From assembly GCA_044892505.1 (NCBI GenBank), contig CM097882.1, positions 280,674,001-280,738,000 of the forward strand: a stretch of 64,000 bases of DNA, in the 5' to 3' direction. Source of the DNA: Schmidtea nova. Taxonomy: Eukaryota. Of this stretch, positions 1 to 64,000 are shown one piece after another (the stretch's first letter is position 1; each line of letters starts with the position of its first letter). Under the pieces are notes generated by a model. That model was not told the DNA's origin. It saw only the letters and a list, made by a program, of their open reading frames with translations, and did no database searches. The position numbers and the translations under genes were made by a program.

Positions 1-349
1 ATAGATTTCACCCTTTCTTCACTTTTGAAATAAAATATCGATTTTGCACTGACAAATCAATATTATCCATAACTTGCATTTAAATTGCCACAAGTTCCAT
101 TTGAAAAAACCTTTAATAGCACAAATTCGGCACTTTGTATGCGGTTCAGAAATCAGACCAAATTATATGGAAATAGATGTATGAAACGTTTAACTGCCTC
201 TTTTCGTTTAATTATATTTTGATATAATAATTATATTATTATTCCGTTAATAAACTAGTAATATTTCAAATAAATAAAAAGAATATTTTCACCAGTATTA
301 TTTGTATTGGTAATTATATATTAAACATCTTTAAAAAAGTTGTATAACA

Positions 350-1369
350 ATGACAGTTCAAATGTGTAAATTAGTAAATGATAGAAAACAAAACGCACGA
401 AAACGCAAAGTAAGATATAATGTAGTGTCCGTTGACATCAAATACAGCCAAAAGGCATATGAAAATGTTTATAACCCAGATAAAAAGAAACCCGTTTCTT
501 TAATAAATCATGGGGTCAACTGTTACATGAATGCTGCTATCCAAAGCATTTTCTCTCCCCTACAAATAATTTACGAAAGAGAGAATAATATGACTATTCC
601 CACTGACTGTGGAGCTTTGACTTTACTAAAGAATATAATGAACTCATATGAAAATGAAGAAAGATTTTCTATTCGAGAATGCATTTCTAAATTTTCAAAG
701 CTCGAGTATTTCGGTAGTCAATTGTCCTGGAATCAACAGGAAGATGCTCATGAGTTTCTGAATAGTTTTCTTGACAAGTTGTCTAAAGAATTAGGGCGGG
801 TGTCGAAATCGTTCAAAATGCCTTTTGAGAGTGCACATGATTCTCGTTTCTATTGCGACAATTGTGGAAAGTCCAATACTTCAGAAGGTTCGAGTCTGGT
901 AAAAGAGAAAGTTCTATTTGTGGATGTTGGAAAGAACATGAATGAAATGGTTGAGAAATCAACAAGTAACAAGGTCAATGGATTTAGTTGTGAAAATTGT
1001 GGAACAAAAGGTACAGCCAGTAACAAAACGGTCTTTTCAGAACTACCAGAATTTTTAATTATTTGCATCAAAAGATTTACCTATGCTTCGTATTATCAAA
1101 ATGCAAAGAATTCAGAAAAAATTGAAATTGAAGAATATATTTCTGTTCCACTTCAACAAAACGACACAGTCAAACAAACACAGTATGAATTAATTTCAAT
1201 AGTAAATCATCACGGAGGGCTTTTTGGGGGGCATTATAATAATTTTTTAAAACATCAGAACGTTTGGTACTCGGCAGACGATGAATCTGTAACTGAGGTT
1301 AGCTTAGATAAGGCCGTGAGCAGTTCTGAATGTTCATGTTATATACAAGTTTATGCAAGGAGAAACTAG
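350..1369 (+). CDS. Ubiquitin-specific protease (peptidase C19), minimal catalytic domain, array copy 1
   Basis: Cys box LINHGVNCYMNAAIQ (C58), QQEDAHEFL box, two CxxC zinc-ribbon pairs (CDNC, CENC), LPEFLIICIKRF, His box HHGGLFGGHY (H295), WYSADD (D310). Basic N-terminal RKQNARKRK. No intron. Confidence 0.95.
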   Translation: MTVQMCKLVNDRKQNARKRKVRYNVVSVDIKYSQKAYENVYNPDKKKPVSLINHGVNCYMNAAIQSIFSPLQIIYERENNMTIPTDCGALTLLKNIMNSYENEERFSIRECISKFSKLEYFGSQLSWNQQEDAHEFLNSFLDKLSKELGRVSKSFKMPFESAHDSRFYCDNCGKSNTSEGSSLVKEKVLFVDVGKNMNEMVEKSTSNKVNGFSCENCGTKGTASNKTVFSELPEFLIICIKRFTYASYYQNAKNSEKIEIEEYISVPLQQNDTVKQTQYELISIVNHHGGLFGGHYNNFLKHQNVWYSADDESVTEVSLDKAVSSSECSCYIQVYARRN

Positions 1370-1962
1370 TGTAATTTATTTTATAATAATTATTAAAATT
1401 ATGGGGTTTGTTTATATTTCAATTTATAATATCGATTTTATTATTGCAATTAATTTGTATGTATTTATCTATAATTTACAAATAATAAATTATAAAAATA
1501 TAATTTTTTCAAATTTATTTAAAGTAAATAATAAAATTAGTAATATTAACGCTGTTTGTATATTAATTATTAAATAAATGCTATTAATTGTATTTGTGTA
1601 AATTGGTTTCAATCTTTGCTTTTTTAACTTTTATTAGTATTTGAGAAATAGTAAATCTTTTCTGCAATTTTTTTATAATTGTTTCTTATTTAAATTGTAC
1701 ACTTTATTCTCTTAAAAATTATATTCACATTTCTAAAGTGCAATAATATTTTTAATCTATTAACAAACGATGAATATTCTAGGCAATGCATTTGATTTGC
1801 TTAAAATATCTGATTTCAACAAATCAAATCATTCGATGAAAAACTATAAATACTGAATACTAACTTCAATTTGTCTTTATTAGTAAACTGAATTTGATTA
1901 AGACGAATAAACTGAAAACTTTGACTAGTGAAATTATATATTATTAATATATAATTTCTATA

Positions 1963-1995
<33 letters not shown>
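1963..1995 (+). repeat. (ATT)n microsatellite in each array unit (representative copy)
   Basis: 11 ATT triplets here. 12 in 2646-bp units and 10 (with one ATA interruption) in 2640-bp units, which accounts for the unit-length differences. Confidence 0.9.
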
Positions 1996-1999
<4 letters not shown>

Positions 2000-2992
2000 T
2001 ATTTAAAAAGAATAATATTTTACTATTATTAATATATAATTATATTTTAACATTTGATTTGTTTAATGGACTTTTTAACTAAATGTTAATATTTTGATTG
2101 AATTATTATACGCATTGCACTAATTATAAATATCAATGAACTCAAAGTGCTTCAAAAGTAAGTAAACTTGGTTAATAGTGACTAGTAATATAATTACTGA
2201 TAGATTCTTGTAGAGGATTTTATGCCGCGTCTGATGATGTGAAAATGAATTCGATAGGCCGTTTCAATTGGTGGAAAAAGTGAAAATTTTGAAAAACAAT
2301 AATTTCGTAATTATTTGCATGTTTTCTTGTAAAGTAGAATATTTCAAGTCAAACAAACTAGGTTTGGGTGAAATCTGTTGAGTAGATTGATGAGAAAATT
2401 AAAAAGAGTTAAAAGTGGTAATAGTCACAAATTTCATAATTCAATTTTCAGGCTTTATGATTTTCATCACAAAACTCGAAATTTGATGAAAAATGATAAA
2501 ATTTAGGAAACAATTTCATTTTATGTTTTTGCACCTTTGTGTGCACCTTAAATTAAATAATATTTAAGAGACTAAATATTTACCCTGAAAATAGTGTGCT
2601 GATAATTTATCATCAAAATACCTAAAATTACTACTAGTAAAACATAGATTTCACCCTTTCTTCACTTTTGAAATAAAATATCGATTTTGCACTGACAAAT
2701 CAATATTATCCATAACTTGCATTTAAATTGCCACAAGTTCCATTTGAAAAAACCTTTAATAGCACAAATTCGGCACTTTGTATGCGGTTCAGAAATCAGA
2801 CCAAATTATATGGAAATAGATGTATGAAACGTTTAACTGCCTCTTTTCGTTTAATTATATTTTGATATAATAATTATATTATTATTCCGTTAATAAACTA
2901 GTAATATTTCAAATAAATAAAAAGAATATTTTCACCAGTATTATTTGTATTGGTAATTATATATTAAACATCTTTAAAAAAGTTGTATAACA

Positions 2993-4012
2993 ATGACAGT
3001 TCAAATGTGTAAATTAGTAAATGATAGAAAACAAAACGCACGAAAACGCAAAGTAAGATATAATGTAGTGTCCGTTGACATCAAATACAGCCAAAAGGCA
3101 TATGAAAATGTTTATAACCCAGATAAAAAGAAACCCGTTTCTTTAATAAATCATGGGGTCAACTGTTACATGAATGCTGCTATCCAAAGCATTTTCTCTC
3201 CCCTACAAATAATTTACGAAAGAGAGAATAATATGACTATTCCCACTGACTGTGGAGCTTTGACTTTACTAAAGAATATAATGAACTCATATGAAAATGA
3301 AGAAAGATTTTCTATTCGAGAATGCATTTCTAAATTTTCAAAGCTCGAGTATTTCGGTAGTCAATTGTCCTGGAATCAACAGGAAGATGCTCATGAGTTT
3401 CTGAATAGTTTTCTTGACAAGTTGTCTAAAGAATTAGGGCGGGTGTCGAAATCGTTCAAAATGCCTTTTGAGAGTGCACATGATTCTCGTTTCTATTGCG
3501 ACAATTGTGGAAAGTCCAATACTTCAGAAGGTTCGAGTCTGGTAAAAGAGAAAGTTCTATTTGTGGATGTTGGAAAGAACATGAATGAAATGGTTGAGAA
3601 ATCAACAAGTAACAAGGTCAATGGATTTAGTTGTGAAAATTGTGGAACAAAAGGTACAGCCAGTAACAAAACGGTCTTTTCAGAACTACCAGAATTTTTA
3701 ATTATTTGCATCAAAAGATTTACCTATGCTTCGTATTATCAAAATGCAAAGAATTCAGAAAAAATTGAAATTGAAGAATATATTTCTGTTCCACTTCAAC
3801 AAAACGACACAGTCAAACAAACACAGTATGAATTAATTTCAATAGTAAATCATCACGGAGGGCTTTTTGGGGGGCATTATAATAATTTTTTAAAACATCA
3901 GAACGTTTGGTACTCGGCAGACGATGAATCTGTAACTGAGGTTAGCTTAGATAAGGCCGTGAGCAGTTCTGAATGTTCATGTTATATACAAGTTTATGCA
4001 AGGAGAAACTAG
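2993..4012 (+). CDS. USP deubiquitinase, array copy 2
   Basis: Protein identical to copy 1. Confidence 0.95.
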   Translation: MTVQMCKLVNDRKQNARKRKVRYNVVSVDIKYSQKAYENVYNPDKKKPVSLINHGVNCYMNAAIQSIFSPLQIIYERENNMTIPTDCGALTLLKNIMNSYENEERFSIRECISKFSKLEYFGSQLSWNQQEDAHEFLNSFLDKLSKELGRVSKSFKMPFESAHDSRFYCDNCGKSNTSEGSSLVKEKVLFVDVGKNMNEMVEKSTSNKVNGFSCENCGTKGTASNKTVFSELPEFLIICIKRFTYASYYQNAKNSEKIEIEEYISVPLQQNDTVKQTQYELISIVNHHGGLFGGHYNNFLKHQNVWYSADDESVTEVSLDKAVSSSECSCYIQVYARRN

Positions 4013-4605
4013 TGTAATTTATTTTATAATAATTATTAAAATTATGGGGTTTGTTTATATTTCAATTTATAATATCGATTTTATTATTGCAATTAATTTG
4101 TATGTATTTATCTATAATTTACAAATAATAAATTATAAAAATATAATTTTTTCAAATTTATTTAAAGTAAATAATAAAATTAGTAATATTAACGCTGTTT
4201 GTATATTAATTATTAAATAAATGCTATTAATTGTATTTGTGTAAATTGGTTTCAATCTTTGCTTTTTTAACTTTTATTAGTATTTGAGAAATAGTAAATC
4301 TTTTCTGCAATTTTTTTATAATTGTTTCTTATTTAAATTGTACACTTTATTCTCTTAAAAATTATATTCACATTTCTAAAGTGCAATAATATTTTTAATC
4401 TATTAACAAACGATGAATATTCTAGGCAATGCATTTGATTTGCTTAAAATATCTGATTTCAACAAATCAAATCATTCGATGAAAAACTATAAATACTGAA
4501 TACTAACTTCAATTTGTCTTTATTAGTAAACTGAATTTGATTAAGACGAATAAACTGAAAACTTTGACTAGTGAAATTATATATTATTAATATATAATTT
4601 CTATA

Positions 4606-4645
<40 letters not shown>

Positions 4646-5638
4646 TATTTAAAAAGAATAATATTTTACTATTATTAATATATAATTATATTTTAACATT
4701 TGATTTGTTTAATGGACTTTTTAACTAAATGTTAATATTTTGATTGAATTATTATACGCATTGCACTAATTATAAATATCAATGAACTCAAAGTGCTTCA
4801 AAAGTAAGTAAACTTGGTTAATAGTGACTAGTAATATAATTACTGATAGATTCTTGTAGAGGATTTTATGCCGCGTCTGATGATGTGAAAATGAATTCGA
4901 TAGGCCGTTTCAATTGGTGGAAAAAGTGAAAATTTTGAAAAACAATAATTTCGTAATTATTTGCATGTTTTCTTGTAAAGTAGAATATTTCAAGTCAAAC
5001 AAACTAGGTTTGGGTGAAATCTGTTGAGTAGATTGATGAGAAAATTAAAAAGAGTTAAAAGTGGTAATAGTCACAAATTTCATAATTCAATTTTCAGGCT
5101 TTATGATTTTCATCACAAAACTCGAAATTTGATGAAAAATGATAAAATTTAGGAAACAATTTCATTTTATGTTTTTGCACCTTTGTGTGCACCTTAAATT
5201 AAATAATATTTAAGAGACTAAATATTTACCCTGAAAATAGTGTGCTGATAATTTATCATCAAAATACCTAAAATTACTACTAGTAAAACATAGATTTCAC
5301 CCTTTCTTCACTTTTGAAATAAAATATCGATTTTGCACTGACAAATCAATATTATCCATAACTTGCATTTAAATTGCCACAAGTTCCATTTGAAAAAACC
5401 TTTAATAGCACAAATTCGGCACTTTGTATGCGGTTCAGAAATCAGACCAAATTATATGGAAATAGATGTATGAAACGTTTAACTGCCTCTTTTCGTTTAA
5501 TTATATTTTGATATAATAATTATATTATTATTCCGTTAATAAACTAGTAATATTTCAAATAAATAAAAAGAATATTTTCACCAGTATTATTTGTATTGGT
5601 AATTATATATTAAACATCTTTAAAAAAGTTGTATAACA

Positions 5639-6658
5639 ATGACAGTTCAAATGTGTAAATTAGTAAATGATAGAAAACAAAACGCACGAAAACGCAAAGT
5701 AAGATATAATGTAGTGTCCGTTGACATCAAATACAGCCAAAAGGCATATGAAAATGTTTATAACCCAGATAAAAAGAAACCCGTTTCTTTAATAAATCAT
5801 GGGGTCAACTGTTACATGAATGCTGCTATCCAAAGCATTTTCTCTCCCCTACAAATAATTTACGAAAGAGAGAATAATATGACTATTCCCACTGACTGTG
5901 GAGCTTTGACTTTACTAAAGAATATAATGAACTCATATGAAAATGAAGAAAGATTTTCTATTCGAGAATGCATTTCTAAATTTTCAAAGCTCGAGTATTT
6001 CGGTAGTCAATTGTCCTGGAATCAACAGGAAGATGCTCATGAGTTTCTGAATAGTTTTCTTGACAAGTTGTCTAAAGAATTAGGGCGGGTGTCGAAATCG
6101 TTCAAAATGCCTTTTGAGAGTGCACATGATTCTCGTTTCTATTGCGACAATTGTGGAAAGTCCAATACTTCAGAAGGTTCGAGTCTGGTAAAAGAGAAAG
6201 TTCTATTTGTGGATGTTGGAAAGAACATGAATGAAATGGTTGAGAAATCAACAAGTAACAAGGTCAATGGATTTAGTTGTGAAAATTGTGGAACAAAAGG
6301 TACAGCCAGTAACAAAACGGTCTTTTCAGAACTACCAGAATTTTTAATTATTTGCATCAAAAGATTTACCTATGCTTCGTATTATCAAAATGCAAAGAAT
6401 TCAGAAAAAATTGAAATTGAAGAATATATTTCTGTTCCACTTCAACAAAACGACACAGTCAAACAAACACAGTATGAATTAATTTCAATAGTAAATCATC
6501 ACGGAGGGCTTTTTGGGGGGCATTATAATAATTTTTTAAAACATCAGAACGTTTGGTACTTGGCAGACGATGAATCTGTAACTGAGGTTAGCTTAGATAA
6601 GGCCGTGAGCAGTTCTGAATGTTCATGTTATATACAAGTTTATGCAAGGAGAAACTAG
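5639..6658 (+). CDS. USP deubiquitinase, array copy 3 (S308L variant)
   Basis: As copy 1 except TCG>TTG at 6561 (WYLADD). Confidence 0.95.
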   Translation: MTVQMCKLVNDRKQNARKRKVRYNVVSVDIKYSQKAYENVYNPDKKKPVSLINHGVNCYMNAAIQSIFSPLQIIYERENNMTIPTDCGALTLLKNIMNSYENEERFSIRECISKFSKLEYFGSQLSWNQQEDAHEFLNSFLDKLSKELGRVSKSFKMPFESAHDSRFYCDNCGKSNTSEGSSLVKEKVLFVDVGKNMNEMVEKSTSNKVNGFSCENCGTKGTASNKTVFSELPEFLIICIKRFTYASYYQNAKNSEKIEIEEYISVPLQQNDTVKQTQYELISIVNHHGGLFGGHYNNFLKHQNVWYLADDESVTEVSLDKAVSSSECSCYIQVYARRN

Positions 6659-7251
6659 TGTAATTTATTTTATAATAATTATTAAAATTATGGGGTTTGT
6701 TTATATTTCAATTTATAATATCGATTTTATTATTGCAATTAATTTGTATGTATTTATCTATAATTTACAAATAATAAATTATAAAAATATAATTTTTTCA
6801 AATTTATTTAAAGTAAATAATAAAATTAGTAATATTAACGCTGTTTGTATATTAATTATTAAATAAATGCTATTAATTGTATTTGTGTAAATTGGTTTCA
6901 ATCTTTGCTTTTTTAACTTTTATTAGTATTTGAGAAATAGTAAATCTTTTCTGCAATTTTTTTATAATTGTTTCTTATTTAAATTGTACACTTTATTCTC
7001 TTAAAAATTATATTCACATTTCTAAAGTGCAATAATATTTTTAATCTATTAACAAACGATGAATATTCTAGGCAATGCATTTGATTTGCTTAAAATATCT
7101 GATTTCAACAAATCAAATCATTCGATGAAAAACTATAAATACTGAATACTAACTTCAATTTGTCTTTATTAGTAAACTGAATTTGATTAAGACGAATAAA
7201 CTGAAAACTTTGACTAGTGAAATTATATATTATTAATATATAATTTCTATA

Positions 7252-7288
<37 letters not shown>

Positions 7289-8281
7289 TATTTAAAAAGA
7301 ATAATATTTTACTATTATTAATATATAATTATATTTTAACATTTGATTTGTTTAATGGACTTTTTAACTAAATGTTAATATTTTGATTGAATTATTATAC
7401 GCATTGCACTAATTATAAATATCAATGAACTCAAAGTGCTTCAAAAGTAAGTAAACTTGGTTAATAGTGACTAGTAATATAATTACTGATAGATTCTTGT
7501 AGAGGATTTTATGCCGCGTCTGATGATGTGAAAATGAATTCGATAGGCCGTTTCAATTGGTGGAAAAAGTGAAAATTTTGAAAAACAATAATTTCGTAAT
7601 TATTTGCATGTTTTCTTGTAAAGTAGAATATTTCAAGTCAAACAAACTAGGTTTGGGTGAAATCTGTTGAGTAGATTGATGAGAAAATTAAAAAGAGTTA
7701 AAAGTGGTAATAGTCACAAATTTCATAATTCAATTTTCAGGCTTTATGATTTTCATCACAAAACTCGAAATTTGATGAAAAATGATAAAATTTAGGAAAC
7801 AATTTCATTTTATGTTTTTGCACCTTTGTGTGCACCTTAAATTAAATAATATTTAAGAGACTAAATATTTACCCTGAAAATAGTGTGCTGATAATTTATC
7901 ATCAAAATACCTAAAATTACTACTAGTAAAACATAGATTTCACCCTTTCTTCACTTTTGAAATAAAATATCGATTTTGCACTGACAAATCAATATTATCC
8001 ATAACTTGCATTTAAATTGCCACAAGTTCCATTTGAAAAAACGTTTAATAGCACAAATTCGGCACTTTGTATGCGGTTCAGAAATCAGACCAAATTATAT
8101 GGAAATAGATGTATGAAACGTTTAACTGCCTCTTTTCGTTTAATTATATTTTGATATAATAATTATATTATTATTCCGTTAATAAACTAGTAATATTTCA
8201 AATAAATAAAAAGAATATTTTCACCAGTATTATTTGTATTGGTAATTATATATTAAACATCTTTAAAAAAGTTGTATAACA

Positions 8282-9301
8282 ATGACAGTTCAAATGTGTA
8301 AATTAGTAAATGATAGAAAACAAAACGCACGAAAACGCAAAGTAAGATATAATGTAGTGTCCGTTGACATCAAATACAGCCAAAAGGCATATGAAAATGT
8401 TTATAACCCAGATAAAAAGAAACCCGTTTCTTTAATAAATCATGGGGTCAACTGTTACATGAATGCTGCTATCCAAAGCATTTTCTCTCCCCTACAAATA
8501 ATTTACGAAAGAGAGAATAATATGACTATTCCCACTGACTGTGGAGCTTTGACTTTACTAAAGAATATAATGAACTCATATGAAAATGAAGAAAGATTTT
8601 CTATTCGAGAATGCATTTCTAAATTTTCAAAGCTCGAGTATTTCGGTAGTCAATTGTCCTGGAATCAACAGGAAGATGCTCATGAGTTTCTGAATAGTTT
8701 TCTTGACAAGTTGTCTAAAGAATTAGGGCGGGTGTCGAAATCGTTCAAAATGCCTTTTGAGAGTGCACATGATTCTCGTTTCTATTGCGACAATTGTGGA
8801 AAGTCCAATACTTCAGAAGGTTCGAGTCTGGTAAAAGAGAAAGTTCTATTTGTGGATGTTGGAAAGAACATGAATGAAATGGTTGAGAAATCAACAAGTA
8901 ACAAGGTCAATGGATTTAGTTGTGAAAATTGTGGAACAAAAGGTACAGCCAGTAACAAAACGGTCTTTTCAGAACTACCAGAATTTTTAATTATTTGCAT
9001 CAAAAGATTTACCTATGCTTCGTATTATCAAAATGCAAAGAATTCAGAAAAAATTGAAATTGAAGAATATATTTCTGTTCCACTTCAACAAAACGACACA
9101 GTCAAACAAACACAGTATGAATTAATTTCAATAGTAAATCATCACGGAGGGCTTTTTGGGGGGCATTATAATAATTTTTTAAAACATCAGAACGTTTGGT
9201 ACTCGGCAGACGATGAATCTGTAACTGAGGTTAGCTTAGATAAGGCCGTGAGCAGTTCTGAATGTTCATGTTATATACAAGTTTATGCAAGGAGAAACTA
9301 G
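8282..9301 (+). CDS. USP deubiquitinase, array copy 4
   Basis: Protein identical to copy 1. Confidence 0.95.
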   Translation: MTVQMCKLVNDRKQNARKRKVRYNVVSVDIKYSQKAYENVYNPDKKKPVSLINHGVNCYMNAAIQSIFSPLQIIYERENNMTIPTDCGALTLLKNIMNSYENEERFSIRECISKFSKLEYFGSQLSWNQQEDAHEFLNSFLDKLSKELGRVSKSFKMPFESAHDSRFYCDNCGKSNTSEGSSLVKEKVLFVDVGKNMNEMVEKSTSNKVNGFSCENCGTKGTASNKTVFSELPEFLIICIKRFTYASYYQNAKNSEKIEIEEYISVPLQQNDTVKQTQYELISIVNHHGGLFGGHYNNFLKHQNVWYSADDESVTEVSLDKAVSSSECSCYIQVYARRN

Positions 9302-9894
9302 TGTAATTTATTTTATAATAATTATTAAAATTATGGGGTTTGTTTATATTTCAATTTATAATATCGATTTTATTATTGCAATTAATTTGTATGTATTTAT
9401 CTATAATTTACAAATAATAAATTATAAAAATATAATTTTTTCAAATTTATTTAAAGTAAATAATAAAATTAGTAATATTAACGCTGTTTGTATATTAATT
9501 ATTAAATAAATGCTATTAATTGTATTTGTGTAAATTGGTTTCAATCTTTGCTTTTTTAACTTTTATTAGTATTTGAGAAATAGTAAATCTTTTCTGCAAT
9601 TTTTTTATAATTGTTTCTTATTTAAATTGTACACTTTATTCTCTTAAAAATTATATTCACATTTCTAAAGTGCAATAATATTTTTAATCTATTAACAAAC
9701 GATGAATATTCTAGGCAATGCATTTGATTTGCTTAAAATATCTGATTTCAACAAATCAAATCATTCGATGAAAAACTATAAATACTGAATACTAACTTCA
9801 ATTTGTCTTTATTAGTAAACTGAATTTGATTAAGACGAATAAACTGAAAACTTTGACTAGTGAAATTATATATTATTAATATATAATTTCTATA

Positions 9895-9931
<37 letters not shown>

Positions 9932-10924
9932 TATTTAAAAAGAATAATATTTTACTATTATTAATATATAATTATATTTTAACATTTGATTTGTTTAATG
10001 GACTTTTTAACTAAATGTTAATATTTTGATTGAATTATTATACGCATTGCACTAATTATAAATATCAATGAACTCAAAGTGCTTCAAAAGTAAGTAAACT
10101 TGGTTAATAGTGACTAGTAATATAATTACTGATAGATTCTTGTAGAGGATTTTATGCCGCGTCTGATGATGTGAAAATGAATTCGATAGGCCGTTTCAAT
10201 TGGTGGAAAAAGTGAAAATTTTGAAAAACAATAATTTCGTAATTATTTGCATGTTTTCTTGTAAAGTAGAATATTTCAAGTCAAACAAACTAGGTTTGGG
10301 TGAAATCTGTTGAGTAGATTGATGAGAAAATTAAAAAGAGTTAAAAGTGGTAATAGTCACAAATTTCATAATTCAATTTTCAGGCTTTATGATTTTCATC
10401 ACAAAACTCGAAATTTGATGAAAAATGATAAAATTTAGGAAACAATTTCATTTTATGTTTTTGCACCTTTGTGTGCACCTTAAATTAAATAATATTTAAG
10501 AGACTAAATATTTACCCTGAAAATAGTGTGCTGATAATTTATCATCAAAATACCTAAAATTACTACTAGTAAAACATAGATTTCACCCTTTCTTCACTTT
10601 TGAAATAAAATATCGATTTTGCACTGACAAATCAATATTATCCATAACTTGCATTTAAATTGCCACAAGTTCCATTTGAAAAAACCTTTAATAGCACAAA
10701 TTCGGCACTTTGTATGCGGTTCAGAAATCAGACCAAATTATATGGAAATAGATGTATGAAACGTTTAACTGCCTCTTTTCGTTTAATTATATTTTGATAT
10801 AATAATTATATTATTATTCCGTTAATAAACTAGTAATATTTCAAATAAATAAAAAGAATATTTTCACCAGTATTATTTGTATTGGTAATTATATATTAAA
10901 CATCTTTAAAAAAGTTGTATAACA

Positions 10925-11944
10925 ATGACAGTTCAAATGTGTAAATTAGTAAATGATAGAAAACAAAACGCACGAAAACGCAAAGTAAGATATAATGTAG
11001 TGTCCGTTGACATCAAATACAGCCAAAAGGCATATGAAAATGTTTATAACCCAGATAAAAAGAAACCCGTTTCTTTAATAAATCATGGGGTCAACTGTTA
11101 CATGAATGCTGCTATCCAAAGCATTTTCTCTCCCCTACAAATAATTTACGAAAGAGAGAATAATATGACTATTCCCACTGACTGTGGAGCTTTGACTTTA
11201 CTAAAGAATATAATGAACTCATATGAAAATGAAGAAAGATTTTCTATTCGAGAATGCATTTCTAAATTTTCAAAGCTCGAGTATTTCGGTAGTCAATTGT
11301 CCTGGAATCAACAGGAAGATGCTCATGAGTTTCTGAATAGTTTTCTTGACAAGTTGTCTAAAGAATTAGGGCGGGTGTCGAAATCGTTCAAAATGCCTTT
11401 TGAGAGTGCACATGATTCTCGTTTCTATTGCGACAATTGTGGAAAGTCCAATACTTCAGAAGGTTCGAGTCTGGTAAAAGAGAAAGTTCTATTTGTGGAT
11501 GTTGGAAAGAACATGAATGAAATGGTTGAGAAATCAACAAGTAACAAGGTCAATGGATTTAGTTGTGAAAATTGTGGAACAAAAGGTACAGCCAGTAACA
11601 AAACGGTCTTTTCAGAACTACCAGAATTTTTAATTATTTGCATCAAAAGATTTACCTATGCTTCGTATTATCAAAATGCAAAGAATTCAGAAAAAATTGA
11701 AATTGAAGAATATATTTCTGTTCCACTTCAACAAAACGACACAGTCAAACAAACACAGTATGAATTAATTTCAATAGTAAATCATCACGGAGGGCTTTTT
11801 GGGGGGCATTATAATAATTTTTTAAAACATCAGAACGTTTGGTACTCGGCAGACGATGAATCTGTAACTGAGGTTAGCTTAGATAAGGCCGTGAGCAGTT
11901 CTGAATGTTCATGTTATATACAAGTTTATGCAAGGAGAAACTAG
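10925..11944 (+). CDS. USP deubiquitinase, array copy 5
   Basis: Protein identical to copy 1. Confidence 0.95.
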   Translation: MTVQMCKLVNDRKQNARKRKVRYNVVSVDIKYSQKAYENVYNPDKKKPVSLINHGVNCYMNAAIQSIFSPLQIIYERENNMTIPTDCGALTLLKNIMNSYENEERFSIRECISKFSKLEYFGSQLSWNQQEDAHEFLNSFLDKLSKELGRVSKSFKMPFESAHDSRFYCDNCGKSNTSEGSSLVKEKVLFVDVGKNMNEMVEKSTSNKVNGFSCENCGTKGTASNKTVFSELPEFLIICIKRFTYASYYQNAKNSEKIEIEEYISVPLQQNDTVKQTQYELISIVNHHGGLFGGHYNNFLKHQNVWYSADDESVTEVSLDKAVSSSECSCYIQVYARRN

Positions 11945-12537
11945 TGTAATTTATTTTATAATAATTATTAAAATTATGGGGTTTGTTTATATTTCAATTT
12001 ATAATATCGATTTTATTATTGCAATTAATTTGTATGTATTTATCTATAATTTACAAATAATAAATTATAAAAATATAATTTTTTCAAATTTATTTAAAGT
12101 AAATAATAAAATTAGTAATATTAACGCTGTTTGTATATTAATTATTAAATAAATGCTATTAATTGTATTTGTGTAAATTGGTTTCAATCTTTGCTTTTTT
12201 AACTTTTATTAGTATTTGAGAAATAGTAAATCTTTTCTGCAATTTTTTTATAATTGTTTCTTATTTAAATTGTACACTTTATTCTCTTAAAAATTATATT
12301 CACATTTCTAAAGTGCAATAATATTTTTAATCTATTAACAAACGATGAATATTCTAGGCAATGCATTTGATTTGCTTAAAATATCTGATTTCAACAAATC
12401 AAATCATTCGATGAAAAACTATAAATACTGAATACTAACTTCAATTTGTCTTTATTAGTAAACTGAATTTGATTAAGACGAATAAACTGAAAACTTTGAC
12501 TAGTGAAATTATATATTATTAATATATAATTTCTATA

Positions 12538-12577
<40 letters not shown>

Positions 12578-13570
12578 TATTTAAAAAGAATAATATTTTA
12601 CTATTATTAATATATAATTATATTTTAACATTTGATTTGTTTAATGGACTTTTTAACTAAATGTTAATATTTTGATTGAATTATTATACGCATTGCACTA
12701 ATTATAAATATCAATGAACTCAAAGTGCTTCAAAAGTAAGTAAACTTGGTTAATAGTGACTAGTAATATAATTACTGATAGATTCTTGTAGAGGATTTTA
12801 TGCCGCGTCTGATGATGTGAAAATGAATTCGATAGGCCGTTTCAATTGGTGGAAAAAGTGAAAATTTTGAAAAACAATAATTTCGTAATTATTTGCATGT
12901 TTTCTTGTAAAGTAGAATATTTCAAGTCAAACAAACTAGGTTTGGGTGAAATCTGTTGAGTAGATTGATGAGAAAATTAAAAAGAGTTAAAAGTGGTAAT
13001 AGTCACAAATTTCATAATTCAATTTTCAGGCTTTATGATTTTCATCACAAAACTCGAAATTTGATGAAAAATGATAAAATTTAGGAAACAATTTCATTTT
13101 ATGTTTTTGCACCTTTGTGTGCACCTTAAATTAAATAATATTTAAGAGACTAAATATTTACCCTGAAAATAGTGTGCTGATAATTTATCATCAAAATACC
13201 TAAAATTACTACTAGTAAAACATAGATTTCACCCTTTCTTCACTTTTGAAATAAAATATCGATTTTGCACTGACAAATCAATATTATCCATAACTTGCAT
13301 TTAAATTGCCACAAGTTCCATTTGAAAAAACCTTTAATAGCACAAATTCGGCACTTTGTATGCGGTTCAGAAATCAGACCAAATTATATGGAAATAGATG
13401 TATGAAACGTTTAACTGCCTCTTTTCGTTTAATTATATTTTGATATAATAATTATATTATTATTCCGTTAATAAACTAGTAATATTTCAAATAAATAAAA
13501 AGAATATTTTCACCAGTATTATTTGTATTGGTAATTATATATTAAACATCTTTAAAAAAGTTGTATAACA

Positions 13571-14590
13571 ATGACAGTTCAAATGTGTAAATTAGTAAAT
13601 GATAGAAAACAAAACGCACGAAAACGCAAAGTAAGATATAATGTAGTGTCCGTTGACATCAAATACAGCCAAAAGGCATATGAAAATGTTTATAACCCAG
13701 ATAAAAAGAAACCCGTTTCTTTAATAAATCATGGGGTCAACTGTTACATGAATGCTGCTATCCAAAGCATTTTCTCTCCCCTACAAATAATTTACGAAAG
13801 AGAGAATAATATGACTATTCCCACTGACTGTGGAGCTTTGACTTTACTAAAGAATATAATGAACTCATATGAAAATGAAGAAAGATTTTCTATTCGAGAA
13901 TGCATTTCTAAATTTTCAAAGCTCGAGTATTTCGGTAGTCAATTGTCCTGGAATCAACAGGAAGATGCTCATGAGTTTCTGAATAGTTTTCTTGACAAGT
14001 TGTCTAAAGAATTAGGGCGGGTGTCGAAATCGTTCAAAATGCCTTTTGAGAGTGCACATGATTCTCGTTTCTATTGCGACAATTGTGGAAAGTCCAATAC
14101 TTCAGAAGGTTCGAGTCTGGTAAAAGAGAAAGTTCTATTTGTGGATGTTGGAAAGAACATGAATGAAATGGTTGAGAAATCAACAAGTAACAAGGTCAAT
14201 GGATTTAGTTGTGAAAATTGTGGAACAAAAGGTACAGCCAGTAACAAAACGGTCTTTTCAGAACTACCAGAATTTTTAATTATTTGCATCAAAAGATTTA
14301 CCTATGCTTCGTATTATCAAAATGCAAAGAATTCAGAAAAAATTGAAATTGAAGAATATATTTCTGTTCCACTTCAACAAAACGACACAGTCAAACAAAC
14401 ACAGTATGAATTAATTTCAATAGTAAATCATCACGGAGGGCTTTTTGGGGGGCATTATAATAGTTTTTTAAAACATCAGAACGTTTGGTACTCGGCAGAC
14501 GATGAATCTGTAACTGAGGTTAGCTTAGATAAGGCCGTGAGCAGTTCTGAATGTTCATGTTATATACAAGTTTATGCAAGGAGAAACTAG
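13571..14590 (+). CDS. USP deubiquitinase, array copy 6 (N298S variant)
   Basis: As copy 1 except AAT>AGT at 14463 (GHYNSF). Confidence 0.95.
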   Translation: MTVQMCKLVNDRKQNARKRKVRYNVVSVDIKYSQKAYENVYNPDKKKPVSLINHGVNCYMNAAIQSIFSPLQIIYERENNMTIPTDCGALTLLKNIMNSYENEERFSIRECISKFSKLEYFGSQLSWNQQEDAHEFLNSFLDKLSKELGRVSKSFKMPFESAHDSRFYCDNCGKSNTSEGSSLVKEKVLFVDVGKNMNEMVEKSTSNKVNGFSCENCGTKGTASNKTVFSELPEFLIICIKRFTYASYYQNAKNSEKIEIEEYISVPLQQNDTVKQTQYELISIVNHHGGLFGGHYNSFLKHQNVWYSADDESVTEVSLDKAVSSSECSCYIQVYARRN

Positions 14591-16210
14591 TGTAATTTAT
14601 TTTATAATAATTATTAAAATCATGGGGTTTGTTTATATTTCAATTTATAATATCGATTTTATTATTGCAATTAATTTGTATGTATTTATCTATAATTTAC
14701 AAATAATAAATTATAAAAATATAATCTTTTCAAATTTATTTAAAGTAAATAATAAAATTAGTAATATTAACGCTGTTTGTATATTAATTATTAAATAAAT
14801 GCTATTAATTGTATTTGTGTAAATTGGTTTCAATCTTTGCTTTTTTAACTTTTATTAGTATTTGAGAAATAGTAAATCTTTTCTGCAATTTTTTTATAAT
14901 TGTTTCTTATTTAAATTGTACACTTTATTCTCTTAAAAATTATATTCACATTTCTAAAGTGCAATAATATTTTTAATCTATTAACAAACGATGAATATTT
15001 TAGGCAATGCATTTTATTTGCTTAAAATATCTGATTTCAACAAATCAAATCATTCGATGAAAAACTATAAATACTGAATACTAACTTCAATTTGTCTTTA
15101 TTAGTAAACTGAATTTGATTAAGACGAATAAACTGAAAACTTTGACTAGTGAAATTATATATTATTAATATATAATTTCTATAATTATTATTATAATTAT
15201 TATTATTATTATTATATTATTTAAAAAGAATAATATTTTACTATTATTAATATATAATTATATTTTAACATTTGATTTGTTTAATGGACTTTTTAACTAA
15301 ATGTTAATATTTTGATTGAATTATTATACGCATTGCACTAATTATAAATATCAATGAACTCAAAGTGCTTCAAAAGTAAGTAAACTTGGTTAATAGTGAC
15401 TAGTAATATAATTACTGATAGATTCTTGTAGAGGATTTTATGCCGCGTCTGATGATGTGAAAATGAATTCGATAGGCCGTTTCAATTGGTGGAAAAAGTG
15501 AAAATTTTGAAAAACAATAATTTCGTAATTATTTGCATGTTTTCTTGTAAAGTAGAATATTTCAAGTCAAACAAACTAGGTTTGGGTGAAATCTGTTGAG
15601 TAGATTGATGAGAAAATTAAAAAGAGTTAAAAGTGGTAATAGTCACAAATTTCATAATTCAATTTTCAGGCTTTATGATTTTCATCACAAAACTCGAAAT
15701 TTGATGAAAAATGATAAAATTTAGGAAACAATTTCATTTTATGTTTTTGCACCTTTGTGTGCACCTTAAATTAAATAATATTTAAGAGACTAAATATTTA
15801 CCCTGAAAATAGTGTGCTGATAATTTATCATCAAAATACCTAAAATTACTACTAGTAAAACATAGATTTCACCCTTTCTTCACTTTTGAAATAAAATATC
15901 GATTTTGCACTGACAAATCAATATTATCCATAACTTGCATTTAAATTGCCACAAGTTCCATTTGAAAAAACGTTTAATAGCACAAATTCGGCACTTTGTA
16001 TGCGGTTCAGAAATCAGACCAAATTATATGGAAATAGATGTATGAAACGTTTAACTGCCTCTTTTCGTTTAATTATATTTTGATATAATAATTATATTAT
16101 TATTCCGTTAATAAACTAGTAATATTTCAAATAAATAAAAAGAATATTTTCACCAGTATTATTTGTATTGGTAATTATATATTAAACATCTTTAAAAAAG
16201 TTGTATAACA

Positions 16211-17230
16211 ATGACAGTTCAAATGTGTAAATTAGTAAATGATAGAAAACAAAACGCACGAAAACGCAAAGTAAGATATAATGTAGTGTCCGTTGACATC
16301 AAATACAGCCAAAAGGCATATGAAAATGTTTATAACCCAGATAAAAAGAAACCCGTTTCTTTAATAAATCATGGGGTCAACTGTTACATGAATGCTGCTA
16401 TCCAAAGCATTTTCTCTCCCCTACAAATAATTTACGAAAGAGAGAATAATATGACTATTCCCACTGACTGTGGAGCTTTGACTTTACTAAAGAATATAAT
16501 GAACTCATATGAAAATGAAGAAAGATTTTCTATTCGAGAATGCATTTCTAAATTTTCAAAGCTCGAGTATTTCGGTAGTCAATTGTCCTGGAATCAACAG
16601 GAAGATGCTCATGAGTTTCTGAATAGTTTTCTTGACAAGTTGTCTAAAGAATTAGGGCGGGTGTCGAAATCGTTCAAAATGCCTTTTGAGAGTGCACATG
16701 ATTCTCGTTTCTATTGCGACAATTGTGGAAAGTCCAATACTTCAGAAGGTTCGAGTCTGGTAAAAGAGAAAGTTCTATTTGTGGATGTTGGAAAGAACAT
16801 GAATGAAATGGTTGAGAAATCAACAAGTAACAAGGTCAATGGATTTAGTTGTGAAAATTGTGGAACAAAAGGTACAGCCAGTAACAAAACGGTCTTTTCA
16901 GAACTACCAGAATTTTTAATTATTTGCATCAAAAGATTTACCTATGCTTCGTATTATCAAAATGCAAAGAATTCAGAAAAAATTGAAATTGAAGAATATA
17001 TTTCTGTTCCACTTCAACAAAACGACACAGTCAAACAAACACAGTATGAATTAATTTCAATAGTAAATCATCACGGAGGGCTTTTTGGGGGGCATTATAA
17101 TAGTTTTTTAAAACATCAGAACGTTTGGTACTCGGCAGACGATGAATCTGTAACTGAGGTTAGCTTAGATAAGGCCGTGAGCAGTTCTGAATGTTCATGT
17201 TATATACAAGTTTATGCAAGGAGAAACTAG
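16211..17230 (+). CDS. USP deubiquitinase, array copy 7 (N298S variant)
   Basis: Protein identical to copy 6. Confidence 0.95.
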   Translation: MTVQMCKLVNDRKQNARKRKVRYNVVSVDIKYSQKAYENVYNPDKKKPVSLINHGVNCYMNAAIQSIFSPLQIIYERENNMTIPTDCGALTLLKNIMNSYENEERFSIRECISKFSKLEYFGSQLSWNQQEDAHEFLNSFLDKLSKELGRVSKSFKMPFESAHDSRFYCDNCGKSNTSEGSSLVKEKVLFVDVGKNMNEMVEKSTSNKVNGFSCENCGTKGTASNKTVFSELPEFLIICIKRFTYASYYQNAKNSEKIEIEEYISVPLQQNDTVKQTQYELISIVNHHGGLFGGHYNSFLKHQNVWYSADDESVTEVSLDKAVSSSECSCYIQVYARRN

Positions 17231-18850
17231 TGTAATTTATTTTATAATAATTATTAAAATCATGGGGTTTGTTTATATTTCAATTTATAATATCGATTTT
17301 ATTATTGCAATTAATTTGTATGTATTTATCTATAATTTACAAATAATAAATTATAAAAATATAATCTTTTCAAATTTATTTAAAGTAAATAATAAAATTA
17401 GTAATATTAACGCTGTTTGTATATTAATTATTAAATAAATGCTATTAATTGTATTTGTGTAAATTGGTTTCAATCTTTGCTTTTTTAACTTTTATTAGTA
17501 TTTGAGAAATAGTAAATCTTTTCTGCAATTTTTTTATAATTGTTTCTTATTTAAATTGTACACTTTATTCTCTTAAAAATTATATTCACATTTCTAAAGT
17601 GCAATAATATTTTTAATCTATTAACAAACGATGAATATTTTAGGCAATGCATTTTATTTGCTTAAAATATCTGATTTCAACAAATCAAATCATTCGATGA
17701 AAAACTATAAATACTGAATACTAACTTCAATTTGTCTTTATTAGTAAACTGAATTTGATTAAGACGAATAAACTGAAAACTTTGACTAGTGAAATTATAT
17801 ATTATTAATATATAATTTCTATAATTATTATTATAATTATTATTATTATTATTATATTATTTAAAAAGAATAATATTTTACTATTATTAATATATAATTA
17901 TATTTTAACATTTGATTTGTTTAATGGACTTTTTAACTAAATGTTAATATTTTGATTGAATTATTATACGCATTGCACTAATTATAAATATCAATGAACT
18001 CAAAGTGCTTCAAAAGTAAGTAAACTTGGTTAATAGTGACTAGTAATATAATTACTGATAGATTCTTGTAGAGGATTTTATGCCGCGTCTGATGATGTGA
18101 AAATGAATTCGATAGGCCGTTTCAATTGGTGGAAAAAGTGAAAATTTTGAAAAACAATAATTTCGTAATTATTTGCATGTTTTCTTGTAAAGTAGAATAT
18201 TTCAAGTCAAACAAACTAGGTTTGGGTGAAATCTGTTGAGTAGATTGATGAGAAAATTAAAAAGAGTTAAAAGTGGTAATAGTCACAAATTTCATAATTC
18301 AATTTTCAGGCTTTATGATTTTCATCACAAAACTCGAAATTTGATGAAAAATGATAAAATTTAGGAAACAATTTCATTTTATGTTTTTGCACCTTTGTGT
18401 GCACCTTAAATTAAATAATATTTAAGAGACTAAATATTTACCCTGAAAATAGTGTGCTGATAATTTATCATCAAAATACCTAAAATTACTACTAGTAAAA
18501 CATAGATTTCACCCTTTCTTCACTTTTGAAATAAAATATCGATTTTGCACTGACAAATCAATATTATCCATAACTTGCATTTAAATTGCCACAAGTTCCA
18601 TTTGAAAAAACGTTTAATAGCACAAATTCGGCACTTTGTATGCGGTTCAGAAATCAGACCAAATTATATGGAAATAGATGTATGAAACGTTTAACTGCCT
18701 CTTTTCGTTTAATTATATTTTGATATAATAATTATATTATTATTCCGTTAATAAACTAGTAATATTTCAAATAAATAAAAAGAATATTTTCACCAGTATT
18801 ATTTGTATTGGTAATTATATATTAAACATCTTTAAAAAAGTTGTATAACA

Positions 18851-19870
18851 ATGACAGTTCAAATGTGTAAATTAGTAAATGATAGAAAACAAAACGCACG
18901 AAAACGCAAAGTAAGATATAATGTAGTGTCCGTTGACATCAAATACAGCCAAAAGGCATATGAAAATGTTTATAACCCAGATAAAAAGAAACCCGTTTCT
19001 TTAATAAATCATGGGGTCAACTGTTACATGAATGCTGCTATCCAAAGCATTTTCTCTCCCCTACAAATAATTTACGAAAGAGAGAATAATATGACTATTC
19101 CCACTGACTGTGGAGCTTTGACTTTACTAAAGAATATAATGAACTCATATGAAAATGAAGAAAGATTTTCTATTCGAGAATGCATTTCTAAATTTTCAAA
19201 GCTCGAGTATTTCGGTAGTCAATTGTCCTGGAATCAACAGGAAGATGCTCATGAGTTTCTGAATAGTTTTCTTGACAAGTTGTCTAAAGAATTAGGGCGG
19301 GTGTCGAAATCGTTCAAAATGCCTTTTGAGAGTGCACATGATTCTCGTTTCTATTGCGACAATTGTGGAAAGTCCAATACTTCAGAAGGTTCGAGTCTGG
19401 TAAAAGAGAAAGTTCTATTTGTGGATGTTGGAAAGAACATGAATGAAATGGTTGAGAAATCAACAAGTAACAAGGTCAATGGATTTAGTTGTGAAAATTG
19501 TGGAACAAAAGGTACAGCCAGTAACAAAACGGTCTTTTCAGAACTACCAGAATTTTTAATTATTTGCATCAAAAGATTTACCTATGCTTCGTATTATCAA
19601 AATGCAAAGAATTCAGAAAAAATTGAAATTGAAGAATATATTTCTGTTCCACTTCAACAAAACGACACAGTCAAACAAACACAGTATGAATTAATTTCAA
19701 TAGTAAATCATCACGGAGGGCTTTTTGGGGGGCATTATAATAGTTTTTTAAAACATCAGAACGTTTGGTACTCGGCAGACGATGAATCTGTAACTGAGGT
19801 TAGCTTAGATAAGGCCGTGAGCAGTTCTGAATGTTCATGTTATATACAAGTTTATGCAAGGAGAAACTAG
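18851..19870 (+). CDS. USP deubiquitinase, array copy 8 (N298S variant)
   Basis: Protein identical to copy 6. Confidence 0.95.
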   Translation: MTVQMCKLVNDRKQNARKRKVRYNVVSVDIKYSQKAYENVYNPDKKKPVSLINHGVNCYMNAAIQSIFSPLQIIYERENNMTIPTDCGALTLLKNIMNSYENEERFSIRECISKFSKLEYFGSQLSWNQQEDAHEFLNSFLDKLSKELGRVSKSFKMPFESAHDSRFYCDNCGKSNTSEGSSLVKEKVLFVDVGKNMNEMVEKSTSNKVNGFSCENCGTKGTASNKTVFSELPEFLIICIKRFTYASYYQNAKNSEKIEIEEYISVPLQQNDTVKQTQYELISIVNHHGGLFGGHYNSFLKHQNVWYSADDESVTEVSLDKAVSSSECSCYIQVYARRN

Positions 19871-21490
19871 TGTAATTTATTTTATAATAATTATTAAAAT
19901 CATGGGGTTTGTTTATATTTCAATTTATAATATCGATTTTATTATTGCAATTAATTTGTATGTATTTATCTATAATTTACAAATAATAAATTATAAAAAT
20001 ATAATCTTTTCAAATTTATTTAAAGTAAATAATAAAATTAGTAATATTAACGCTGTTTGTATATTAATTATTAAATAAATGCTATTAATTGTATTTGTGT
20101 AAATTGGTTTCAATCTTTGCTTTTTTAACTTTTATTAGTATTTGAGAAATAGTAAATCTTTTCTGCAATTTTTTTATAATTGTTTCTTATTTAAATTGTA
20201 CACTTTATTCTCTTAAAAATTATATTCACATTTCTAAAGTGCAATAATATTTTTAATCTATTAACAAACGATGAATATTTTAGGCAATGCATTTTATTTG
20301 CTTAAAATATCTGATTTCAACAAATCAAATCATTCGATGAAAAACTATAAATACTGAATACTAACTTCAATTTGTCTTTATTAGTAAACTGAATTTGATT
20401 AAGACGAATAAACTGAAAACTTTGACTAGTGAAATTATATATTATTAATATATAATTTCTATAATTATTATTATAATTATTATTATTATTATTATATTAT
20501 TTAAAAAGAATAATATTTTACTATTATTAATATATAATTATATTTTAACATTTGATTTGTTTAATGGACTTTTTAACTAAATGTTAATATTTTGATTGAA
20601 TTATTATACGCATTGCACTAATTATAAATATCAATGAACTCAAAGTGCTTCAAAAGTAAGTAAACTTGGTTAATAGTGACTAGTAATATAATTACTGATA
20701 GATTCTTGTAGAGGATTTTATGCCGCGTCTGATGATGTGAAAATGAATTCGATAGGCCGTTTCAATTGGTGGAAAAAGTGAAAATTTTGAAAAACAATAA
20801 TTTCGTAATTATTTGCATGTTTTCTTGTAAAGTAGAATATTTCAAGTCAAACAAACTAGGTTTGGGTGAAATCTGTTGAGTAGATTGATGAGAAAATTAA
20901 AAAGAGTTAAAAGTGGTAATAGTCACAAATTTCATAATTCAATTTTCAGGCTTTATGATTTTCATCACAAAACTCGAAATTTGATGAAAAATGATAAAAT
21001 TTAGGAAACAATTTCATTTTATGTTTTTGCACCTTTGTGTGCACCTTAAATTAAATAATATTTAAGAGACTAAATATTTACCCTGAAAATAGTGTGCTGA
21101 TAATTTATCATCAAAATACCTAAAATTACTACTAGTAAAACATAGATTTCACCCTTTCTTCACTTTTGAAATAAAATATCGATTTTGCACTGACAAATCA
21201 ATATTATCCATAACTTGCATTTAAATTGCCACAAGTTCCATTTGAAAAAACGTTTAATAGCACAAATTCGGCACTTTGTATGCGGTTCAGAAATCAGACC
21301 AAATTATATGGAAATAGATGTATGAAACGTTTAACTGCCTCTTTTCGTTTAATTATATTTTGATATAATAATTATATTATTATTCCGTTAATAAACTAGT
21401 AATATTTCAAATAAATAAAAAGAATATTTTCACCAGTATTATTTGTATTGGTAATTATATATTAAACATCTTTAAAAAAGTTGTATAACA

Positions 21491-22510
21491 ATGACAGTTC
21501 AAATGTGTAAATTAGTAAATGATAGAAAACAAAACGCACGAAAACGCAAAGTAAGATATAATGTAGTGTCCGTTGACATCAAATACAGCCAAAAGGCATA
21601 TGAAAATGTTTATAACCCAGATAAAAAGAAACCCGTTTCTTTAATAAATCATGGGGTCAACTGTTACATGAATGCTGCTATCCAAAGCATTTTCTCTCCC
21701 CTACAAATAATTTACGAAAGAGAGAATAATATGACTATTCCCACTGACTGTGGAGCTTTGACTTTACTAAAGAATATAATGAACTCATATGAAAATGAAG
21801 AAAGATTTTCTATTCGAGAATGCATTTCTAAATTTTCAAAGCTCGAGTATTTCGGTAGTCAATTGTCCTGGAATCAACAGGAAGATGCTCATGAGTTTCT
21901 GAATAGTTTTCTTGACAAGTTGTCTAAAGAATTAGGGCGGGTGTCGAAATCGTTCAAAATGCCTTTTGAGAGTGCACATGATTCTCGTTTCTATTGCGAC
22001 AATTGTGGAAAGTCCAATACTTCAGAAGGTTCGAGTCTGGTAAAAGAGAAAGTTCTATTTGTGGATGTTGGAAAGAACATGAATGAAATGGTTGAGAAAT
22101 CAACAAGTAACAAGGTCAATGGATTTAGTTGTGAAAATTGTGGAACAAAAGGTACAGCCAGTAACAAAACGGTCTTTTCAGAACTACCAGAATTTTTAAT
22201 TATTTGCATCAAAAGATTTACCTATGCTTCGTATTATCAAAATGCAAAGAATTCAGAAAAAATTGAAATTGAAGAATATATTTCTGTTCCACTTCAACAA
22301 AACGACACAGTCAAACAAACACAGTATGAATTAATTTCAATAGTAAATCATCACGGAGGGCTTTTTGGGGGGCATTATAATAGTTTTTTAAAACATCAGA
22401 ACGTTTGGTACTCGGCAGACGATGAATCTGTAACTGAGGTTAGCTTAGATAAGGCCGTGAGCAGTTCTGAATGTTCATGTTATATACAAGTTTATGCAAG
22501 GAGAAACTAG
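21491..22510 (+). CDS. USP deubiquitinase, array copy 9 (N298S variant)
   Basis: Protein identical to copy 6. Confidence 0.95.
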   Translation: MTVQMCKLVNDRKQNARKRKVRYNVVSVDIKYSQKAYENVYNPDKKKPVSLINHGVNCYMNAAIQSIFSPLQIIYERENNMTIPTDCGALTLLKNIMNSYENEERFSIRECISKFSKLEYFGSQLSWNQQEDAHEFLNSFLDKLSKELGRVSKSFKMPFESAHDSRFYCDNCGKSNTSEGSSLVKEKVLFVDVGKNMNEMVEKSTSNKVNGFSCENCGTKGTASNKTVFSELPEFLIICIKRFTYASYYQNAKNSEKIEIEEYISVPLQQNDTVKQTQYELISIVNHHGGLFGGHYNSFLKHQNVWYSADDESVTEVSLDKAVSSSECSCYIQVYARRN

Positions 22511-24062
22511 TGTAATTTATTTTATAATAATTATTAAAATCATGGGGTTTGTTTATATTTCAATTTATAATATCGATTTTATTATTGCAATTAATTTGTA
22601 TGTATTTATCTATAATTTACAAATAATAAATTATAAAAATATAATCTTTTCAAATTTATTTAAAGTAAATAATAAAATTAGTAATATTAACGCTGTTTGT
22701 ATATTAATTATTAAATAAATGCTATTAATTGTATTTGTGTAAATTGGTTTCAATCTTTGCTTTTTTAACTTTTATTAGTATTTGAGAAATAGTAAATCTT
22801 TTCTGCAATTTTTTTATAATTGTTTCTTATTTAAATTGTACACTTTATTCTCTTAAAAATTATATTCACATTTCTAAAGTGCAATAATATTTTTAATCTA
22901 TTAACAAACGATGAATATTTTAGGCAATGCATTTTATTTGCTTAAAATATCTGATTTCAACAAATCAAATCATTCGATGAAAAACTATAAATACTGAATA
23001 CTAACTTCAATTTGTCTTTATTAGTAAACTGAATTTGATTAAGACGAATAAACTGAAAACTTTGACTAGTGAAATTATATATTATTAATATATAATTTCT
23101 ATAATTATTATTATAATTATTATTATTATTATTATATTATTTAAAAAGAATAATATTTTACTATTATTAATATATAATTATATTTTAACATTTGATTTGT
23201 TTAATGGACTTTTTAACTAAATGTTAATATTTTGATTGAATTATTATACGCATTGCACTAATTATAAATATCAATGAACTCAAAGTGCTTCAAAAGTAAG
23301 TAAACTTGGTTAATAGTGACTAGTAATATAATTACTGATAGATTCTTGTAGAGGATTTTATGCCGCGTCTGATGATGTGAAAATGAATTCGATAGGCCGT
23401 TTCAATTGGTGGAAAAAGTGAAAATTTTGAAAAACAATAATTTCGTAATTATTTGCATGTTTTCTTGTAAAGTAGAATATTTCAAGTCAAACAAACTAGG
23501 TTTGGGTGAAATCTGTTGAGTAGATTGATGAGAAAATTAAAAAGAGTTAAAAGTGGTAATAGTCACAAATTTCATAATTCAATTTTCAGGCTTTATGATT
23601 TTCATCACAAAACTCGAAATTTGATGAAAAATGATAAAATTTAGGAAACAATTTCATTTTATGTTTTTGCACCTTTGTGTGCACCTTAAATTAAATAATA
23701 TTTAAGAGACTAAATATTTACCCTGAAAATAGTGTGCTGATAATTTATCATCAAAATACCTAAAATTACTACTAGTAAAACATAGATTTCACCCTTTCTT
23801 CACTTTTGAAATAAAATATCGATTTTGCACTGACAAATCAATATTATCCATAACTTGCATTTAAATTGCCACAAGTTCCATTTGAAAAAACGTTTAATAG
23901 CACAAATTCGGCACTTTGTATGCGGTTCAGAAATCAGACCAAATTATATGGAAATAGATGTATGAAACGTTTAACTGCCTCTTTTCGTTTAATTATATTT
24001 TGATATAATAATTATATTATTATTCCGTTAATAAACTAGTAATATTTCAAATAAATAAAAAG

Positions 24063-24068
24063 AATATT
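24063..24068. repeat. Target-site duplication, left copy (AATATT)
   Basis: Empty units read AAAAG-AATATT-TTCACCAG. Here AATATT occurs on both sides of the insert. 21491+2640+16242+6 = 40379, the exact position of the next USP ATG. Confidence 0.97.
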
Positions 24069-24260
24069 AGTAGGCAGACATGAGGAGCCGGGAACAAAGA
24101 ACTATTACGTAATCGATGACGTAACAAAGAACATACCCCCCCTCCCCTTTTTTTTTTTTGCAACCCCCCCCCCTAATTTTTTTTTTTTTTTTTTTTTTAA
24201 TTTACACACACACAGACGATGAGTCATAAAAAAATTTTTTACACACACACACACCATCGA

Positions 24261-24388
24261 TGACTCATTTCAAATTTGAATTTTATGACGTCATCGATGA
24301 CTCATTTCAAATTTGAATTTTATGACGTCATCGCTGACTCATTTCAAATTTGAATTTTATGACGTCATCGATGACTCATTTCAAATTT
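24261..24388 (+). promoter_or_regulatory. 37-bp tandem repeat (3 copies + partial), each with an AP-1 site (TGACTCA) and a CRE site (TGACGTCA)
   Basis: Unit TGACTCATTTCAAATTTGAATTTTATGACGTCATCGA. The repeat is seen directly; the regulatory role is inferred from bZIP consensus motifs. Confidence 0.8.
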
Positions 24389-24707
24389 AAATTTTAAATT
24401 TAAATTCCCAAGGGTCAAATAAGGTCAAACTTTCAAACAAGGGTATCATTCGAAAGGTCTTGGAGAGGTCTATACAATGGTCATACCCTCGAAGGTGTAT
24501 GGAGGGTCCTTAACCTTCAAGGGTCAAAAACCTTCAACCATTTTCAAACCTTATAATATACATATCAAACAAAAGGTAATTGAAGGGTGCACACAATGGT
24601 CATACCTTCCAAGGTCTATGGTGGGTGCTCAACCTTCAAAGGGTACAAAACAAGGATATGAATGTAAGTACGGTTTTCTTAATGACTCATAGGTAAGATT
24701 TATTTGG

Positions 24708-24976
24708 ATGACTCATTGGGATGACTCATCTACATGACTCATTTACATGACTCATCAGTATGACATATCAATATGACGCATCAGTATGACTCATCAATAT
24801 GACGCATCAGTATGACTCATCAGTATGACTCATCAATATGACTCATTAGTATGACTCATTAGTATGACTCATCAGTATGACTCATCGGTATGACTCATTG
24901 GTATGACTCATTAGTATGACTCATCAGTATGACTCATCGGTATGACTCATTGGTATGACTCATCAGTATGACTCAT
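24708..24976 (+). promoter_or_regulatory. 13-bp tandem array of AP-1 sites (21 units, 18 perfect ATGACTCAT)
   Basis: ATGACTCAT(cagt) at a strict 13-bp period from 24708 to 24968. Variants at 24760, 24773 and 24799. One extra site at 24682. Confidence 0.85.
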
Positions 24977-25240
24977 CAACAAAAACAAATATTAACAAAG
25001 ATATAGCAATGCACGTGCAAATTAACAAAGACTTTGCAAAGTGAATGCAAAGAAACAAAGACTAATTTTTAGGGAATTTTAACATTTTTAAGGTCAAAAA
25101 TTCAAAAACATAAAAAACTTAAAATTTTTTAAAAAACATAAAATTTTACAAAACATTTTTTCAAAAACACAAAGTGAGAATTAATCAACATTTATTAATA
25201 AATACACATATATATATATATGACAACAATGTTATTCCAA

Positions 25241-25684
25241 CTATGCAATTCTTGCGCTTTTTATCTTCCAAATTGGAGACATTGATTCTTTTGGATCGAT
25301 TTTATATCCTTGGATGGATATATCAATAAACCAATTTTCATTATCCGTATATTCAACTGATTGAAATGCATCATGAAATTCAGTGTTCCTGTTGTTGATG
25401 AATATAGTTTCATTGCAAGATAATTTCTTGTTGATTTTCGTCAACACTTTATTGATTGCAACAACATCTTCTTTATAAATCTGACCAATCAAGTTGGAAT
25501 ATTGCGAAGTCGAAAGCTTTACCGGATTTGGGACCTTGAAAGAGATTTCGTTTACCAAGAAAAACATTTGGTAATCGTGAAACATCTGAACCGGTCGTAA
25601 ATCAAATTTGTTTTGAGTTGATTTGTTATCGTTCCTAACTGGTTTCATTTTAATTGGACTCAATTTACTGAAAAGATTTTGCAT
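25241..25684 (-). CDS. 147-aa protein encoded within the left TIR (possible OB-fold ssDNA-binding protein)
   Basis: ATG-initiated ORF identical to 38755-39198, with TATA and CCAAT upstream. C-terminal IDISIQGY...SPIWKIKSARI resembles T7 gp2.5-like/NCLDV SSBs (low-confidence inference). Confidence 0.75.
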   Translation of the reverse strand: MQNLFSKLSPIKMKPVRNDNKSTQNKFDLRPVQMFHDYQMFFLVNEISFKVPNPVKLSTSQYSNLIGQIYKEDVVAINKVLTKINKKLSCNETIFINNRNTEFHDAFQSVEYTDNENWFIDISIQGYKIDPKESMSPIWKIKSARIA

Positions 25685-25712
25685 TTTATGAACAATTCTA
25701 TTTTTGTTTTCT

Positions 25713-25746
25713 TATTTATACTCGTCATCGTCTGTGTGCAGCCAAT
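25713..25746 (-). promoter_or_regulatory. Pol II-type core promoter (CCAAT box + TATAAATA) of the left TIR gene
   Basis: TATAAATA on minus strand 25720-25713, CCAAT at 25742-25746, ATG at 25684. Confidence 0.6.
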
Positions 25747-25997
25747 CAGATTCTTGCACATGTCTTGTAAATCAATTGCACATGTCTTGCTAATCAATTG
25801 GCTATGTATTAATAATTGACTTTGTATACATGTTATTATACATTCTTAACTCCATCGATATTATAAAACTTTCTAAAATTATAACAAAACGTAGAAAAAA
25901 AAATCATTTAAATAAATCTTGTATTTTTTATATACATATCACAAAGTTAATTTTATCACAATGTTTATTTTCACATATTGATACTGCGGATACAATC

Positions 25998-26103
25998 TCT
26001 GAACAAACTGGTTTTTGGATGATATGTTTTCTGAACAAACTGGTTTTTGGATGATATGTTTTCTGGACAAACTTTTTTGATATGTTTTCTGCTCAAACTG
26101 ATT
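25998..26103 (+). repeat. Degenerate 26-32 bp minisatellite running into the N gap
   Basis: TCTGAACAAACTGGTTTTTGGATGATATGTTT x2 followed by two shortened variants. Confidence 0.8.
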
Positions 26104-26414
26104 NNNNNNNNNNNNNNNNNNNNNNNNNNNNNNNNNNNNNNNNNNNNNNNNNNNNNNNNNNNNNNNNNNNNNNNNNNNNNNNNNNNNNNNNNNNNNNNNN
26201 NNNNNNNNNNNNNNNNNNNNNNNNNNNNNNNNNNNNNNNNNNNNNNNNNNNNNNNNNNNNNNNNNNNNNNNNNNNNNNNNNNNNNNNNNNNNNNNNNNNN
26301 NNNNNNNNNNNNNNNNNNNNNNNNNNNNNNNNNNNNNNNNNNNNNNNNNNNNNNNNNNNNNNNNNNNNNNNNNNNNNNNNNNNNNNNNNNNNNNNNNNNN
26401 NNNNNNNNNNNNNN
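26104..26414. other. Assembly gap or masked segment (311 N)
   Basis: Run of N; contains the unseen PolB stop codon. Confidence 0.99.
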
Positions 26415-29400
26415 ATATAATCATAATCTTCAAAATAGTTTTCATCCGTTTGTTCATTTGCCTCTGGCATGATATTTGATGGTCCAGGATCATTTATAAC
26501 TATAGAGATATCACCCCCTCTGTAATGGCCATACGCCAAACTCTTATTCTTATCTATCCATTGGCGTTTATCATCTAAGTTTGTTAAGGCCCTCTTTTTA
26601 CTTTTTACACTATACAACTGGTGGTTTTTACTGACTATCCTAAATTGGGGCACAGTATAAATTTTATTATTCCTATAGCAATCAAGATAGGACTCATGAC
26701 AAATTTCGGTATCCTCAAGACAAACACCCTTCGCTTTAAGACATTCCTCATCCCCTAACAAACTATAACATTTTGGTCTCAAGAACACCCACTCCTTATA
26801 CAGAAACCCTTTATTCTCGTCTTTGAATTTACCAATGACAGAATCAAGGCTCCTACTGTATAAGGGATGATTTGGGTCATAATTAGACGTGTCAAGAAGT
26901 CTATCCCTAATCATAGCATCTAACAAGGTATTCAAGGAAAGATTTTTCACCTCTAAAAAGAAAGAATCCGTGTCACCAGCTACAATATTTATCTCACAAT
27001 TAAACTCAGTGCGATAACTTTCTAATTCTTCATATTGTAGCTGGTACATGCGAAGTTTGGATAAATCTAGTACAGTTTGTCCAATGTAACTAGGTCTATC
27101 CAAACATACTGTTTCTTTTCTTAACAATACGGCGATAAGATCATTGTCAATTCTAGTTGTTTTTCGAAAATATGGTTTTGATGTGTAGGTTATTAATTTT
27201 TCCAGATTATTACACAACCGTAAGTTAATTCTTTTCTTAAGATTCTCTACGGTCTTACCGTAGAGACTATTATTAATTAATTTAAAATAATTACGATCCA
27301 GCTTGTTTGTACTTGCTGCTCGTTTTTGGGTGTTTATATTAATAAAATTTTTAAAAATATAATCTTGTTTAAATTTTATTGCTCTATGAGCTTTTTTAAC
27401 AATAACACCAATTTTAATAAAAATTGCGAGAAGTCGCCAATGGAGCACATAGTTGTTTTTCGGATAGTGTGTCAGTAGCAACTTCTCGACTTTCGAAAAA
27501 GGGGCACACATCTTTTCAGCGGCAACTGGAAAATCATCCAGCTTGTCGTGAATCGACGTCGGTATCTCTAGATCCACTTCAATGGTATAACCATATTCAA
27601 GTGTCTCTAAATCTACCGTTGTGCATTCAGTTAAAATATTAGTTAATAAGTGGTCATCTGTGACCCATTCAAAATTACCGTATGGCAGCTTTTGACTTAA
27701 AGCCCACCCGTACAAATTATTAATATCAATATACAATAAAGAAGTCGTTTCGGAGGATACTACGTGATGCTTGTTGACAAATGTCAAACCACCACGGATC
27801 CCCCCTTCGAAAAAATTATACATCTCCCTATCTTGCAAAAGCTCGATAGGATATTCCAAAGACATCAATGCTGAACTCCAGCTCATACCGGGGATACCCA
27901 AAAAATTTAAGGGTTCAAGTCTATTGTGGGCAATGCTCCTAGCCCGAAACTGCTGAAAATAATCAGCTAAAAGAAAAACATCTAATTTTAAATAAACCAT
28001 CATGTAATCAAAAAGTGATGTACATGAGGTTTCTCTCCAGATTCTTTTAGCCAATTCATACTCCTCTACTTTAACACCTTTCCATATCGGGGGTAATGAG
28101 GTTGTTGATTGTAAAACCTCTAAAGATATTGCTGCATCATAAGGAAAAATGCCTTTACTTTTAATAATTGATCCTTGAAATTCCGACTCAGTTAATGGTA
28201 AAGAAGTCAATGTGTCAACTGCATTTTTCAATGATTCATTAATGAATTGATATGAATCAATAAATTTTACTGTTACTGAGGATATCCTAGCGAATAAACT
28301 CAAAAACTTCTCGCTCGTGACCGGGATACAACTTATATTCCACGATGAATATTTTGACAAACCAAATTTGAGGATATGATGCAAATCATACCCTCGCAAA
28401 TTATGAAACACTACGGGCAGCGTGTGTCTAATTGGCCTTGACAGATTACAAGATGAGCATGCCGCTCCAAGGAAATGGCCGGAAAAGTGGTCATGGTCCC
28501 TTACTTTCCTCACCAACGGCTTATTACACAAGTAACATCTTGTGCTATTTTCATAATTTTCCCTATCATCGTCAGAAAAAATTATTTTTTTATTATAATT
28601 ATTATAATAAAACGGAGCAACAATCTTTTTGCTAATGTATTGAATTTGAGAAAGGAATTTGTCAACACAATCAATACCGTAATATGATTTATAAAATCTC
28701 ACTCCTGTCAGATTATTTATACATAATAACCCTGCAGAAATGGGTATATGCTTCTGAAAGTACTTAGTGTCTTTAGGTAAAATTGCCTCAAAATCGGCAT
28801 AGATGACAAAGGGAGGAGTGACAGTCTTCGACCAGTCAGTAAATTCGAGAAATTTATTAGTAGGAAGGGTGTACATTGTTGTACCTAACTGGTTTTTATC
28901 ACAGAGAATAATATGACGATCAAAAGTATCGTCATTCCTGAAGCCGTTTAGACACCTAGGACACCATTGCGATTGTATTCTGACAGGAGAGATTAAATCA
29001 TTTCTGCAATTTAAAAACTTATTTAGATCTGTTATTGCTGCGTAATGAAACCCTTTACTATTTTGAAGCAAAAGCAGATTTAATGGGGTACCGTCTACAA
29101 CTTTAGAACGGTAAATAATATCTATAAACGGATGTTTCATAACTGCTTCGTTGTCTGTGAGGTCAATTAATGCATGTTCATCATATGAAAGGACATTAAT
29201 ACTGTAACCCGGATTCTGACGCTCAAATTTATCAATGTTACAAAGCCTCATAGGCATATCAGTCGGGTCAAAATTTAATTCGGAAAGATTGTAAGAAGTT
29301 GTTCTATGACGATATTGTCTACTAATACTATTATATCTTAAAATAGCCAAGATGCTATATAAAAAACAAAATTCATCATTTTTATTGTTGACATTAACTA

Positions 29401-29770
29401 TGCAACTTAAATTGATTAGAGAAACCGGTGTTTTAATGAATCTACTACCACTAAGCCTGCTTATTTCCGAAAACTTAGTCAAAATAAAACTTATATATTC
29501 TAATTTAGATATTGTCCAATTCGACCCTTTCTCATTTATACCAATCAATTTTTCATTGAGAAGTGAAATACCTTCCTCAATGAATGTACTGCTCCAAACA
29601 CGGGCAGAATTTGAGATGATGAAACTCTGTAGTTCATTGTCCTTCTCAAATTCTACCTTTAAGCAGAATTGTATTTTTACAGTCTTCATTTTATTTATTA
29701 AATCATTTAATTTATTAGATAAAATTTCAGGTACAGAGACCGTTTTCAAATTTAAACTCGAAACATCCAT
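26415..29770 (-). CDS. polB: Protein-primed family B DNA polymerase (pPolB) with N-terminal terminal-protein/OTU-like region; 3' end lies in the N gap
   Basis: Exo I YADFE, RDHDHFSG..C..CN insert, Exo II HNLRGYD, Exo III YLKLDV, motif A YIDINNLYG, motif B KLINNSLYGK, motif C GDTDS, KCY. First ATG is 29770 (the track start 29797 is TTG; the track end 26093 reads through Ns). Confidence 0.96.
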
Positions 29771-29798
29771 TTTAACAATTACATGACTATCTTTCAAG

Positions 29799-31130
29799 TC
29801 ACCGGTAATCTACCAAGCCACAACCTATTTGATTAATTATAGGTTTATTAATTATAGGTTTATTAATAGAAAATGAATTTAAGATTAAAGGTGTAACCTC
29901 ATCATCACTGATGGTAATAATTTCTTCATCATCACTGATGGTAATGATTTCTTCGTCATCACTGATGGTGATTATATCGTCCAATTTACATTTTTTATTA
30001 GAATTTATTTTTTCATTAATTAATTTTCTTTTATTAATATTTATTTGATTATTTAAAATATTAATTTTGTTATTTAAATTAATTATTTCATCATTTTGAT
30101 TATTAATTGGAATAGTTTGGTTATTAATTGGAATATTTTTATTATTTTGAATATTTGATGTAGTTTGAATATTTTGAATCATTTCACTATGTTGATTATT
30201 ATTTTGGAAATTATTATTATTTGTGATCAATAGATTAAAAAGGGATTTTTTGGAGGGTTGGAATTGAGTAAGATGGAACCTATGTTTAGTAAAGAAAGCC
30301 ATATAGGGGATTACTTCAATTACCTTACAATAGGGACAAATGAAGTGGGTGATACCTCTATATTTATAACTGTAATACTTTTCCATAATGACGTGGCAGT
30401 CATTATGTAAAGTACTATTACAGAAAGTAGTGTATAGTACACCTAAATAAAATAATTATATAAAATAATTATATAAAGTAATTATATAAAATAATTATAT
30501 AAAATGTTTCTTAGATTATTTTCATTTAACATATTATGAAATTATTGAAAAGAAAACTATTTGGTAATACATTAAATGAAAATTTACATTATTATCGTCA
30601 ATAATATAAAACATTAAATATTACTTAGTACAAAAATTTAGGGAATAAAATCAACTTCATTAAAAAAAAAATAATACTTCATATCGAAATAACATATACT
30701 TTATATACTTTATTCAAAAATTAATATTTCTATCTTATTAAAGATTAATTATTTAAATCATTAAAAATAATTATTTAAATCATATTTTATTAAAAAAAAA
30801 AAAACAAATAAAAAACATACATTTTTTCGAAACAGCACCAGAAACGTCAGCATAAGCCGCATCATTTGAATTTAACATATCATAATTATTCATAATTTGT
30901 TCTAAAGAATTTGATATGAAAAGCAAAATTCAACAAAAAAAAAAAATGTACCATTATTTCCATTTATTCCGCTAATCCCATTATTTCCATTTAATCCATT
31001 TCTAATGTTAACATTAGTTCTTGACATATTTCCTAAATTAAAAATAAAAATAATATAAAAGTAATGAAATAATTTTACCATTAACTCCTGATCCGTTGAC
31101 CATTCTTACATTTGATATATTGTTGAACAT
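29799..31130 (-). CDS. Predicted four-exon 285-aa protein: Asn/Gly-rich N-terminus, Cys/His cluster, Asn/Gln/Ile-rich linker, three tandem IITISDDE(E/V) SIM-like repeats
   Basis: Exons 31130-31079, 31032-30952, 30901-30821, 30442-29799. GT-AG introns of 46, 50 and 378 nt, all phase 1, give an open frame into the 195-aa track ORF (29799-30386). The 195-aa part is well supported; the third junction is the least certain. Confidence 0.65.
29895..29975 (-). repeat. 27-bp coding tandem repeat x3 (IITISDDEE)
   Basis: ATAATCACCATCAGTGATGACGAAGAA-like unit, three copies with synonymous differences. Confidence 0.9.
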
Positions 31131-31470
31131 TTTGATAATAATAATAGGTTAAAATTTGATTATAAAATTTTGGGTATAGTAAAAAGTGATTAAAATAATT
31201 AAAACATCTCTTTATATATATGGTCTATTGCATAATAACTATTCGACCAATGAAATTCGTTTATGGATAGAAAAGTTACGCTCACACACACACATAGTAT
31301 TTGTATTAACATACACACACATGTTATACACTATGTAACATTATATATATAATATTTACTAACACATGATTAATCATGCACGATGAATGCAAGGGTCATG
31401 CACGATAACTGCAGGGGTCATGCATCTTTTATTGCAAAACAATTATTTTTAATTAAAAAAAAAAAAAAAA

Positions 31471-31890
31471 TTAAATTTTCAAATAATCTAAAACCCCCAC
31501 CAAGCAACCTTTATAAGCACAGTTTGTGTGATCCCGATATGGACATGAAATATTGTCAGGAAAAACTTCTACTTCCTTAACATTATACTTAATTAATTTT
31601 AGGGACGGAAAATATCTTTTTAAAACAGTAAGTTTATCTTGATCAGTCACATAGAAAATCGCATCAACATCTTCAATTTCTTTCAAAATACATGTTGGAC
31701 AAAAGTGGTCTTCCCCTTCATACCATTCTAATCTGTCATGTTCACCAATTCCAGCCCAAAAAGGAACATCATTATATATCCAATATCTTGGTCGAAAAAT
31801 ATTATTAACATTCATAATACATAATTCTTTAATAATAATCCCTCCGCAATTATCATTATAACCATAAATATCAATAAAATAACAAGTCAT
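31471..31890 (-). CDS. 139-aa Polinton accessory protein, possibly a degenerate DEDD/DnaQ-like fold with C-terminal Cys/His cluster
   Basis: ATG ORF co-oriented with core genes. N-terminal FIDIYGY..IIKEL, central HDRLEWYEG, C-terminal CPYRDHTNCA. Fold call is from recalled pattern only. Confidence 0.6.
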   Translation of the reverse strand: MTCYFIDIYGYNDNCGGIIIKELCIMNVNNIFRPRYWIYNDVPFWAGIGEHDRLEWYEGEDHFCPTCILKEIEDVDAIFYVTDQDKLTVLKRYFPSLKLIKYNVKEVEVFPDNISCPYRDHTNCAYKGCLVGVLDYLKI

Positions 31891-31921
31891 TTTTCTAATA
31901 ATATTTATTAAACTAAATTGT

Positions 31922-32305
31922 TTATACTTTTAACATAGAATTAAGCCATGCAAGGCAATATTGTCCACATGTAATTGTTAATGGATGCTGATACCGAATT
32001 TTATTATATACAATCGGTTTACCCAATGTTTGCAGTTTACTAACTAATAAACCGGGATAATAACATCCGAAGGGATCGAATGCATATACATTGCTTGGTT
32101 TCACATATACAGCAATCCAATGTTCTCCGCCTAGAGTAGATGATTGAGTATTGACGACTATGGCTTGGTTGACATCTAAATAAGGGATTTTATCTAATGG
32201 ATAGACTCCAATAAATTGATTTCCTAACAACTGTTTTCCAATTCGATTAACCTGAATAGAACTATATAAATAAATATATTTGATAAATAATAAAACTTAC
32301 TCCAT
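31922..32305 (-). CDS. pro: Adenain-like cysteine maturation protease, two exons (32305-32301, 32261-31922), 114 aa
   Basis: GEHW (His), FDPFG (Asp), RYQH (Gln), CGQYC (Cys). The track ORF has no ATG. A 39-nt GTAAGT...TATAG intron yields MDSIQVNRIGKQLLGNQFIGVYPLD. Confidence 0.92.
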
Positions 32306-32372
32306 GACAAATTGTTAATTTTAACTTGTACATTTATAATGATAGTTTAAACCAGTAATGTCTGAGCTCTGC

Positions 32373-33593
32373 TCAAACTAATACTGTTCGATTAGCAGTA
32401 ATTTGAATTTCATTTTCAAAAACTCCATATATTATTACATGTACTGGTTCTTCAATGGCTTTAGCAAACTTGATATCCAATCTCAAATTTCCATTTTGAG
32501 GTAATTGACTTTGATTTAAATCGAAATCCGGAGCCAAAACAAATGTAAAGAATGGATATTTGTTTTTAAAATCAGCAAGATTTATACCACAATTTAAGTT
32601 CTTATCTAAATATCCCATATTTCTGACCATCGATTGCATATATGTAGTACAATAATTATCATTTTCGAAATCTTGAGTATATGTTTCTCGATAATCAGTG
32701 TTTTTCGATAAAGATAGAGAAGTTACATTGAAATGTTTGAATTTCGAACTTGATGCAGTATATGATCCATTGTATTGAGTTTCACTTTGAAATGCGACCA
32801 GAATAAAATTTGGCATTCTTCGATCTCCAAATATTTGTTCCTTGTAGAAAGATGATGCACCTTTACCAATAGCAAATTGTACTATTTCTTTGGTTTTCAT
32901 TGGATAAATAGCGTGTTTTGAGTTAAGTCCAACTTGATGTCCAGCTAATACAGAGGGTTCAACGCGAACGCGACGAATCATTAACTTTGCATCAACTAAT
33001 TGACATTTTGGTGCACCGTTTTTTGAATAAAGTGATAGTGAAGAATCAGATCGCTTCAGTCTGATGTGAACATTGACACCTGGTAATAAATATTTCGGTT
33101 GATCCATGAAATCCAGTTGTAGAGATGAACACATTGTAAATAGCTTTGAGCCTTTGATCCACGCTTTTCTCTCGTCAGAATCTCCATATCCCATTGGAGT
33201 AAGACAAGTTTCTTTAGTATCACCATTATAATTTAAAATAGTTTCGATTATTGCCTTGTGTGCATATGTATTGTTTCCACCTTCAATTTTGATATTATTA
33301 AAACCAAGAATCGCGTCCTTGAATAGAGTATGAAACATAAAATTGTTTGGTATAACATCATCAGTTGCAGACAAATCTTTTTTATCGGCATTTACAACTT
33401 TTATTTGAACTGTTAGTAAAGTATCATTCAAATCCAAATATTCAGATTGAGATCCGTTAATGTAAAATTCCACATCATTTCTACCGTCTGTAATAGAATT
33501 CATGGGAAATACTTCTTCAAATGCACCATTTTCAATGACTGCTTGAGGAGATGGTCGGTCGAAAAGACATAATTCAGATTTACCACAAATCAT
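32373..33593 (-). CDS. mcp: Major capsid protein (double jelly-roll, Polinton PY)
   Basis: KSELCLFDRP.Q..IE...EEVFP...VEFYI.G..SEYLDLNDTLL N-terminal signature and C-terminal GNLRLDIKFA...VIIYG; 406 aa. Confidence 0.92.
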   Translation of the reverse strand: MICGKSELCLFDRPSPQAVIENGAFEEVFPMNSITDGRNDVEFYINGSQSEYLDLNDTLLTVQIKVVNADKKDLSATDDVIPNNFMFHTLFKDAILGFNNIKIEGGNNTYAHKAIIETILNYNGDTKETCLTPMGYGDSDERKAWIKGSKLFTMCSSLQLDFMDQPKYLLPGVNVHIRLKRSDSSLSLYSKNGAPKCQLVDAKLMIRRVRVEPSVLAGHQVGLNSKHAIYPMKTKEIVQFAIGKGASSFYKEQIFGDRRMPNFILVAFQSETQYNGSYTASSSKFKHFNVTSLSLSKNTDYRETYTQDFENDNYCTTYMQSMVRNMGYLDKNLNCGINLADFKNKYPFFTFVLAPDFDLNQSQLPQNGNLRLDIKFAKAIEEPVHVIIYGVFENEIQITANRTVLV

Positions 33594-33988
33594 TTTGCAA
33601 ATATAGTTCCATGTCCTTTCATTCGATTGTTTATATACCTTCGATGCTTTTTACGTCTAGGCCCCACTTGTTCCGGTTCAGGTTCAGGTTCAGGCTCATC
33701 TTTATTTAACATACTTGCAACATTAGGAATCATACAAGTCACAGTAGGCAGTACTTTGCCAATAGCAGACAAGGCATTTGTTTTCAATGATGGTAGTATT
33801 TTCTGATCATTCATGATCACATCTTTGGCAGTTTTCAAACCAAAACTACCTATTCGCTTAAGAATTGGGAGTGCAAATCGCCCTATAGTTTTTAACCAAC
33901 CTGATCCATACTGTTTACCTGCAAAATAAGGTAATTCACCACCAGTTTGGCTATTACTATACAATGAAATTATATCTGGATTAATCAT
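33590..33988 (-). CDS. Small virion protein upstream of MCP (adenovirus pVI/core-like, amphipathic helix, basic C-terminus)
   Basis: QTGG...YFAG.QYGSGW followed by amphipathic WLKTIGRFALPILKRIG, (EP)n run and RRKKHRR. Stop overlaps the MCP start (ATGA). Confidence 0.75.
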   Translation of the reverse strand: MINPDIISLYSNSQTGGELPYFAGKQYGSGWLKTIGRFALPILKRIGSFGLKTAKDVIMNDQKILPSLKTNALSAIGKVLPTVTCMIPNVASMLNKDEPEPEPEPEQVGPRRKKHRRYINNRMKGHGTIFAK

Positions 33989-35003
33989 TTAATTTACGAA
34001 AATGTAATGTCAAATGTGTTTTTGAATCTTTTGGAAAATTTATTAATTTACCACTATCGTCACGGATATTTATTTCTATATTGTTTATACATGAGGTAGA
34101 AATAGGTAAATACATTGGATTATCCATTACTATTTGTACAACTTCATCCTGTTCATATTTGTCGATCCATACAGATTTCAGTAGAGGAACCAGAGAATCA
34201 CCGACAATTATTGGTTCGATAATGTTACTGTAAATGAACATTTGTTGATGATGATTAAATAATTTGGCTTTGCGAATTCCTTTAAATTCTCTATCTTGAT
34301 ATTTTTCATATTTTAATCCAAGTGTATTGATTAGTTTTTGATCAAATATAACTTCTTTAACTTCATCTTTCAGTTTAAATTTGAATACATTGTCAATAAT
34401 TTCAACACCTTTAAATATATGAGTACAGAAAAATGTCAAATAATTATATAATTCTTCAACTTTTGTCATGTATATTTCGTCTTGGAATTCATAAAGTAAA
34501 TCTGTTTCTAAATCATAACTTATTGATATATGCATTTTCTCTGATGAATAATCAGAAGGAATAAGCATTTTATAAGTTGAATTGTTGCTAATGATTTTTA
34601 ATTCATTAAACCCAAATTTATTCGCATCTTCTATATTTTCAAACTTAAAATAAAATGGTGTTATATCACAATTTATATGTAAATATATTTTATCTAGATG
34701 TAATTCAACTTTATCATTCAAATATTGAGTATCTTCATAATTAGTTTGAACTTTAAAGTAGTCATTTACAGTTTCAGTTGTCACTGTCGTGTAGTAAATT
34801 TTGCATTGGCTGTAATAAGGAAATTTGTTATATACAAATGTGAAATCTTGCAATGCAACTTCCCAATTACCACGTAAATAAATTGGATTTTGAAGATTGA
34901 CCATGAATTTACTGGCTTCATTATCTGGATGTATTAGTGGACAGCTATTACTCGGTAATATAGTATAAAAATTCACTTTACTAGGTCTTTTGATGATATC
35001 CAT
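33981..35003 (-). CDS. Minor capsid protein (penton, single jelly-roll, Polinton PX)
   Basis: FYTILPSNS...F.V.L.NPI.L.GNWEVAL N-terminus and FIYSNIIEP..VGD..VPLLK...YLP...INNIEINI.D..G C-terminus. First ATG is 35003 (the track start 35027 is GTG). Confidence 0.9.
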   Translation of the reverse strand: MDIIKRPSKVNFYTILPSNSCPLIHPDNEASKFMVNLQNPIYLRGNWEVALQDFTFVYNKFPYYSQCKIYYTTVTTETVNDYFKVQTNYEDTQYLNDKVELHLDKIYLHINCDITPFYFKFENIEDANKFGFNELKIISNNSTYKMLIPSDYSSEKMHISISYDLETDLLYEFQDEIYMTKVEELYNYLTFFCTHIFKGVEIIDNVFKFKLKDEVKEVIFDQKLINTLGLKYEKYQDREFKGIRKAKLFNHHQQMFIYSNIIEPIIVGDSLVPLLKSVWIDKYEQDEVVQIVMDNPMYLPISTSCINNIEINIRDDSGKLINFPKDSKTHLTLHFRKLND

Positions 35004-36027
35004 GAAGGGTTTTGATATCCATGCCACTTTACGTAGTATTGTTTATCCTTACCCACTATTTTAGTTTTTAATATTTTTTGAATTCTAAATACAGTAGGCG
35101 GAGGAATAACTTGTAATTCTTGCTCGTAAAATTTCCCACTAACTACATTATTGTCAGAGTCAGAAATAACATACATGACAGGGTCTTGGCTAGTATTAAT
35201 TTTTGAGATCTGAAATACCTCATCACTCCAATTACTATCAAAATTTTTGATGAATGGCGAAGCGCTAATCTTGCTAATTCGAACATGATCACCAATTTTA
35301 TATTTCGGTTTCTTTATATTAGTTTTTAATTTGTGAGATCCAGTATTTTTCGTTGAAACATCAACAGGTCTCATTCCATTTATACCTTTGTGTGAGGAAT
35401 GATTATAACTATGTATTATTTTTGGCAGTACATTAATCCATGTTTTATTACCTTGATGCACAAAATACTTTTTCAAACGATCTCTTAATGTACGATTAAA
35501 TCGTTCAACATGGGCTGCTTTGAATTGAGAAAACACAGAGTAATGATTAATCCCGACCAAAACTTCTTTAACTTTACTATTGTAAAATTCTTTACCTAAA
35601 TTATAATTAAAAATGTATAGAATAAGTATATATTCTTACCCAAATCAGTTTGCAAATTTTTTGGACGACCTGATTTAAACATAGTTTTGATTGCAACAGC
35701 CATTTCATTTGCTGATTTAGTTTTAGTAGGAATAGCCCGAGCAAATCTATTGAAAACATCGATACATGTTAAAATATATTTATATCCCTTGTTAATATTT
35801 GAATATGGTATCATTTCCATCAAATCCATTTGCCACAAGTCATTAATGCCATATGTTTTATATGCTCTTGTTGGAAATCGTTTCAATGCCGGTTTGTTTA
35901 GACTGTATGCCAGTTGTTCCGATAACCATTTTTGAGTTTCTTTTTTCGAGTTTGGGACTTTTTTCTTTAGCTTTTCGACTCCACCGAAACCGGCGGGATC
36001 TTTTGGGTTTGTCCATATCTTCTCCAT
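34973..36027 (-). CDS. int: Retroviral-like DDE integrase with C-terminal chromodomain, two exons (36027-35640, 35595-34973), 336 aa
   Basis: WQMD, QTD, VERFNRT catalytic triad. A 44-nt GTAAGA...TTTAG intron joins two track ORFs into LQTDLGKEFYN. Chromodomain FRIQKIL...YYVKWHGY..SWI. Confidence 0.95.
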
Positions 36028-36094
36028 TACAACAAGAAGAATTAAAATTCAATTTAAGATTAGGTAAATGACCAATCGGTAATTGACCCATTGT

Positions 36095-36640
36095 TTATGA
36101 TTTTGAGGGGTTTCCTAGTAATCCTACACCACCTAATAAAGATAATGCTAATGGAAGCAATGCCGCAATAAACCCTCCGTGTTGTTTATATATTATTTTG
36201 CGCATTTGCTTTTTATTTTTAGTATTTACTAATGATAATAATGGTTTCTTGTGTTTGTTCAACACGTTTTTATTTGATTTACTGATATTAATTTTACCTT
36301 TGACAACTTTAACTATAACATCAAGTAAATCATCAATTACATAATTGGGAAATGATTGTAAAATATTCATTCTTCTAATGCTTGGAGCCTTGAGTAATGC
36401 ATTGAAAAATGGAAAACTGCGATGATTTTTAGATTTTTTACTTGCAGTTGTCTTTGGCATCTTTGATGTATCGGGTTTTGAATTGTGTGAAATTAGATTC
36501 ATTTTGGGAAAATTTTCGGTGATTAATTTTTTCGGAGGCGTGAAACTCGTTTTAGATGGAATTAGTGTTTCACGATTCTTTTTAATAACTTTTCTAAGTT
36601 TTGATATCTTTGGATGTTTGGATCGTGCTTTAAGTAACAT
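36095..36640 (-). CDS. Basic virion core protein with adenovirus pX/mu-like C-terminus
   Basis: Lys-rich 181 aa ending KQHGG-FIAALLPLALSLLGG, resembling the GG-hydrophobic helix tail of adenoviral pX. Confidence 0.7.
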   Translation of the reverse strand: MLLKARSKHPKISKLRKVIKKNRETLIPSKTSFTPPKKLITENFPKMNLISHNSKPDTSKMPKTTASKKSKNHRSFPFFNALLKAPSIRRMNILQSFPNYVIDDLLDVIVKVVKGKINISKSNKNVLNKHKKPLLSLVNTKNKKQMRKIIYKQHGGFIAALLPLALSLLGGVGLLGNPSKS

Positions 36641-36660
36641 GATTAATTTCTAACATAATT

Positions 36661-37284
36661 TTAACTTTGTTTATAAACCATTGCTCCTTCTTTGTTAAAA
36701 ATATCAGTTCTAACACGTAATTCATCACTACATTGTTGAGTAAAATCGAGAAAAATATATCCATGTGGGACTTTAGTTGCATCTTGAAATGCATTGATCA
36801 AGAAATTCCGATTATTAGGGTAAGCCTGTCTTGCAAGAAAATCGATAACGGTAGCATCTCTAGGATTTTTAAAAATAACTAGATATTGGACATTCAAATT
36901 TCGAGTTCGATGACTACCACCCTGATGAAATAAATTCTGAGTAATAAAAATAACTGTAACTCCTTTATGTCTAGCAATTTTTGTGAATAAATTATTGAAA
37001 TCCTTCTCTTTATTTGCTTCTTGATACAAATCATCAATAATAATTACATCACCACTTCGTAATCTAGACGACCAGTTTTTATCGAATCCTTTTATTATAG
37101 TCATTTTAATCTTACAGAATTGATCTTGAGTCATTCCATGCTCATCATCAGCTCCCCTATGCCAATAAATTTTGTTAAATTTTGATTTGAATAATTTTGA
37201 TTGTAATAATTTACAAACAAATAAAGTTTTTCCACTTCCACTTGGACCGACAATTTGATAAACTGCATCATTTCTTAACTCCAT
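36661..37284 (-). CDS. A32/FtsK-HerA-like genome packaging ATPase
   Basis: Walker A GPSGSGKT, Walker B VIIIDD, ARH, ITQN, KNPRD. First ATG is 37284 (the track start is TTG). Confidence 0.95.
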   Translation of the reverse strand: MELRNDAVYQIVGPSGSGKTLFVCKLLQSKLFKSKFNKIYWHRGADDEHGMTQDQFCKIKMTIIKGFDKNWSSRLRSGDVIIIDDLYQEANKEKDFNNLFTKIARHKGVTVIFITQNLFHQGGSHRTRNLNVQYLVIFKNPRDATVIDFLARQAYPNNRNFLINAFQDATKVPHGYIFLDFTQQCSDELRVRTDIFNKEGAMVYKQS

Positions 37285-37380
37285 TTTCAAAATATTAAGA
37301 GTTTATGGATATTGTTTATATTTGTTTTAATTAATTGATATACTTTTACAAAATATATTTAAAAAATAATCAGTCTTATA

Positions 37381-37851
37381 ATGTTAAGCAACATAAATTA
37401 CAAAGGAAAATGTTCTGTTTCTCATATGAAATTTCCAAATGGTAAGCCACAGCAGATTGTAGATAGGAAAGGTAAGTATCCTATAATATTTTTCAAGTCA
37501 GGTAAATGTAGAATAATGGGATGTAAACAACCTCTTAAAGATCAAGATTTATTATATGAAATAAGAGATTTACAAATACAATCGATTACAGTTACTACAG
37601 ATATTGGAAAATGTGTCAATTTACATGAATTGTCACAAAATCTCTCATGTTCTTATGAGCCAGAAATATTCCCGGCATTGAGATATATAAAGTATAATCC
37701 TTTATGTGTAAACGTATTCAACAGTGGTAAAGTTGTTATACTCGGTATAAAAACGTTAAACTATCATGATTTGGTAGAAGAAATAATTAACGATATCAAA
37801 TCGGTTATTGATGACGTAGAATTCTTGAAATTCTTGTTACTTGTTACGTAA
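37381..37851 (+). CDS. TATA-binding protein (TBP)-like protein
   Basis: Two TBP half-repeats: IIFFKSGKCRIMG, then IQSITVTTD...NLHEL...SYEPEIFPALRY...VNVFNSGKVVILG; 156 aa. Confidence 0.85.
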   Translation: MLSNINYKGKCSVSHMKFPNGKPQQIVDRKGKYPIIFFKSGKCRIMGCKQPLKDQDLLYEIRDLQIQSITVTTDIGKCVNLHELSQNLSCSYEPEIFPALRYIKYNPLCVNVFNSGKVVILGIKTLNYHDLVEEIINDIKSVIDDVEFLKFLLLVT

Positions 37852-37977
37852 TAAAATACAGGATTTTGATTGGTTGTTTGGAAAGAAATACTTCATTTTG
37901 ATTGGAAGACTGTGTGTACGAATTAACAGTATATATATCAACATCATTTTCATTACATTTATATCAACAGTAAAAAA

Positions 37978-38334
37978 ATGTCTCTTAATAAAACCAATGG
38001 TAAGGATTGATTTTTATTTTGAAATTTTTATTAATGAGTTCTTTTGTTTTTAGAAAAACTGATGGGCGTTCTGCTTGAAAAAATGGAGGATTTGTACCCG
38101 AAACTTATGCGTGAATTGGTTTACTGCGCTCCAGAGCTCCTTCCTTATAAAATATTAGCATTAACCGGAATTGATCTCAACAAGGTGTTGCTCGACCATC
38201 AGCATAATATAGAAGAAGAAGAATGCAGCGCCAGCATTATCTGTGCCTATAGATGCGATAGTTGCGTCAATAGGACTCAGAAATACCACAAATGGTTACT
38301 CCGAGAGGAGTTAAGAAACTTTTTAGGACAATAA
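37978..38334 (+). CDS. 100-aa Cys/His-containing hypothetical protein, two exons (37978-37999, 38054-38334)
   Basis: ATG in A-rich context. A 54-nt GTAAGG...TTTTTAG phase-1 intron joins in frame to track ORF 38044-38334. C-terminal C..C..C..C..H cluster. AATAAA overlaps the stop. Confidence 0.7.
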
Positions 38335-38485
38335 ATATTATTATAGTTAAAATGTCTTTTTATTGAGTGTTTTTATAAAGTATTTATTTTCTTAAAACGA
38401 GTTATGAAAGATGTTTTGTAGTTAAAATTAATTTTTATAAAATGTTGATGTTGAATATTTATAGAAAATAATTTTAGTAATAGTA

Positions 38486-38490
<5 letters not shown>

Positions 38491-38523
<33 letters not shown>
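38491..38523 (+). repeat. (AAT)11 microsatellite
   Basis: Direct reading; preceded by TAG/TAA variants. Confidence 0.85.
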
Positions 38524-38527
<4 letters not shown>

Positions 38528-38692
38528 GGATAGACAATAAAATTGCGATAGATATGTAAATAACTTACAACATATATAGAAAGAAATTGCAGTAGATAAT
38601 CATCAACATGTATACAAAGTCAATTATTAATACATAGCCAATTGATTAGCAAGACATGTGCAATTGATTTACAATACATGTGCAAGAATCTG

Positions 38693-38726
38693 ATTGGCTG
38701 CACACAGACGATGACGAGTATAAATA
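38693..38726 (+). promoter_or_regulatory. Pol II-type core promoter (reverse CCAAT + TATAAATA) of the right TIR gene
   Basis: ATTGG at 38693-38697, TATAAATA at 38719-38726, ATG at 38755; AATAAA about 40 nt after the stop. Confidence 0.6.
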
Positions 38727-38754
38727 AGAAAACAAAAATAGAATTGTTCATAAA

Positions 38755-39198
38755 ATGCAAAATCTTTTCAGTAAATTGAGTCCAATTAAAATGAAACCAG
38801 TTAGGAACGATAACAAATCAACTCAAAACAAATTTGATTTACGACCGGTTCAGATGTTTCACGATTACCAAATGTTTTTCTTGGTAAACGAAATCTCTTT
38901 CAAGGTCCCAAATCCGGTAAAGCTTTCGACTTCGCAATATTCCAACTTGATTGGTCAGATTTATAAAGAAGATGTTGTTGCAATCAATAAAGTGTTGACG
39001 AAAATCAACAAGAAATTATCTTGCAATGAAACTATATTCATCAACAACAGGAACACTGAATTTCATGATGCATTTCAATCAGTTGAATATACGGATAATG
39101 AAAATTGGTTTATTGATATATCCATCCAAGGATATAAAATCGATCCAAAAGAATCAATGTCTCCAATTTGGAAGATAAAAAGCGCAAGAATTGCATAG
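38755..39198 (+). CDS. 147-aa protein encoded within the right TIR (identical to 25241-25684)
   Basis: Identical translation; promoter and polyA signal present. Confidence 0.75.
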   Translation: MQNLFSKLSPIKMKPVRNDNKSTQNKFDLRPVQMFHDYQMFFLVNEISFKVPNPVKLSTSQYSNLIGQIYKEDVVAINKVLTKINKKLSCNETIFINNRNTEFHDAFQSVEYTDNENWFIDISIQGYKIDPKESMSPIWKIKSARIA

Positions 39199-39456
39199 TT
39201 GGAATAACATTGTTGTCATATATATGTGTATTTATTAATAAATGTTGATTAATTCTCACTTTGTGTTTTTGAAAAAATGTTTTGTAAAATTTTATGTTTT
39301 TTAAAAAATTTTAAGTTTTTTATGTTTTTGAATTTTTGACCTTAAAAATGTTAAAATTCCCTAAAAATTAGTCTTTGTTTCTTTGCATTCACTTTGCAAA
39401 GTCTTTGTTAATTTGCACGTGCATTGCTATATCTTTGTTAATATTTGTTTTTGTTG

Positions 39457-39660
39457 ATGAGTCATACTGATGAGTCATACTGATGAATCATACTGATGCG
39501 TCATATTGATGAGTCATACCAATGTGTCATATTGATGAGTCATACTGATGAGTCATGTAGATGAGTCATACCAATGAGTCATGTAGATGAGTCATACTGA
39601 TGCGTCATACTGATGAGTCATGTAAATGAGTCATGTAGATGAGTCATCCCAATGAGTCAT
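39457..39660 (-). promoter_or_regulatory. 13-bp tandem array of AP-1 sites (16 units, 12 perfect ATGAGTCAT)
   Basis: 13-bp period from 39457 to 39652; variants at 39483, 39496, 39522, 39600. Confidence 0.85.
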
Positions 39661-39973
39661 CCAAATAAATCTTACCTATGAGTCACTAAGAAAACCGTAC
39701 TTACATTCATATCCTTGTTTTGTACCCTTTGAAGGTTGAGCACCCACCATAGACCTTGGAAGGTATGACCATTGTGTGCACCCTTCAATTACCTTTTGTT
39801 TGATATGTATATTATAAGGTTTGAAAATGGTTGAAGGTTTTTGACCCTTGAAGGTTAAGGACCCACCATACACCTTCGAGGGTATGACCATTGTATAGAC
39901 CTCTCCAAGACCTTTCGAATGATACCCTTGTTTGAAAGTTTGACCTTATTTGACCCTTGGGAATTTAAATTTA

Positions 39974-40138
39974 AAATTTGAAATGAGTCATCGATGACGT
40001 CATAAAATTCAAATTTGAAATGAGTCATCGATGACGTCATAAAATTCAAATTTGAAATGAGTCATCGATGACGTCATAAAATTCAAATTTGAAATGAGTC
40101 ATCGATGACGTCATAAAATTCAAATTTGAAATGAGTCA
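39974..40138 (-). promoter_or_regulatory. 37-bp AP-1 + CRE tandem repeat (4 copies + partial)
   Basis: TCGATGACGTCATAAAATTCAAATTTGAAATGAGTCA at 39991, 40028, 40065, 40102. Confidence 0.8.
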
Positions 40139-40310
40139 TCGATGGTGTGTGTGTGTGTAAAAAAAATTTATGACTCATCGTGTGTGTAAAAAAAAAAAAA
40201 AAAAAATTATGGGGGGGGGTTGCAAAAAAAAATAGGGGGGGGGTATGTTCTTTGTTACGTCATCGATTACGTAATAGTTCTTTGATCCCGGCTCCTCATG
40301 TCTTCCTACT

Positions 40311-40316
40311 AATATT
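40311..40316. repeat. Target-site duplication, right copy (AATATT)
   Basis: CCTACT-AATATT-TTCACCAG. Confidence 0.97.
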
Positions 40317-40378
40317 TTCACCAGTATTATTTGTATTGGTAATTATATATTAAACATCTTTAAAAAAGTTGTATAACA

Positions 40379-41398
40379 ATGACAGTTCAAATGTGTAAAT
40401 TAGTAAATGATAGAAAACAAAACGCACGAAAACGCAAAGTAAGATATAATGTAGTGTCCGTTGACATCAAATACAGCCAAAAGGCATATGAAAATGTTTA
40501 TAACCCAGATAAAAAGAAACCCGTTTCTTTAATAAATCATGGGGTCAACTGTTACATGAATGCTGCTATCCAAAGCATTTTCTCTCCCCTACAAATAATT
40601 TACGAAAGAGAGAATAATATGACTATTCCCACTGACTGTGGAGCTTTGACTTTACTAAAGAATATAATGAACTCATATGAAAATGAAGAAAGATTTTCTA
40701 TTCGAGAATGCATTTCTAAATTTTCAAAGCTCGAGTATTTCGGTAGTCAATTGTCCTGGAATCAACAGGAAGATGCTCATGAGTTTCTGAATAGTTTTCT
40801 TGACAAGTTGTCTAAAGAATTAGGGCGGGTGTCGAAATCGTTCAAAATGCCTTTTGAGAGTGCACATGATTCTCGTTTCTATTGCGACAATTGTGGAAAG
40901 TCCAATACTTCAGAAGGTTCGAGTCTGGTAAAAGAGAAAGTTCTATTTGTGGATGTTGGAAAGAACATGAATGAAATGGTTGAGAAATCAACAAGTAACA
41001 AGGTCAATGGATTTAGTTGTGAAAATTGTGGAACAAAAGGTACAGCCAGTAACAAAACGGTCTTTTCAGAACTACCAGAATTTTTAATTATTTGCATCAA
41101 AAGATTTACCTATGCTTCGTATTATCAAAATGCAAAGAATTCAGAAAAAATTGAAATTGAAGAATATATTTCTGTTCCACTTCAACAAAACGACACAGTC
41201 AAACAAACACAGTATGAATTAATTTCAATAGTAAATCATCACGGAGGGCTTTTTGGGGGGCATTATAATAATTTTTTAAAACATCAGAACGTTTGGTACT
41301 CGGCAGACGATGAATCTGTAACTGAGGTTAGCTTAGATAAGGCCGTGAGCAGTTCTGAATGTTCATGTTATATACAAGTTTATGCAAGGAGAAACTAG
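40379..41398 (+). CDS. USP deubiquitinase, array copy 10 (upstream region replaced by the Polinton TIR)
   Basis: Protein identical to copy 1; Polinton end is 68 bp upstream of the ATG. Confidence 0.95.
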   Translation: MTVQMCKLVNDRKQNARKRKVRYNVVSVDIKYSQKAYENVYNPDKKKPVSLINHGVNCYMNAAIQSIFSPLQIIYERENNMTIPTDCGALTLLKNIMNSYENEERFSIRECISKFSKLEYFGSQLSWNQQEDAHEFLNSFLDKLSKELGRVSKSFKMPFESAHDSRFYCDNCGKSNTSEGSSLVKEKVLFVDVGKNMNEMVEKSTSNKVNGFSCENCGTKGTASNKTVFSELPEFLIICIKRFTYASYYQNAKNSEKIEIEEYISVPLQQNDTVKQTQYELISIVNHHGGLFGGHYNNFLKHQNVWYSADDESVTEVSLDKAVSSSECSCYIQVYARRN

Positions 41399-41991
41399 TG
41401 TAATTTATTTTATAATAATTATTAAAATTATGGGGTTTGTTTATATTTCAATTTATAATATCGATTTTATTATTGCAATTAATTTGTATGTATTTATCTA
41501 TAATTTACAAATAATAAATTATAAAAATATAATTTTTTCAAATTTATTTAAAGTAAATAATAAAATTAGTAATATTAACGCTGTTTGTATATTAATTATT
41601 AAATAAATGCTATTAATTGTATTTGTGTAAATTGGTTTCAATCTTTGCTTTTTTAACTTTTATTAGTATTTGAGAAATAGTAAATCTTTTCTGCAATTTT
41701 TTTATAATTGTTTCTTATTTAAATTGTACACTTTATTCTCTTAAAAATTATATTCACATTTCTAAAGTGCAATAATATTTTTAATCTATTAACAAACGAT
41801 GAATATTCTAGGCAATGCATTTTATTTGCTTAAAATATCTGATTTCAACAAATCAAATCATTCGATGAAAAACTATAAATACTGAATACTAACTTCAATT
41901 TGTCTTTATTAGTAAACTGAATTTGATTAAGACGAATAAACTGAAAACTTTGACTAGTGAAATTATATATTATTAATATATAATTTCTATA

Positions 41992-42031
<40 letters not shown>

Positions 42032-43024
42032 TATTTAAAAAGAATAATATTTTACTATTATTAATATATAATTATATTTTAACATTTGATTTGTTTAATG
42101 GACTTTTTAACTAAATGTTAATATTTTGATTGAATTATTATACGCATTGCACTAATTATAAATATCAATGAACTCAAAGTGCTTCAAAAGTAAGTAAACT
42201 TGGTTAATAGTGACTAGTAATATAATTACTGATAGATTCTTGTAGAGGATTTTATGCCGCGTCTGATGATGTGAAAATGAATTCGATAGGCCGTTTCAAT
42301 TGGTGGAAAAAGTGAAAATTTTGAAAAACAATAATTTCGTAATTATTTGCATGTTTTCTTGTAAAGTAGAATATTTCAAGTCAAACAAACTAGGTTTGGG
42401 TGAAATCTGTTGAGTAGATTGATGAGAAAATTAAAAAGAGTTAAAAGTGGTAATAGTCACAAATTTCATAATTCAATTTTCAGGCTTTATGATTTTCATC
42501 ACAAAACTCGAAATTTGATGAAAAATGATAAAATTTAGGAAACAATTTCATTTTATGTTTTTGCACCTTTGTGTGCACCTTAAATTAAATAATATTTAAG
42601 AGACTAAATATTTACCCTGAAAATAGTGTGCTGATAATTTATCATCAAAATACCTAAAATTACTACTAGTAAAACATAGATTTCACCCTTTCTTCACTTT
42701 TGAAATAAAATATCGATTTTGCACTGACAAATCAATATTATCCATAACTTGCATTTAAATTGCCACAAGTTCCATTTGAAAAAACGTTTAATAGCACAAA
42801 TTCGGCACTTTGTATGCGGTTCAGAAATCAGACCAAATTATATGGAAATAGATGTATGAAACGTTTAACTGCCTCTTTTCGTTTAATTATATTTTGATAT
42901 AATAATTATATTATTATTCCGTTAATAAACTAGTAATATTTCAAATAAATAAAAAGAATATTTTCACCAGTATTATTTGTATTGGTAATTATATATTAAA
43001 CATCTTTAAAAAAGTTGTATAACA

Positions 43025-44044
43025 ATGACAGTTCAAATGTGTAAATTAGTAAATGATAGAAAACAAAACGCACGAAAACGCAAAGTAAGATATAATGTAG
43101 TGTCCGTTGACATCAAATACAGCCAAAAGGCATATGAAAATGTTTATAACCCAGATAAAAAGAAACCCGTTTCTTTAATAAATCATGGGGTCAACTGTTA
43201 CATGAATGCTGCTATCCAAAGCATTTTCTCTCCCCTACAAATAATTTACGAAAGAGAGAATAATATGACTATTCCCACTGACTGTGGAGCTTTGACTTTA
43301 CTAAAGAATATAATGAACTCATATGAAAATGAAGAAAGATTTTCTATTCGAGAATGCATTTCTAAATTTTCAAAGCTCGAGTATTTCGGTAGTCAATTGT
43401 CCTGGAATCAACAGGAAGATGCTCATGAGTTTCTGAATAGTTTTCTTGACAAGTTGTCTAAAGAATTAGGGCGGGTGTCGAAATCGTTCAAAATGCCTTT
43501 TGAGAGTGCACATGATTCTCGTTTCTATTGCGACAATTGTGGAAAGTCCAATACTTCAGAAGGTTCGAGTCTGGTAAAAGAGAAAGTTCTATTTGTGGAT
43601 GTTGGAAAGAACATGAATGAAATGGTTGAGAAATCAACAAGTAACAAGGTCAATGGATTTAGTTGTGAAAATTGTGGAACAAAAGGTACAGCCAGTAACA
43701 AAACGGTCTTTTCAGAACTACCAGAATTTTTAATTATTTGCATCAAAAGATTTACCTATGCTTCGTATTATCAAAATGCAAAGAATTCAGAAAAAATTGA
43801 AATTGAAGAATATATTTCTGTTCCACTTCAACAAAACGACACAGTCAAACAAACACAGTATGAATTAATTTCAATAGTAAATCATCACGGAGGGCTTTTT
43901 GGGGGGCATTATAATAATTTTTTAAAACATCAGAACGTTTGGTACTCGGCAGACGATGAATCTGTAACTGAGGTTAGCTTAGATAAGGCCGTGAGCAGTT
44001 CTGAATGTTCATGTTATATACAAGTTTATGCAAGGAGAAACTAG
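43025..44044 (+). CDS. USP deubiquitinase, array copy 11
   Basis: Protein identical to copy 1. Confidence 0.95.
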   Translation: MTVQMCKLVNDRKQNARKRKVRYNVVSVDIKYSQKAYENVYNPDKKKPVSLINHGVNCYMNAAIQSIFSPLQIIYERENNMTIPTDCGALTLLKNIMNSYENEERFSIRECISKFSKLEYFGSQLSWNQQEDAHEFLNSFLDKLSKELGRVSKSFKMPFESAHDSRFYCDNCGKSNTSEGSSLVKEKVLFVDVGKNMNEMVEKSTSNKVNGFSCENCGTKGTASNKTVFSELPEFLIICIKRFTYASYYQNAKNSEKIEIEEYISVPLQQNDTVKQTQYELISIVNHHGGLFGGHYNNFLKHQNVWYSADDESVTEVSLDKAVSSSECSCYIQVYARRN

Positions 44045-44637
44045 TGTAATTTATTTTATAATAATTATTAAAATTATGGGGTTTGTTTATATTTCAATTT
44101 ATAATATCGATTTTATTATTGCAATTAATTTGTATGTATTTATCTATAATTTACAAATAATAAATTATAAAAATATAATTTTTTCAAATTTATTTAAAGT
44201 AAATAATAAAATTAGTAATATTAACGCTGTTTGTATATTAATTATTAAATAAATGCTATTAATTGTATTTGTGTAAATTGGTTTCAATCTTTGCTTTTTT
44301 AACTTTTATTAGTATTTGAGAAATAGTAAATCTTTTCTGCAATTTTTTTATAATTGTTTCTTATTTAAATTGTACACTTTATTCTCTTAAAAATTATATT
44401 CACATTTCTAAAGTGCAATAATATTTTTAATCTATTAACAAACGATGAATATTCTAGGCAATGCATTTTATTTGCTTAAAATATCTGATTTCAACAAATC
44501 AAATCATTCGATGAAAAACTATAAATACTGAATACTAACTTCAATTTGTCTTTATTAGTAAACTGAATTTGATTAAGACGAATAAACTGAAAACTTTGAC
44601 TAGTGAAATTATATATTATTAATATATAATTTCTATA

Positions 44638-44677
<40 letters not shown>

Positions 44678-45670
44678 TATTTAAAAAGAATAATATTTTA
44701 CTATTATTAATATATAATTATATTTTAACATTTGATTTGTTTAATGGACTTTTTAACTAAATGTTAATATTTTGATTGAATTATTATACGCATTGCACTA
44801 ATTATAAATATCAATGAACTCAAAGTGCTTCAAAAGTAAGTAAACTTGGTTAATAGTGACTAGTAATATAATTACTGATAGATTCTTGTAGAGGATTTTA
44901 TGCCGCGTCTGATGATGTGAAAATGAATTCGATAGGCCGTTTCAATTGGTGGAAAAAGTGAAAATTTTGAAAAACAATAATTTCGTAATTATTTGCATGT
45001 TTTCTTGTAAAGTAGAATATTTCAAGTCAAACAAACTAGGTTTGGGTGAAATCTGTTGAGTAGATTGATGAGAAAATTAAAAAGAGTTAAAAGTGGTAAT
45101 AGTCACAAATTTCATAATTCAATTTTCAGGCTTTATGATTTTCATCACAAAACTCGAAATTTGATGAAAAATGATAAAATTTAGGAAACAATTTCATTTT
45201 ATGTTTTTGCACCTTTGTGTGCACCTTAAATTAAATAATATTTAAGAGACTAAATATTTACCCTGAAAATAGTGTGCTGATAATTTATCATCAAAATACC
45301 TAAAATTACTACTAGTAAAACATAGATTTCACCCTTTCTTCACTTTTGAAATAAAATATCGATTTTGCACTGACAAATCAATATTATCCATAACTTGCAT
45401 TTAAATTGCCACAAGTTCCATTTGAAAAAACGTTTAATAGCACAAATTCGGCACTTTGTATGCGGTTCAGAAATCAGACCAAATTATATGGAAATAGATG
45501 TATGAAACGTTTAACTGCCTCTTTTCGTTTAATTATATTTTGATATAATAATTATATTATTATTCCGTTAATAAACTAGTAATATTTCAAATAAATAAAA
45601 AGAATATTTTCACCAGTATTATTTGTATTGGTAATTATATATTAAACATCTTTAAAAAAGTTGTATAACA

Positions 45671-46690
45671 ATGACAGTTCAAATGTGTAAATTAGTAAAT
45701 GATAGAAAACAAAACGCACGAAAACGCAAAGTAAGATATAATGTAGTGTCCGTTGACATCAAATACAGCCAAAAGGCATATGAAAATGTTTATAACCCAG
45801 ATAAAAAGAAACCCGTTTCTTTAATAAATCATGGGGTCAACTGTTACATGAATGCTGCTATCCAAAGCATTTTCTCTCCCCTACAAATAATTTACGAAAG
45901 AGAGAATAATATGACTATTCCCACTGACTGTGGAGCTTTGACTTTACTAAAGAATATAATGAACTCATATGAAAATGAAGAAAGATTTTCTATTCGAGAA
46001 TGCATTTCTAAATTTTCAAAGCTCGAGTATTTCGGTAGTCAATTGTCCTGGAATCAACAGGAAGATGCTCATGAGTTTCTGAATAGTTTTCTTGACAAGT
46101 TGTCTAAAGAATTAGGGCGGGTGTCGAAATCGTTCAAAATGCCTTTTGAGAGTGCACATGATTCTCGTTTCTATTGCGACAATTGTGGAAAGTCCAATAC
46201 TTCAGAAGGTTCGAGTCTGGTAAAAGAGAAAGTTCTATTTGTGGATGTTGGAAAGAACATGAATGAAATGGTTGAGAAATCAACAAGTAACAAGGTCAAT
46301 GGATTTAGTTGTGAAAATTGTGGAACAAAAGGTACAGCCAGTAACAAAACGGTCTTTTCAGAACTACCAGAATTTTTAATTATTTGCATCAAAAGATTTA
46401 CCTATGCTTCGTATTATCAAAATGCAAAGAATTCAGAAAAAATTGAAATTGAAGAATATATTTCTGTTCCACTTCAACAAAACGACACAGTCAAACAAAC
46501 ACAGTATGAATTAATTTCAATAGTAAATCATCACGGAGGGCTTTTTGGGGGGCATTATAATAATTTTTTAAAACATCAGAACGTTTGGTACTCGGCAGAC
46601 GATGAATCTGTAACTGAGGTTAGCTTAGATAAGGCCGTGAGCAGTTCTGAATGTTCATGTTATATACAAGTTTATGCAAGGAGAAACTAG
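45671..46690 (+). CDS. USP deubiquitinase, array copy 12
   Basis: Protein identical to copy 1. Confidence 0.95.
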   Translation: MTVQMCKLVNDRKQNARKRKVRYNVVSVDIKYSQKAYENVYNPDKKKPVSLINHGVNCYMNAAIQSIFSPLQIIYERENNMTIPTDCGALTLLKNIMNSYENEERFSIRECISKFSKLEYFGSQLSWNQQEDAHEFLNSFLDKLSKELGRVSKSFKMPFESAHDSRFYCDNCGKSNTSEGSSLVKEKVLFVDVGKNMNEMVEKSTSNKVNGFSCENCGTKGTASNKTVFSELPEFLIICIKRFTYASYYQNAKNSEKIEIEEYISVPLQQNDTVKQTQYELISIVNHHGGLFGGHYNNFLKHQNVWYSADDESVTEVSLDKAVSSSECSCYIQVYARRN

Positions 46691-47283
46691 TGTAATTTAT
46701 TTTATAATAATTATTAAAATTATGGGGTTTGTTTATATTTCAATTTATAATATCGATTTTATTATTGCAATTAATTTGTATGTATTTATCTATAATTTAC
46801 AAATAATAAATTATAAAAATATAATTTTTTCAAATTTATTTAAAGTAAATAATAAAATTAGTAATATTAACGCTGTTTGTATATTAATTATTAAATAAAT
46901 GCTATTAATTGTATTTGTGTAAATTGGTTTCAATCTTTGCTTTTTTAACTTTTATTAGTATTTGAGAAATAGTAAATCTTTTCTGCAATTTTCTTATAAT
47001 TGTTTCTTATTTAAATTGTACACTTTATTCTCTTAAAAATTATATTCACATTTCTAAAGTGCAATAATATTTTTAATCTATTAACAAACGATGAATATTC
47101 TAGGCAATGCATTTTATTTGCTTAAAATATCTGATTTCAACAAATCAAATCATTCGATGAAAAACTATAAATACTGAATACTAACTTCAATTTGTCTTTA
47201 TTAGTAAACTGAATTTGATTAAGACGAATAAACTGAAAACTTTGACTAGTGAAATTATATATTATTAATATATAATTTCTATA

Positions 47284-47323
<40 letters not shown>

Positions 47324-48316
47324 TATTTAAAAAGAATAATATTTTACTATTATTAATATATAATTATATTTTAACATTTGATTTGTTTAATGGACTTTTT
47401 AACTAAATGTTAATATTTTGATTGAATTATTATACGCATTGCACTAATTATAAATATCAATGAACTCAAAGTGCTTCAAAAGTAAGTAAACTTGGTTAAT
47501 AGTGACTAGTAATATAATTACTGATAGATTCTTGTAGAGGATTTTATGCCGCGTCTGATGATGTGAAAATGAATTCGATAGGCCGTTTCAATTGGTGGAA
47601 AAAGTGAAAATTTTGAAAAACAATAATTTCGTAATTATTTGCATGTTTTCTTGTAAAGTAGAATATTTCAAGTCAAACAAACTAGGTTTGGGTGAAATCT
47701 GTTGAGTAGATTGATGAGAAAATTAAAAAGAGTTAAAAGTGGTAATAGTCACAAATTTCATAATTCAATTTTCAGGCTTTATGATTTTCATCACAAAACT
47801 CGAAATTTGATGAAAAATGATAAAATTTAGGAAACAATTTCATTTTATGTTTTTGCACCTTTGTGTGCACCTTAAATTAAATAATATTTAAGAGACTAAA
47901 TATTTACCCTGAAAATAGTGTGCTGATAATTTATCATCAAAATACCTAAAATTACTACTAGTAAAACATAGATTTCACCCTTTCTTCACTTTTGAAATAA
48001 AATATCGATTTTGCACTGACAAATCAATATTATCCATAACTTGCATTTAAATTGCCACAAGTTCCATTTGAAAAAACGTTTAATAGCACAAATTCGGCAC
48101 TTTGTATGCGGTTCAGAAATCAGACCAAATTATATGGAAATAGATGTATGAAACGTTTAACTGCCTCTTTTCGTTTAATTATATTTTGATATAATAATTA
48201 TATTATTATTCCGTTAATAAACTAGTAATATTTCAAATAAATAAAAAGAATATTTTCACCAGTATTATTTGTATTGGTAATTATATATTAAACATCTTTA
48301 AAAAAGTTGTATAACA

Positions 48317-49336
48317 ATGACAGTTCAAATGTGTAAATTAGTAAATGATAGAAAACAAAACGCACGAAAACGCAAAGTAAGATATAATGTAGTGTCCGTT
48401 GACATCAAATACAGCCAAAAGGCATATGAAAATGTTTATAACCCAGATAAAAAGAAACCCGTTTCTTTAATAAATCATGGGGTCAACTGTTACATGAATG
48501 CTGCTATCCAAAGCATTTTCTCTCCCCTACAAATAATTTACGAAAGAGAGAATAATATGACTATTCCCACTGACTGTGGAGCTTTGACTTTACTAAAGAA
48601 TATAATGAACTCATATGAAAATGAAGAAAGATTTTCTATTCGAGAATGCATTTCTAAATTTTCAAAGCTCGAGTATTTCGGTAGTCAATTGTCCTGGAAT
48701 CAACAGGAAGATGCTCATGAGTTTCTGAATAGTTTTCTTGACAAGTTGTCTAAAGAATTAGGGCGGGTGTCGAAATCGTTCAAAATGCCTTTTGAGAGTG
48801 CACATGATTCTCGTTTCTATTGCGACAATTGTGGAAAGTCCAATACTTCAGAAGGTTCGAGTCTGGTAAAAGAGAAAGTTCTATTTGTGGATGTTGGAAA
48901 GAACATGAATGAAATGGTTGAGAAATCAACAAGTAACAAGGTCAATGGATTTAGTTGTGAAAATTGTGGAACAAAAGGTACAGCCAGTAACAAAACGGTC
49001 TTTTCAGAACTACCAGAATTTTTAATTATTTGCATCAAAAGATTTACCTATGCTTCGTATTATCAAAATGCAAAGAATTCAGAAAAAATTGAAATTGAAG
49101 AATATATTTCTGTTCCACTTCAACAAAACGACACAGTCAAACAAACACAGTATGAATTAATTTCAATAGTAAATCATCACGGAGGGCTTTTTGGGGGGCA
49201 TTATAATAGTTTTTTAAAACATCAGAACGTTTGGTACTCGGCAGACGATGAATCTGTAACTGAGGTTAGCTTAGATAAGGCCGTGAGCAGTTCTGAATGT
49301 TCATGTTATATACAAGTTTATGCAAGGAGAAACTAG
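48317..49336 (+). CDS. USP deubiquitinase, array copy 13 (N298S variant)
   Basis: AAT>AGT at 49209. Confidence 0.95.
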   Translation: MTVQMCKLVNDRKQNARKRKVRYNVVSVDIKYSQKAYENVYNPDKKKPVSLINHGVNCYMNAAIQSIFSPLQIIYERENNMTIPTDCGALTLLKNIMNSYENEERFSIRECISKFSKLEYFGSQLSWNQQEDAHEFLNSFLDKLSKELGRVSKSFKMPFESAHDSRFYCDNCGKSNTSEGSSLVKEKVLFVDVGKNMNEMVEKSTSNKVNGFSCENCGTKGTASNKTVFSELPEFLIICIKRFTYASYYQNAKNSEKIEIEEYISVPLQQNDTVKQTQYELISIVNHHGGLFGGHYNSFLKHQNVWYSADDESVTEVSLDKAVSSSECSCYIQVYARRN

Positions 49337-49929
49337 TGTAATTTATTTTATAATAATTATTAAAATTATGGGGTTTGTTTATATTTCAATTTATAATATC
49401 GATTTTATTATTGCAATTAATTTGTATGTATTTATCTATAATTTACAAATAATAAATTATAAAAATATAATTTTTTCAAATTTATTTAAAGTAAATAATA
49501 AAATTAGTAATATTAACGCTGTTTGTATATTAATTATTAAATAAATGCTATTAATTGTATTTGTGTAAATTGGTTTCAATCTTTGCTTTTTTAACTTTTA
49601 TTAGTATTTGAGAAATAGTAAATCTTTTCTGCAATTTTTTTATAATTGTTTCTTATTTAAATTGTACACTTTATTCTCTTAAAAATTATATTCACATTTC
49701 TAAAGTGCAATAATATTTTTAATCTATTAACAAACGATGAATATTCTAGGCAATGCATTTTATTTGCTTAAAATATCTGATTTCAACAAATCAAATCATT
49801 CGATGAAAAACTATAAATACTGAATACTAACTTCAATTTGTCTTTATTAGTAAACTGAATTTGATTAAGACGAATAAACTGAAAACTTTGACTAGTGAAA
49901 TTATATATTATTAATATATAATTTCTATA

Positions 49930-49969
<40 letters not shown>

Positions 49970-50962
49970 TATTTAAAAAGAATAATATTTTACTATTATT
50001 AATATATAATTATATTTTAACATTTGATTTGTTTAATGGACTTTTTAACTAAATGTTAATATTTTGATTGAATTATTATACGCATTGCACTAATTATAAA
50101 TATCAATGAACTCAAAGTGCTTCAAAAGTAAGTAAACTTGGTTAATAGTGACTAGTAATATAATTACTGATAGATTCTTGTAGAGGATTTTATGCCGCGT
50201 CTGATGATGTGAAAATGAATTCGATAGGCCGTTTCAATTGGTGGAAAAAGTGAAAATTTTGAAAAACAATAATTTCGTAATTATTTGCATGTTTTCTTGT
50301 AAAGTAGAATATTTCAAGTCAAACAAACTAGGTTTGGGTGAAATCTGTTGAGTAGATTGATGAGAAAATTAAAAAGAGTTAAAAGTGGTAATAGTCACAA
50401 ATTTCATAATTCAATTTTCAGGCTTTATGATTTTCATCACAAAACTCGAAATTTGATGAAAAATGATAAAATTTAGGAAACAATTTCATTTTATGTTTTT
50501 GCACCTTTGTGTGCACCTTAAATTAAATAATATTTAAGAGACTAAATATTTACCCTGAAAATAGTGTGCTGATAATTTATCATCAAAATACCTAAAATTA
50601 CTACTAGTAAAACATAGATTTCACCCTTTCTTCACTTTTGAAATAAAATATCGATTTTGCACTGACAAATCAATATTATCCATAACTTGCATTTAAATTG
50701 CCACAAGTTCCATTTGAAAAAACGTTTAATAGCACAAATTCGGCACTTTGTATGCGGTTCAGAAATCAGACCAAATTATATGGAAATAGATGTATGAAAC
50801 GTTTAACTGCCTCTTTTCGTTTAATTATATTTTGATATAATAATTATATTATTATTCCGTTAATAAACTAGTAATATTTCAAATAAATAAAAAGAATATT
50901 TTCACCAGTATTATTTGTATTGGTAATTATATATTAAACATCTTTAAAAAAGTTGTATAACA

Positions 50963-51982
50963 ATGACAGTTCAAATGTGTAAATTAGTAAATGATAGAAA
51001 ACAAAACGCACGAAAACGCAAAGTAAGATATAATGTAGTGTCCGTTGACATCAAATACAGCCAAAAGGCATATGAAAATGTTTATAACCCAGATAAAAAG
51101 AAACCCGTTTCTTTAATAAATCATGGGGTCAACTGTTACATGAATGCTGCTATCCAAAGCATTTTCTCTCCCCTACAAATAATTTACGAAAGAGAGAATA
51201 ATATGACTATTCCCACTGACTGTGGAGCTTTGACTTTACTAAAGAATATAATGAACTCATATGAAAATGAAGAAAGATTTTCTATTCGAGAATGCATTTC
51301 TAAATTTTCAAAGCTCGAGTATTTCGGTAGTCAATTGTCCTGGAATCAACAGGAAGATGCTCATGAGTTTCTGAATAGTTTTCTTGACAAGTTGTCTAAA
51401 GAATTAGGGCGGGTGTCGAAATCGTTCAAAATGCCTTTTGAGAGTGCACATGATTCTCGTTTCTATTGCGACAATTGTGGAAAGTCCAATACTTCAGAAG
51501 GTTCGAGTCTGGTAAAAGAGAAAGTTCTATTTGTGGATGTTGGAAAGAACATGAATGAAATGGTTGAGAAATCAACAAGTAACAAGGTCAATGGATTTAG
51601 TTGTGAAAATTGTGGAACAAAAGGTACAGCCAGTAACAAAACGGTCTTTTCAGAACTACCAGAATTTTTAATTATTTGCATCAAAAGATTTACCTATGCT
51701 TCGTATTATCAAAATGCAAAGAATTCAGAAAAAATTGAAATTGAAGAATATATTTCTGTTCCACTTCAACAAAACGACACAGTCAAACAAACACAGTATG
51801 AATTAATTTCAATAGTAAATCATCACGGAGGGCTTTTTGGGGGGCATTATAATAATTTTTTAAAACATCAGAACGTTTGGTACTCGGCAGACGATGAATC
51901 TGTAACTGAGGTTAGCTTAGATAAGGCCGTGAGCAGTTCTGAATGTTCATGTTATATACAAGTTTATGCAAGGAGAAACTAG
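50963..51982 (+). CDS. USP deubiquitinase, array copy 14
   Basis: Protein identical to copy 1. Confidence 0.95.
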   Translation: MTVQMCKLVNDRKQNARKRKVRYNVVSVDIKYSQKAYENVYNPDKKKPVSLINHGVNCYMNAAIQSIFSPLQIIYERENNMTIPTDCGALTLLKNIMNSYENEERFSIRECISKFSKLEYFGSQLSWNQQEDAHEFLNSFLDKLSKELGRVSKSFKMPFESAHDSRFYCDNCGKSNTSEGSSLVKEKVLFVDVGKNMNEMVEKSTSNKVNGFSCENCGTKGTASNKTVFSELPEFLIICIKRFTYASYYQNAKNSEKIEIEEYISVPLQQNDTVKQTQYELISIVNHHGGLFGGHYNNFLKHQNVWYSADDESVTEVSLDKAVSSSECSCYIQVYARRN

Positions 51983-52575
51983 TGTAATTTATTTTATAAT
52001 AATTATTAAAATTATGGGGTTTGTTTATATTTCAATTTATAATATCGATTTTATTATTGCAATTAATTTGTATGTATTTATCTATAATTTACAAATAATA
52101 AATTATAAAAATATAATTTTTTCAAATTTATTTAAAGTAAATAATAAAATTAGTAATATTAACGCTGTTTGTATATTAATTATTAAATAAATGCTATTAA
52201 TTGTATTTGTGTAAATTGGTTTCAATCTTTGCTTTTTTAACTTTTATTAGTATTTGAGAAATAGTAAATCTTTTCTGCAATTTTTTTATAATTGTTTCTT
52301 ATTTAAATTGTACACTTTATTCTCTTAAAAATTATATTCACATTTCTAAAGTGCAATAATATTTTTAATCTATTAACAAACGATGAATATTCTAGGCAAT
52401 GCATTTTATTTGCTTAAAATATCTGATTTCAACAAATCAAATCATTCGATGAAAAACTATAAATACTGAATACTAACTTCAATTTGTCTTTATTAGTAAA
52501 CTGAATTTGATTAAGACGAATAAACTGAAAACTTTGACTAGTGAAATTATATATTATTAATATATAATTTCTATA

Positions 52576-52615
<40 letters not shown>

Positions 52616-53608
52616 TATTTAAAAAGAATAATATTTTACTATTATTAATATATAATTATATTTTAACATTTGATTTGTTTAATGGACTTTTTAACTAAAT
52701 GTTAATATTTTGATTGAATTATTATACGCATTGCACTAATTATAAATATCAATGAACTCAAAGTGCTTCAAAAGTAAGTAAACTTGGTTAATAGTGACTA
52801 GTAATATAATTACTGATAGATTCTTGTAGAGGATTTTATGCCGCGTCTGATGATGTGAAAATGAATTCGATAGGCCGTTTCAATTGGTGGAAAAAGTGAA
52901 AATTTTGAAAAACAATAATTTCGTAATTATTTGCATGTTTTCTTGTAAAGTAGAATATTTCAAGTCAAACAAACTAGGTTTGGGTGAAATCTGTTGAGTA
53001 GATTGATGAGAAAATTAAAAAGAGTTAAAAGTGGTAATAGTCACAAATTTCATAATTCAATTTTCAGGCTTTATGATTTTCATCACAAAACTCGAAATTT
53101 GATGAAAAATGATAAAATTTAGGAAACAATTTCATTTTATGTTTTTGCACCTTTGTGTGCACCTTAAATTAAATAATATTTAAGAGACTAAATATTTACC
53201 CTGAAAATAGTGTGCTGATAATTTATCATCAAAATACCTAAAATTACTACTAGTAAAACATAGATTTCACCCTTTCTTCACTTTTGAAATAAAATATCGA
53301 TTTTGCACTGACAAATCAATATTATCCATAACTTGCATTTAAATTGCCACAAGTTCCATTTGAAAAAACGTTTAATAGCACAAATTCGGCACTTTGTATG
53401 CGGTTCAGAAATCAGACCAAATTATATGGAAATAGATGTATGAAACGTTTAACTGCCTCTTTTCGTTTAATTATATTTTGATATAATAATTATATTATTA
53501 TTCCGTTAATAAACTAGTAATATTTCAAATAAATAAAAAGAATATTTTCACCAGTATTATTTGTATTGGTAATTATATATTAAACATCTTTAAAAAAGTT
53601 GTATAACA

Positions 53609-54628
53609 ATGACAGTTCAAATGTGTAAATTAGTAAATGATAGAAAACAAAACGCACGAAAACGCAAAGTAAGATATAATGTAGTGTCCGTTGACATCAA
53701 ATACAGCCAAAAGGCATATGAAAATGTTTATAACCCAGATAAAAAGAAACCCGTTTCTTTAATAAATCATGGGGTCAACTGTTACATGAATGCTGCTATC
53801 CAAAGCATTTTCTCTCCCCTACAAATAATTTACGAAAGAGAGAATAATATGACTATTCCCACTGACTGTGGAGCTTTGACTTTACTAAAGAATATAATGA
53901 ACTCATATGAAAATGAAGAAAGATTTTCTATTCGAGAATGCATTTCTAAATTTTCAAAGCTCGAGTATTTCGGTAGTCAATTGTCCTGGAATCAACAGGA
54001 AGATGCTCATGAGTTTCTGAATAGTTTTCTTGACAAGTTGTCTAAAGAATTAGGGCGGGTGTCGAAATCGTTCAAAATGCCTTTTGAGAGTGCACATGAT
54101 TCTCGTTTCTATTGCGACAATTGTGGAAAGTCCAATACTTCAGAAGGTTCGAGTCTGGTAAAAGAGAAAGTTCTATTTGTGGATGTTGGAAAGAACATGA
54201 ATGAAATGGTTGAGAAATCAACAAGTAACAAGGTCAATGGATTTAGTTGTGAAAATTGTGGAACAAAAGGTACAGCCAGTAACAAAACGGTCTTTTCAGA
54301 ACTACCAGAATTTTTAATTATTTGCATCAAAAGATTTACCTATGCTTCGTATTATCAAAATGCAAAGAATTCAGAAAAAATTGAAATTGAAGAATATATT
54401 TCTGTTCCACTTCAACAAAACGACACAGTCAAACAAACACAGTATGAATTAATTTCAATAGTAAATCATCACGGAGGGCTTTTTGGGGGGCATTATAATA
54501 ATTTTTTAAAACATCAGAACGTTTGGTACTCGGCAGACGATGAATCTGTAACTGAGGTTAGCTTAGATAAGGCCGTGAGCAGTTCTGAATGTTCATGTTA
54601 TATACAAGTTTATGCAAGGAGAAACTAG
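53609..54628 (+). CDS. USP deubiquitinase, array copy 15
   Basis: Protein identical to copy 1. Confidence 0.95.
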   Translation: MTVQMCKLVNDRKQNARKRKVRYNVVSVDIKYSQKAYENVYNPDKKKPVSLINHGVNCYMNAAIQSIFSPLQIIYERENNMTIPTDCGALTLLKNIMNSYENEERFSIRECISKFSKLEYFGSQLSWNQQEDAHEFLNSFLDKLSKELGRVSKSFKMPFESAHDSRFYCDNCGKSNTSEGSSLVKEKVLFVDVGKNMNEMVEKSTSNKVNGFSCENCGTKGTASNKTVFSELPEFLIICIKRFTYASYYQNAKNSEKIEIEEYISVPLQQNDTVKQTQYELISIVNHHGGLFGGHYNNFLKHQNVWYSADDESVTEVSLDKAVSSSECSCYIQVYARRN

Positions 54629-55221
54629 TGTAATTTATTTTATAATAATTATTAAAATTATGGGGTTTGTTTATATTTCAATTTATAATATCGATTTTAT
54701 TATTGCAATTAATTTGTATGTATTTATCTATAATTTACAAATAATAAATTATAAAAATATAATTTTTTCAAATTTATTTAAAGTAAATAATAAAATTAGT
54801 AATATTAACGCTGTTTGTATATTAATTATTAAATAAATGCTATTAATTGTATTTGTGTAAATTGGTTTCAATCTTTGCTTTTTTAACTTTTATTAGTATT
54901 TGAGAAATAGTAAATCTTTTCTGCAATTTTTTTATAATTGTTTCTTATTTAAATTGTACACTTTATTCTCTTAAAAATTATATTCACATTTCTAAAGTGC
55001 AATAATATTTTTAATCTATTAACAAACGATGAATATTCTAGGCAATGCATTTTATTTGCTTAAAATATCTGATTTCAACAAATCAAATCATTCGATGAAA
55101 AACTATAAATACTGAATACTAACTTCAATTTGTCTTTATTAGTAAACTGAATTTGATTAAGACGAATAAACTGAAAACTTTGACTAGTGAAATTATATAT
55201 TATTAATATATAATTTCTATA

Positions 55222-55261
<40 letters not shown>

Positions 55262-56254
55262 TATTTAAAAAGAATAATATTTTACTATTATTAATATATA
55301 ATTATATTTTAACATTTGATTTGTTTAATGGACTTTTTAACTAAATGTTAATATTTTGATTGAATTATTATACGCATTGCACTAATTATAAATATCAATG
55401 AACTCAAAGTGCTTCAAAAGTAAGTAAACTTGGTTAATAGTGACTAGTAATATAATTACTGATAGATTCTTGTAGAGGATTTTATGCCGCGTCTGATGAT
55501 GTGAAAATGAATTCGATAGGCCGTTTCAATTGGTGGAAAAAGTGAAAATTTTGAAAAACAATAATTTCGTAATTATTTGCATGTTTTCTTGTAAAGTAGA
55601 ATATTTCAAGTCAAACAAACTAGGTTTGGGTGAAATCTGTTGAGTAGATTGATGAGAAAATTAAAAAGAGTTAAAAGTGGTAATAGTCACAAATTTCATA
55701 ATTCAATTTTCAGGCTTTATGATTTTCATCACAAAACTCGAAATTTGATGAAAAATGATAAAATTTAGGAAACAATTTCATTTTATGTTTTTGCACCTTT
55801 GTGTGCACCTTAAATTAAATAATATTTAAGAGACTAAATATTTACCCTGAAAATAGTGTGCTGATAATTTATCATCAAAATACCTAAAATTACTACTAGT
55901 AAAACATAGATTTCACCCTTTCTTCACTTTTGAAATAAAATATCGATTTTGCACTGACAAATCAATATTATCCATAACTTGCATTTAAATTGCCACAAGT
56001 TCCATTTGAAAAAACGTTTAATAGCACAAATTCGGCACTTTGTATGCGGTTCAGAAATCAGACCAAATTATATGGAAATAGATGTATGAAACGTTTAACT
56101 GCCTCTTTTCGTTTAATTATATTTTGATATAATAATTATATTATTATTCCGTTAATAAACTAGTAATATTTCAAATAAATAAAAAGAATATTTTCACCAG
56201 TATTATTTGTATTGGTAATTATATATTAAACATCTTTAAAAAAGTTGTATAACA

Positions 56255-57274
56255 ATGACAGTTCAAATGTGTAAATTAGTAAATGATAGAAAACAAAACG
56301 CACGAAAACGCAAAGTAAGATATAATGTAGTGTCCGTTGACATCAAATACAGCCAAAAGGCATATGAAAATGTTTATAACCCAGATAAAAAGAAACCCGT
56401 TTCTTTAATAAATCATGGGGTCAACTGTTACATGAATGCTGCTATCCAAAGCATTTTCTCTCCCCTACAAATAATTTACGAAAGAGAGAATAATATGACT
56501 ATTCCCACTGACTGTGGAGCTTTGACTTTACTAAAGAATATAATGAACTCATATGAAAATGAAGAAAGATTTTCTATTCGAGAATGCATTTCTAAATTTT
56601 CAAAGCTCGAGTATTTCGGTAGTCAATTGTCCTGGAATCAACAGGAAGATGCTCATGAGTTTCTGAATAGTTTTCTTGACAAGTTGTCTAAAGAATTAGG
56701 GCGGGTGTCGAAATCGTTCAAAATGCCTTTTGAGAGTGCACATGATTCTCGTTTCTATTGCGACAATTGTGGAAAGTCCAATACTTCAGAAGGTTCGAGT
56801 CTGGTAAAAGAGAAAGTTCTATTTGTGGATGTTGGAAAGAACATGAATGAAATGGTTGAGAAATCAACAAGTAACAAGGTCAATGGATTTAGTTGTGAAA
56901 ATTGTGGAACAAAAGGTACAGCCAGTAACAAAACGGTCTTTTCAGAACTACCAGAATTTTTAATTATTTGCATCAAAAGATTTACCTATGCTTCGTATTA
57001 TCAAAATGCAAAGAATTCAGAAAAAATTGAAATTGAAGAATATATTTCTGTTCCACTTCAACAAAACGACACAGTCAAACAAACACAGTATGAATTAATT
57101 TCAATAGTAAATCATCACGGAGGGCTTTTTGGGGGGCATTATAATAATTTTTTAAAACATCAGAACGTTTGGTACTCGGCAGACGATGAATCTGTAACTG
57201 AGGTTAGCTTAGATAAGGCCGTGAGCAGTTCTGAATGTTCATGTTATATACAAGTTTATGCAAGGAGAAACTAG
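56255..57274 (+). CDS. USP deubiquitinase, array copy 16
   Basis: Protein identical to copy 1. Confidence 0.95.
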   Translation: MTVQMCKLVNDRKQNARKRKVRYNVVSVDIKYSQKAYENVYNPDKKKPVSLINHGVNCYMNAAIQSIFSPLQIIYERENNMTIPTDCGALTLLKNIMNSYENEERFSIRECISKFSKLEYFGSQLSWNQQEDAHEFLNSFLDKLSKELGRVSKSFKMPFESAHDSRFYCDNCGKSNTSEGSSLVKEKVLFVDVGKNMNEMVEKSTSNKVNGFSCENCGTKGTASNKTVFSELPEFLIICIKRFTYASYYQNAKNSEKIEIEEYISVPLQQNDTVKQTQYELISIVNHHGGLFGGHYNNFLKHQNVWYSADDESVTEVSLDKAVSSSECSCYIQVYARRN

Positions 57275-57867
57275 TGTAATTTATTTTATAATAATTATTA
57301 AAATTATGGGGTTTGTTTATATTTCAATTTATAATATCGATTTTATTATTGCAATTAATTTGTATGTATTTATCTATAATTTACAAATAATAAATTATAA
57401 AAATATAATTTTTTCAAATTTATTTAAAGTAAATAATAAAATTAGTAATATTAACGCTGTTTGTATATTAATTATTAAATAAATGCTATTAATTGTATTT
57501 GTGTAAATTGGTTTCAATCTTTGCTTTTTTAACTTTTATTAGTATTTGAGAAATAGTAAATCTTTTCTGCAATTTTTTTATAATTGTTTCTTATTTAAAT
57601 TGTACACTTTATTCTCTTAAAAATTATATTCACATTTCTAAAGTGCAATAATATTTTTAATCTATTAACAAACGATGAATATTCTAGGCAATGCATTTTA
57701 TTTGCTTAAAATATCTGATTTCAACAAATCAAATCATTCGATGAAAAACTATAAATACTGAATACTAACTTCAATTTGTCTTTATTAGTAAACTGAATTT
57801 GATTAAGACGAATAAACTGAAAACTTTGACTAGTGAAATTATATATTATTAATATATAATTTCTATA

Positions 57868-57907
<40 letters not shown>

Positions 57908-58900
57908 TATTTAAAAAGAATAATATTTTACTATTATTAATATATAATTATATTTTAACATTTGATTTGTTTAATGGACTTTTTAACTAAATGTTAATAT
58001 TTTGATTGAATTATTATACGCATTGCACTAATTATAAATATCAATGAACTCAAAGTGCTTCAAAAGTAAGTAAACTTGGTTAATAGTGACTAGTAATATA
58101 ATTACTGATAGATTCTTGTAGAGGATTTTATGCCGCGTCTGATGATGTGAAAATGAATTCGATAGGCCGTTTCAATTGGTGGAAAAAGTGAAAATTTTGA
58201 AAAACAATAATTTCGTAATTATTTGCATGTTTTCTTGTAAAGTAGAATATTTCAAGTCAAACAAACTAGGTTTGGGTGAAATCTGTTGAGTAGATTGATG
58301 AGAAAATTAAAAAGAGTTAAAAGTGGTAATAGTCACAAATTTCATAATTCAATTTTCAGGCTTTATGATTTTCATCACAAAACTCGAAATTTGATGAAAA
58401 ATGATAAAATTTAGGAAACAATTTCATTTTATGTTTTTGCACTTTTGTGTGCACCTTAAATTAAATAATATTTAAGAGACTAAATATTTACCCTGAAAAT
58501 AGTGTGCTGATAATTTATCATCAAAATACCTAAAATTACTACTAGTAAAACATAGATTTCACCCTTTCTTCACTTTTGAAATAAAATATCGATTTTGCAC
58601 TGACAAATCAATATTATCCATAACTTGCATTTAAATTGCCACAAGTTCCATTTGAAAAAACGTTTAATAGCACAAATTCGGCACTTTGTATGCGGTTCAG
58701 AAATCAGACCAAATTATATGGAAATAGATGTATGAAACGTTTAACTGCCTCTTTTCGTTTAATTATATTTTGATATAATAATTATATTATTATTCCGTTA
58801 ATAAACTAGTAATATTTCAAATAAATAAAAAGAATATTTTCACCAGTATTATTTGTATTGGTAATTATATATTAAACATCTTTAAAAAAGTTGTATAACA

Positions 58901-59920
58901 ATGACAGTTCAAATGTGTAAATTAGTAAATGATAGAAAACAAAACGCACGAAAACGCAAAGTAAGATATAATGTAGTGTCCGTTGACATCAAATACAGCC
59001 AAAAGGCATATGAAAATGTTTATAACCCAGATAAAAAGAAACCCGTTTCTTTAATAAATCATGGGGTCAACTGTTACATGAATGCTGCTATCCAAAGCAT
59101 TTTCTCTCCCCTACAAATAATTTACGAAAGAGAGAATAATATGACTATTCCCACTGACTGTGGAGCTTTGACTTTACTAAAGAATATAATGAACTCATAT
59201 GAAAATGAAGAAAGATTTTCTATTCGAGAATGCATTTCTAAATTTTCAAAGCTCGAGTATTTCGGTAGTCAATTGTCCTGGAATCAACAGGAAGATGCTC
59301 ATGAGTTTCTGAATAGTTTTCTTGACAAGTTGTCTAAAGAATTAGGGCGGGTGTCGAAATCGTTCAAAATGCCTTTTGAGAGTGCACATGATTCTCGTTT
59401 CTATTGCGACAATTGTGGAAAGTCCAATACTTCAGAAGGTTCGAGTCTGGTAAAAGAGAAAGTTCTATTTGTGGATGTTGGAAAGAACATGAATGAAATG
59501 GTTGAGAAATCAACAAGTAACAAGGTCAATGGATTTAGTTGTGAAAATTGTGGAACAAAAGGTACAGCCAGTAACAAAACGGTCTTTTCAGAACTACCAG
59601 AATTTTTAATTATTTGCATCAAAAGATTTACCTATGCTTCGTATTATCAAAATGCAAAGAATTCAGAAAAAATTGAAATTGAAGAATATATTTCTGTTCC
59701 ACTTCAACAAAACGACACAGTCAAACAAACACAGTATGAATTAATTTCAATAGTAAATCATCACGGAGGGCTTTTTGGGGGGCATTATAATAATTTTTTA
59801 AAACATCAGAACGTTTGGTACTCGGCAGACGATGAATCTGTAACTGAGGTTAGCTTAGATAAGGCCGTGAGCAGTTCTGAATGTTCATGTTATATACAAG
59901 TTTATGCAAGGAGAAACTAG
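58901..59920 (+). CDS. USP deubiquitinase, array copy 17
   Basis: Protein identical to copy 1. Confidence 0.95.
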   Translation: MTVQMCKLVNDRKQNARKRKVRYNVVSVDIKYSQKAYENVYNPDKKKPVSLINHGVNCYMNAAIQSIFSPLQIIYERENNMTIPTDCGALTLLKNIMNSYENEERFSIRECISKFSKLEYFGSQLSWNQQEDAHEFLNSFLDKLSKELGRVSKSFKMPFESAHDSRFYCDNCGKSNTSEGSSLVKEKVLFVDVGKNMNEMVEKSTSNKVNGFSCENCGTKGTASNKTVFSELPEFLIICIKRFTYASYYQNAKNSEKIEIEEYISVPLQQNDTVKQTQYELISIVNHHGGLFGGHYNNFLKHQNVWYSADDESVTEVSLDKAVSSSECSCYIQVYARRN

Positions 59921-60513
59921 TGTAATTTATTTTATAATAATTATTAAAATTATGGGGTTTGTTTATATTTCAATTTATAATATCGATTTTATTATTGCAA
60001 TTAATTTGTATGTATTTATCTATAATTTACAAATAATAAATTATAAAAATATAATTTTTTCAAATTTATTTAAAGTAAATAATAAAATTAGTAATATTAA
60101 CGCTGTTTGTATATTAATTATTAAATAAATGCTATTAATTGTATTTGTGTAAATTGGTTTCAATCTTTGCTTTTTTAACTTTTATTAGTATTTGAGAAAT
60201 AGTAAATCTTTTCTGCAATTTTTTTATAATTGTTTCTTATTTAAATTGTACACTTTATTCTCTTAAAAATTATATTCACATTTCTAAAGTGCAATAATAT
60301 TTTTAATCTATTAACAAACGATGAATATTCTAGGCAATGCATTTTATTTGCTTAAAATATCTGATTTCAACAAATCAAATCATTCGATGAAAAACTATAA
60401 ATACTGAATACTAACTTCAATTTGTCTTTATTAGTAAACTGAATTTGATTAAGACGAATAAACTGAAAACTTTGACTAGTGAAATTATATATTATTAATA
60501 TATAATTTCTATA

Positions 60514-60553
<40 letters not shown>

Positions 60554-61546
60554 TATTTAAAAAGAATAATATTTTACTATTATTAATATATAATTATATT
60601 TTAACATTTGATTTGTTTAATGGACTTTTTAACTAAATGTTAATATTTTGATTGAATTATTATACGCATTGCACTAATTATAAATATCAATGAACTCAAA
60701 GTGCTTCAAAAGTAAGTAAACTTGGTTAATAGTGACTAGTAATATAATTACTGATAGATTCTTGTAGAGGATTTTATGCCGCGTCTGATGATGTGAAAAT
60801 GAATTCGATAGGCCGTTTCAATTGGTGGAAAAAGTGAAAATTTTGAAAAACAATAATTTCGTAATTATTTGCATGTTTTCTTGTAAAGTAGAATATTTCA
60901 AGTCAAACAAACTAGGTTTGGGTGAAATCTGTTGAGTAGATTGATGAGAAAATTAAAAAGAGTTAAAAGTGGTAATAGTCACAAATTTCATAATTCAATT
61001 TTCAGGCTTTATGATTTTCATCACAAAACTCGAAATTTGATGAAAAATGATAAAATTTAGGAAACAATTTCATTTTATGTTTTTGCACTTTTGTGTGCAC
61101 CTTAAATTAAATAATATTTAAGAGACTAAATATTTACCCTGAAAATAGTGTGCTGATAATTTATCATCAAAATACCTAAAATTACTACTAGTAAAACATA
61201 GATTTCACCCTTTCTTCACTTTTGAAATAAAATATCGATTTTGCACTGACAAATCAATATTATCCATAACTTGCATTTAAATTGCCACAAGTTCCATTTG
61301 AAAAAACGTTTAATAGCACAAATTCGGCACTTTGTATGCGGTTCAGAAATCAGACCAAATTATATGGAAATAGATGTATGAAACGTTTAACTGCCTCTTT
61401 TCGTTTAATTATATTTTGATATAATAATTATATTATTATTCCGTTAATAAACTAGTAATATTTCAAATAAATAAAAAGAATATTTTCACCAGTATTATTT
61501 GTATTGGTAATTATATATTAAACATCTTTAAAAAAGTTGTATAACA

Positions 61547-62566
61547 ATGACAGTTCAAATGTGTAAATTAGTAAATGATAGAAAACAAAACGCACGAAAA
61601 CGCAAAGTAAGATATAATGTAGTGTCCGTTGACATCAAATACAGCCAAAAGGCATATGAAAATGTTTATAACCCAGATAAAAAGAAACCCGTTTCTTTAA
61701 TAAATCATGGGGTCAACTGTTACATGAATGCTGCTATCCAAAGCATTTTCTCTCCCCTACAAATAATTTACGAAAGAGAGAATAATATGACTATTCCCAC
61801 TGACTGTGGAGCTTTGACTTTACTAAAGAATATAATGAACTCATATGAAAATGAAGAAAGATTTTCTATTCGAGAATGCATTTCTAAATTTTCAAAGCTC
61901 GAGTATTTCGGTAGTCAATTGTCCTGGAATCAACAGGAAGATGCTCATGAGTTTCTGAATAGTTTTCTTGACAAGTTGTCTAAAGAATTAGGGCGGGTGT
62001 CGAAATCGTTCAAAATGCCTTTTGAGAGTGCACATGATTCTCGTTTCTATTGCGACAATTGTGGAAAGTCCAATACTTCAGAAGGTTCGAGTCTGGTAAA
62101 AGAGAAAGTTCTATTTGTGGATGTTGGAAAGAACATGAATGAAATGGTTGAGAAATCAACAAGTAACAAGGTCAATGGATTTAGTTGTGAAAATTGTGGA
62201 ACAAAAGGTACAGCCAGTAACAAAACGGTCTTTTCAGAACTACCAGAATTTTTAATTATTTGCATCAAAAGATTTACCTATGCTTCGTATTATCAAAATG
62301 CAAAGAATTCAGAAAAAATTGAAATTGAAGAATATATTTCTGTTCCACTTCAACAAAACGACACAGTCAAACAAACACAGTATGAATTAATTTCAATAGT
62401 AAATCATCACGGAGGGCTTTTTGGGGGGCATTATAATAATTTTTTAAAACATCAGAACGTTTGGTACTCGGCAGACGATGAATCTGTAACTGAGGTTAGC
62501 TTAGATAAGGCCGTGAGCAGTTCTGAATGTTCATGTTATATACAAGTTTATGCAAGGAGAAACTAG
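61547..62566 (+). CDS. USP deubiquitinase, array copy 18
   Basis: Protein identical to copy 1. Confidence 0.95.
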   Translation: MTVQMCKLVNDRKQNARKRKVRYNVVSVDIKYSQKAYENVYNPDKKKPVSLINHGVNCYMNAAIQSIFSPLQIIYERENNMTIPTDCGALTLLKNIMNSYENEERFSIRECISKFSKLEYFGSQLSWNQQEDAHEFLNSFLDKLSKELGRVSKSFKMPFESAHDSRFYCDNCGKSNTSEGSSLVKEKVLFVDVGKNMNEMVEKSTSNKVNGFSCENCGTKGTASNKTVFSELPEFLIICIKRFTYASYYQNAKNSEKIEIEEYISVPLQQNDTVKQTQYELISIVNHHGGLFGGHYNNFLKHQNVWYSADDESVTEVSLDKAVSSSECSCYIQVYARRN

Positions 62567-63159
62567 TGTAATTTATTTTATAATAATTATTAAAATTATG
62601 GGGTTTGTTTATATTTCAATTTATAATATCGATTTTATTATTGCAATTAATTTGTATGTATTTATCTATAATTTACAAATAATAAATTATAAAAATATAA
62701 TTTTTTCAAATTTATTTAAAGTAAATAATAAAATTAGTAATATTAACGCTGTTTGTATATTAATTATTAAATAAATGCTATTAATTGTATTTGTGTAAAT
62801 TGGTTTCAATCTTTGCTTTTTTAACTTTTATTAGTATTTGAGAAATAGTAAATCTTTTCTGCAATTTTTTTATAATTGTTTCTTATTTAAATTGTACACT
62901 TTATTCTCTTAAAAATTATATTCACATTTCTAAAGTGCAATAATATTTTTAATCTATTAACAAACGATGAATATTCTAGGCAATGCATTTTATTTGCTTA
63001 AAATATCTGATTTCAACAAATCAAATCATTCGATGAAAAACTATAAATACTGAATACTAACTTCAATTTGTCTTTATTAGTAAACTGAATTTGATTAAGA
63101 CGAATAAACTGAAAACTTTGACTAGTGAAATTATATATTATTAATATATAATTTCTATA

Positions 63160-63199
<40 letters not shown>

Positions 63200-64000
63200 T
63201 ATTTAAAAAGAATAATATTTTACTATTATTAATATATAATTATATTTTAACATTTGATTTGTTTAATGGACTTTTTAACTAAATGTTAATATTTTGATTG
63301 AATTATTATACGCATTGCACTAATTATAAATATCAATGAACTCAAAGTGCTTCAAAAGTAAGTAAACTTGGTTAATAGTGACTAGTAATATAATTACTGA
63401 TAGATTCTTGTAGAGGATTTTATGCCGCGTCTGATGATGTGAAAATGAATTCGATAGGCCGTTTCAATTGGTGGAAAAAGTGAAAATTTTGAAAAACAAT
63501 AATTTCGTAATTATTTGCATGTTTTCTTGTAAAGTAGAATATTTCAAGTCAAACAAACTAGGTTTGGGTGAAATCTGTTGAGTAGATTGATGAGAAAATT
63601 AAAAAGAGTTAAAAGTGGTAATAGTCACAAATTTCATAATTCAATTTTCAGGCTTTATGATTTTCATCACAAAACTCGAAATTTGATGAAAAATGATAAA
63701 ATTTAGGAAACAATTTCATTTTATGTTTTTGCACCTTTGTGTGCACCTTAAATTAAATAATATTTAAGAGACTAAATATTTACCCTGAAAATAGTGTGCT
63801 GATAATTTATCATCAAAATACCTAAAATTACTACTAGTAAAACATAGATTTCACCCTTTCTTCACTTTTGAAATAAAATATCGATTTTGCACTGACAAAT
63901 CAATATTATCCATAACTTGCATTTAAATTGCCACAAGTTCCATTTGAAAAAACGTTTAATAGCACAAATTCGGCACTTTGTATGCGGTTCAGAAATCAGA

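What the first reader, a model, noticed from the sequence alone, without database searches (positions are those of the whole stretch)
1..64000. Megasatellite of at least 18 near-identical, intronless, catalytic-domain-only deubiquitinase genes
Seen: a 2.64-kb unit with one intact 339-aa USP ORF repeated through the whole window, with only two amino-acid variants. Known: mammalian USP17/DUB genes are also small, intronless USPs amplified in a tandem megasatellite (RS447). Inference: this is an independent amplification with the same architecture in an AT-rich non-mammalian host, suggesting selection for dosage or a burst of expression (germline, early embryo or a parasite effector). Lacking introns in a genome that clearly uses them, it may have a retrogene or horizontal/viral origin.
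Basis: partly seen in the sequence, partly recalled or inferred. Interest (0 to 1): 0.75.

Follow-up and report, generated by a model that had tools for sequence, protein, structure and literature searches.

The report
Tandem deubiquitinase gene array, Maverick-interrupted
The window holds a real head-to-tail array of 18 almost identical, single-exon genes for a small ubiquitin-specific protease, most likely from a planarian flatworm. The array is split in the middle by a 16-kb virus-like Maverick/Polinton insertion, and it parallels the mammalian USP17 gene megasatellite without being a member of that family.

Summary
There are 18 intact 339-aa ORFs on the + strand, with a period of 2640-2646 bp. 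Units are at least 99.5% identical, and there are only two amino-acid variants (N298S in 5 copies, S308L in 1).

The array does not fill the window. It forms two blocks of 9 copies, separated by a 16,242-bp Maverick/Polinton at 24069-40310. That element has a 6-bp target-site duplication, about 1.7-kb terminal inverted repeats, and genes for pPolB, rve+chromo integrase, A32-like ATPase and adenain-like protease. The N gap lies inside this element, at the 3' tail of pPolB, and touches no USP copy.

The protein is a complete USP catalytic domain. The Cys/His/Asp triad and four zinc cysteines are conserved, and the AF2 model has pLDDT 89. It belongs to a small, well-separated clade of 348-426-aa USPs whose only named member is from Schmidtea mediterranea.

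Two other clade members sit on contigs that close on themselves (units of 2313 and 2882 bp), so head-to-tail repetition recurs in the family.

I found no viral relatives closer than about 25% identity and no retrogene marks. Grouping with USP17 was not recovered in a tree that lacked reference USPs.

Verdict: a real gene-bearing macrosatellite, analogous to RS447/USP17. Expression, enzyme activity and true copy number remain untested.

The parts
1..24068 (+). Array block 1: the tail of one spacer plus USP units 1-9. Unit 9 is cut 62 bp before the next ATG by the insertion.
350..1369 (+). USP ORF copy 1 (339 aa, reference sequence)
2993..4012 (+). USP ORF copy 2 (reference)
5639..6658 (+). USP ORF copy 3 (S308L)
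8282..9301 (+). USP ORF copy 4 (reference)
10925..11944 (+). USP ORF copy 5 (reference)
13571..14590 (+). USP ORF copy 6 (N298S; unit haplotype B, 2640 bp)
16211..17230 (+). USP ORF copy 7 (N298S; haplotype B)
18851..19870 (+). USP ORF copy 8 (N298S; haplotype B)
21491..22510 (+). USP ORF copy 9 (N298S; haplotype B). Its spacer carries the insertion.
24063..24068 (.). Left copy of the 6-bp target-site duplication AATATT
24069..40310 (-). Maverick/Polinton-type virus-like element, 16,242 bp including the estimated gap. Most of its genes are on the - strand.
24069..25834 (.). Left terminal inverted repeat. It starts with AG and contains 37-nt and 13-nt tandem repeats.
26104..26414 (.). Assembly gap (311 N, length estimated) at the 3' tail of the pPolB gene. 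It was not filled.
26415..29797 (-). Protein-primed family-B DNA polymerase, main open frame (1127 codons, still open at the gap). Homology to relatives ends 31-35 codons before the gap.
29799..30386 (-). 195-aa ORF in another frame. Its first ~50-78 residues match the N-termini of pPolB relatives, so the polymerase gene is split at about 29798 by a frame change or an intron. It was left as found.
31471..32230 (-). Adenain-like cysteine protease in two ORFs (31922-32230 and 31471-31890)
32373..33593 (-). 406-aa ORF, 63% identical to the syntenic gene of the related element L091. It is a candidate major capsid protein; its fold was not tested.
33981..35027 (-). 348-aa ORF of unknown function, with three paralogous counterparts in L091
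34973..36027 (-). Integrase in two ORFs: the rve core (35596-36027) and the C-terminal part with a chromodomain (34973-35560). A probable 46-nt GT..AG intron lies at 35639-35594.
36661..37290 (-). A32/FtsK-like packaging ATPase
37381..37851 (+). TBP-domain ORF carried by the element (PF00352, E = 3.6e-16), conserved in L091
38605..40310 (.). Right terminal inverted repeat
40311..40316 (.). Right copy of the 6-bp target-site duplication AATATT
40311..64000 (+). Array block 2: the last 68 bp of unit 9's spacer, USP units 10-17, and unit 18 up to the window end
40379..41398 (+). USP ORF copy 10 (reference). The Maverick end lies 68 bp upstream of its ATG.
43025..44044 (+). USP ORF copy 11 (reference)
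45671..46690 (+). USP ORF copy 12 (reference)
48317..49336 (+). USP ORF copy 13 (N298S)
50963..51982 (+). USP ORF copy 14 (reference)
53609..54628 (+). USP ORF copy 15 (reference)
56255..57274 (+). USP ORF copy 16 (reference)
58901..59920 (+). USP ORF copy 17 (reference)
61547..62566 (+). USP ORF copy 18 (reference)

Best explanation
The window shows part of a chromosomal gene-bearing macrosatellite, most likely from a triclad planarian. Each 2.64-kb unit holds one complete single-exon gene for a minimal ubiquitin-specific protease (peptidase family C19), followed by about 1.6 kb of AT-rich spacer with no other recognisable gene or RNA.

Shown:
- The protein has a full USP catalytic domain, with a conserved catalytic triad and a zinc ribbon.
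- The units are kept almost identical, and their few variants fall in contiguous blocks.
- The protein belongs to a small, separate clade of short USPs.
- At least two other clade members are also repeated head to tail.
- A young Maverick/Polinton inserted into one spacer, which marks that position as a unique place in the array.

Inferred:
- The array grew, and is kept uniform, by unequal crossing-over and gene conversion between neighbouring units.
- Each unit carries its own promoter and polyadenylation signal.
- The copies make an active deubiquitinase, so copy number sets the dose.
- A basic N-terminal stretch (residues 12-22) in the disordered first 36 residues may act as a nuclear localisation signal.
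- The likeness to mammalian USP17/RS447 is convergent, not inherited.
For: Array and uniformity:
- 18 intact ORFs with a period of 2640-2646 bp.
- 16 variable columns in 2646; units 1-5, 6-9 and 10-17 form three haplotype blocks. The length differences come from an (ATT)n microsatellite.

Enzyme:
- Pfam UCH E = 1.5e-37 over residues 51-335.
- C58, H295, D311 and the zinc cysteines C169/C172/C214/C217 are invariant in the 7-sequence family alignment and at least 90% conserved among 61 USPs.
- The AF2 model has pLDDT 89.2 and pTM 0.84, with only residues 1-36 disordered.
- Foldseek finds USP catalytic domains at TM about 0.7 and E about 1e-21.
- Both amino-acid variants lie at positions that vary within the family.

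Family:
- The word search found 6 close relatives and then a drop from 560 to 117 bits.
- The exhaustive HMMER search found only 27 proteins at E <= 1e-30, of which 9 are single-domain family representatives of 348-426 aa (4 already known from the word search).
- The clade has SH-aLRT 99 on a stem of 1.37 changes per site.
- The only named member is S. mediterranea UZP64864.1.

Tandem repeats elsewhere in the family:
- L002 has identical first and last 141 nt (a k = 141 assembly), giving a unit of 2313 bp. L003, from another sample, maps across that junction at 99.8%.
- L007 has identical first and last 30 nt (k-1 of Logan), giving a unit of 2882 bp. L006, from another assembly, maps across that junction at 99.9%.

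No other cargo in the unit:
- No Rfam family and no tRNA, and spacer ORFs are at most 74 aa.
- Spacers are not conserved between family loci.

Insertion:
- A 6-bp duplication, long inverted ends, and an exact empty site recovered from the flanks.
Against: - I have no expression data, no activity data and no read depth.
- Within the array, ORF and spacer are equally invariant (Fisher p = 0.33), and both coding changes are non-synonymous. The array itself therefore shows no signature of purifying selection; only the cross-family conservation does.
- The host is inferred from a single named relative and from base composition. The exact protein is not on record in the contig collection.
- Contigs that close on themselves could also be circular molecules rather than tandem repeats.
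- Several family members (L001, L009, L092, L093) show no sign of repetition.
- The two halves of the window are joined across a scaffold gap.
Confidence: 0.72

Rival explanations
1. The array is an assembly artefact: a few real copies were over-expanded, or reads were mis-joined, by the assembler.
For: - The units are 99.5-100% identical, which is hard for assemblers.
- The window contains a scaffold gap.
- Even the human RS447 array was unresolved in reference assemblies (PMC2874809).
Against: - Variants are not scattered. They form three contiguous haplotype blocks with three distinct unit lengths.
- One unit carries a unique 16-kb insertion with a clean target-site duplication.
- Short-read assemblies of relatives independently collapse into self-closing contigs, as true repeats do.
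Confidence: 0.08
2. The array is a recently expanded but functionally idle satellite. The ORFs are intact only because amplification was too recent for decay, and the array is silenced.
For: - There is no excess constraint on the ORF relative to the spacer.
- Both coding changes are non-synonymous.
- A mobile element has been tolerated 68 bp upstream of one copy's ATG.
Against: - The family keeps its catalytic and zinc residues across members only 37-70% identical.
- Other members repeated in tandem also have intact ORFs in several independent samples.
- All 18 copies are intact.
Confidence: 0.15
3. The gene came from a virus or by horizontal transfer, or the repeat is a concatemer of a small circular episome rather than a chromosomal array.
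For: - The gene is intronless and consists of the catalytic domain only.
- Relatives assemble as 2.3-2.9-kb self-closing contigs.
- A virus-like element lies in the array.
Against: - The best hit in IMG/VR is 23% identical.
- Giant-virus USPs are at most 25% identical, no closer than cellular USPs.
- The Maverick and its relative L091 carry no USP.
- The unit has no replication or capsid gene.
- Haplotype blocks and a fixed insertion fit a chromosomal array.
Confidence: 0.05
4. The clade is a divergent orthologue of the USP17/36/42 group, so the tandem habit is inherited from an ancient unstable locus rather than convergent.
For: - With the family profile, the best solved structure by sequence is USP36: 87.6 bits, collinear over the whole domain, sharing the QEDAHEFL motif.
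- Among the top hits of the exhaustive search are vertebrate gene models that fuse tandem USP17-like copies.
Against: - USP15 scores almost the same as USP36 (85 bits).
- The multi-copy vertebrate models score high only because 3-12 domains are summed.
- In the tree the two USP17-like sequences do not group with the clade.
- Structure search gives no preference (USP46, USP30, Ubp8 and USP12 rank before USP36).
- USP17 is 530 aa (1593-bp ORF), against 339 aa here.
Confidence: 0.15

Closest known systems
Human RS447 megasatellite carrying USP17/DUB-3 (and rodent DUB arrays)
   Same: - A head-to-tail repeat of a kilobase-scale unit.
- Each unit holds one uninterrupted ORF for a USP-type deubiquitinase.
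- Tens of near-identical copies, most of them intact (PMC2874809).
- More similarity within a species than between species.
   Different: - The unit is 2.64 kb, against 4746 bp.
- The ORF is 1020 bp (339 aa, catalytic domain only), against 1593 bp.
- The host is an invertebrate, probably a planarian.
- The protein sits in its own clade and was not recovered with USP17-like sequences.
- Copy-number polymorphism and inducible expression are known for USP17 but untested here.
Schmidtea mediterranea 'ubiquitin specific protease 8' (UZP64864.1, P0002) and its unnamed relatives
   Same: - The same clade (SH-aLRT 99) and 52% identity.
- The same domain plan, catalytic residues and zinc cysteines.
- The relatives whose DNA is in hand (none for UZP64864.1 itself) are AT-rich, uninterrupted ORFs.
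   Different: - These relatives are 394-426 aa, with a non-conserved N-terminal extension that the window protein lacks.
- The name 'USP 8' is the depositor's; orthology to human USP8 was not seen here.
- The nearest relative of the window protein is instead P0001 (350 aa, 71% identical, UniParc only).
Maverick/Polinton virus-like transposons (for the insertion)
   Same: - Size 15-20 kb, long terminal inverted repeats starting with AG, and a 6-bp target-site duplication.
- Genes for pPolB, rve integrase, A32-like ATPase and adenain-like protease.
- These features match the descriptions in PMC4028283.
   Different: - It carries a TBP-domain gene, and its relative L091 also carries a Bcl-2-domain gene.
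- The capsid genes were not verified by fold.
- Three genes are read in two pieces each.

Membership tests
Ubiquitin-specific protease (peptidase C19, Pfam UCH PF00443) | A match to the family profile above the curated cut-off over the whole catalytic domain | tested here: met
   130.1 bits against a cut-off of 23.9; residues 51-335 match profile positions 3-254 of 254
Ubiquitin-specific protease (peptidase C19, Pfam UCH PF00443) | A Cys box with the catalytic Cys, a His box with the catalytic His, and the third Asp/Asn | tested here: met
   C58, H295 and D311 are invariant in A1. C58 and H295 are invariant and D311 is at least 90% conserved in the 61-sequence alignment
Ubiquitin-specific protease (peptidase C19, Pfam UCH PF00443) | The thumb-palm-fingers fold | tested here: met
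   The AF2 model has pLDDT 89.2. Foldseek matches USP46, USP30, Ubp8, USP12, USP36 and USP2 at E about 1e-21 to 1e-19 and TM about 0.7
Ubiquitin-specific protease (peptidase C19, Pfam UCH PF00443) | Hydrolysis of ubiquitin conjugates | not testable with these tools
   This needs an assay with Ub-AMC or a Ub-based probe
DUB/USP17 subfamily | Phylogenetic grouping with vertebrate USP17/DUB sequences | tested here: inconclusive
   The tree does not group them, but it lacks the reference USPs. The profile scores USP36 highest (87.6 bits), only narrowly ahead of USP15 (85 bits)
DUB/USP17 subfamily | A protein of about 530 aa with a C-terminal extension beyond the catalytic domain | tested here: not met
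   The protein is 339 aa and the UCH domain ends at residue 335. The USP17 ORF is 1593 bp
DUB/USP17 subfamily | An uninterrupted ORF inside a tandemly repeated unit | tested here: met
Gene-bearing macrosatellite / megasatellite | A kilobase-scale unit repeated head to tail many times with high identity | tested here: met
   At least 18 units of 2640-2646 bp, 99.5-100% identical
Gene-bearing macrosatellite / megasatellite | Copy number that varies between individuals | not testable with these tools
   This needs population read depth or long reads
Processed retrogene | A poly(A) remnant and flanking direct repeats, plus an intron-bearing parent gene | tested here: inconclusive
   There is no poly(A) tract or flanking duplication in the unit, and no parent was identified. 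Tandem amplification would erase such marks, and all relatives with DNA in hand are also uninterrupted
Maverick/Polinton | Terminal inverted repeats and a 6-bp target-site duplication | tested here: met
   The TIRs are about 1.7 kb and begin with AG. AATATT is duplicated at 24063-24068 and 40311-40316
Maverick/Polinton | Protein-primed family-B DNA polymerase | tested here: met
   Relatives 45-57% identical carry PF03175 and PF02945. The window ORF itself has only weak direct profile hits
Maverick/Polinton | Retroviral-type (rve) integrase, packaging ATPase and adenain-like protease | tested here: met
   rve 34.8 bits (cut-off 32.6); Peptidase_C5 26.8 bits (cut-off 21.3); Pox_A32 28.6 bits (cut-off 22.8); a weak chromodomain hit
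Maverick/Polinton | Double and single jelly-roll capsid proteins | not tested
   The candidate ORFs 32373-33593 and 33590-33988 have no profile hit. They are conserved in L091. No fold was predicted for them

The most novel reading that the evidence does not exclude
A flatworm-specific clade of minimal, single-exon USPs is habitually kept as multi-copy head-to-tail arrays. Three separate members are now seen this way, with units of 2.3, 2.6 and 2.9 kb, in two subclades. This would be a second, independent case beside vertebrate USP17 in which a small deubiquitinase gene becomes a macrosatellite. It would point to a general cause, such as selection for a burst of DUB dose (for example in germline, embryo or stem cells, or in a conflict with viruses or mobile elements), or a sequence-intrinsic tendency of such genes to amplify.
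Probability: 0.3. Interest if true: 0.6.

Novelty: new member of a known kind. Interest (0 to 1): 0.42.

Why it matters
Protein-coding macrosatellites are few, and they are poorly resolved in assemblies. The best-known one that encodes an enzyme is USP17/RS447 in mammals.

A second, unrelated lineage in which a small USP gene has become a high-copy tandem array offers a natural comparison. It bears on whether such arrays exist for gene dosage or arise from locus instability. If the host is a planarian, RNAi, in situ hybridisation and single-cell atlases could address that question directly.

The Maverick insertion gives a unique landmark for typing the array. It also shows that the element family, which carries a TBP-domain gene, was mobile recently in this genome.

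None of this changes how USPs are understood to work.

Tried and rejected
- Other cargo in the unit. Rfam (gathering thresholds) and ARAGORN over the whole window found no RNA gene, so the unit is not a disguised snRNA, SL-RNA, 5S or tRNA repeat. The spacer has only ORFs of at most 74 aa and an (ATT)n microsatellite.
- Exact look-up of the 339-aa protein in the contig collection: not on record.
- Viral origin. The IMG/VR scan gave one hit at 23% identity, and BFVD fold search gave only giant-virus USPs at 25% or less.
- JGI metagenome scan: only generic USPs at 30% or less; no clade members, so nothing on tandem structure.
- Conservation of spacers between family loci: none beyond low-complexity matches.
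- Circular or tandem signature in L001, L009, L092 and L093: none. L004 and L005 gave only ambiguous low-complexity end matches.
- Assigning a USP subfamily by structure: Foldseek does not discriminate between USP46, USP30, Ubp8, USP12 and USP36.
- PDB sequence search with the polymerase ORF: no hit.
- Literature. No paper in the searchable library links planarians with a USP tandem array or USP17.
- One call failed on a frame with stops and was resent without those stretches.
- The split Maverick genes (integrase, protease, polymerase) were searched piece by piece by reference.

Full report
OBSERVATION

The window holds 18 ORFs of exactly 339 aa on the + strand. Start-to-start spacing is 2640, 2643 or 2646 bp. 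Across 18 x 1020 coding nucleotides only two positions vary, and both changes are non-synonymous: A893G (N298S, five copies) and C923T (S308L, one copy).

Seventeen complete units align over 2646 columns with 16 variable columns. Pairwise identity is 99.5-100%. The three unit lengths come from an (ATT)n microsatellite in the spacer. The first 349 and last 2454 bases of the window are spacer and unit sequence of the same repeat, so the array reaches both edges and 18 is a minimum. This is far beyond chance.

Copies 1-9 end at 24068 and copies 10-18 begin at 40311, with 16,242 bp of unrelated sequence between them.

THE GAP (tested first, as asked)

- The 311 N at 26104-26414 lie inside the inserted element and touch no USP unit.
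- The '1234-aa ORF' that the ORF list shows across the gap is N read as X. The true open frame runs from 29797 down to 26415 on the - strand (1127 codons) and is still open at the gap.
- 311 is not a multiple of three, and its length is only an estimate.
- On the far side no frame stays open for more than about 54 codons, and none resembles a polymerase (E > 0.6).
- Alignments to relatives end 31-35 codons before the gap, where the relatives have 0-34 (one: 65) residues left. The conserved body of the polymerase is therefore complete, and only a non-conserved tail and the stop codon are hidden.
- Continuity and frame across the gap cannot be established from the sequence.
- Both sides nonetheless appear to belong to one insertion. 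The same 6-bp duplication sits at both ends, the inverted ends are near-identical, and the two flanks close to an exact 2640-bp unit of haplotype B.

THE GENE

- Pfam UCH (PF00443) matches residues 51-335 at E = 1.5e-37, across the whole profile. The protein is a catalytic domain with a 50-residue N-terminal tail.
- An in-frame stop lies six codons upstream of the ATG. The nearest relative, P0001, starts at the homologous methionine. The ORF is therefore a complete coding sequence without coding introns. Introns in the untranslated regions cannot be excluded.
- C58 (Cys box), H295 (His box), D311 and the four zinc-ribbon cysteines C169/C172/C214/C217 are invariant in the family alignment. They are at least 90% conserved among 61 USPs.
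- An AlphaFold2 model built on that 61-sequence alignment has mean pLDDT 89.2 and pTM 0.84. Only residues 1-36 are disordered.
- Foldseek finds USP catalytic domains at E about 1e-21 and TM about 0.7: USP46, USP30, Ubp8, USP12, USP35, USP36 and USP2.
- Both amino-acid variants fall at positions that vary within the family. Position 298 is N/C/T/S and position 308 is S/T/K.
- The tail contains a basic run (residues 12-22). I read it, by inference only, as a possible nuclear localisation signal.

THE FAMILY AND THE HOST

- The word-indexed search found six relatives at 40-71% identity. The profile then dropped from 560 bits or more to 117 bits.
- The exhaustive HMMER search of 1.84 billion representatives found only 27 proteins at E <= 1e-30. 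I used this costly search because the claims of a restricted family and of no viral or parent relatives rest on absence.
- Nine of the 27 are single-domain family representatives of 348-426 aa; P0145, P0146, P0147, P0148 and P0150 are new.
- The other high scorers are vertebrate gene models (pocket gopher, pigeons, teleosts) with 3-12 matched stretches. These are annotations that fuse tandem USP17-like copies, so their totals are sums over many domains.
- A maximum-likelihood tree (quick search, LG+C20, 32 rows) puts the 12 family rows in one clade with SH-aLRT 99, on a stem of 1.37 changes per site. The window protein is sister to P0001, and that pair is sister to the two S. mediterranea-type sequences. 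The two USP17-like rows lie elsewhere. The tree lacks the reference USPs, so it does not identify the sister group.
- With the family profile, the best solved structure by sequence is USP36 (87.6 bits, collinear over the whole domain), narrowly ahead of USP15 (85 bits). That is a weak lead towards the USP17/36/42 group and nothing more.
- The only named member is 'ubiquitin specific protease 8' of Schmidtea mediterranea (UZP64864.1). Three others are UniParc-only entries of one batch.
- This one named relative, the 23-33% GC content and the AT-rich relatives (21-32% GC) together make a triclad planarian the most likely host. That is an inference. The exact protein is not on record in the contig collection.

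TANDEM REPETITION ELSEWHERE IN THE FAMILY

- Contig L002 (P0005, a k = 141 assembly) has identical first and last 141 bases, implying a 2313-bp unit. L003, from a different run, maps across that junction at 99.8%.
- Contig L007 (P0145, Logan) has identical first and last 30 bases (k-1), implying a 2882-bp unit. The independent scaffold L006 maps across that junction at 99.9% and begins a second unit.
- These two members lie in a different subclade from the window gene.
- Head-to-tail repetition, or less likely a circular form, is therefore seen in three members.
- L001, L009, L092 and L093 show no such sign. L004 and L005 are ambiguous.
- Every family locus with DNA in hand is an uninterrupted ORF.
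- Spacers are not conserved between members.

HOW THE ARRAY IS MAINTAINED

- The variants form contiguous blocks. Units 1-5, 6-9 (2640 bp; five linked differences including N298S) and 10-17 make up the three blocks, and unit 13 alone in the third block shares N298S.
- That pattern is expected from local duplication and unequal exchange between neighbours. This reading is an inference.
- The ORF (2 of 1020 sites variable) is no more constrained than the spacer (8 of 1626 plus one indel; Fisher p = 0.33). The uniformity therefore reflects recent amplification or homogenisation, not selection that can be seen inside the array.
- Evidence for long-term constraint comes only from conservation across the family.

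WHAT ELSE IS IN THE UNIT

Nothing recognisable was found. There is no Rfam family and no tRNA. Spacer ORFs are at most 74 aa, and there is no structured repeat apart from the microsatellite. Canonical poly(A) signals lie 23-200 nt after the stop codon.

THE INSERTION

- Alignment of both flanks to a reference unit places the insertion at 24069-40310, with the hexamer AATATT duplicated on either side.
- The ends are inverted repeats of about 1.7 kb that begin with AG. Their inner 627 nt are 100% identical. They differ mainly in the copy number of internal 13-nt and 37-nt tandem repeats.
- The polymerase ORF has many relatives at 45-57% identity that carry PF03175 (family-B polymerase, organellar and viral) and PF02945 (endonuclease VII).
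- The other genes are an rve integrase core, a chromodomain piece, an A32-like ATPase and an adenain-like protease.
- The element is collinear, gene for gene, with a 16.3-kb metagenomic contig, L091.
- It is therefore a Maverick/Polinton, and the near-identical inverted ends suggest a young insertion.
- Three genes are read in two pieces each:
  - The integrase has a probable 46-nt GT..AG intron at 35639-35594.
  - The protease is split between 31922 and 31890.
  - The polymerase changes frame near 29798, where the upstream 195-aa ORF matches the N-termini of relatives.
- I searched the pieces separately by reference, built no joined, consensus or repaired version, and say nothing about how any break could be undone.
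- The element sits in the spacer 68 bp upstream of the ATG of copy 10, which remains intact.

COMPARISON WITH WHAT IS KNOWN

- The closest known system in architecture is the human RS447 megasatellite. It has a 4746-bp unit, a 1593-bp USP17 ORF, 20-103 copies and mostly intact ORFs, with independent expansions in different mammals (PMC2874809).
- The present array works like that: one uninterrupted USP gene per unit, with many near-identical copies.
- It is not a member of the USP17 family by the tests I could run. The protein is shorter and lacks the C-terminal extension. Phylogenetic grouping was not recovered, although that test is inconclusive.
- I found no paper on a planarian USP array in the searchable library.

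VERDICT

This is a real, cleanly resolved gene-bearing macrosatellite of a lineage-restricted minimal USP. It is convergent in architecture with USP17/RS447 and is interrupted by a young Maverick.

- The analogy and the independence of the amplification are supported.
- A viral or horizontal origin is not supported.
- A retrogene origin, dosage selection, expression, enzyme activity and copy number remain untested.

I rate it a new member of a known kind, of moderate interest. The interest is raised somewhat by the finding that tandem repetition recurs in the family.

Noticed in passing
window 37381-37851 (+), and L091 12382-13431: The Maverick carries a TBP-domain ORF (PF00352, E = 3.6e-16; one repeat seen). 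It is 53% identical to the syntenic gene of the related metagenomic element L091, which also has a Bcl-2-domain gene next to it. A TATA-binding-protein-like gene as conserved cargo of a Maverick lineage is unusual.
   Followed up: partly
window 24255-24396, 24708-24978, 39455-39685, 39966-40144: The terminal inverted repeats hold arrays of a 13-nt repeat containing TGACTCA (about 16-21 copies) and a 37-nt repeat whose junctions form TGACGTCA (about 4-5 copies). These are the consensus AP-1 and CRE sites (from my own knowledge). They may act as promoter or enhancer arrays for the element.
   Followed up: no
window 25241-25684 (-) and 38755-39198 (+): An identical 147-aa ORF lies inside each terminal inverted repeat, within the 627-nt stretch that is 100% identical. 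It has no significant family hit, only weak ICAT and FGF matches below the cut-offs.
   Followed up: partly
window 33981-35027 (-), and L091 6951-10020: The 348-aa ORF of unknown function has three tandem paralogues (32-38% identity) in the related element L091 but only one copy here.
   Followed up: no
proteins P0144, P0149, P0151, P0152, P0153, P0159: Annotated 'proteins' of 966-3205 aa in pocket gopher, pigeons and teleost fishes contain 2-12 USP domains each. They look like gene models that fuse tandem USP17-like copies, so USP arrays appear widespread in vertebrates and are mis-annotated.
   Followed up: partly
window 13571-24068 versus 40311-64000: The Maverick lies exactly at the boundary between unit haplotype B (units 6-9) and haplotype C (units 10-17). 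This fits the insertion acting as a barrier to exchange between the two sides, but it could be coincidence.
   Followed up: no
window 25836-26103: The 268 nt between the left inverted repeat and the gap contain a short imperfect repeat (read on the - strand as '...ENISSKNQFVQ...' twice). It has no similarity to the polymerase relatives, and its nature is unknown.
   Followed up: partly

Follow-up and report, generated by a model that had tools for sequence, protein, structure and literature searches.

The described systems closest to the locus presented here include the baculovirus hrs, for whose CRE/TRE clusters Landais et al. 2006 is reportedly the cited source, and the inverted terminal repeats (ITRs) of adenoviruses, which are short, carry few sites and have their auxiliary origin within about 50 bp of the end. 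The Oct-1 site of the adenovirus ITR is said, in the title of a cited paper, to stimulate replication. Baculovirus hrs are described as repeated viral cis-elements that serve as enhancers and origins, contain clustered CRE- and TRE-like sites with a proposed recruitment of host bZIP factors, and show a correlation between potency and the number of sites; they consist of dispersed units of ~72 bp on a circular genome, with a 30-bp EcoRI-centred palindrome of the IE1 type and 2–14 mostly CRE-like sites each (PMC13513840). LTR10A/F, the terminal repeat of an endogenous virus, contains an AP-1 tandem unit of variable copy number, and its reporter activity is reported to be MAPK/TNF-responsive and motif-dependent; this primate retrovirus LTR has a unit of 28–30 bp and its promoter in the same repeat (bioRxiv 10.1101/2021.10.28.466196). 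For the adenovirus ITR, which belongs to a protein-primed linear replicon related to the element analyzed here, binding of NF1, Oct-1, SP1, and ATF is described (PMC7851563).

Mavericks/Polintons (adintoviruses) are described as elements of about 16 kb with genes for polB, an rve integrase, a packaging ATPase, an adenain protease, and capsid proteins, with terminal inverted repeats (TIRs), a 6-bp target-site duplication (TSD), and an AGT-type end, the ends carrying a short-repeat motif such as (AGT)2 or (AG)3; intact vertebrate Mavericks are reported to be intronless and to have TIRs of 46–1447 bp (PMC8097293, PMC8502044). The inverted repeats of polinton-like viruses are discussed as origins, without motifs, in the available text of PMC11296320. 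bZIP arrays are not mentioned in the available parts of PMC8097293 and PMC8502044, and full-text searches, in a corpus outside of which most subscription journals and Repbase lie, found no description of one in Polinton TIRs. Here, we analyze a window of 64,000 nucleotides from Schmidtea nova, the whole stretch to which all positions refer, which contains a Maverick/Polinton with arrays of AP-1- and CRE-type sites in its TIRs.

A Maverick/Polinton Is Inserted Into a Host Ubiquitin Protease Array

The host setting is a tandem array whose 2640–2646-bp units all contain a 339-aa ubiquitin C-terminal hydrolase ORF without introns, for which ubiquitin specific protease 8 of Schmidtea mediterranea (52%) is the sole named homologue among six matches. 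At least 18 copies of this ORF lie in the window, with 0–1 differences per 1020 bp, and the near-identical units occupy positions 1–24062 and 40317–64000; the array is either a very recent amplification or an assembly artefact. One host unit is split by an insertion (Table 1), which is a Maverick/Polinton according to the characters given in PMC8097293 and PMC8502044. The element end AGTAGG/AGTAGG matches (AGT)2 at five of six positions. With 1.7 kb, the TIRs exceed those of intact vertebrate Mavericks, and they hold a whole gene of 147 aa, which is duplicated identically inside both of them. Away from the arrays and the outermost 190 bp, the alignment of left and right TIR has 1167 columns and shows three substitutions. 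On its right side, the element lies 68 bp upstream of the host ubiquitin protease start codon (40311–40379), and the bZIP-type sites of the right TIR are thus about 100–400 bp away from this codon.

A scan of prokaryotic genome contigs for relatives yielded three loci (L001–L003) from 95 candidates. These loci are Polinton fragments in prokaryotic MAG records and probably represent eukaryotic contamination. Eight element genes match the 12.7-kb contig L001 at 27–57%, with a capsid identity of 46%. The 1118-aa frame beside the assembly gap, which we take to be a family-B polymerase from motifs picked out by eye, matches the polymerase frame of L001 at 31% over 1039 aa. It has no Pfam polB match, and a PDB sequence search gave zero matches, as is expected for the divergent Beta class (PMC8097293, PMC8502044). 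Within the core module, Pfam matches were obtained for the adenain protease (Peptidase_C5, E 9.4e-06), the packaging ATPase (Pox_A32, E 1.4e-06), and the integrase (rve, E 2e-08, plus Chromo). The 406-aa protein, which has 139 unnamed homologues, is presumably the major capsid protein, which in Mavericks/Polintons is a double jelly-roll protein, and the 340-aa ORF presumably encodes a minor one; tblastn of the putative major capsid protein against phages gave no match. The interrupted integrase frame is continuous in L001 and L002, and both of its parts match a single L001 frame at about 50%. The frames of the protease (about 31900–32310) and the integrase (about 34970–36030) are each broken by a short AT-rich stretch with the look of a spliceosomal intron, whereas intact vertebrate Mavericks are intronless. 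A further difference is the presence of a TBP-like gene; in the available part of PMC8502044, such a gene appears solely in the legend of a figure on elements from non-animal datasets. Its product could redirect host transcription. The IDxxG start of the 139-aa ORF recalls, as we assume, a DEDD-type exonuclease fold. An Rfam scan of 24000–40400 gave zero matches.

Table 1. Positions of the element, its genes, and its terminal repeat features in the window.
Feature	Position	Strand	Copy in the right TIR or flank	Remarks
Maverick/Polinton	24069–40310			16,242 bp; ends 5'-AGTAG...CTACT-3'; from junctions, empty sites in neighbouring host units, and gene set
TSD AATATT	24063–24068	+	40311–40316	6 bp; single in uninterrupted host units
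Left TIR	24069–25834	+		1766 bp
Right TIR	38605–40310	-		1706 bp
Terminal module	24093–24129	+	about 40250–40286	AACAAAG, TTACGTAA, TCGA, TGACGTAA, AACAAAG
Isolated ATGAGTCAT	24219–24227	+	40170	G centre
37-bp array	24255–24396	+		3.8 copies (TRF); ATGACTCAT, palindrome TTCAAATTTGAA, ATGACGTCAT
37-bp array, right copy	39966–40144	-		4.8 copies
Spacer	24397–24707	+	39718–39943	Degenerate 119-bp duplication; three RGGTCA; isolated ATGACTCAT at 24682
13-bp array	24708–24980	+		21 units (TRF 24708–24978, 20.8 copies): 9-bp core ATGACTCAT + 4-bp variable spacer
13-bp array, right copy	39453–39660	-		16 units, order differs
Three AACAAAGA and one CACGTG	24994–25061	+	39373–39439	AACAAAGA at 30-bp spacing, diverged flanks
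TIR gene, 147 aa	25241–25684	-	38755–39198 (+), identical	Reads outward toward the arrays
Presumed CCAAT-box-like AGCCAATCA	25740–25748	+	38691	56 bp upstream of the 147-aa gene
Putative family-B DNA polymerase frame	26415–29770	-		Runs into assembly gap 26104–26414
Orphan, 195 aa	29799–30386	-		N-terminal CxxC...HxxH; three IITISDDE repeats
ORF, 139 aa	31471–31890	-		Conserved in L001 (28%); no Pfam match
Core module	31925–37284	-		Adenain protease, presumed major capsid, 132-aa conserved ORF, 340-aa putative minor capsid, rve integrase, 181-aa ORF, packaging ATPase
TBP-like gene	37381–37851	+		Pfam TBP E 3.6e-16; also in L001 (10246–10698, 40% identity)

The TIRs Carry Arrays of AP-1- and CRE-Type Sites

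Exact matching found 24 TGA(C/G)TCA sites in the left TIR, of which 23 fall within 24261–24976 and one lies at 24220, together with three TGACGTCA (24286, 24323, and 24360). The right TIR has 19 TGA(C/G)TCA and four TGACGTCA. There is a single TGA(C/G)TCA and no TGACGTCA in the 12,459-bp element interior, and no TGA(C/G)TCA in 47,746 bp of host flank, which consists of repeats of one 2.64-kb unit and is effectively a 2.7-kb control. These counts confirm the sequence-only reading from which the analysis started, which had noted dense AP-1 and CRE sites in the left TIR with a mirror image in the right one, and both the 13-bp-period array and the 37-bp unit that it had described were recovered by TRF. 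Most of the left-TIR sites belong to tandem repeats (18 of the 24 to one array and four to another). A super-enhancer is defined by chromatin, as a stitched region of several enhancers in which the Mediator/H3K27ac signal is exceptional; the sites, which had been proposed as a candidate for one, form a homotypic cluster of 0.9 kb, and a super-enhancer is not definable from sequence.

The earlier reading had missed the terminal TTACGTAA/TGACGTAA pair and five AACAAAG words, as well as the precedents of baculovirus hrs and LTR10. Located 36–55 bp from the terminus, this pair is the first of the bZIP type; its members are 12 bp apart and stand between two AACAAAG that are separated by 30 bp, the outer of which is replaced by ATCAAAG in the right TIR. 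We take the pair to be PAR/ATF-like bZIP sites and AACAAAG to be an HMG-box-like word that fits TCF/Sox-type factors. With AACAAAG beside bZIP-type sites, the module looks combinatorial. The 37-bp unit pairs ATGACGTCAT with ATGACTCAT and shows strong self-complementarity, its CRE and AP-1 sites being inverted near-copies with centres 11.5 bp apart. The isolated ATGACTCAT of the spacer lies 26 bp ahead of the 13-bp array, and neighbouring site centres are throughout either 11.5–13 bp or 25.5–26 bp apart. Besides its three RGGTCA half-sites, the 310-bp spacer contains 15 AAGG(G/T) words. A palindrome, TTTATTAATAAA, at 25191–25202 (mirror near 39231–39242) places an AATAAA poly(A)-like word on both strands; located between the 147-aa gene and the arrays, it could terminate transcripts from either side. 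Copy number and unit order of the arrays differ between the left and right TIR, and, provided that the assembly is correct, the 13- and 37-bp arrays thus have the character of variable tandem repeats.

Site Clustering Is Above Chance After Removal of Tandem Repetition

Dinucleotide shuffles of the left TIR contained a mean of 0.34 and a maximum of four AP-1 sites (n = 2000). Such raw site counts overstate the evidence because most copies sit in two tandem repeats and are not independent. For a collapsed control, each array was reduced to one unit, leaving 807 bp of non-coding TIR. Seven bZIP-type full sites are present in these 807 bp, compared to a shuffle mean of 0.09, and this number was equalled in 0 of 5000 shuffles. 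TGA(S)TCA, with four occurrences in the collapsed TIR, passes a composition-aware correction across all odd-palindrome classes (0 of 4000); the same palindrome test gave p 7e-4 at best in three natural controls, and under a composition-blind control some arm reaches four copies in 1188 of 2000 shuffles. AACAAAG, with five copies in diverged flanks (0 of 5000 shuffles), follows the same pattern of a kept core. Four copies of the nuclear-receptor half-site RGGTCA also remain after collapsing, a number seen in 18 of 5000 shuffles; as this half-site is equally dense in host and interior, it was set aside. The site clustering is real and above chance, and the words, which had been identified as the AP-1 (TRE) and CRE consensus, persist once the tandem inflation is removed.

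The shuffle tests take no account of local duplication. All ATGA(C/CG)TCAT sites may derive from a single seed, given that within the 37-bp unit the CRE site is nearly an inverted copy of the AP-1 site. A chance seed would not be absurd, since 0.14% of random 13-mers contain TGA(S)TCA, a figure that does not count other equally telling motifs.

Core and Spacer of the 13-bp Array Differ in Variability

Among the 37 units of both 13-bp arrays, non-majority letters occupy eight of 333 cells in the core versus 48 of 148 in the spacer. The perfect 9-mer is found in 30 units, ATGACGCAT in four, and other variants in three. C is the centre base in 36 of the 37 units, and the centres seen (C, G, and CG) are all within bZIP grammar. 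The commonest core variant, TGACGCA with four copies, keeps the CGTCA half-site, which is CRE-like, and this is in line with the earlier remark that common variants remain bZIP-like. Of the 13 columns, those of the spacer are the four with the highest variability (minor counts of 11, 14, 13, and 10 versus at most 6), which would occur once in 715 cases with exchangeable columns and only once in 13 if variability forms a contiguous block. Derived alleles have 1, 1, 2, and 4 copies in the core versus 2–13 in the spacer (p 0.019), a spanning-tree count places eight of 13 inferred changes in four of the 13 columns (p 0.021), and counting distinct alleles gives p 0.053. Overall, the p-values for core conservation range from 0.0014 to 0.077, depending on the test. 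No contrast between core and flank exists in the 37-bp array, where seven full units vary at one base altogether. Thus, the statement that flanking bases vary while the core is kept applies to the 13-bp array and does not extend to the 37-bp array. The 9-bp core is probably kept by selection, and this retention is better evidence than the site counts.

Candidate Binding Proteins

Dyads of 7 and 8 bp with A/T outer bases, together with a pair of the TTACGTAA/TGACGTAA type, are read by bZIP dimers. As had been supposed, no bZIP gene was detected in the element: 0 of 73 stop-to-stop frames of at least 45 aa in 24069–38604, on either side of the 311-base N gap (26104–26414), matched the Pfam bZIP model or a basic-region pattern. 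Five four-leucine heptads were rejected as element bZIPs, as they have no basic region and represent chance occurrences. At an E value of 0.01, Pfam gave no match for the short ORFs across the arrays, one of which has 71 aa (24477–24692).

The 147-aa TIR protein has 53 distant homologues and an Atlas lead to Pox_I3/DUF2738. Its structural model (pLDDT 90.9) has its top matches in DUF2815 (Z 7.9, rmsd 2.5 over 98 residues) and ASFV CP312R (Z 7.8, rmsd 4.0 over 123), followed by the Enc34 SSB (Z 7.2) and T7 gp2.5 (Z 6.6), all of these Z values below 8 being middling. The protein is therefore predicted to be an OB-fold ssDNA-binding protein of the T7 gp2.5/Enc34/CP312R type. Since it best matches viral SSBs, it would be a replication protein and not a reader of duplex sites, and as a specific binder of the arrays it was ruled out. 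Weak Pfam matches to ICAT and FGF were below the cut-off and were discarded. The protein does not align to a 128-aa ORF of L001. The 195-aa orphan shows one finger-like motif with a weak C2H2 lead (score 0.83) and a basic patch; its IITISDDE repeats resemble, as we presume, SUMO-interacting motifs. It is a possible nuclear regulator and the sole candidate seen for an element-encoded sequence-specific binder.

Comparison With Related Elements and Known Systems

L001 is the only one of the three relatives that extends to a TIR-like end, which stops short of a recognisable terminus. This end (11232–12666, 1435 bp), the outermost part of which is missing, has repeats of 138, 63, and 24 bp. This partial end of a distant relative has no such arrays and contains one AP-1 site, which counts against the enhancer reading. 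Its recurring words are CGCTATATA and the palindrome ATGCGCGCAT. L002 and L003 have zero AP-1 sites, both being internal fragments. A motif search in the supplement of PMC8097293 gave zero matches in 425,021 characters and is uninformative on related TIRs.

The arrays share with baculovirus hrs the repeated viral cis-element and the clustered CRE- and TRE-like sites. In contrast to the hrs, they consist of near-perfect AP-1 9-mers with a 13-bp period and belong to the TIRs of a linear element that integrates and in which no IE1-like gene was found, and the TIR units measure 13 and 37 bp, unlike the hr unit. By analogy, the Polinton array may work like a baculovirus hr without being a member of this class. 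Compared to LTR10, with which it shares the copy-number-variable AP-1 tandem unit in a viral terminal repeat, the array belongs to a DNA virus-like element, and has units of 13 and 37 bp, about 24 sites, and CRE as well as HMG-like words. The adenovirus ITR has no tandem AP-1 array.

Possible Function of the Arrays

We consider it somewhat more probable than otherwise that the outer 0.9 kb of each TIR acts as an enhancer for the element genes that is bound by host bZIP factors of the AP-1 and ATF/CREB type. A high-affinity seed site would have been amplified by slippage or unequal exchange into the 13-bp and 37-bp repeats, the copy number of which would still be changing, while selection would maintain the 9-bp core. 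The cluster would then enhance, irrespective of its orientation, the activity of promoters within the element itself, with the duplicated gene of the ssDNA-binding protein, whose start codon is nearest at 0.7 kb, as a first target, and element transcription would thereby be tied to host bZIP activity. The arrays lie 3' of the poly(A)-like signal of the nearest gene and not at its promoter, which counts against the enhancer reading; their position downstream of this gene would fit an enhancer rather than a promoter. The bZIP input may be induced by wounding or stress (Jun/Fos, CREB), may be constitutive once cells have differentiated, or may even repress the element; activating and repressing bZIPs are indistinguishable when sequence alone is read.

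The main null is neutral amplification, in which the TIRs of a strand-displacement replicon gather tandem repeats and the amplified unit merely chanced to hold an AP-1 word. This is unlikely in our estimate, although the quick turnover of the arrays (21 versus 16 and 3.8 versus 4.8 units between TIRs three substitutions apart), the repeats of other words at the L001 end, the possible single origin of the sites, and p-values of 0.02–0.08 in the cautious conservation tests would agree with it. It is opposed by the persistence of the cores in five flank contexts and by a terminal pair with different, still bZIP-type letters, by alleles that are spread in the spacer and mostly not in the core, and by the family-wise palindrome test (0/4000). 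The main functional rival is a role in replication, where host factors bound 40–900 bp from the terminus would assist in origin opening or in loading of the protein-primed polymerase, like NFI/Oct-1 at the adenovirus ITR. The 13-bp array lies 640–910 bp from the end, far past the auxiliary origin of adenovirus, but each terminus carries arrays, these follow the 3' end of the gene nearest to them, and the first bZIP-type pair is close to the end. Both the factors bound by the adenovirus ITR, ATF among them (PMC7851563), and the double nature of baculovirus hrs as origins and enhancers (PMC13513840) provide parallels. We judge a replication role to be quite unlikely as the explanation of the arrays; it is compatible with the host-bZIP enhancer reading and not exclusive of it.

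Very little probability is assigned to the arrays binding an element protein, i.e., the 195-aa orphan or the integrase, with an incidental likeness to AP-1. In DNA transposons, repeats in the TIRs are common binding sites of the transposase that the element encodes, which counts for this explanation, as does the weak C2H2 lead of the orphan; the mixed 7-bp and 8-bp spacing (TGA-S-TCA, TGA-CG-TCA) is a bZIP signature and counts against it, the orphan has only one finger-like motif, and the TIR protein is SSB-like. A combination of IE1 palindromes with host sites is described for baculovirus hrs (PMC13513840), which lends an element binder some plausibility. The least likely of the readings is that the palindromes are kept for DNA structure, as hairpins or cruciforms on displaced single strands, and not for protein recognition. 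Three 37-bp units fold with -26.9 kcal/mol versus -6.8 kcal/mol for column-permuted ones (matched in 0 of 200), and the terminal 332 nt reach z = -8.7 against plain shuffles, a value inflated by tandem repetition. For the 13-bp array, in which the majority of the sites lie, a hairpin reading was rejected, as 110 of 200 column-permuted arrays fold equally well. Pairing would also leave the centre base free, yet this base is C in 36 of 37 units, a weak argument given that the units are homogenised.

Within the host-bZIP enhancer reading, the earlier proposal of wiring to JNK/AP-1 and cAMP/ATF signalling, with its likening to an inducible prophage switch, is a narrower claim. That the Polinton senses host wounding or stress (JNK/Jun-Fos, cAMP/CREB) via a copy-number-tunable TIR array and switches on its replication genes, the SSB-like one first, appears rather unlikely. 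In favour of it, the wound-induced genes of planarians are reported to include jun-1 (PMC9849279), and AP-1 and CRE motifs are reported to be more accessible in Hydra early after injury (PMC8049744). An early regeneration cluster of Hydra contains a Maverick entry alongside Jun, Fos, and creb (PMC13465017), which is weak support, since 34 TEs from many families fall into this cluster. Planarian Polintons are described as piRNA-silenced via SMEDWI-2 and de-silenced during normal differentiation (PMC8532177), which a constitutive bZIP input would explain equally well.

Implications for Maverick/Polinton Biology

By analogy with baculovirus hrs and LTR10, the array appears to represent a new setting, the Polinton TIR, for a known design. 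No virions of animal Mavericks/Polintons had been observed as of PMC8097293, and the known reactivation of related protist elements is described as requiring a giant virus. A module of 0.9 kb with named candidate factors would offer a handle on what turns on animal Mavericks/Polintons. Even if it were merely a constitutive enhancer, Polintons would still have in it an equivalent of baculovirus hrs and LTR10. As an enhancer, it would also mean that the element can bring AP-1 enhancers into the vicinity of host genes, as here beside the ubiquitin protease start codon. If the element did sense wounding or stress, Polintons could be reactivated by a trigger that requires no helper virus, and the spread of the element in a planarian would be coupled to regeneration or fission.

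Follow-up and report, generated by a model that had tools for sequence, protein, structure and literature searches.

The three tandem copies of a nonapeptide encoded by a planarian Polinton raise the question of whether this element carries a SUMO reader and, if so, to what end. The repeat lies in a 64,000-nucleotide stretch of the Schmidtea nova genome (GenBank assembly GCA_044892505.1, contig CM097882.1, positions 280,674,001 to 280,738,000 of the forward strand), hereafter the window, to which all coordinates refer. The original prediction described three IITISDDE(E/V) units at 29895-29975, preceded by a basic KKCK patch, in a stand-alone viral protein with a CPYC...H..H segment, and read them as SUMO-interacting motifs (SIMs) of an anti-silencing factor. 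Translation of the minus strand and the 27-bp repeat reported by TRF at 29895-29975 bear out the units, which comprise IITISDDEE at 29949-29975 and again at 29922-29948, followed by IITISDDEV at 29895-29921, and together span residues 138-164 of an ORF at 29799-30386. The basic patch is likewise present and proves to be the second half of a bipartite NLS-like motif, KRK-x-KKCK (29985-30032, minus strand; residues 119-134), for which an NLS function may be presumed from its sequence. The finger-like segment is also there, with putative ligands C17, C20, H35 and H38 (30273-30338, minus strand), and it is kept in homologues.

The surrounding 16,242-bp element (24069-40310) is a Polinton/Maverick, both by its structure, with long terminal inverted repeats (TIRs), AG...CT ends and a 6-bp target duplication, and by its gene set, with a protein-primed polymerase (pPolB), an rve integrase, an A32-like ATPase and an adenain-like protease. 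It begins with AGTAG and ends with CTACT, and the duplicated target, AATATT, occupies 24063-24068 and 40311-40316 as a 6-bp overlap of the flanks. The left TIR (24069-25834) pairs with 38605-40310, as seen from the end sequences and from inverted arms at 25208-25834/38605-39231 (100% identical), 24386-24911/39457-39982 and 24230-24396/40003-40169. On the minus strand lie the packaging ATPase (36661-37284; PF04665 Pox_A32, E 1.4e-06), the integrase (34973-36027), with its rve core (PF00665, E 2e-08) and chromodomain (PF00385, E 1.5e-04) in two ORFs, and the adenain-like cysteine protease (31922-32296; PF00770, E 9.4e-06, over the cut-off), which lacks an in-frame ATG and is probably spliced. 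The missing ATG of the protease and the division of the integrase into two ORFs suggest introns; the integrase is split in the same manner in another copy, L091. That copy shares with the window a TBP-like gene (37381-37851, plus strand; PF00352, E 3.6e-16). A 147-aa ORF with no significant Pfam match lies inside both TIRs (25241-25684, minus strand; 38755-39198, plus strand), and two small minus-strand ORFs (33590-33988 and 36095-36640) containing QTGG, QYGSG and QHGG are candidate protease-processed core proteins. The 406-aa and 340-aa ORFs are presumably the capsid genes; a Pfam scan of these two candidates for the double and single jelly-roll capsid proteins returned no match.

The flanking array continues on either side of the Polinton and consists of tandem 2.64-kb units that are 99.6-100% identical (window positions 350-24068 and 40311-64000). 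Every unit holds an intronless 339-aa ORF for a USP/UCH deubiquitinase, with 18 starts within the window, and the Polinton is inserted 68 bp upstream of the ATG of one such ORF.

The 195-aa ORF that contains the repeat (29799-30386, minus strand) is the leader of the pPolB/terminal-protein (TP) precursor, frameshifted in the window copy. The remainder of the pPolB ORF occupies 26093-29770 on the same strand, with a 3' end that runs through N, hiding the true stop, and with PF03175 recognized in many homologues; the window copy's leader frame departs from the pPolB frame at 29799-29812, just past a QIGCG motif, and then stops. A genome search with the leader returned at least 151 matches, and 82 of the 150 listed lie in open frames of at least 1000 aa. 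We inspected 50 copies, comprising the 30 best matches and 20 chosen for length variants, and found the leader in frame with pPolB in 48, the exceptions being the window copy and one other (L046). This rules out a stand-alone 195-aa protein as the normal state, and on this point the original prediction has to be revised: the ORF that it took for a separate protein forms the start of the polymerase ORF. Three units are present in 44 of the 50 copies and two in the other six, none having fewer; point changes inside the array occur in four, and the acidic tail after the third unit is lengthened in about 14-15.

To place the repeat within the precursor, we predicted the structure of the first 480 residues encoded by one of the natural in-frame copies, using 106 aligned rows (pTM 0.59). 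A single-sequence fold was unusable (pLDDT 33). The one ORF encodes, in order, a zinc finger, a disordered linker, the bipartite NLS-like motif, the three SIM-like units, QIGCG, the TP domain, a viral OTU-like (vOTU) protease/deubiquitinase domain and the polymerase. The model presents a folded finger (residues 1-60; 30207-30386, minus strand; pLDDT about 96), a disordered stretch that includes the repeat (residues 65-186) and then two further domains. Within the finger, C17 and H35 are invariant, and C20 and H38 are kept in 11 of 12 homologues. A profile of the finger matched 27 proteins, 24 of which are fused to a pPolB core, and basic patches occur in most of the homologous linkers. No Pfam family scored over the cut-off for the finger, the rows of the fold searches were filled by the TP and vOTU domains and contained none for it, and its look-alikes in a structure atlas are unnamed clusters with C2H2-like labels, which serve as leads only. 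Several related polymerases (P0013, P0014, P0015, P0129, P0138 and P0253) carry the finger in duplicate.

The two domains behind the linker resemble known folds, with middling Z values. Residues 200-306 match the little finger of Y-family polymerases (Z 8.1, rmsd 2.4, 90 aligned residues) and correspond to the TP domain, of which the part at 29471-29770 (minus strand) lies within the window copy's pPolB ORF; residues 320-457 match OTU proteases in many rows (Z 5-6.5; the best with Z 6.5, rmsd 3.4 and 95 aligned residues) and correspond to the vOTU domain at 29018-29431 (minus strand). The candidate linking serine of the TP (29522-29524) is present in 105 of 106 rows in the context GS[GN]W, and the vOTU catalytic cysteine (29366-29368) and histidine (29045-29047) in 105 and 102 of 106, respectively. 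A sequence comparison of the TP-vOTU region with the PDB gave no significant match, and Foldseek returned none at E <= 0.001, with Y-family polymerases ranking top. These folds and residues agree with PMC11071308, which assigns a Y-family little-finger-like TP and a vOTU to Polinton pPolB. A perfect SIM-b match in a vOTU loop (LIDLT) was dropped, being unconserved among the 45 rows displayed.

All three units match the SIM-a pattern as printed in PMC3395311 and PMC3631770, and none of the 13 other ORFs, among 14 scanned, contains a match. Among 20,000 shuffles of the leader, three matches never occurred, two occurred in one and a single match in 355. A single duplication event yields several copies, so tripled 9-mers provide a fairer control than a plain shuffle: of 20,000 random 9-mers taken from the shuffled linker and tripled, 38 (0.2%) produced SIM-a, and none of 579 real windows from elsewhere in the linker did so on tripling. 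Every unit also carries, beside its core, two CK2 acceptor patterns (S/T-x-x-D/E), TISD and SDDE, in which it resembles phospho-SIMs of the PML and Daxx type, and, at the level of pattern, the array displays the tandem SIMs that are a feature of STUbLs such as RNF4 and ICP0. The array falls in a segment predicted by the 106-row model to be disordered, with pLDDT below 50 over residues 118-186 and no secondary structure over residues 128-186, between well-folded domains. A complex prediction that paired residues 133-166 with the flatworm protein P0273 as a substitute for host SUMO (83% identity over the compared exon), run with neither alignment nor controls on a peptide outside the tool's benchmark, reached a score of 0.02, below the mark of 0.34.

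The divergence among the units bears on constraint at the protein level. Across codons 1-8 of the three units there are at least five substitutions, all silent, a pattern with a chance of 2e-4 to 2e-3 given that 18-29% of single changes are silent; codon 9 of the third unit bears two non-silent changes, whose inclusion gives 0.003-0.025. The genome holds another Polinton family (family C, L066-L077; 43% identical over the compared region, with at least 150 matches) that presents an array of its own behind a bipartite basic motif, IIIISDDE/IIISDDE, with a period of 7. In 8 of the 12 displayed copies with an unaltered array, its two units differ at four positions, all silent. Over the two families, within-core differences are silent in nine of nine cases. 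A third family (family B, L061-L065 and L078-L081) carries instead a 15-residue acidic LIEAVEE repeat in two to three units, with amino-acid changes and no SIM. The divergence between SIM units is silent only, as constraint on the protein would have it, but a loose pattern recovers the motif in just six of the 24 leaders. Acidic, helix-like segments of the type LLEAMEE, LEEMNEE or EMLYNE follow or replace the SIM array in the leader of L062 and in P0001, P0121, P0125 and P0134.

We then compared relatives drawn from 120, 15 and 150 listed database matches, dropping rows with a late-starting profile match or a leader shorter than 40 aa; truncation at the 5' end is possible for many of these entries. 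Most relatives run through a short basic linker into the TP. One subclade bears an acidic insert between the basic motif and the TP, and it is there that SIM-like arrays occur, with periods of 9 (the window family), 7 (family C), 10 (P0001, FIEISDDE/IITIEDSD) and 9 again (three to four VIEIPSSPE-type units in P0010, P0121, P0125 and the fragment P0123, a type that fails the strict SIM-a pattern). A distant clade (P0032, P0033 and P0077) has EVIF(I/V)EE pairs behind a Rho_N-like N-terminus. The motif is found in 6 of the 24 zinc-finger leaders by the loose pattern, which was picked after inspection of the sequences, and in 4 of 24 by strict SIM-a, one of these being an isolated PVDISDS. Strict a, b and r patterns, applied to 171 leaders of at least 40 aa, gave six hits in 4 of the 13 rows of the subclade, which was defined post hoc and includes the query, against 0.94 expected; the 158 rows outside it gave five against 3.99 expected, with no enrichment. 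A scan of metagenome contigs with P0125 returned no match. A quick tree of 60 rows, computed without bootstrap, needs four label changes, three of them forced, and is compatible with one gain plus losses or with several gains; the differing units point at least to independent amplification.

Taken together, the pattern, the predicted disorder, the silent-only divergence and the recurrence in relatives suggest that the array likely binds SUMO. On these grounds the SIM reading of the original prediction holds up. The test that it had proposed, absence of the repeat from homologues, comes out mixed: three further lineages of the clade bear other SIM-like arrays in the corresponding position, but 18 of the 24 zinc-finger leaders lack the motif. 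Candidate host partners are at hand in two intron-containing SUMO paralogues (L083 and L084), with nearly identical proteins, a conserved groove sequence and flatworm proteins as their best named matches. A search of the genome with PF11976 returned ubiquitin fusions rather than SUMO. At L051-L060, and at no fewer than 150 places in the genome, a near-perfect ubiquitin with an LRGG-like end continues in frame into the gag-like ORF of a retrotransposon, which we take to be BEL/Pao-like; apparent captured pieces of host genes, such as HSP70, precede these fusions in frame.

The leader is probably cut from the precursor, a conclusion drawn from motif statistics and from the adenain-like protease encoded by the element. 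In 19 of 24 leaders, finger and TP are separated by a Gly-Gly-type motif, [QMLIV]xG(G|xG), which shuffles would place in 2.7; it stands 10-16 residues ahead of the TP in all eight rows that carry the acidic insert. Since the pattern was fitted to the same sequences, the site is only a lead. It reads QIGCG in the window family (29817-29831, minus strand) and QxGG, MTGG, LVGG or QxGxG in relatives. Apart from the leader, two of the element's 15 ORFs contain the Q-form, those of 132 aa and 181 aa, and the other 12 lack it. An xGxG form is a known variant of the adenain site. QIGCG deviates from the consensus M/LxGG printed in PMC7998265, which also describes cleavage of the adenovirus preterminal protein (pTP) by adenain. 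In all eight rows with an insert, the candidate site comes after the NLS-like motif and the SIMs; if the cut occurs, both depart with the leader, which could be released as a free protein of about 190 aa.

It is quite possible, if somewhat short of probable, that the array docks the pPolB precursor, together with the genome ends that it is predicted to prime, on multiply SUMOylated host nuclear proteins until the protease clips the leader. The precursor would be imported into the nucleus by its basic motif, and the SIM strands would pair with the β2-α1 groove of SUMO, with avidity from the three units and with CK2 acting at SDDE to tune the binding. The TP would be covalently linked to the 5' ends of the genome, and replicase and TP-primed ends would be placed at SUMO-rich nuclear sites before a maturation cleavage at QIGCG comparable to that of adenovirus pTP by adenain. 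The leader would then constitute a replication-phase localisation module that picks the nuclear replication site, and perhaps the integration site, and would be dispensable in lineages without it. In support of the binding step, PMC3631770 reports that tandem SIMs bind poly-SUMO cooperatively and require an acidic linker.

We consider it rather unlikely that the motif was selected for a partner other than SUMO, as an acidic-hydrophobic segment resembling an activation domain, a chaperone of histones or basic proteins or a DNA mimic, or as a CK2 site by which the neighbouring NLS is tuned. Every lineage with an insert between NLS and TP has an acidic one there, the SIM-less family B included, and the success of that family in the same genome means that the conserved trait may be "acidic plus hydrophobic". 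LLEAMEE-like segments in P0001, P0121 and P0125, CK2 patterns within the arrays of family A, family C, P0001 and P0125, and the TBP-like gene on the same element are also consistent with such a partner, and the SDDE beside the NLS of SV40 T antigen is a CK2 site that tunes that NLS. What this explanation leaves unaccounted for is why β-branched ψ-ψ-x-ψ cores with S/D/E residues immediately behind them were amplified four or five times in differing sequences; moreover, the repeats of family B tolerate amino-acid change, whereas the SIM units do not.

The evidence favours neither targeting nor any other use of SUMO binding, anti-silencing included. The latter, in a refined form of the original prediction, appears unlikely. 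The freed leader, with its finger, NLS and SIMs, would compete with host silencing effectors that bear SIMs, or the uncut array would direct the vOTU of its own chain to substrates that carry SUMO, making the two a SUMO-targeted deubiquitinase that counters degradation. All the SIM evidence fits this proposal, as do the position of the NLS and SIMs ahead of the candidate cut in eight of eight insert rows and the intact catalytic residues of the vOTU. Furthermore, nuclear PIWI represses Polintons of a planarian at the chromatin level, according to PMC8532177, and piRNA silencing in Drosophila requires SUMO-dependent recruitment of SetDB1/Wde, according to 10.1101/533091; PMC8532177 makes no mention of SUMO, and the link between SUMO and silencing is therefore borrowed from flies. 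Against the proposal, a leader made one to one with the polymerase would be a poor stoichiometric decoy, Pfam scans detect no effector domain in it, and cleavage of the adenain type usually comes late, in the virion. A more elaborate version, which we find doubtful, holds that a lineage of animal Polintons has more than once acquired a poly-SUMO reader on its genome-linked TP precursor. Before the cut by adenain, SIM array and vOTU would form a SUMO-targeted deubiquitinase on the ends of the viral DNA that protects episome and replisome against silencing driven by SUMO and against extraction by STUbLs, and after it the leader would be a virion-borne SUMO decoy. This would, if true, be the first counter-silencing mechanism to be defined for a Polinton, and it would mirror ICP0.

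Neutral slippage within a linker that is AT-rich and of low complexity, with the SIM match an accident of its Ile/Asp/Asn-rich composition, accords with the slippage-prone linker (several other short repeats and length variants), the variable unit number of 2-3 and the absence of the motif from most relatives, but is largely disfavoured, and very improbable, in view of the nine silent differences out of nine in two families, the rarity of SIM-a among tripled random 9-mers and the minimum of two units in all 50 copies.

If a SUMO reader is accepted on the precursor, its closest parallels differ from it in instructive ways. With RNF4 it shares SIM-a class motifs in tandem, but its three near-identical units arose by DNA duplication, it sits on a viral replicase precursor, its binding is predicted and it has no RING. 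Membership among STUbLs such as RNF4 and ICP0 was rejected: the single CxxC...H..H finger of the leader offers too few ligands for a RING, and Pfam scans of the leader detected neither a RING nor any other family. ICP0 of HSV-1, a viral STUbL, is alike in that a nuclear DNA virus encodes the SIM-like array; here the enzyme next to the array is a protease of a deubiquitinase family rather than a ubiquitin ligase, and the host is an invertebrate. The pPolB of Krupovic et al. 2024 (PMC11071308) shares the little-finger fold of the TP, the linking serine beside a glycine before the last strand and the vOTU Cys/His, whereas the protein described here has an extra leader ahead of the TP, with zinc finger, NLS, SIM array and candidate cut site; "SUMO" and "zinc" are absent from that paper's main text. 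As in the adenovirus pTP/adenain system, the priming protein has an N-terminal extension with a Gly-based motif resembling a protease site, and the genome that encodes it also encodes a protease of the adenain family; adenovirus pTP, in contrast, is encoded by a separate gene and has an unrelated helical extension, and the motif of the Polinton has Gln at P4 and a cleavage that is presumed. The Oncoid proteins of adintoviruses, as described by Starrett et al. 2021 (PMC8502044), share a CXXC, short linear motifs bearing CK2 acceptor sites and a position upstream of PolB. Membership in that group was rejected too, given the in-frame fusion to pPolB in 48 of 50 copies, the SIM-like nature of the motif and, on inspection, the lack of LxCxE in the leader.

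Other viral proteins with SIMs exist; what appears undescribed is the presence of SIMs on a cleavable leader of a Polinton TP precursor. Literature searches over titles and the starts of abstracts, outside subscription papers, retrieved no report of SIMs in Polintons and, for transposon anti-silencing combined with SIMs, a single Daxx/HIRA review; "SUMO" is absent from the main texts, supplements aside, of PMC11071308, PMC8502044 and 10.64898/2026.10.13.758929. Polintons are abundant, with at least 150 copies of the window family, and are silenced by PIWI in a planarian, and a motif for interaction with the host had, as far as we found, not been described on their replicase. A SUMO reader on the TP precursor would provide a peptide-level handle on the choice of nuclear site or on coping with SUMO-based silencing, and the conserved cut motif between leader and TP suggests a pTP-like maturation that the TP-vOTU model does not mention. 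Should SUMO binding fail, a more modest annotation remains, that of a zinc-finger leader with a probable processing site. Natural controls are provided by copies with two and three units, by the other unit sequences and by the SIM-less sister family in the same genome.

The pPolB genes of that sister family, family B, often form divergent inverted pairs 5-9 kb apart (L061-L064, L080-L081 and L094). The 5.7 kb between one such pair contains only repetitive 152-aa ORFs, with no capsid or integrase ORF of at least 70 aa, and the paired form is possibly a palindromic, polymerase-only derivative.
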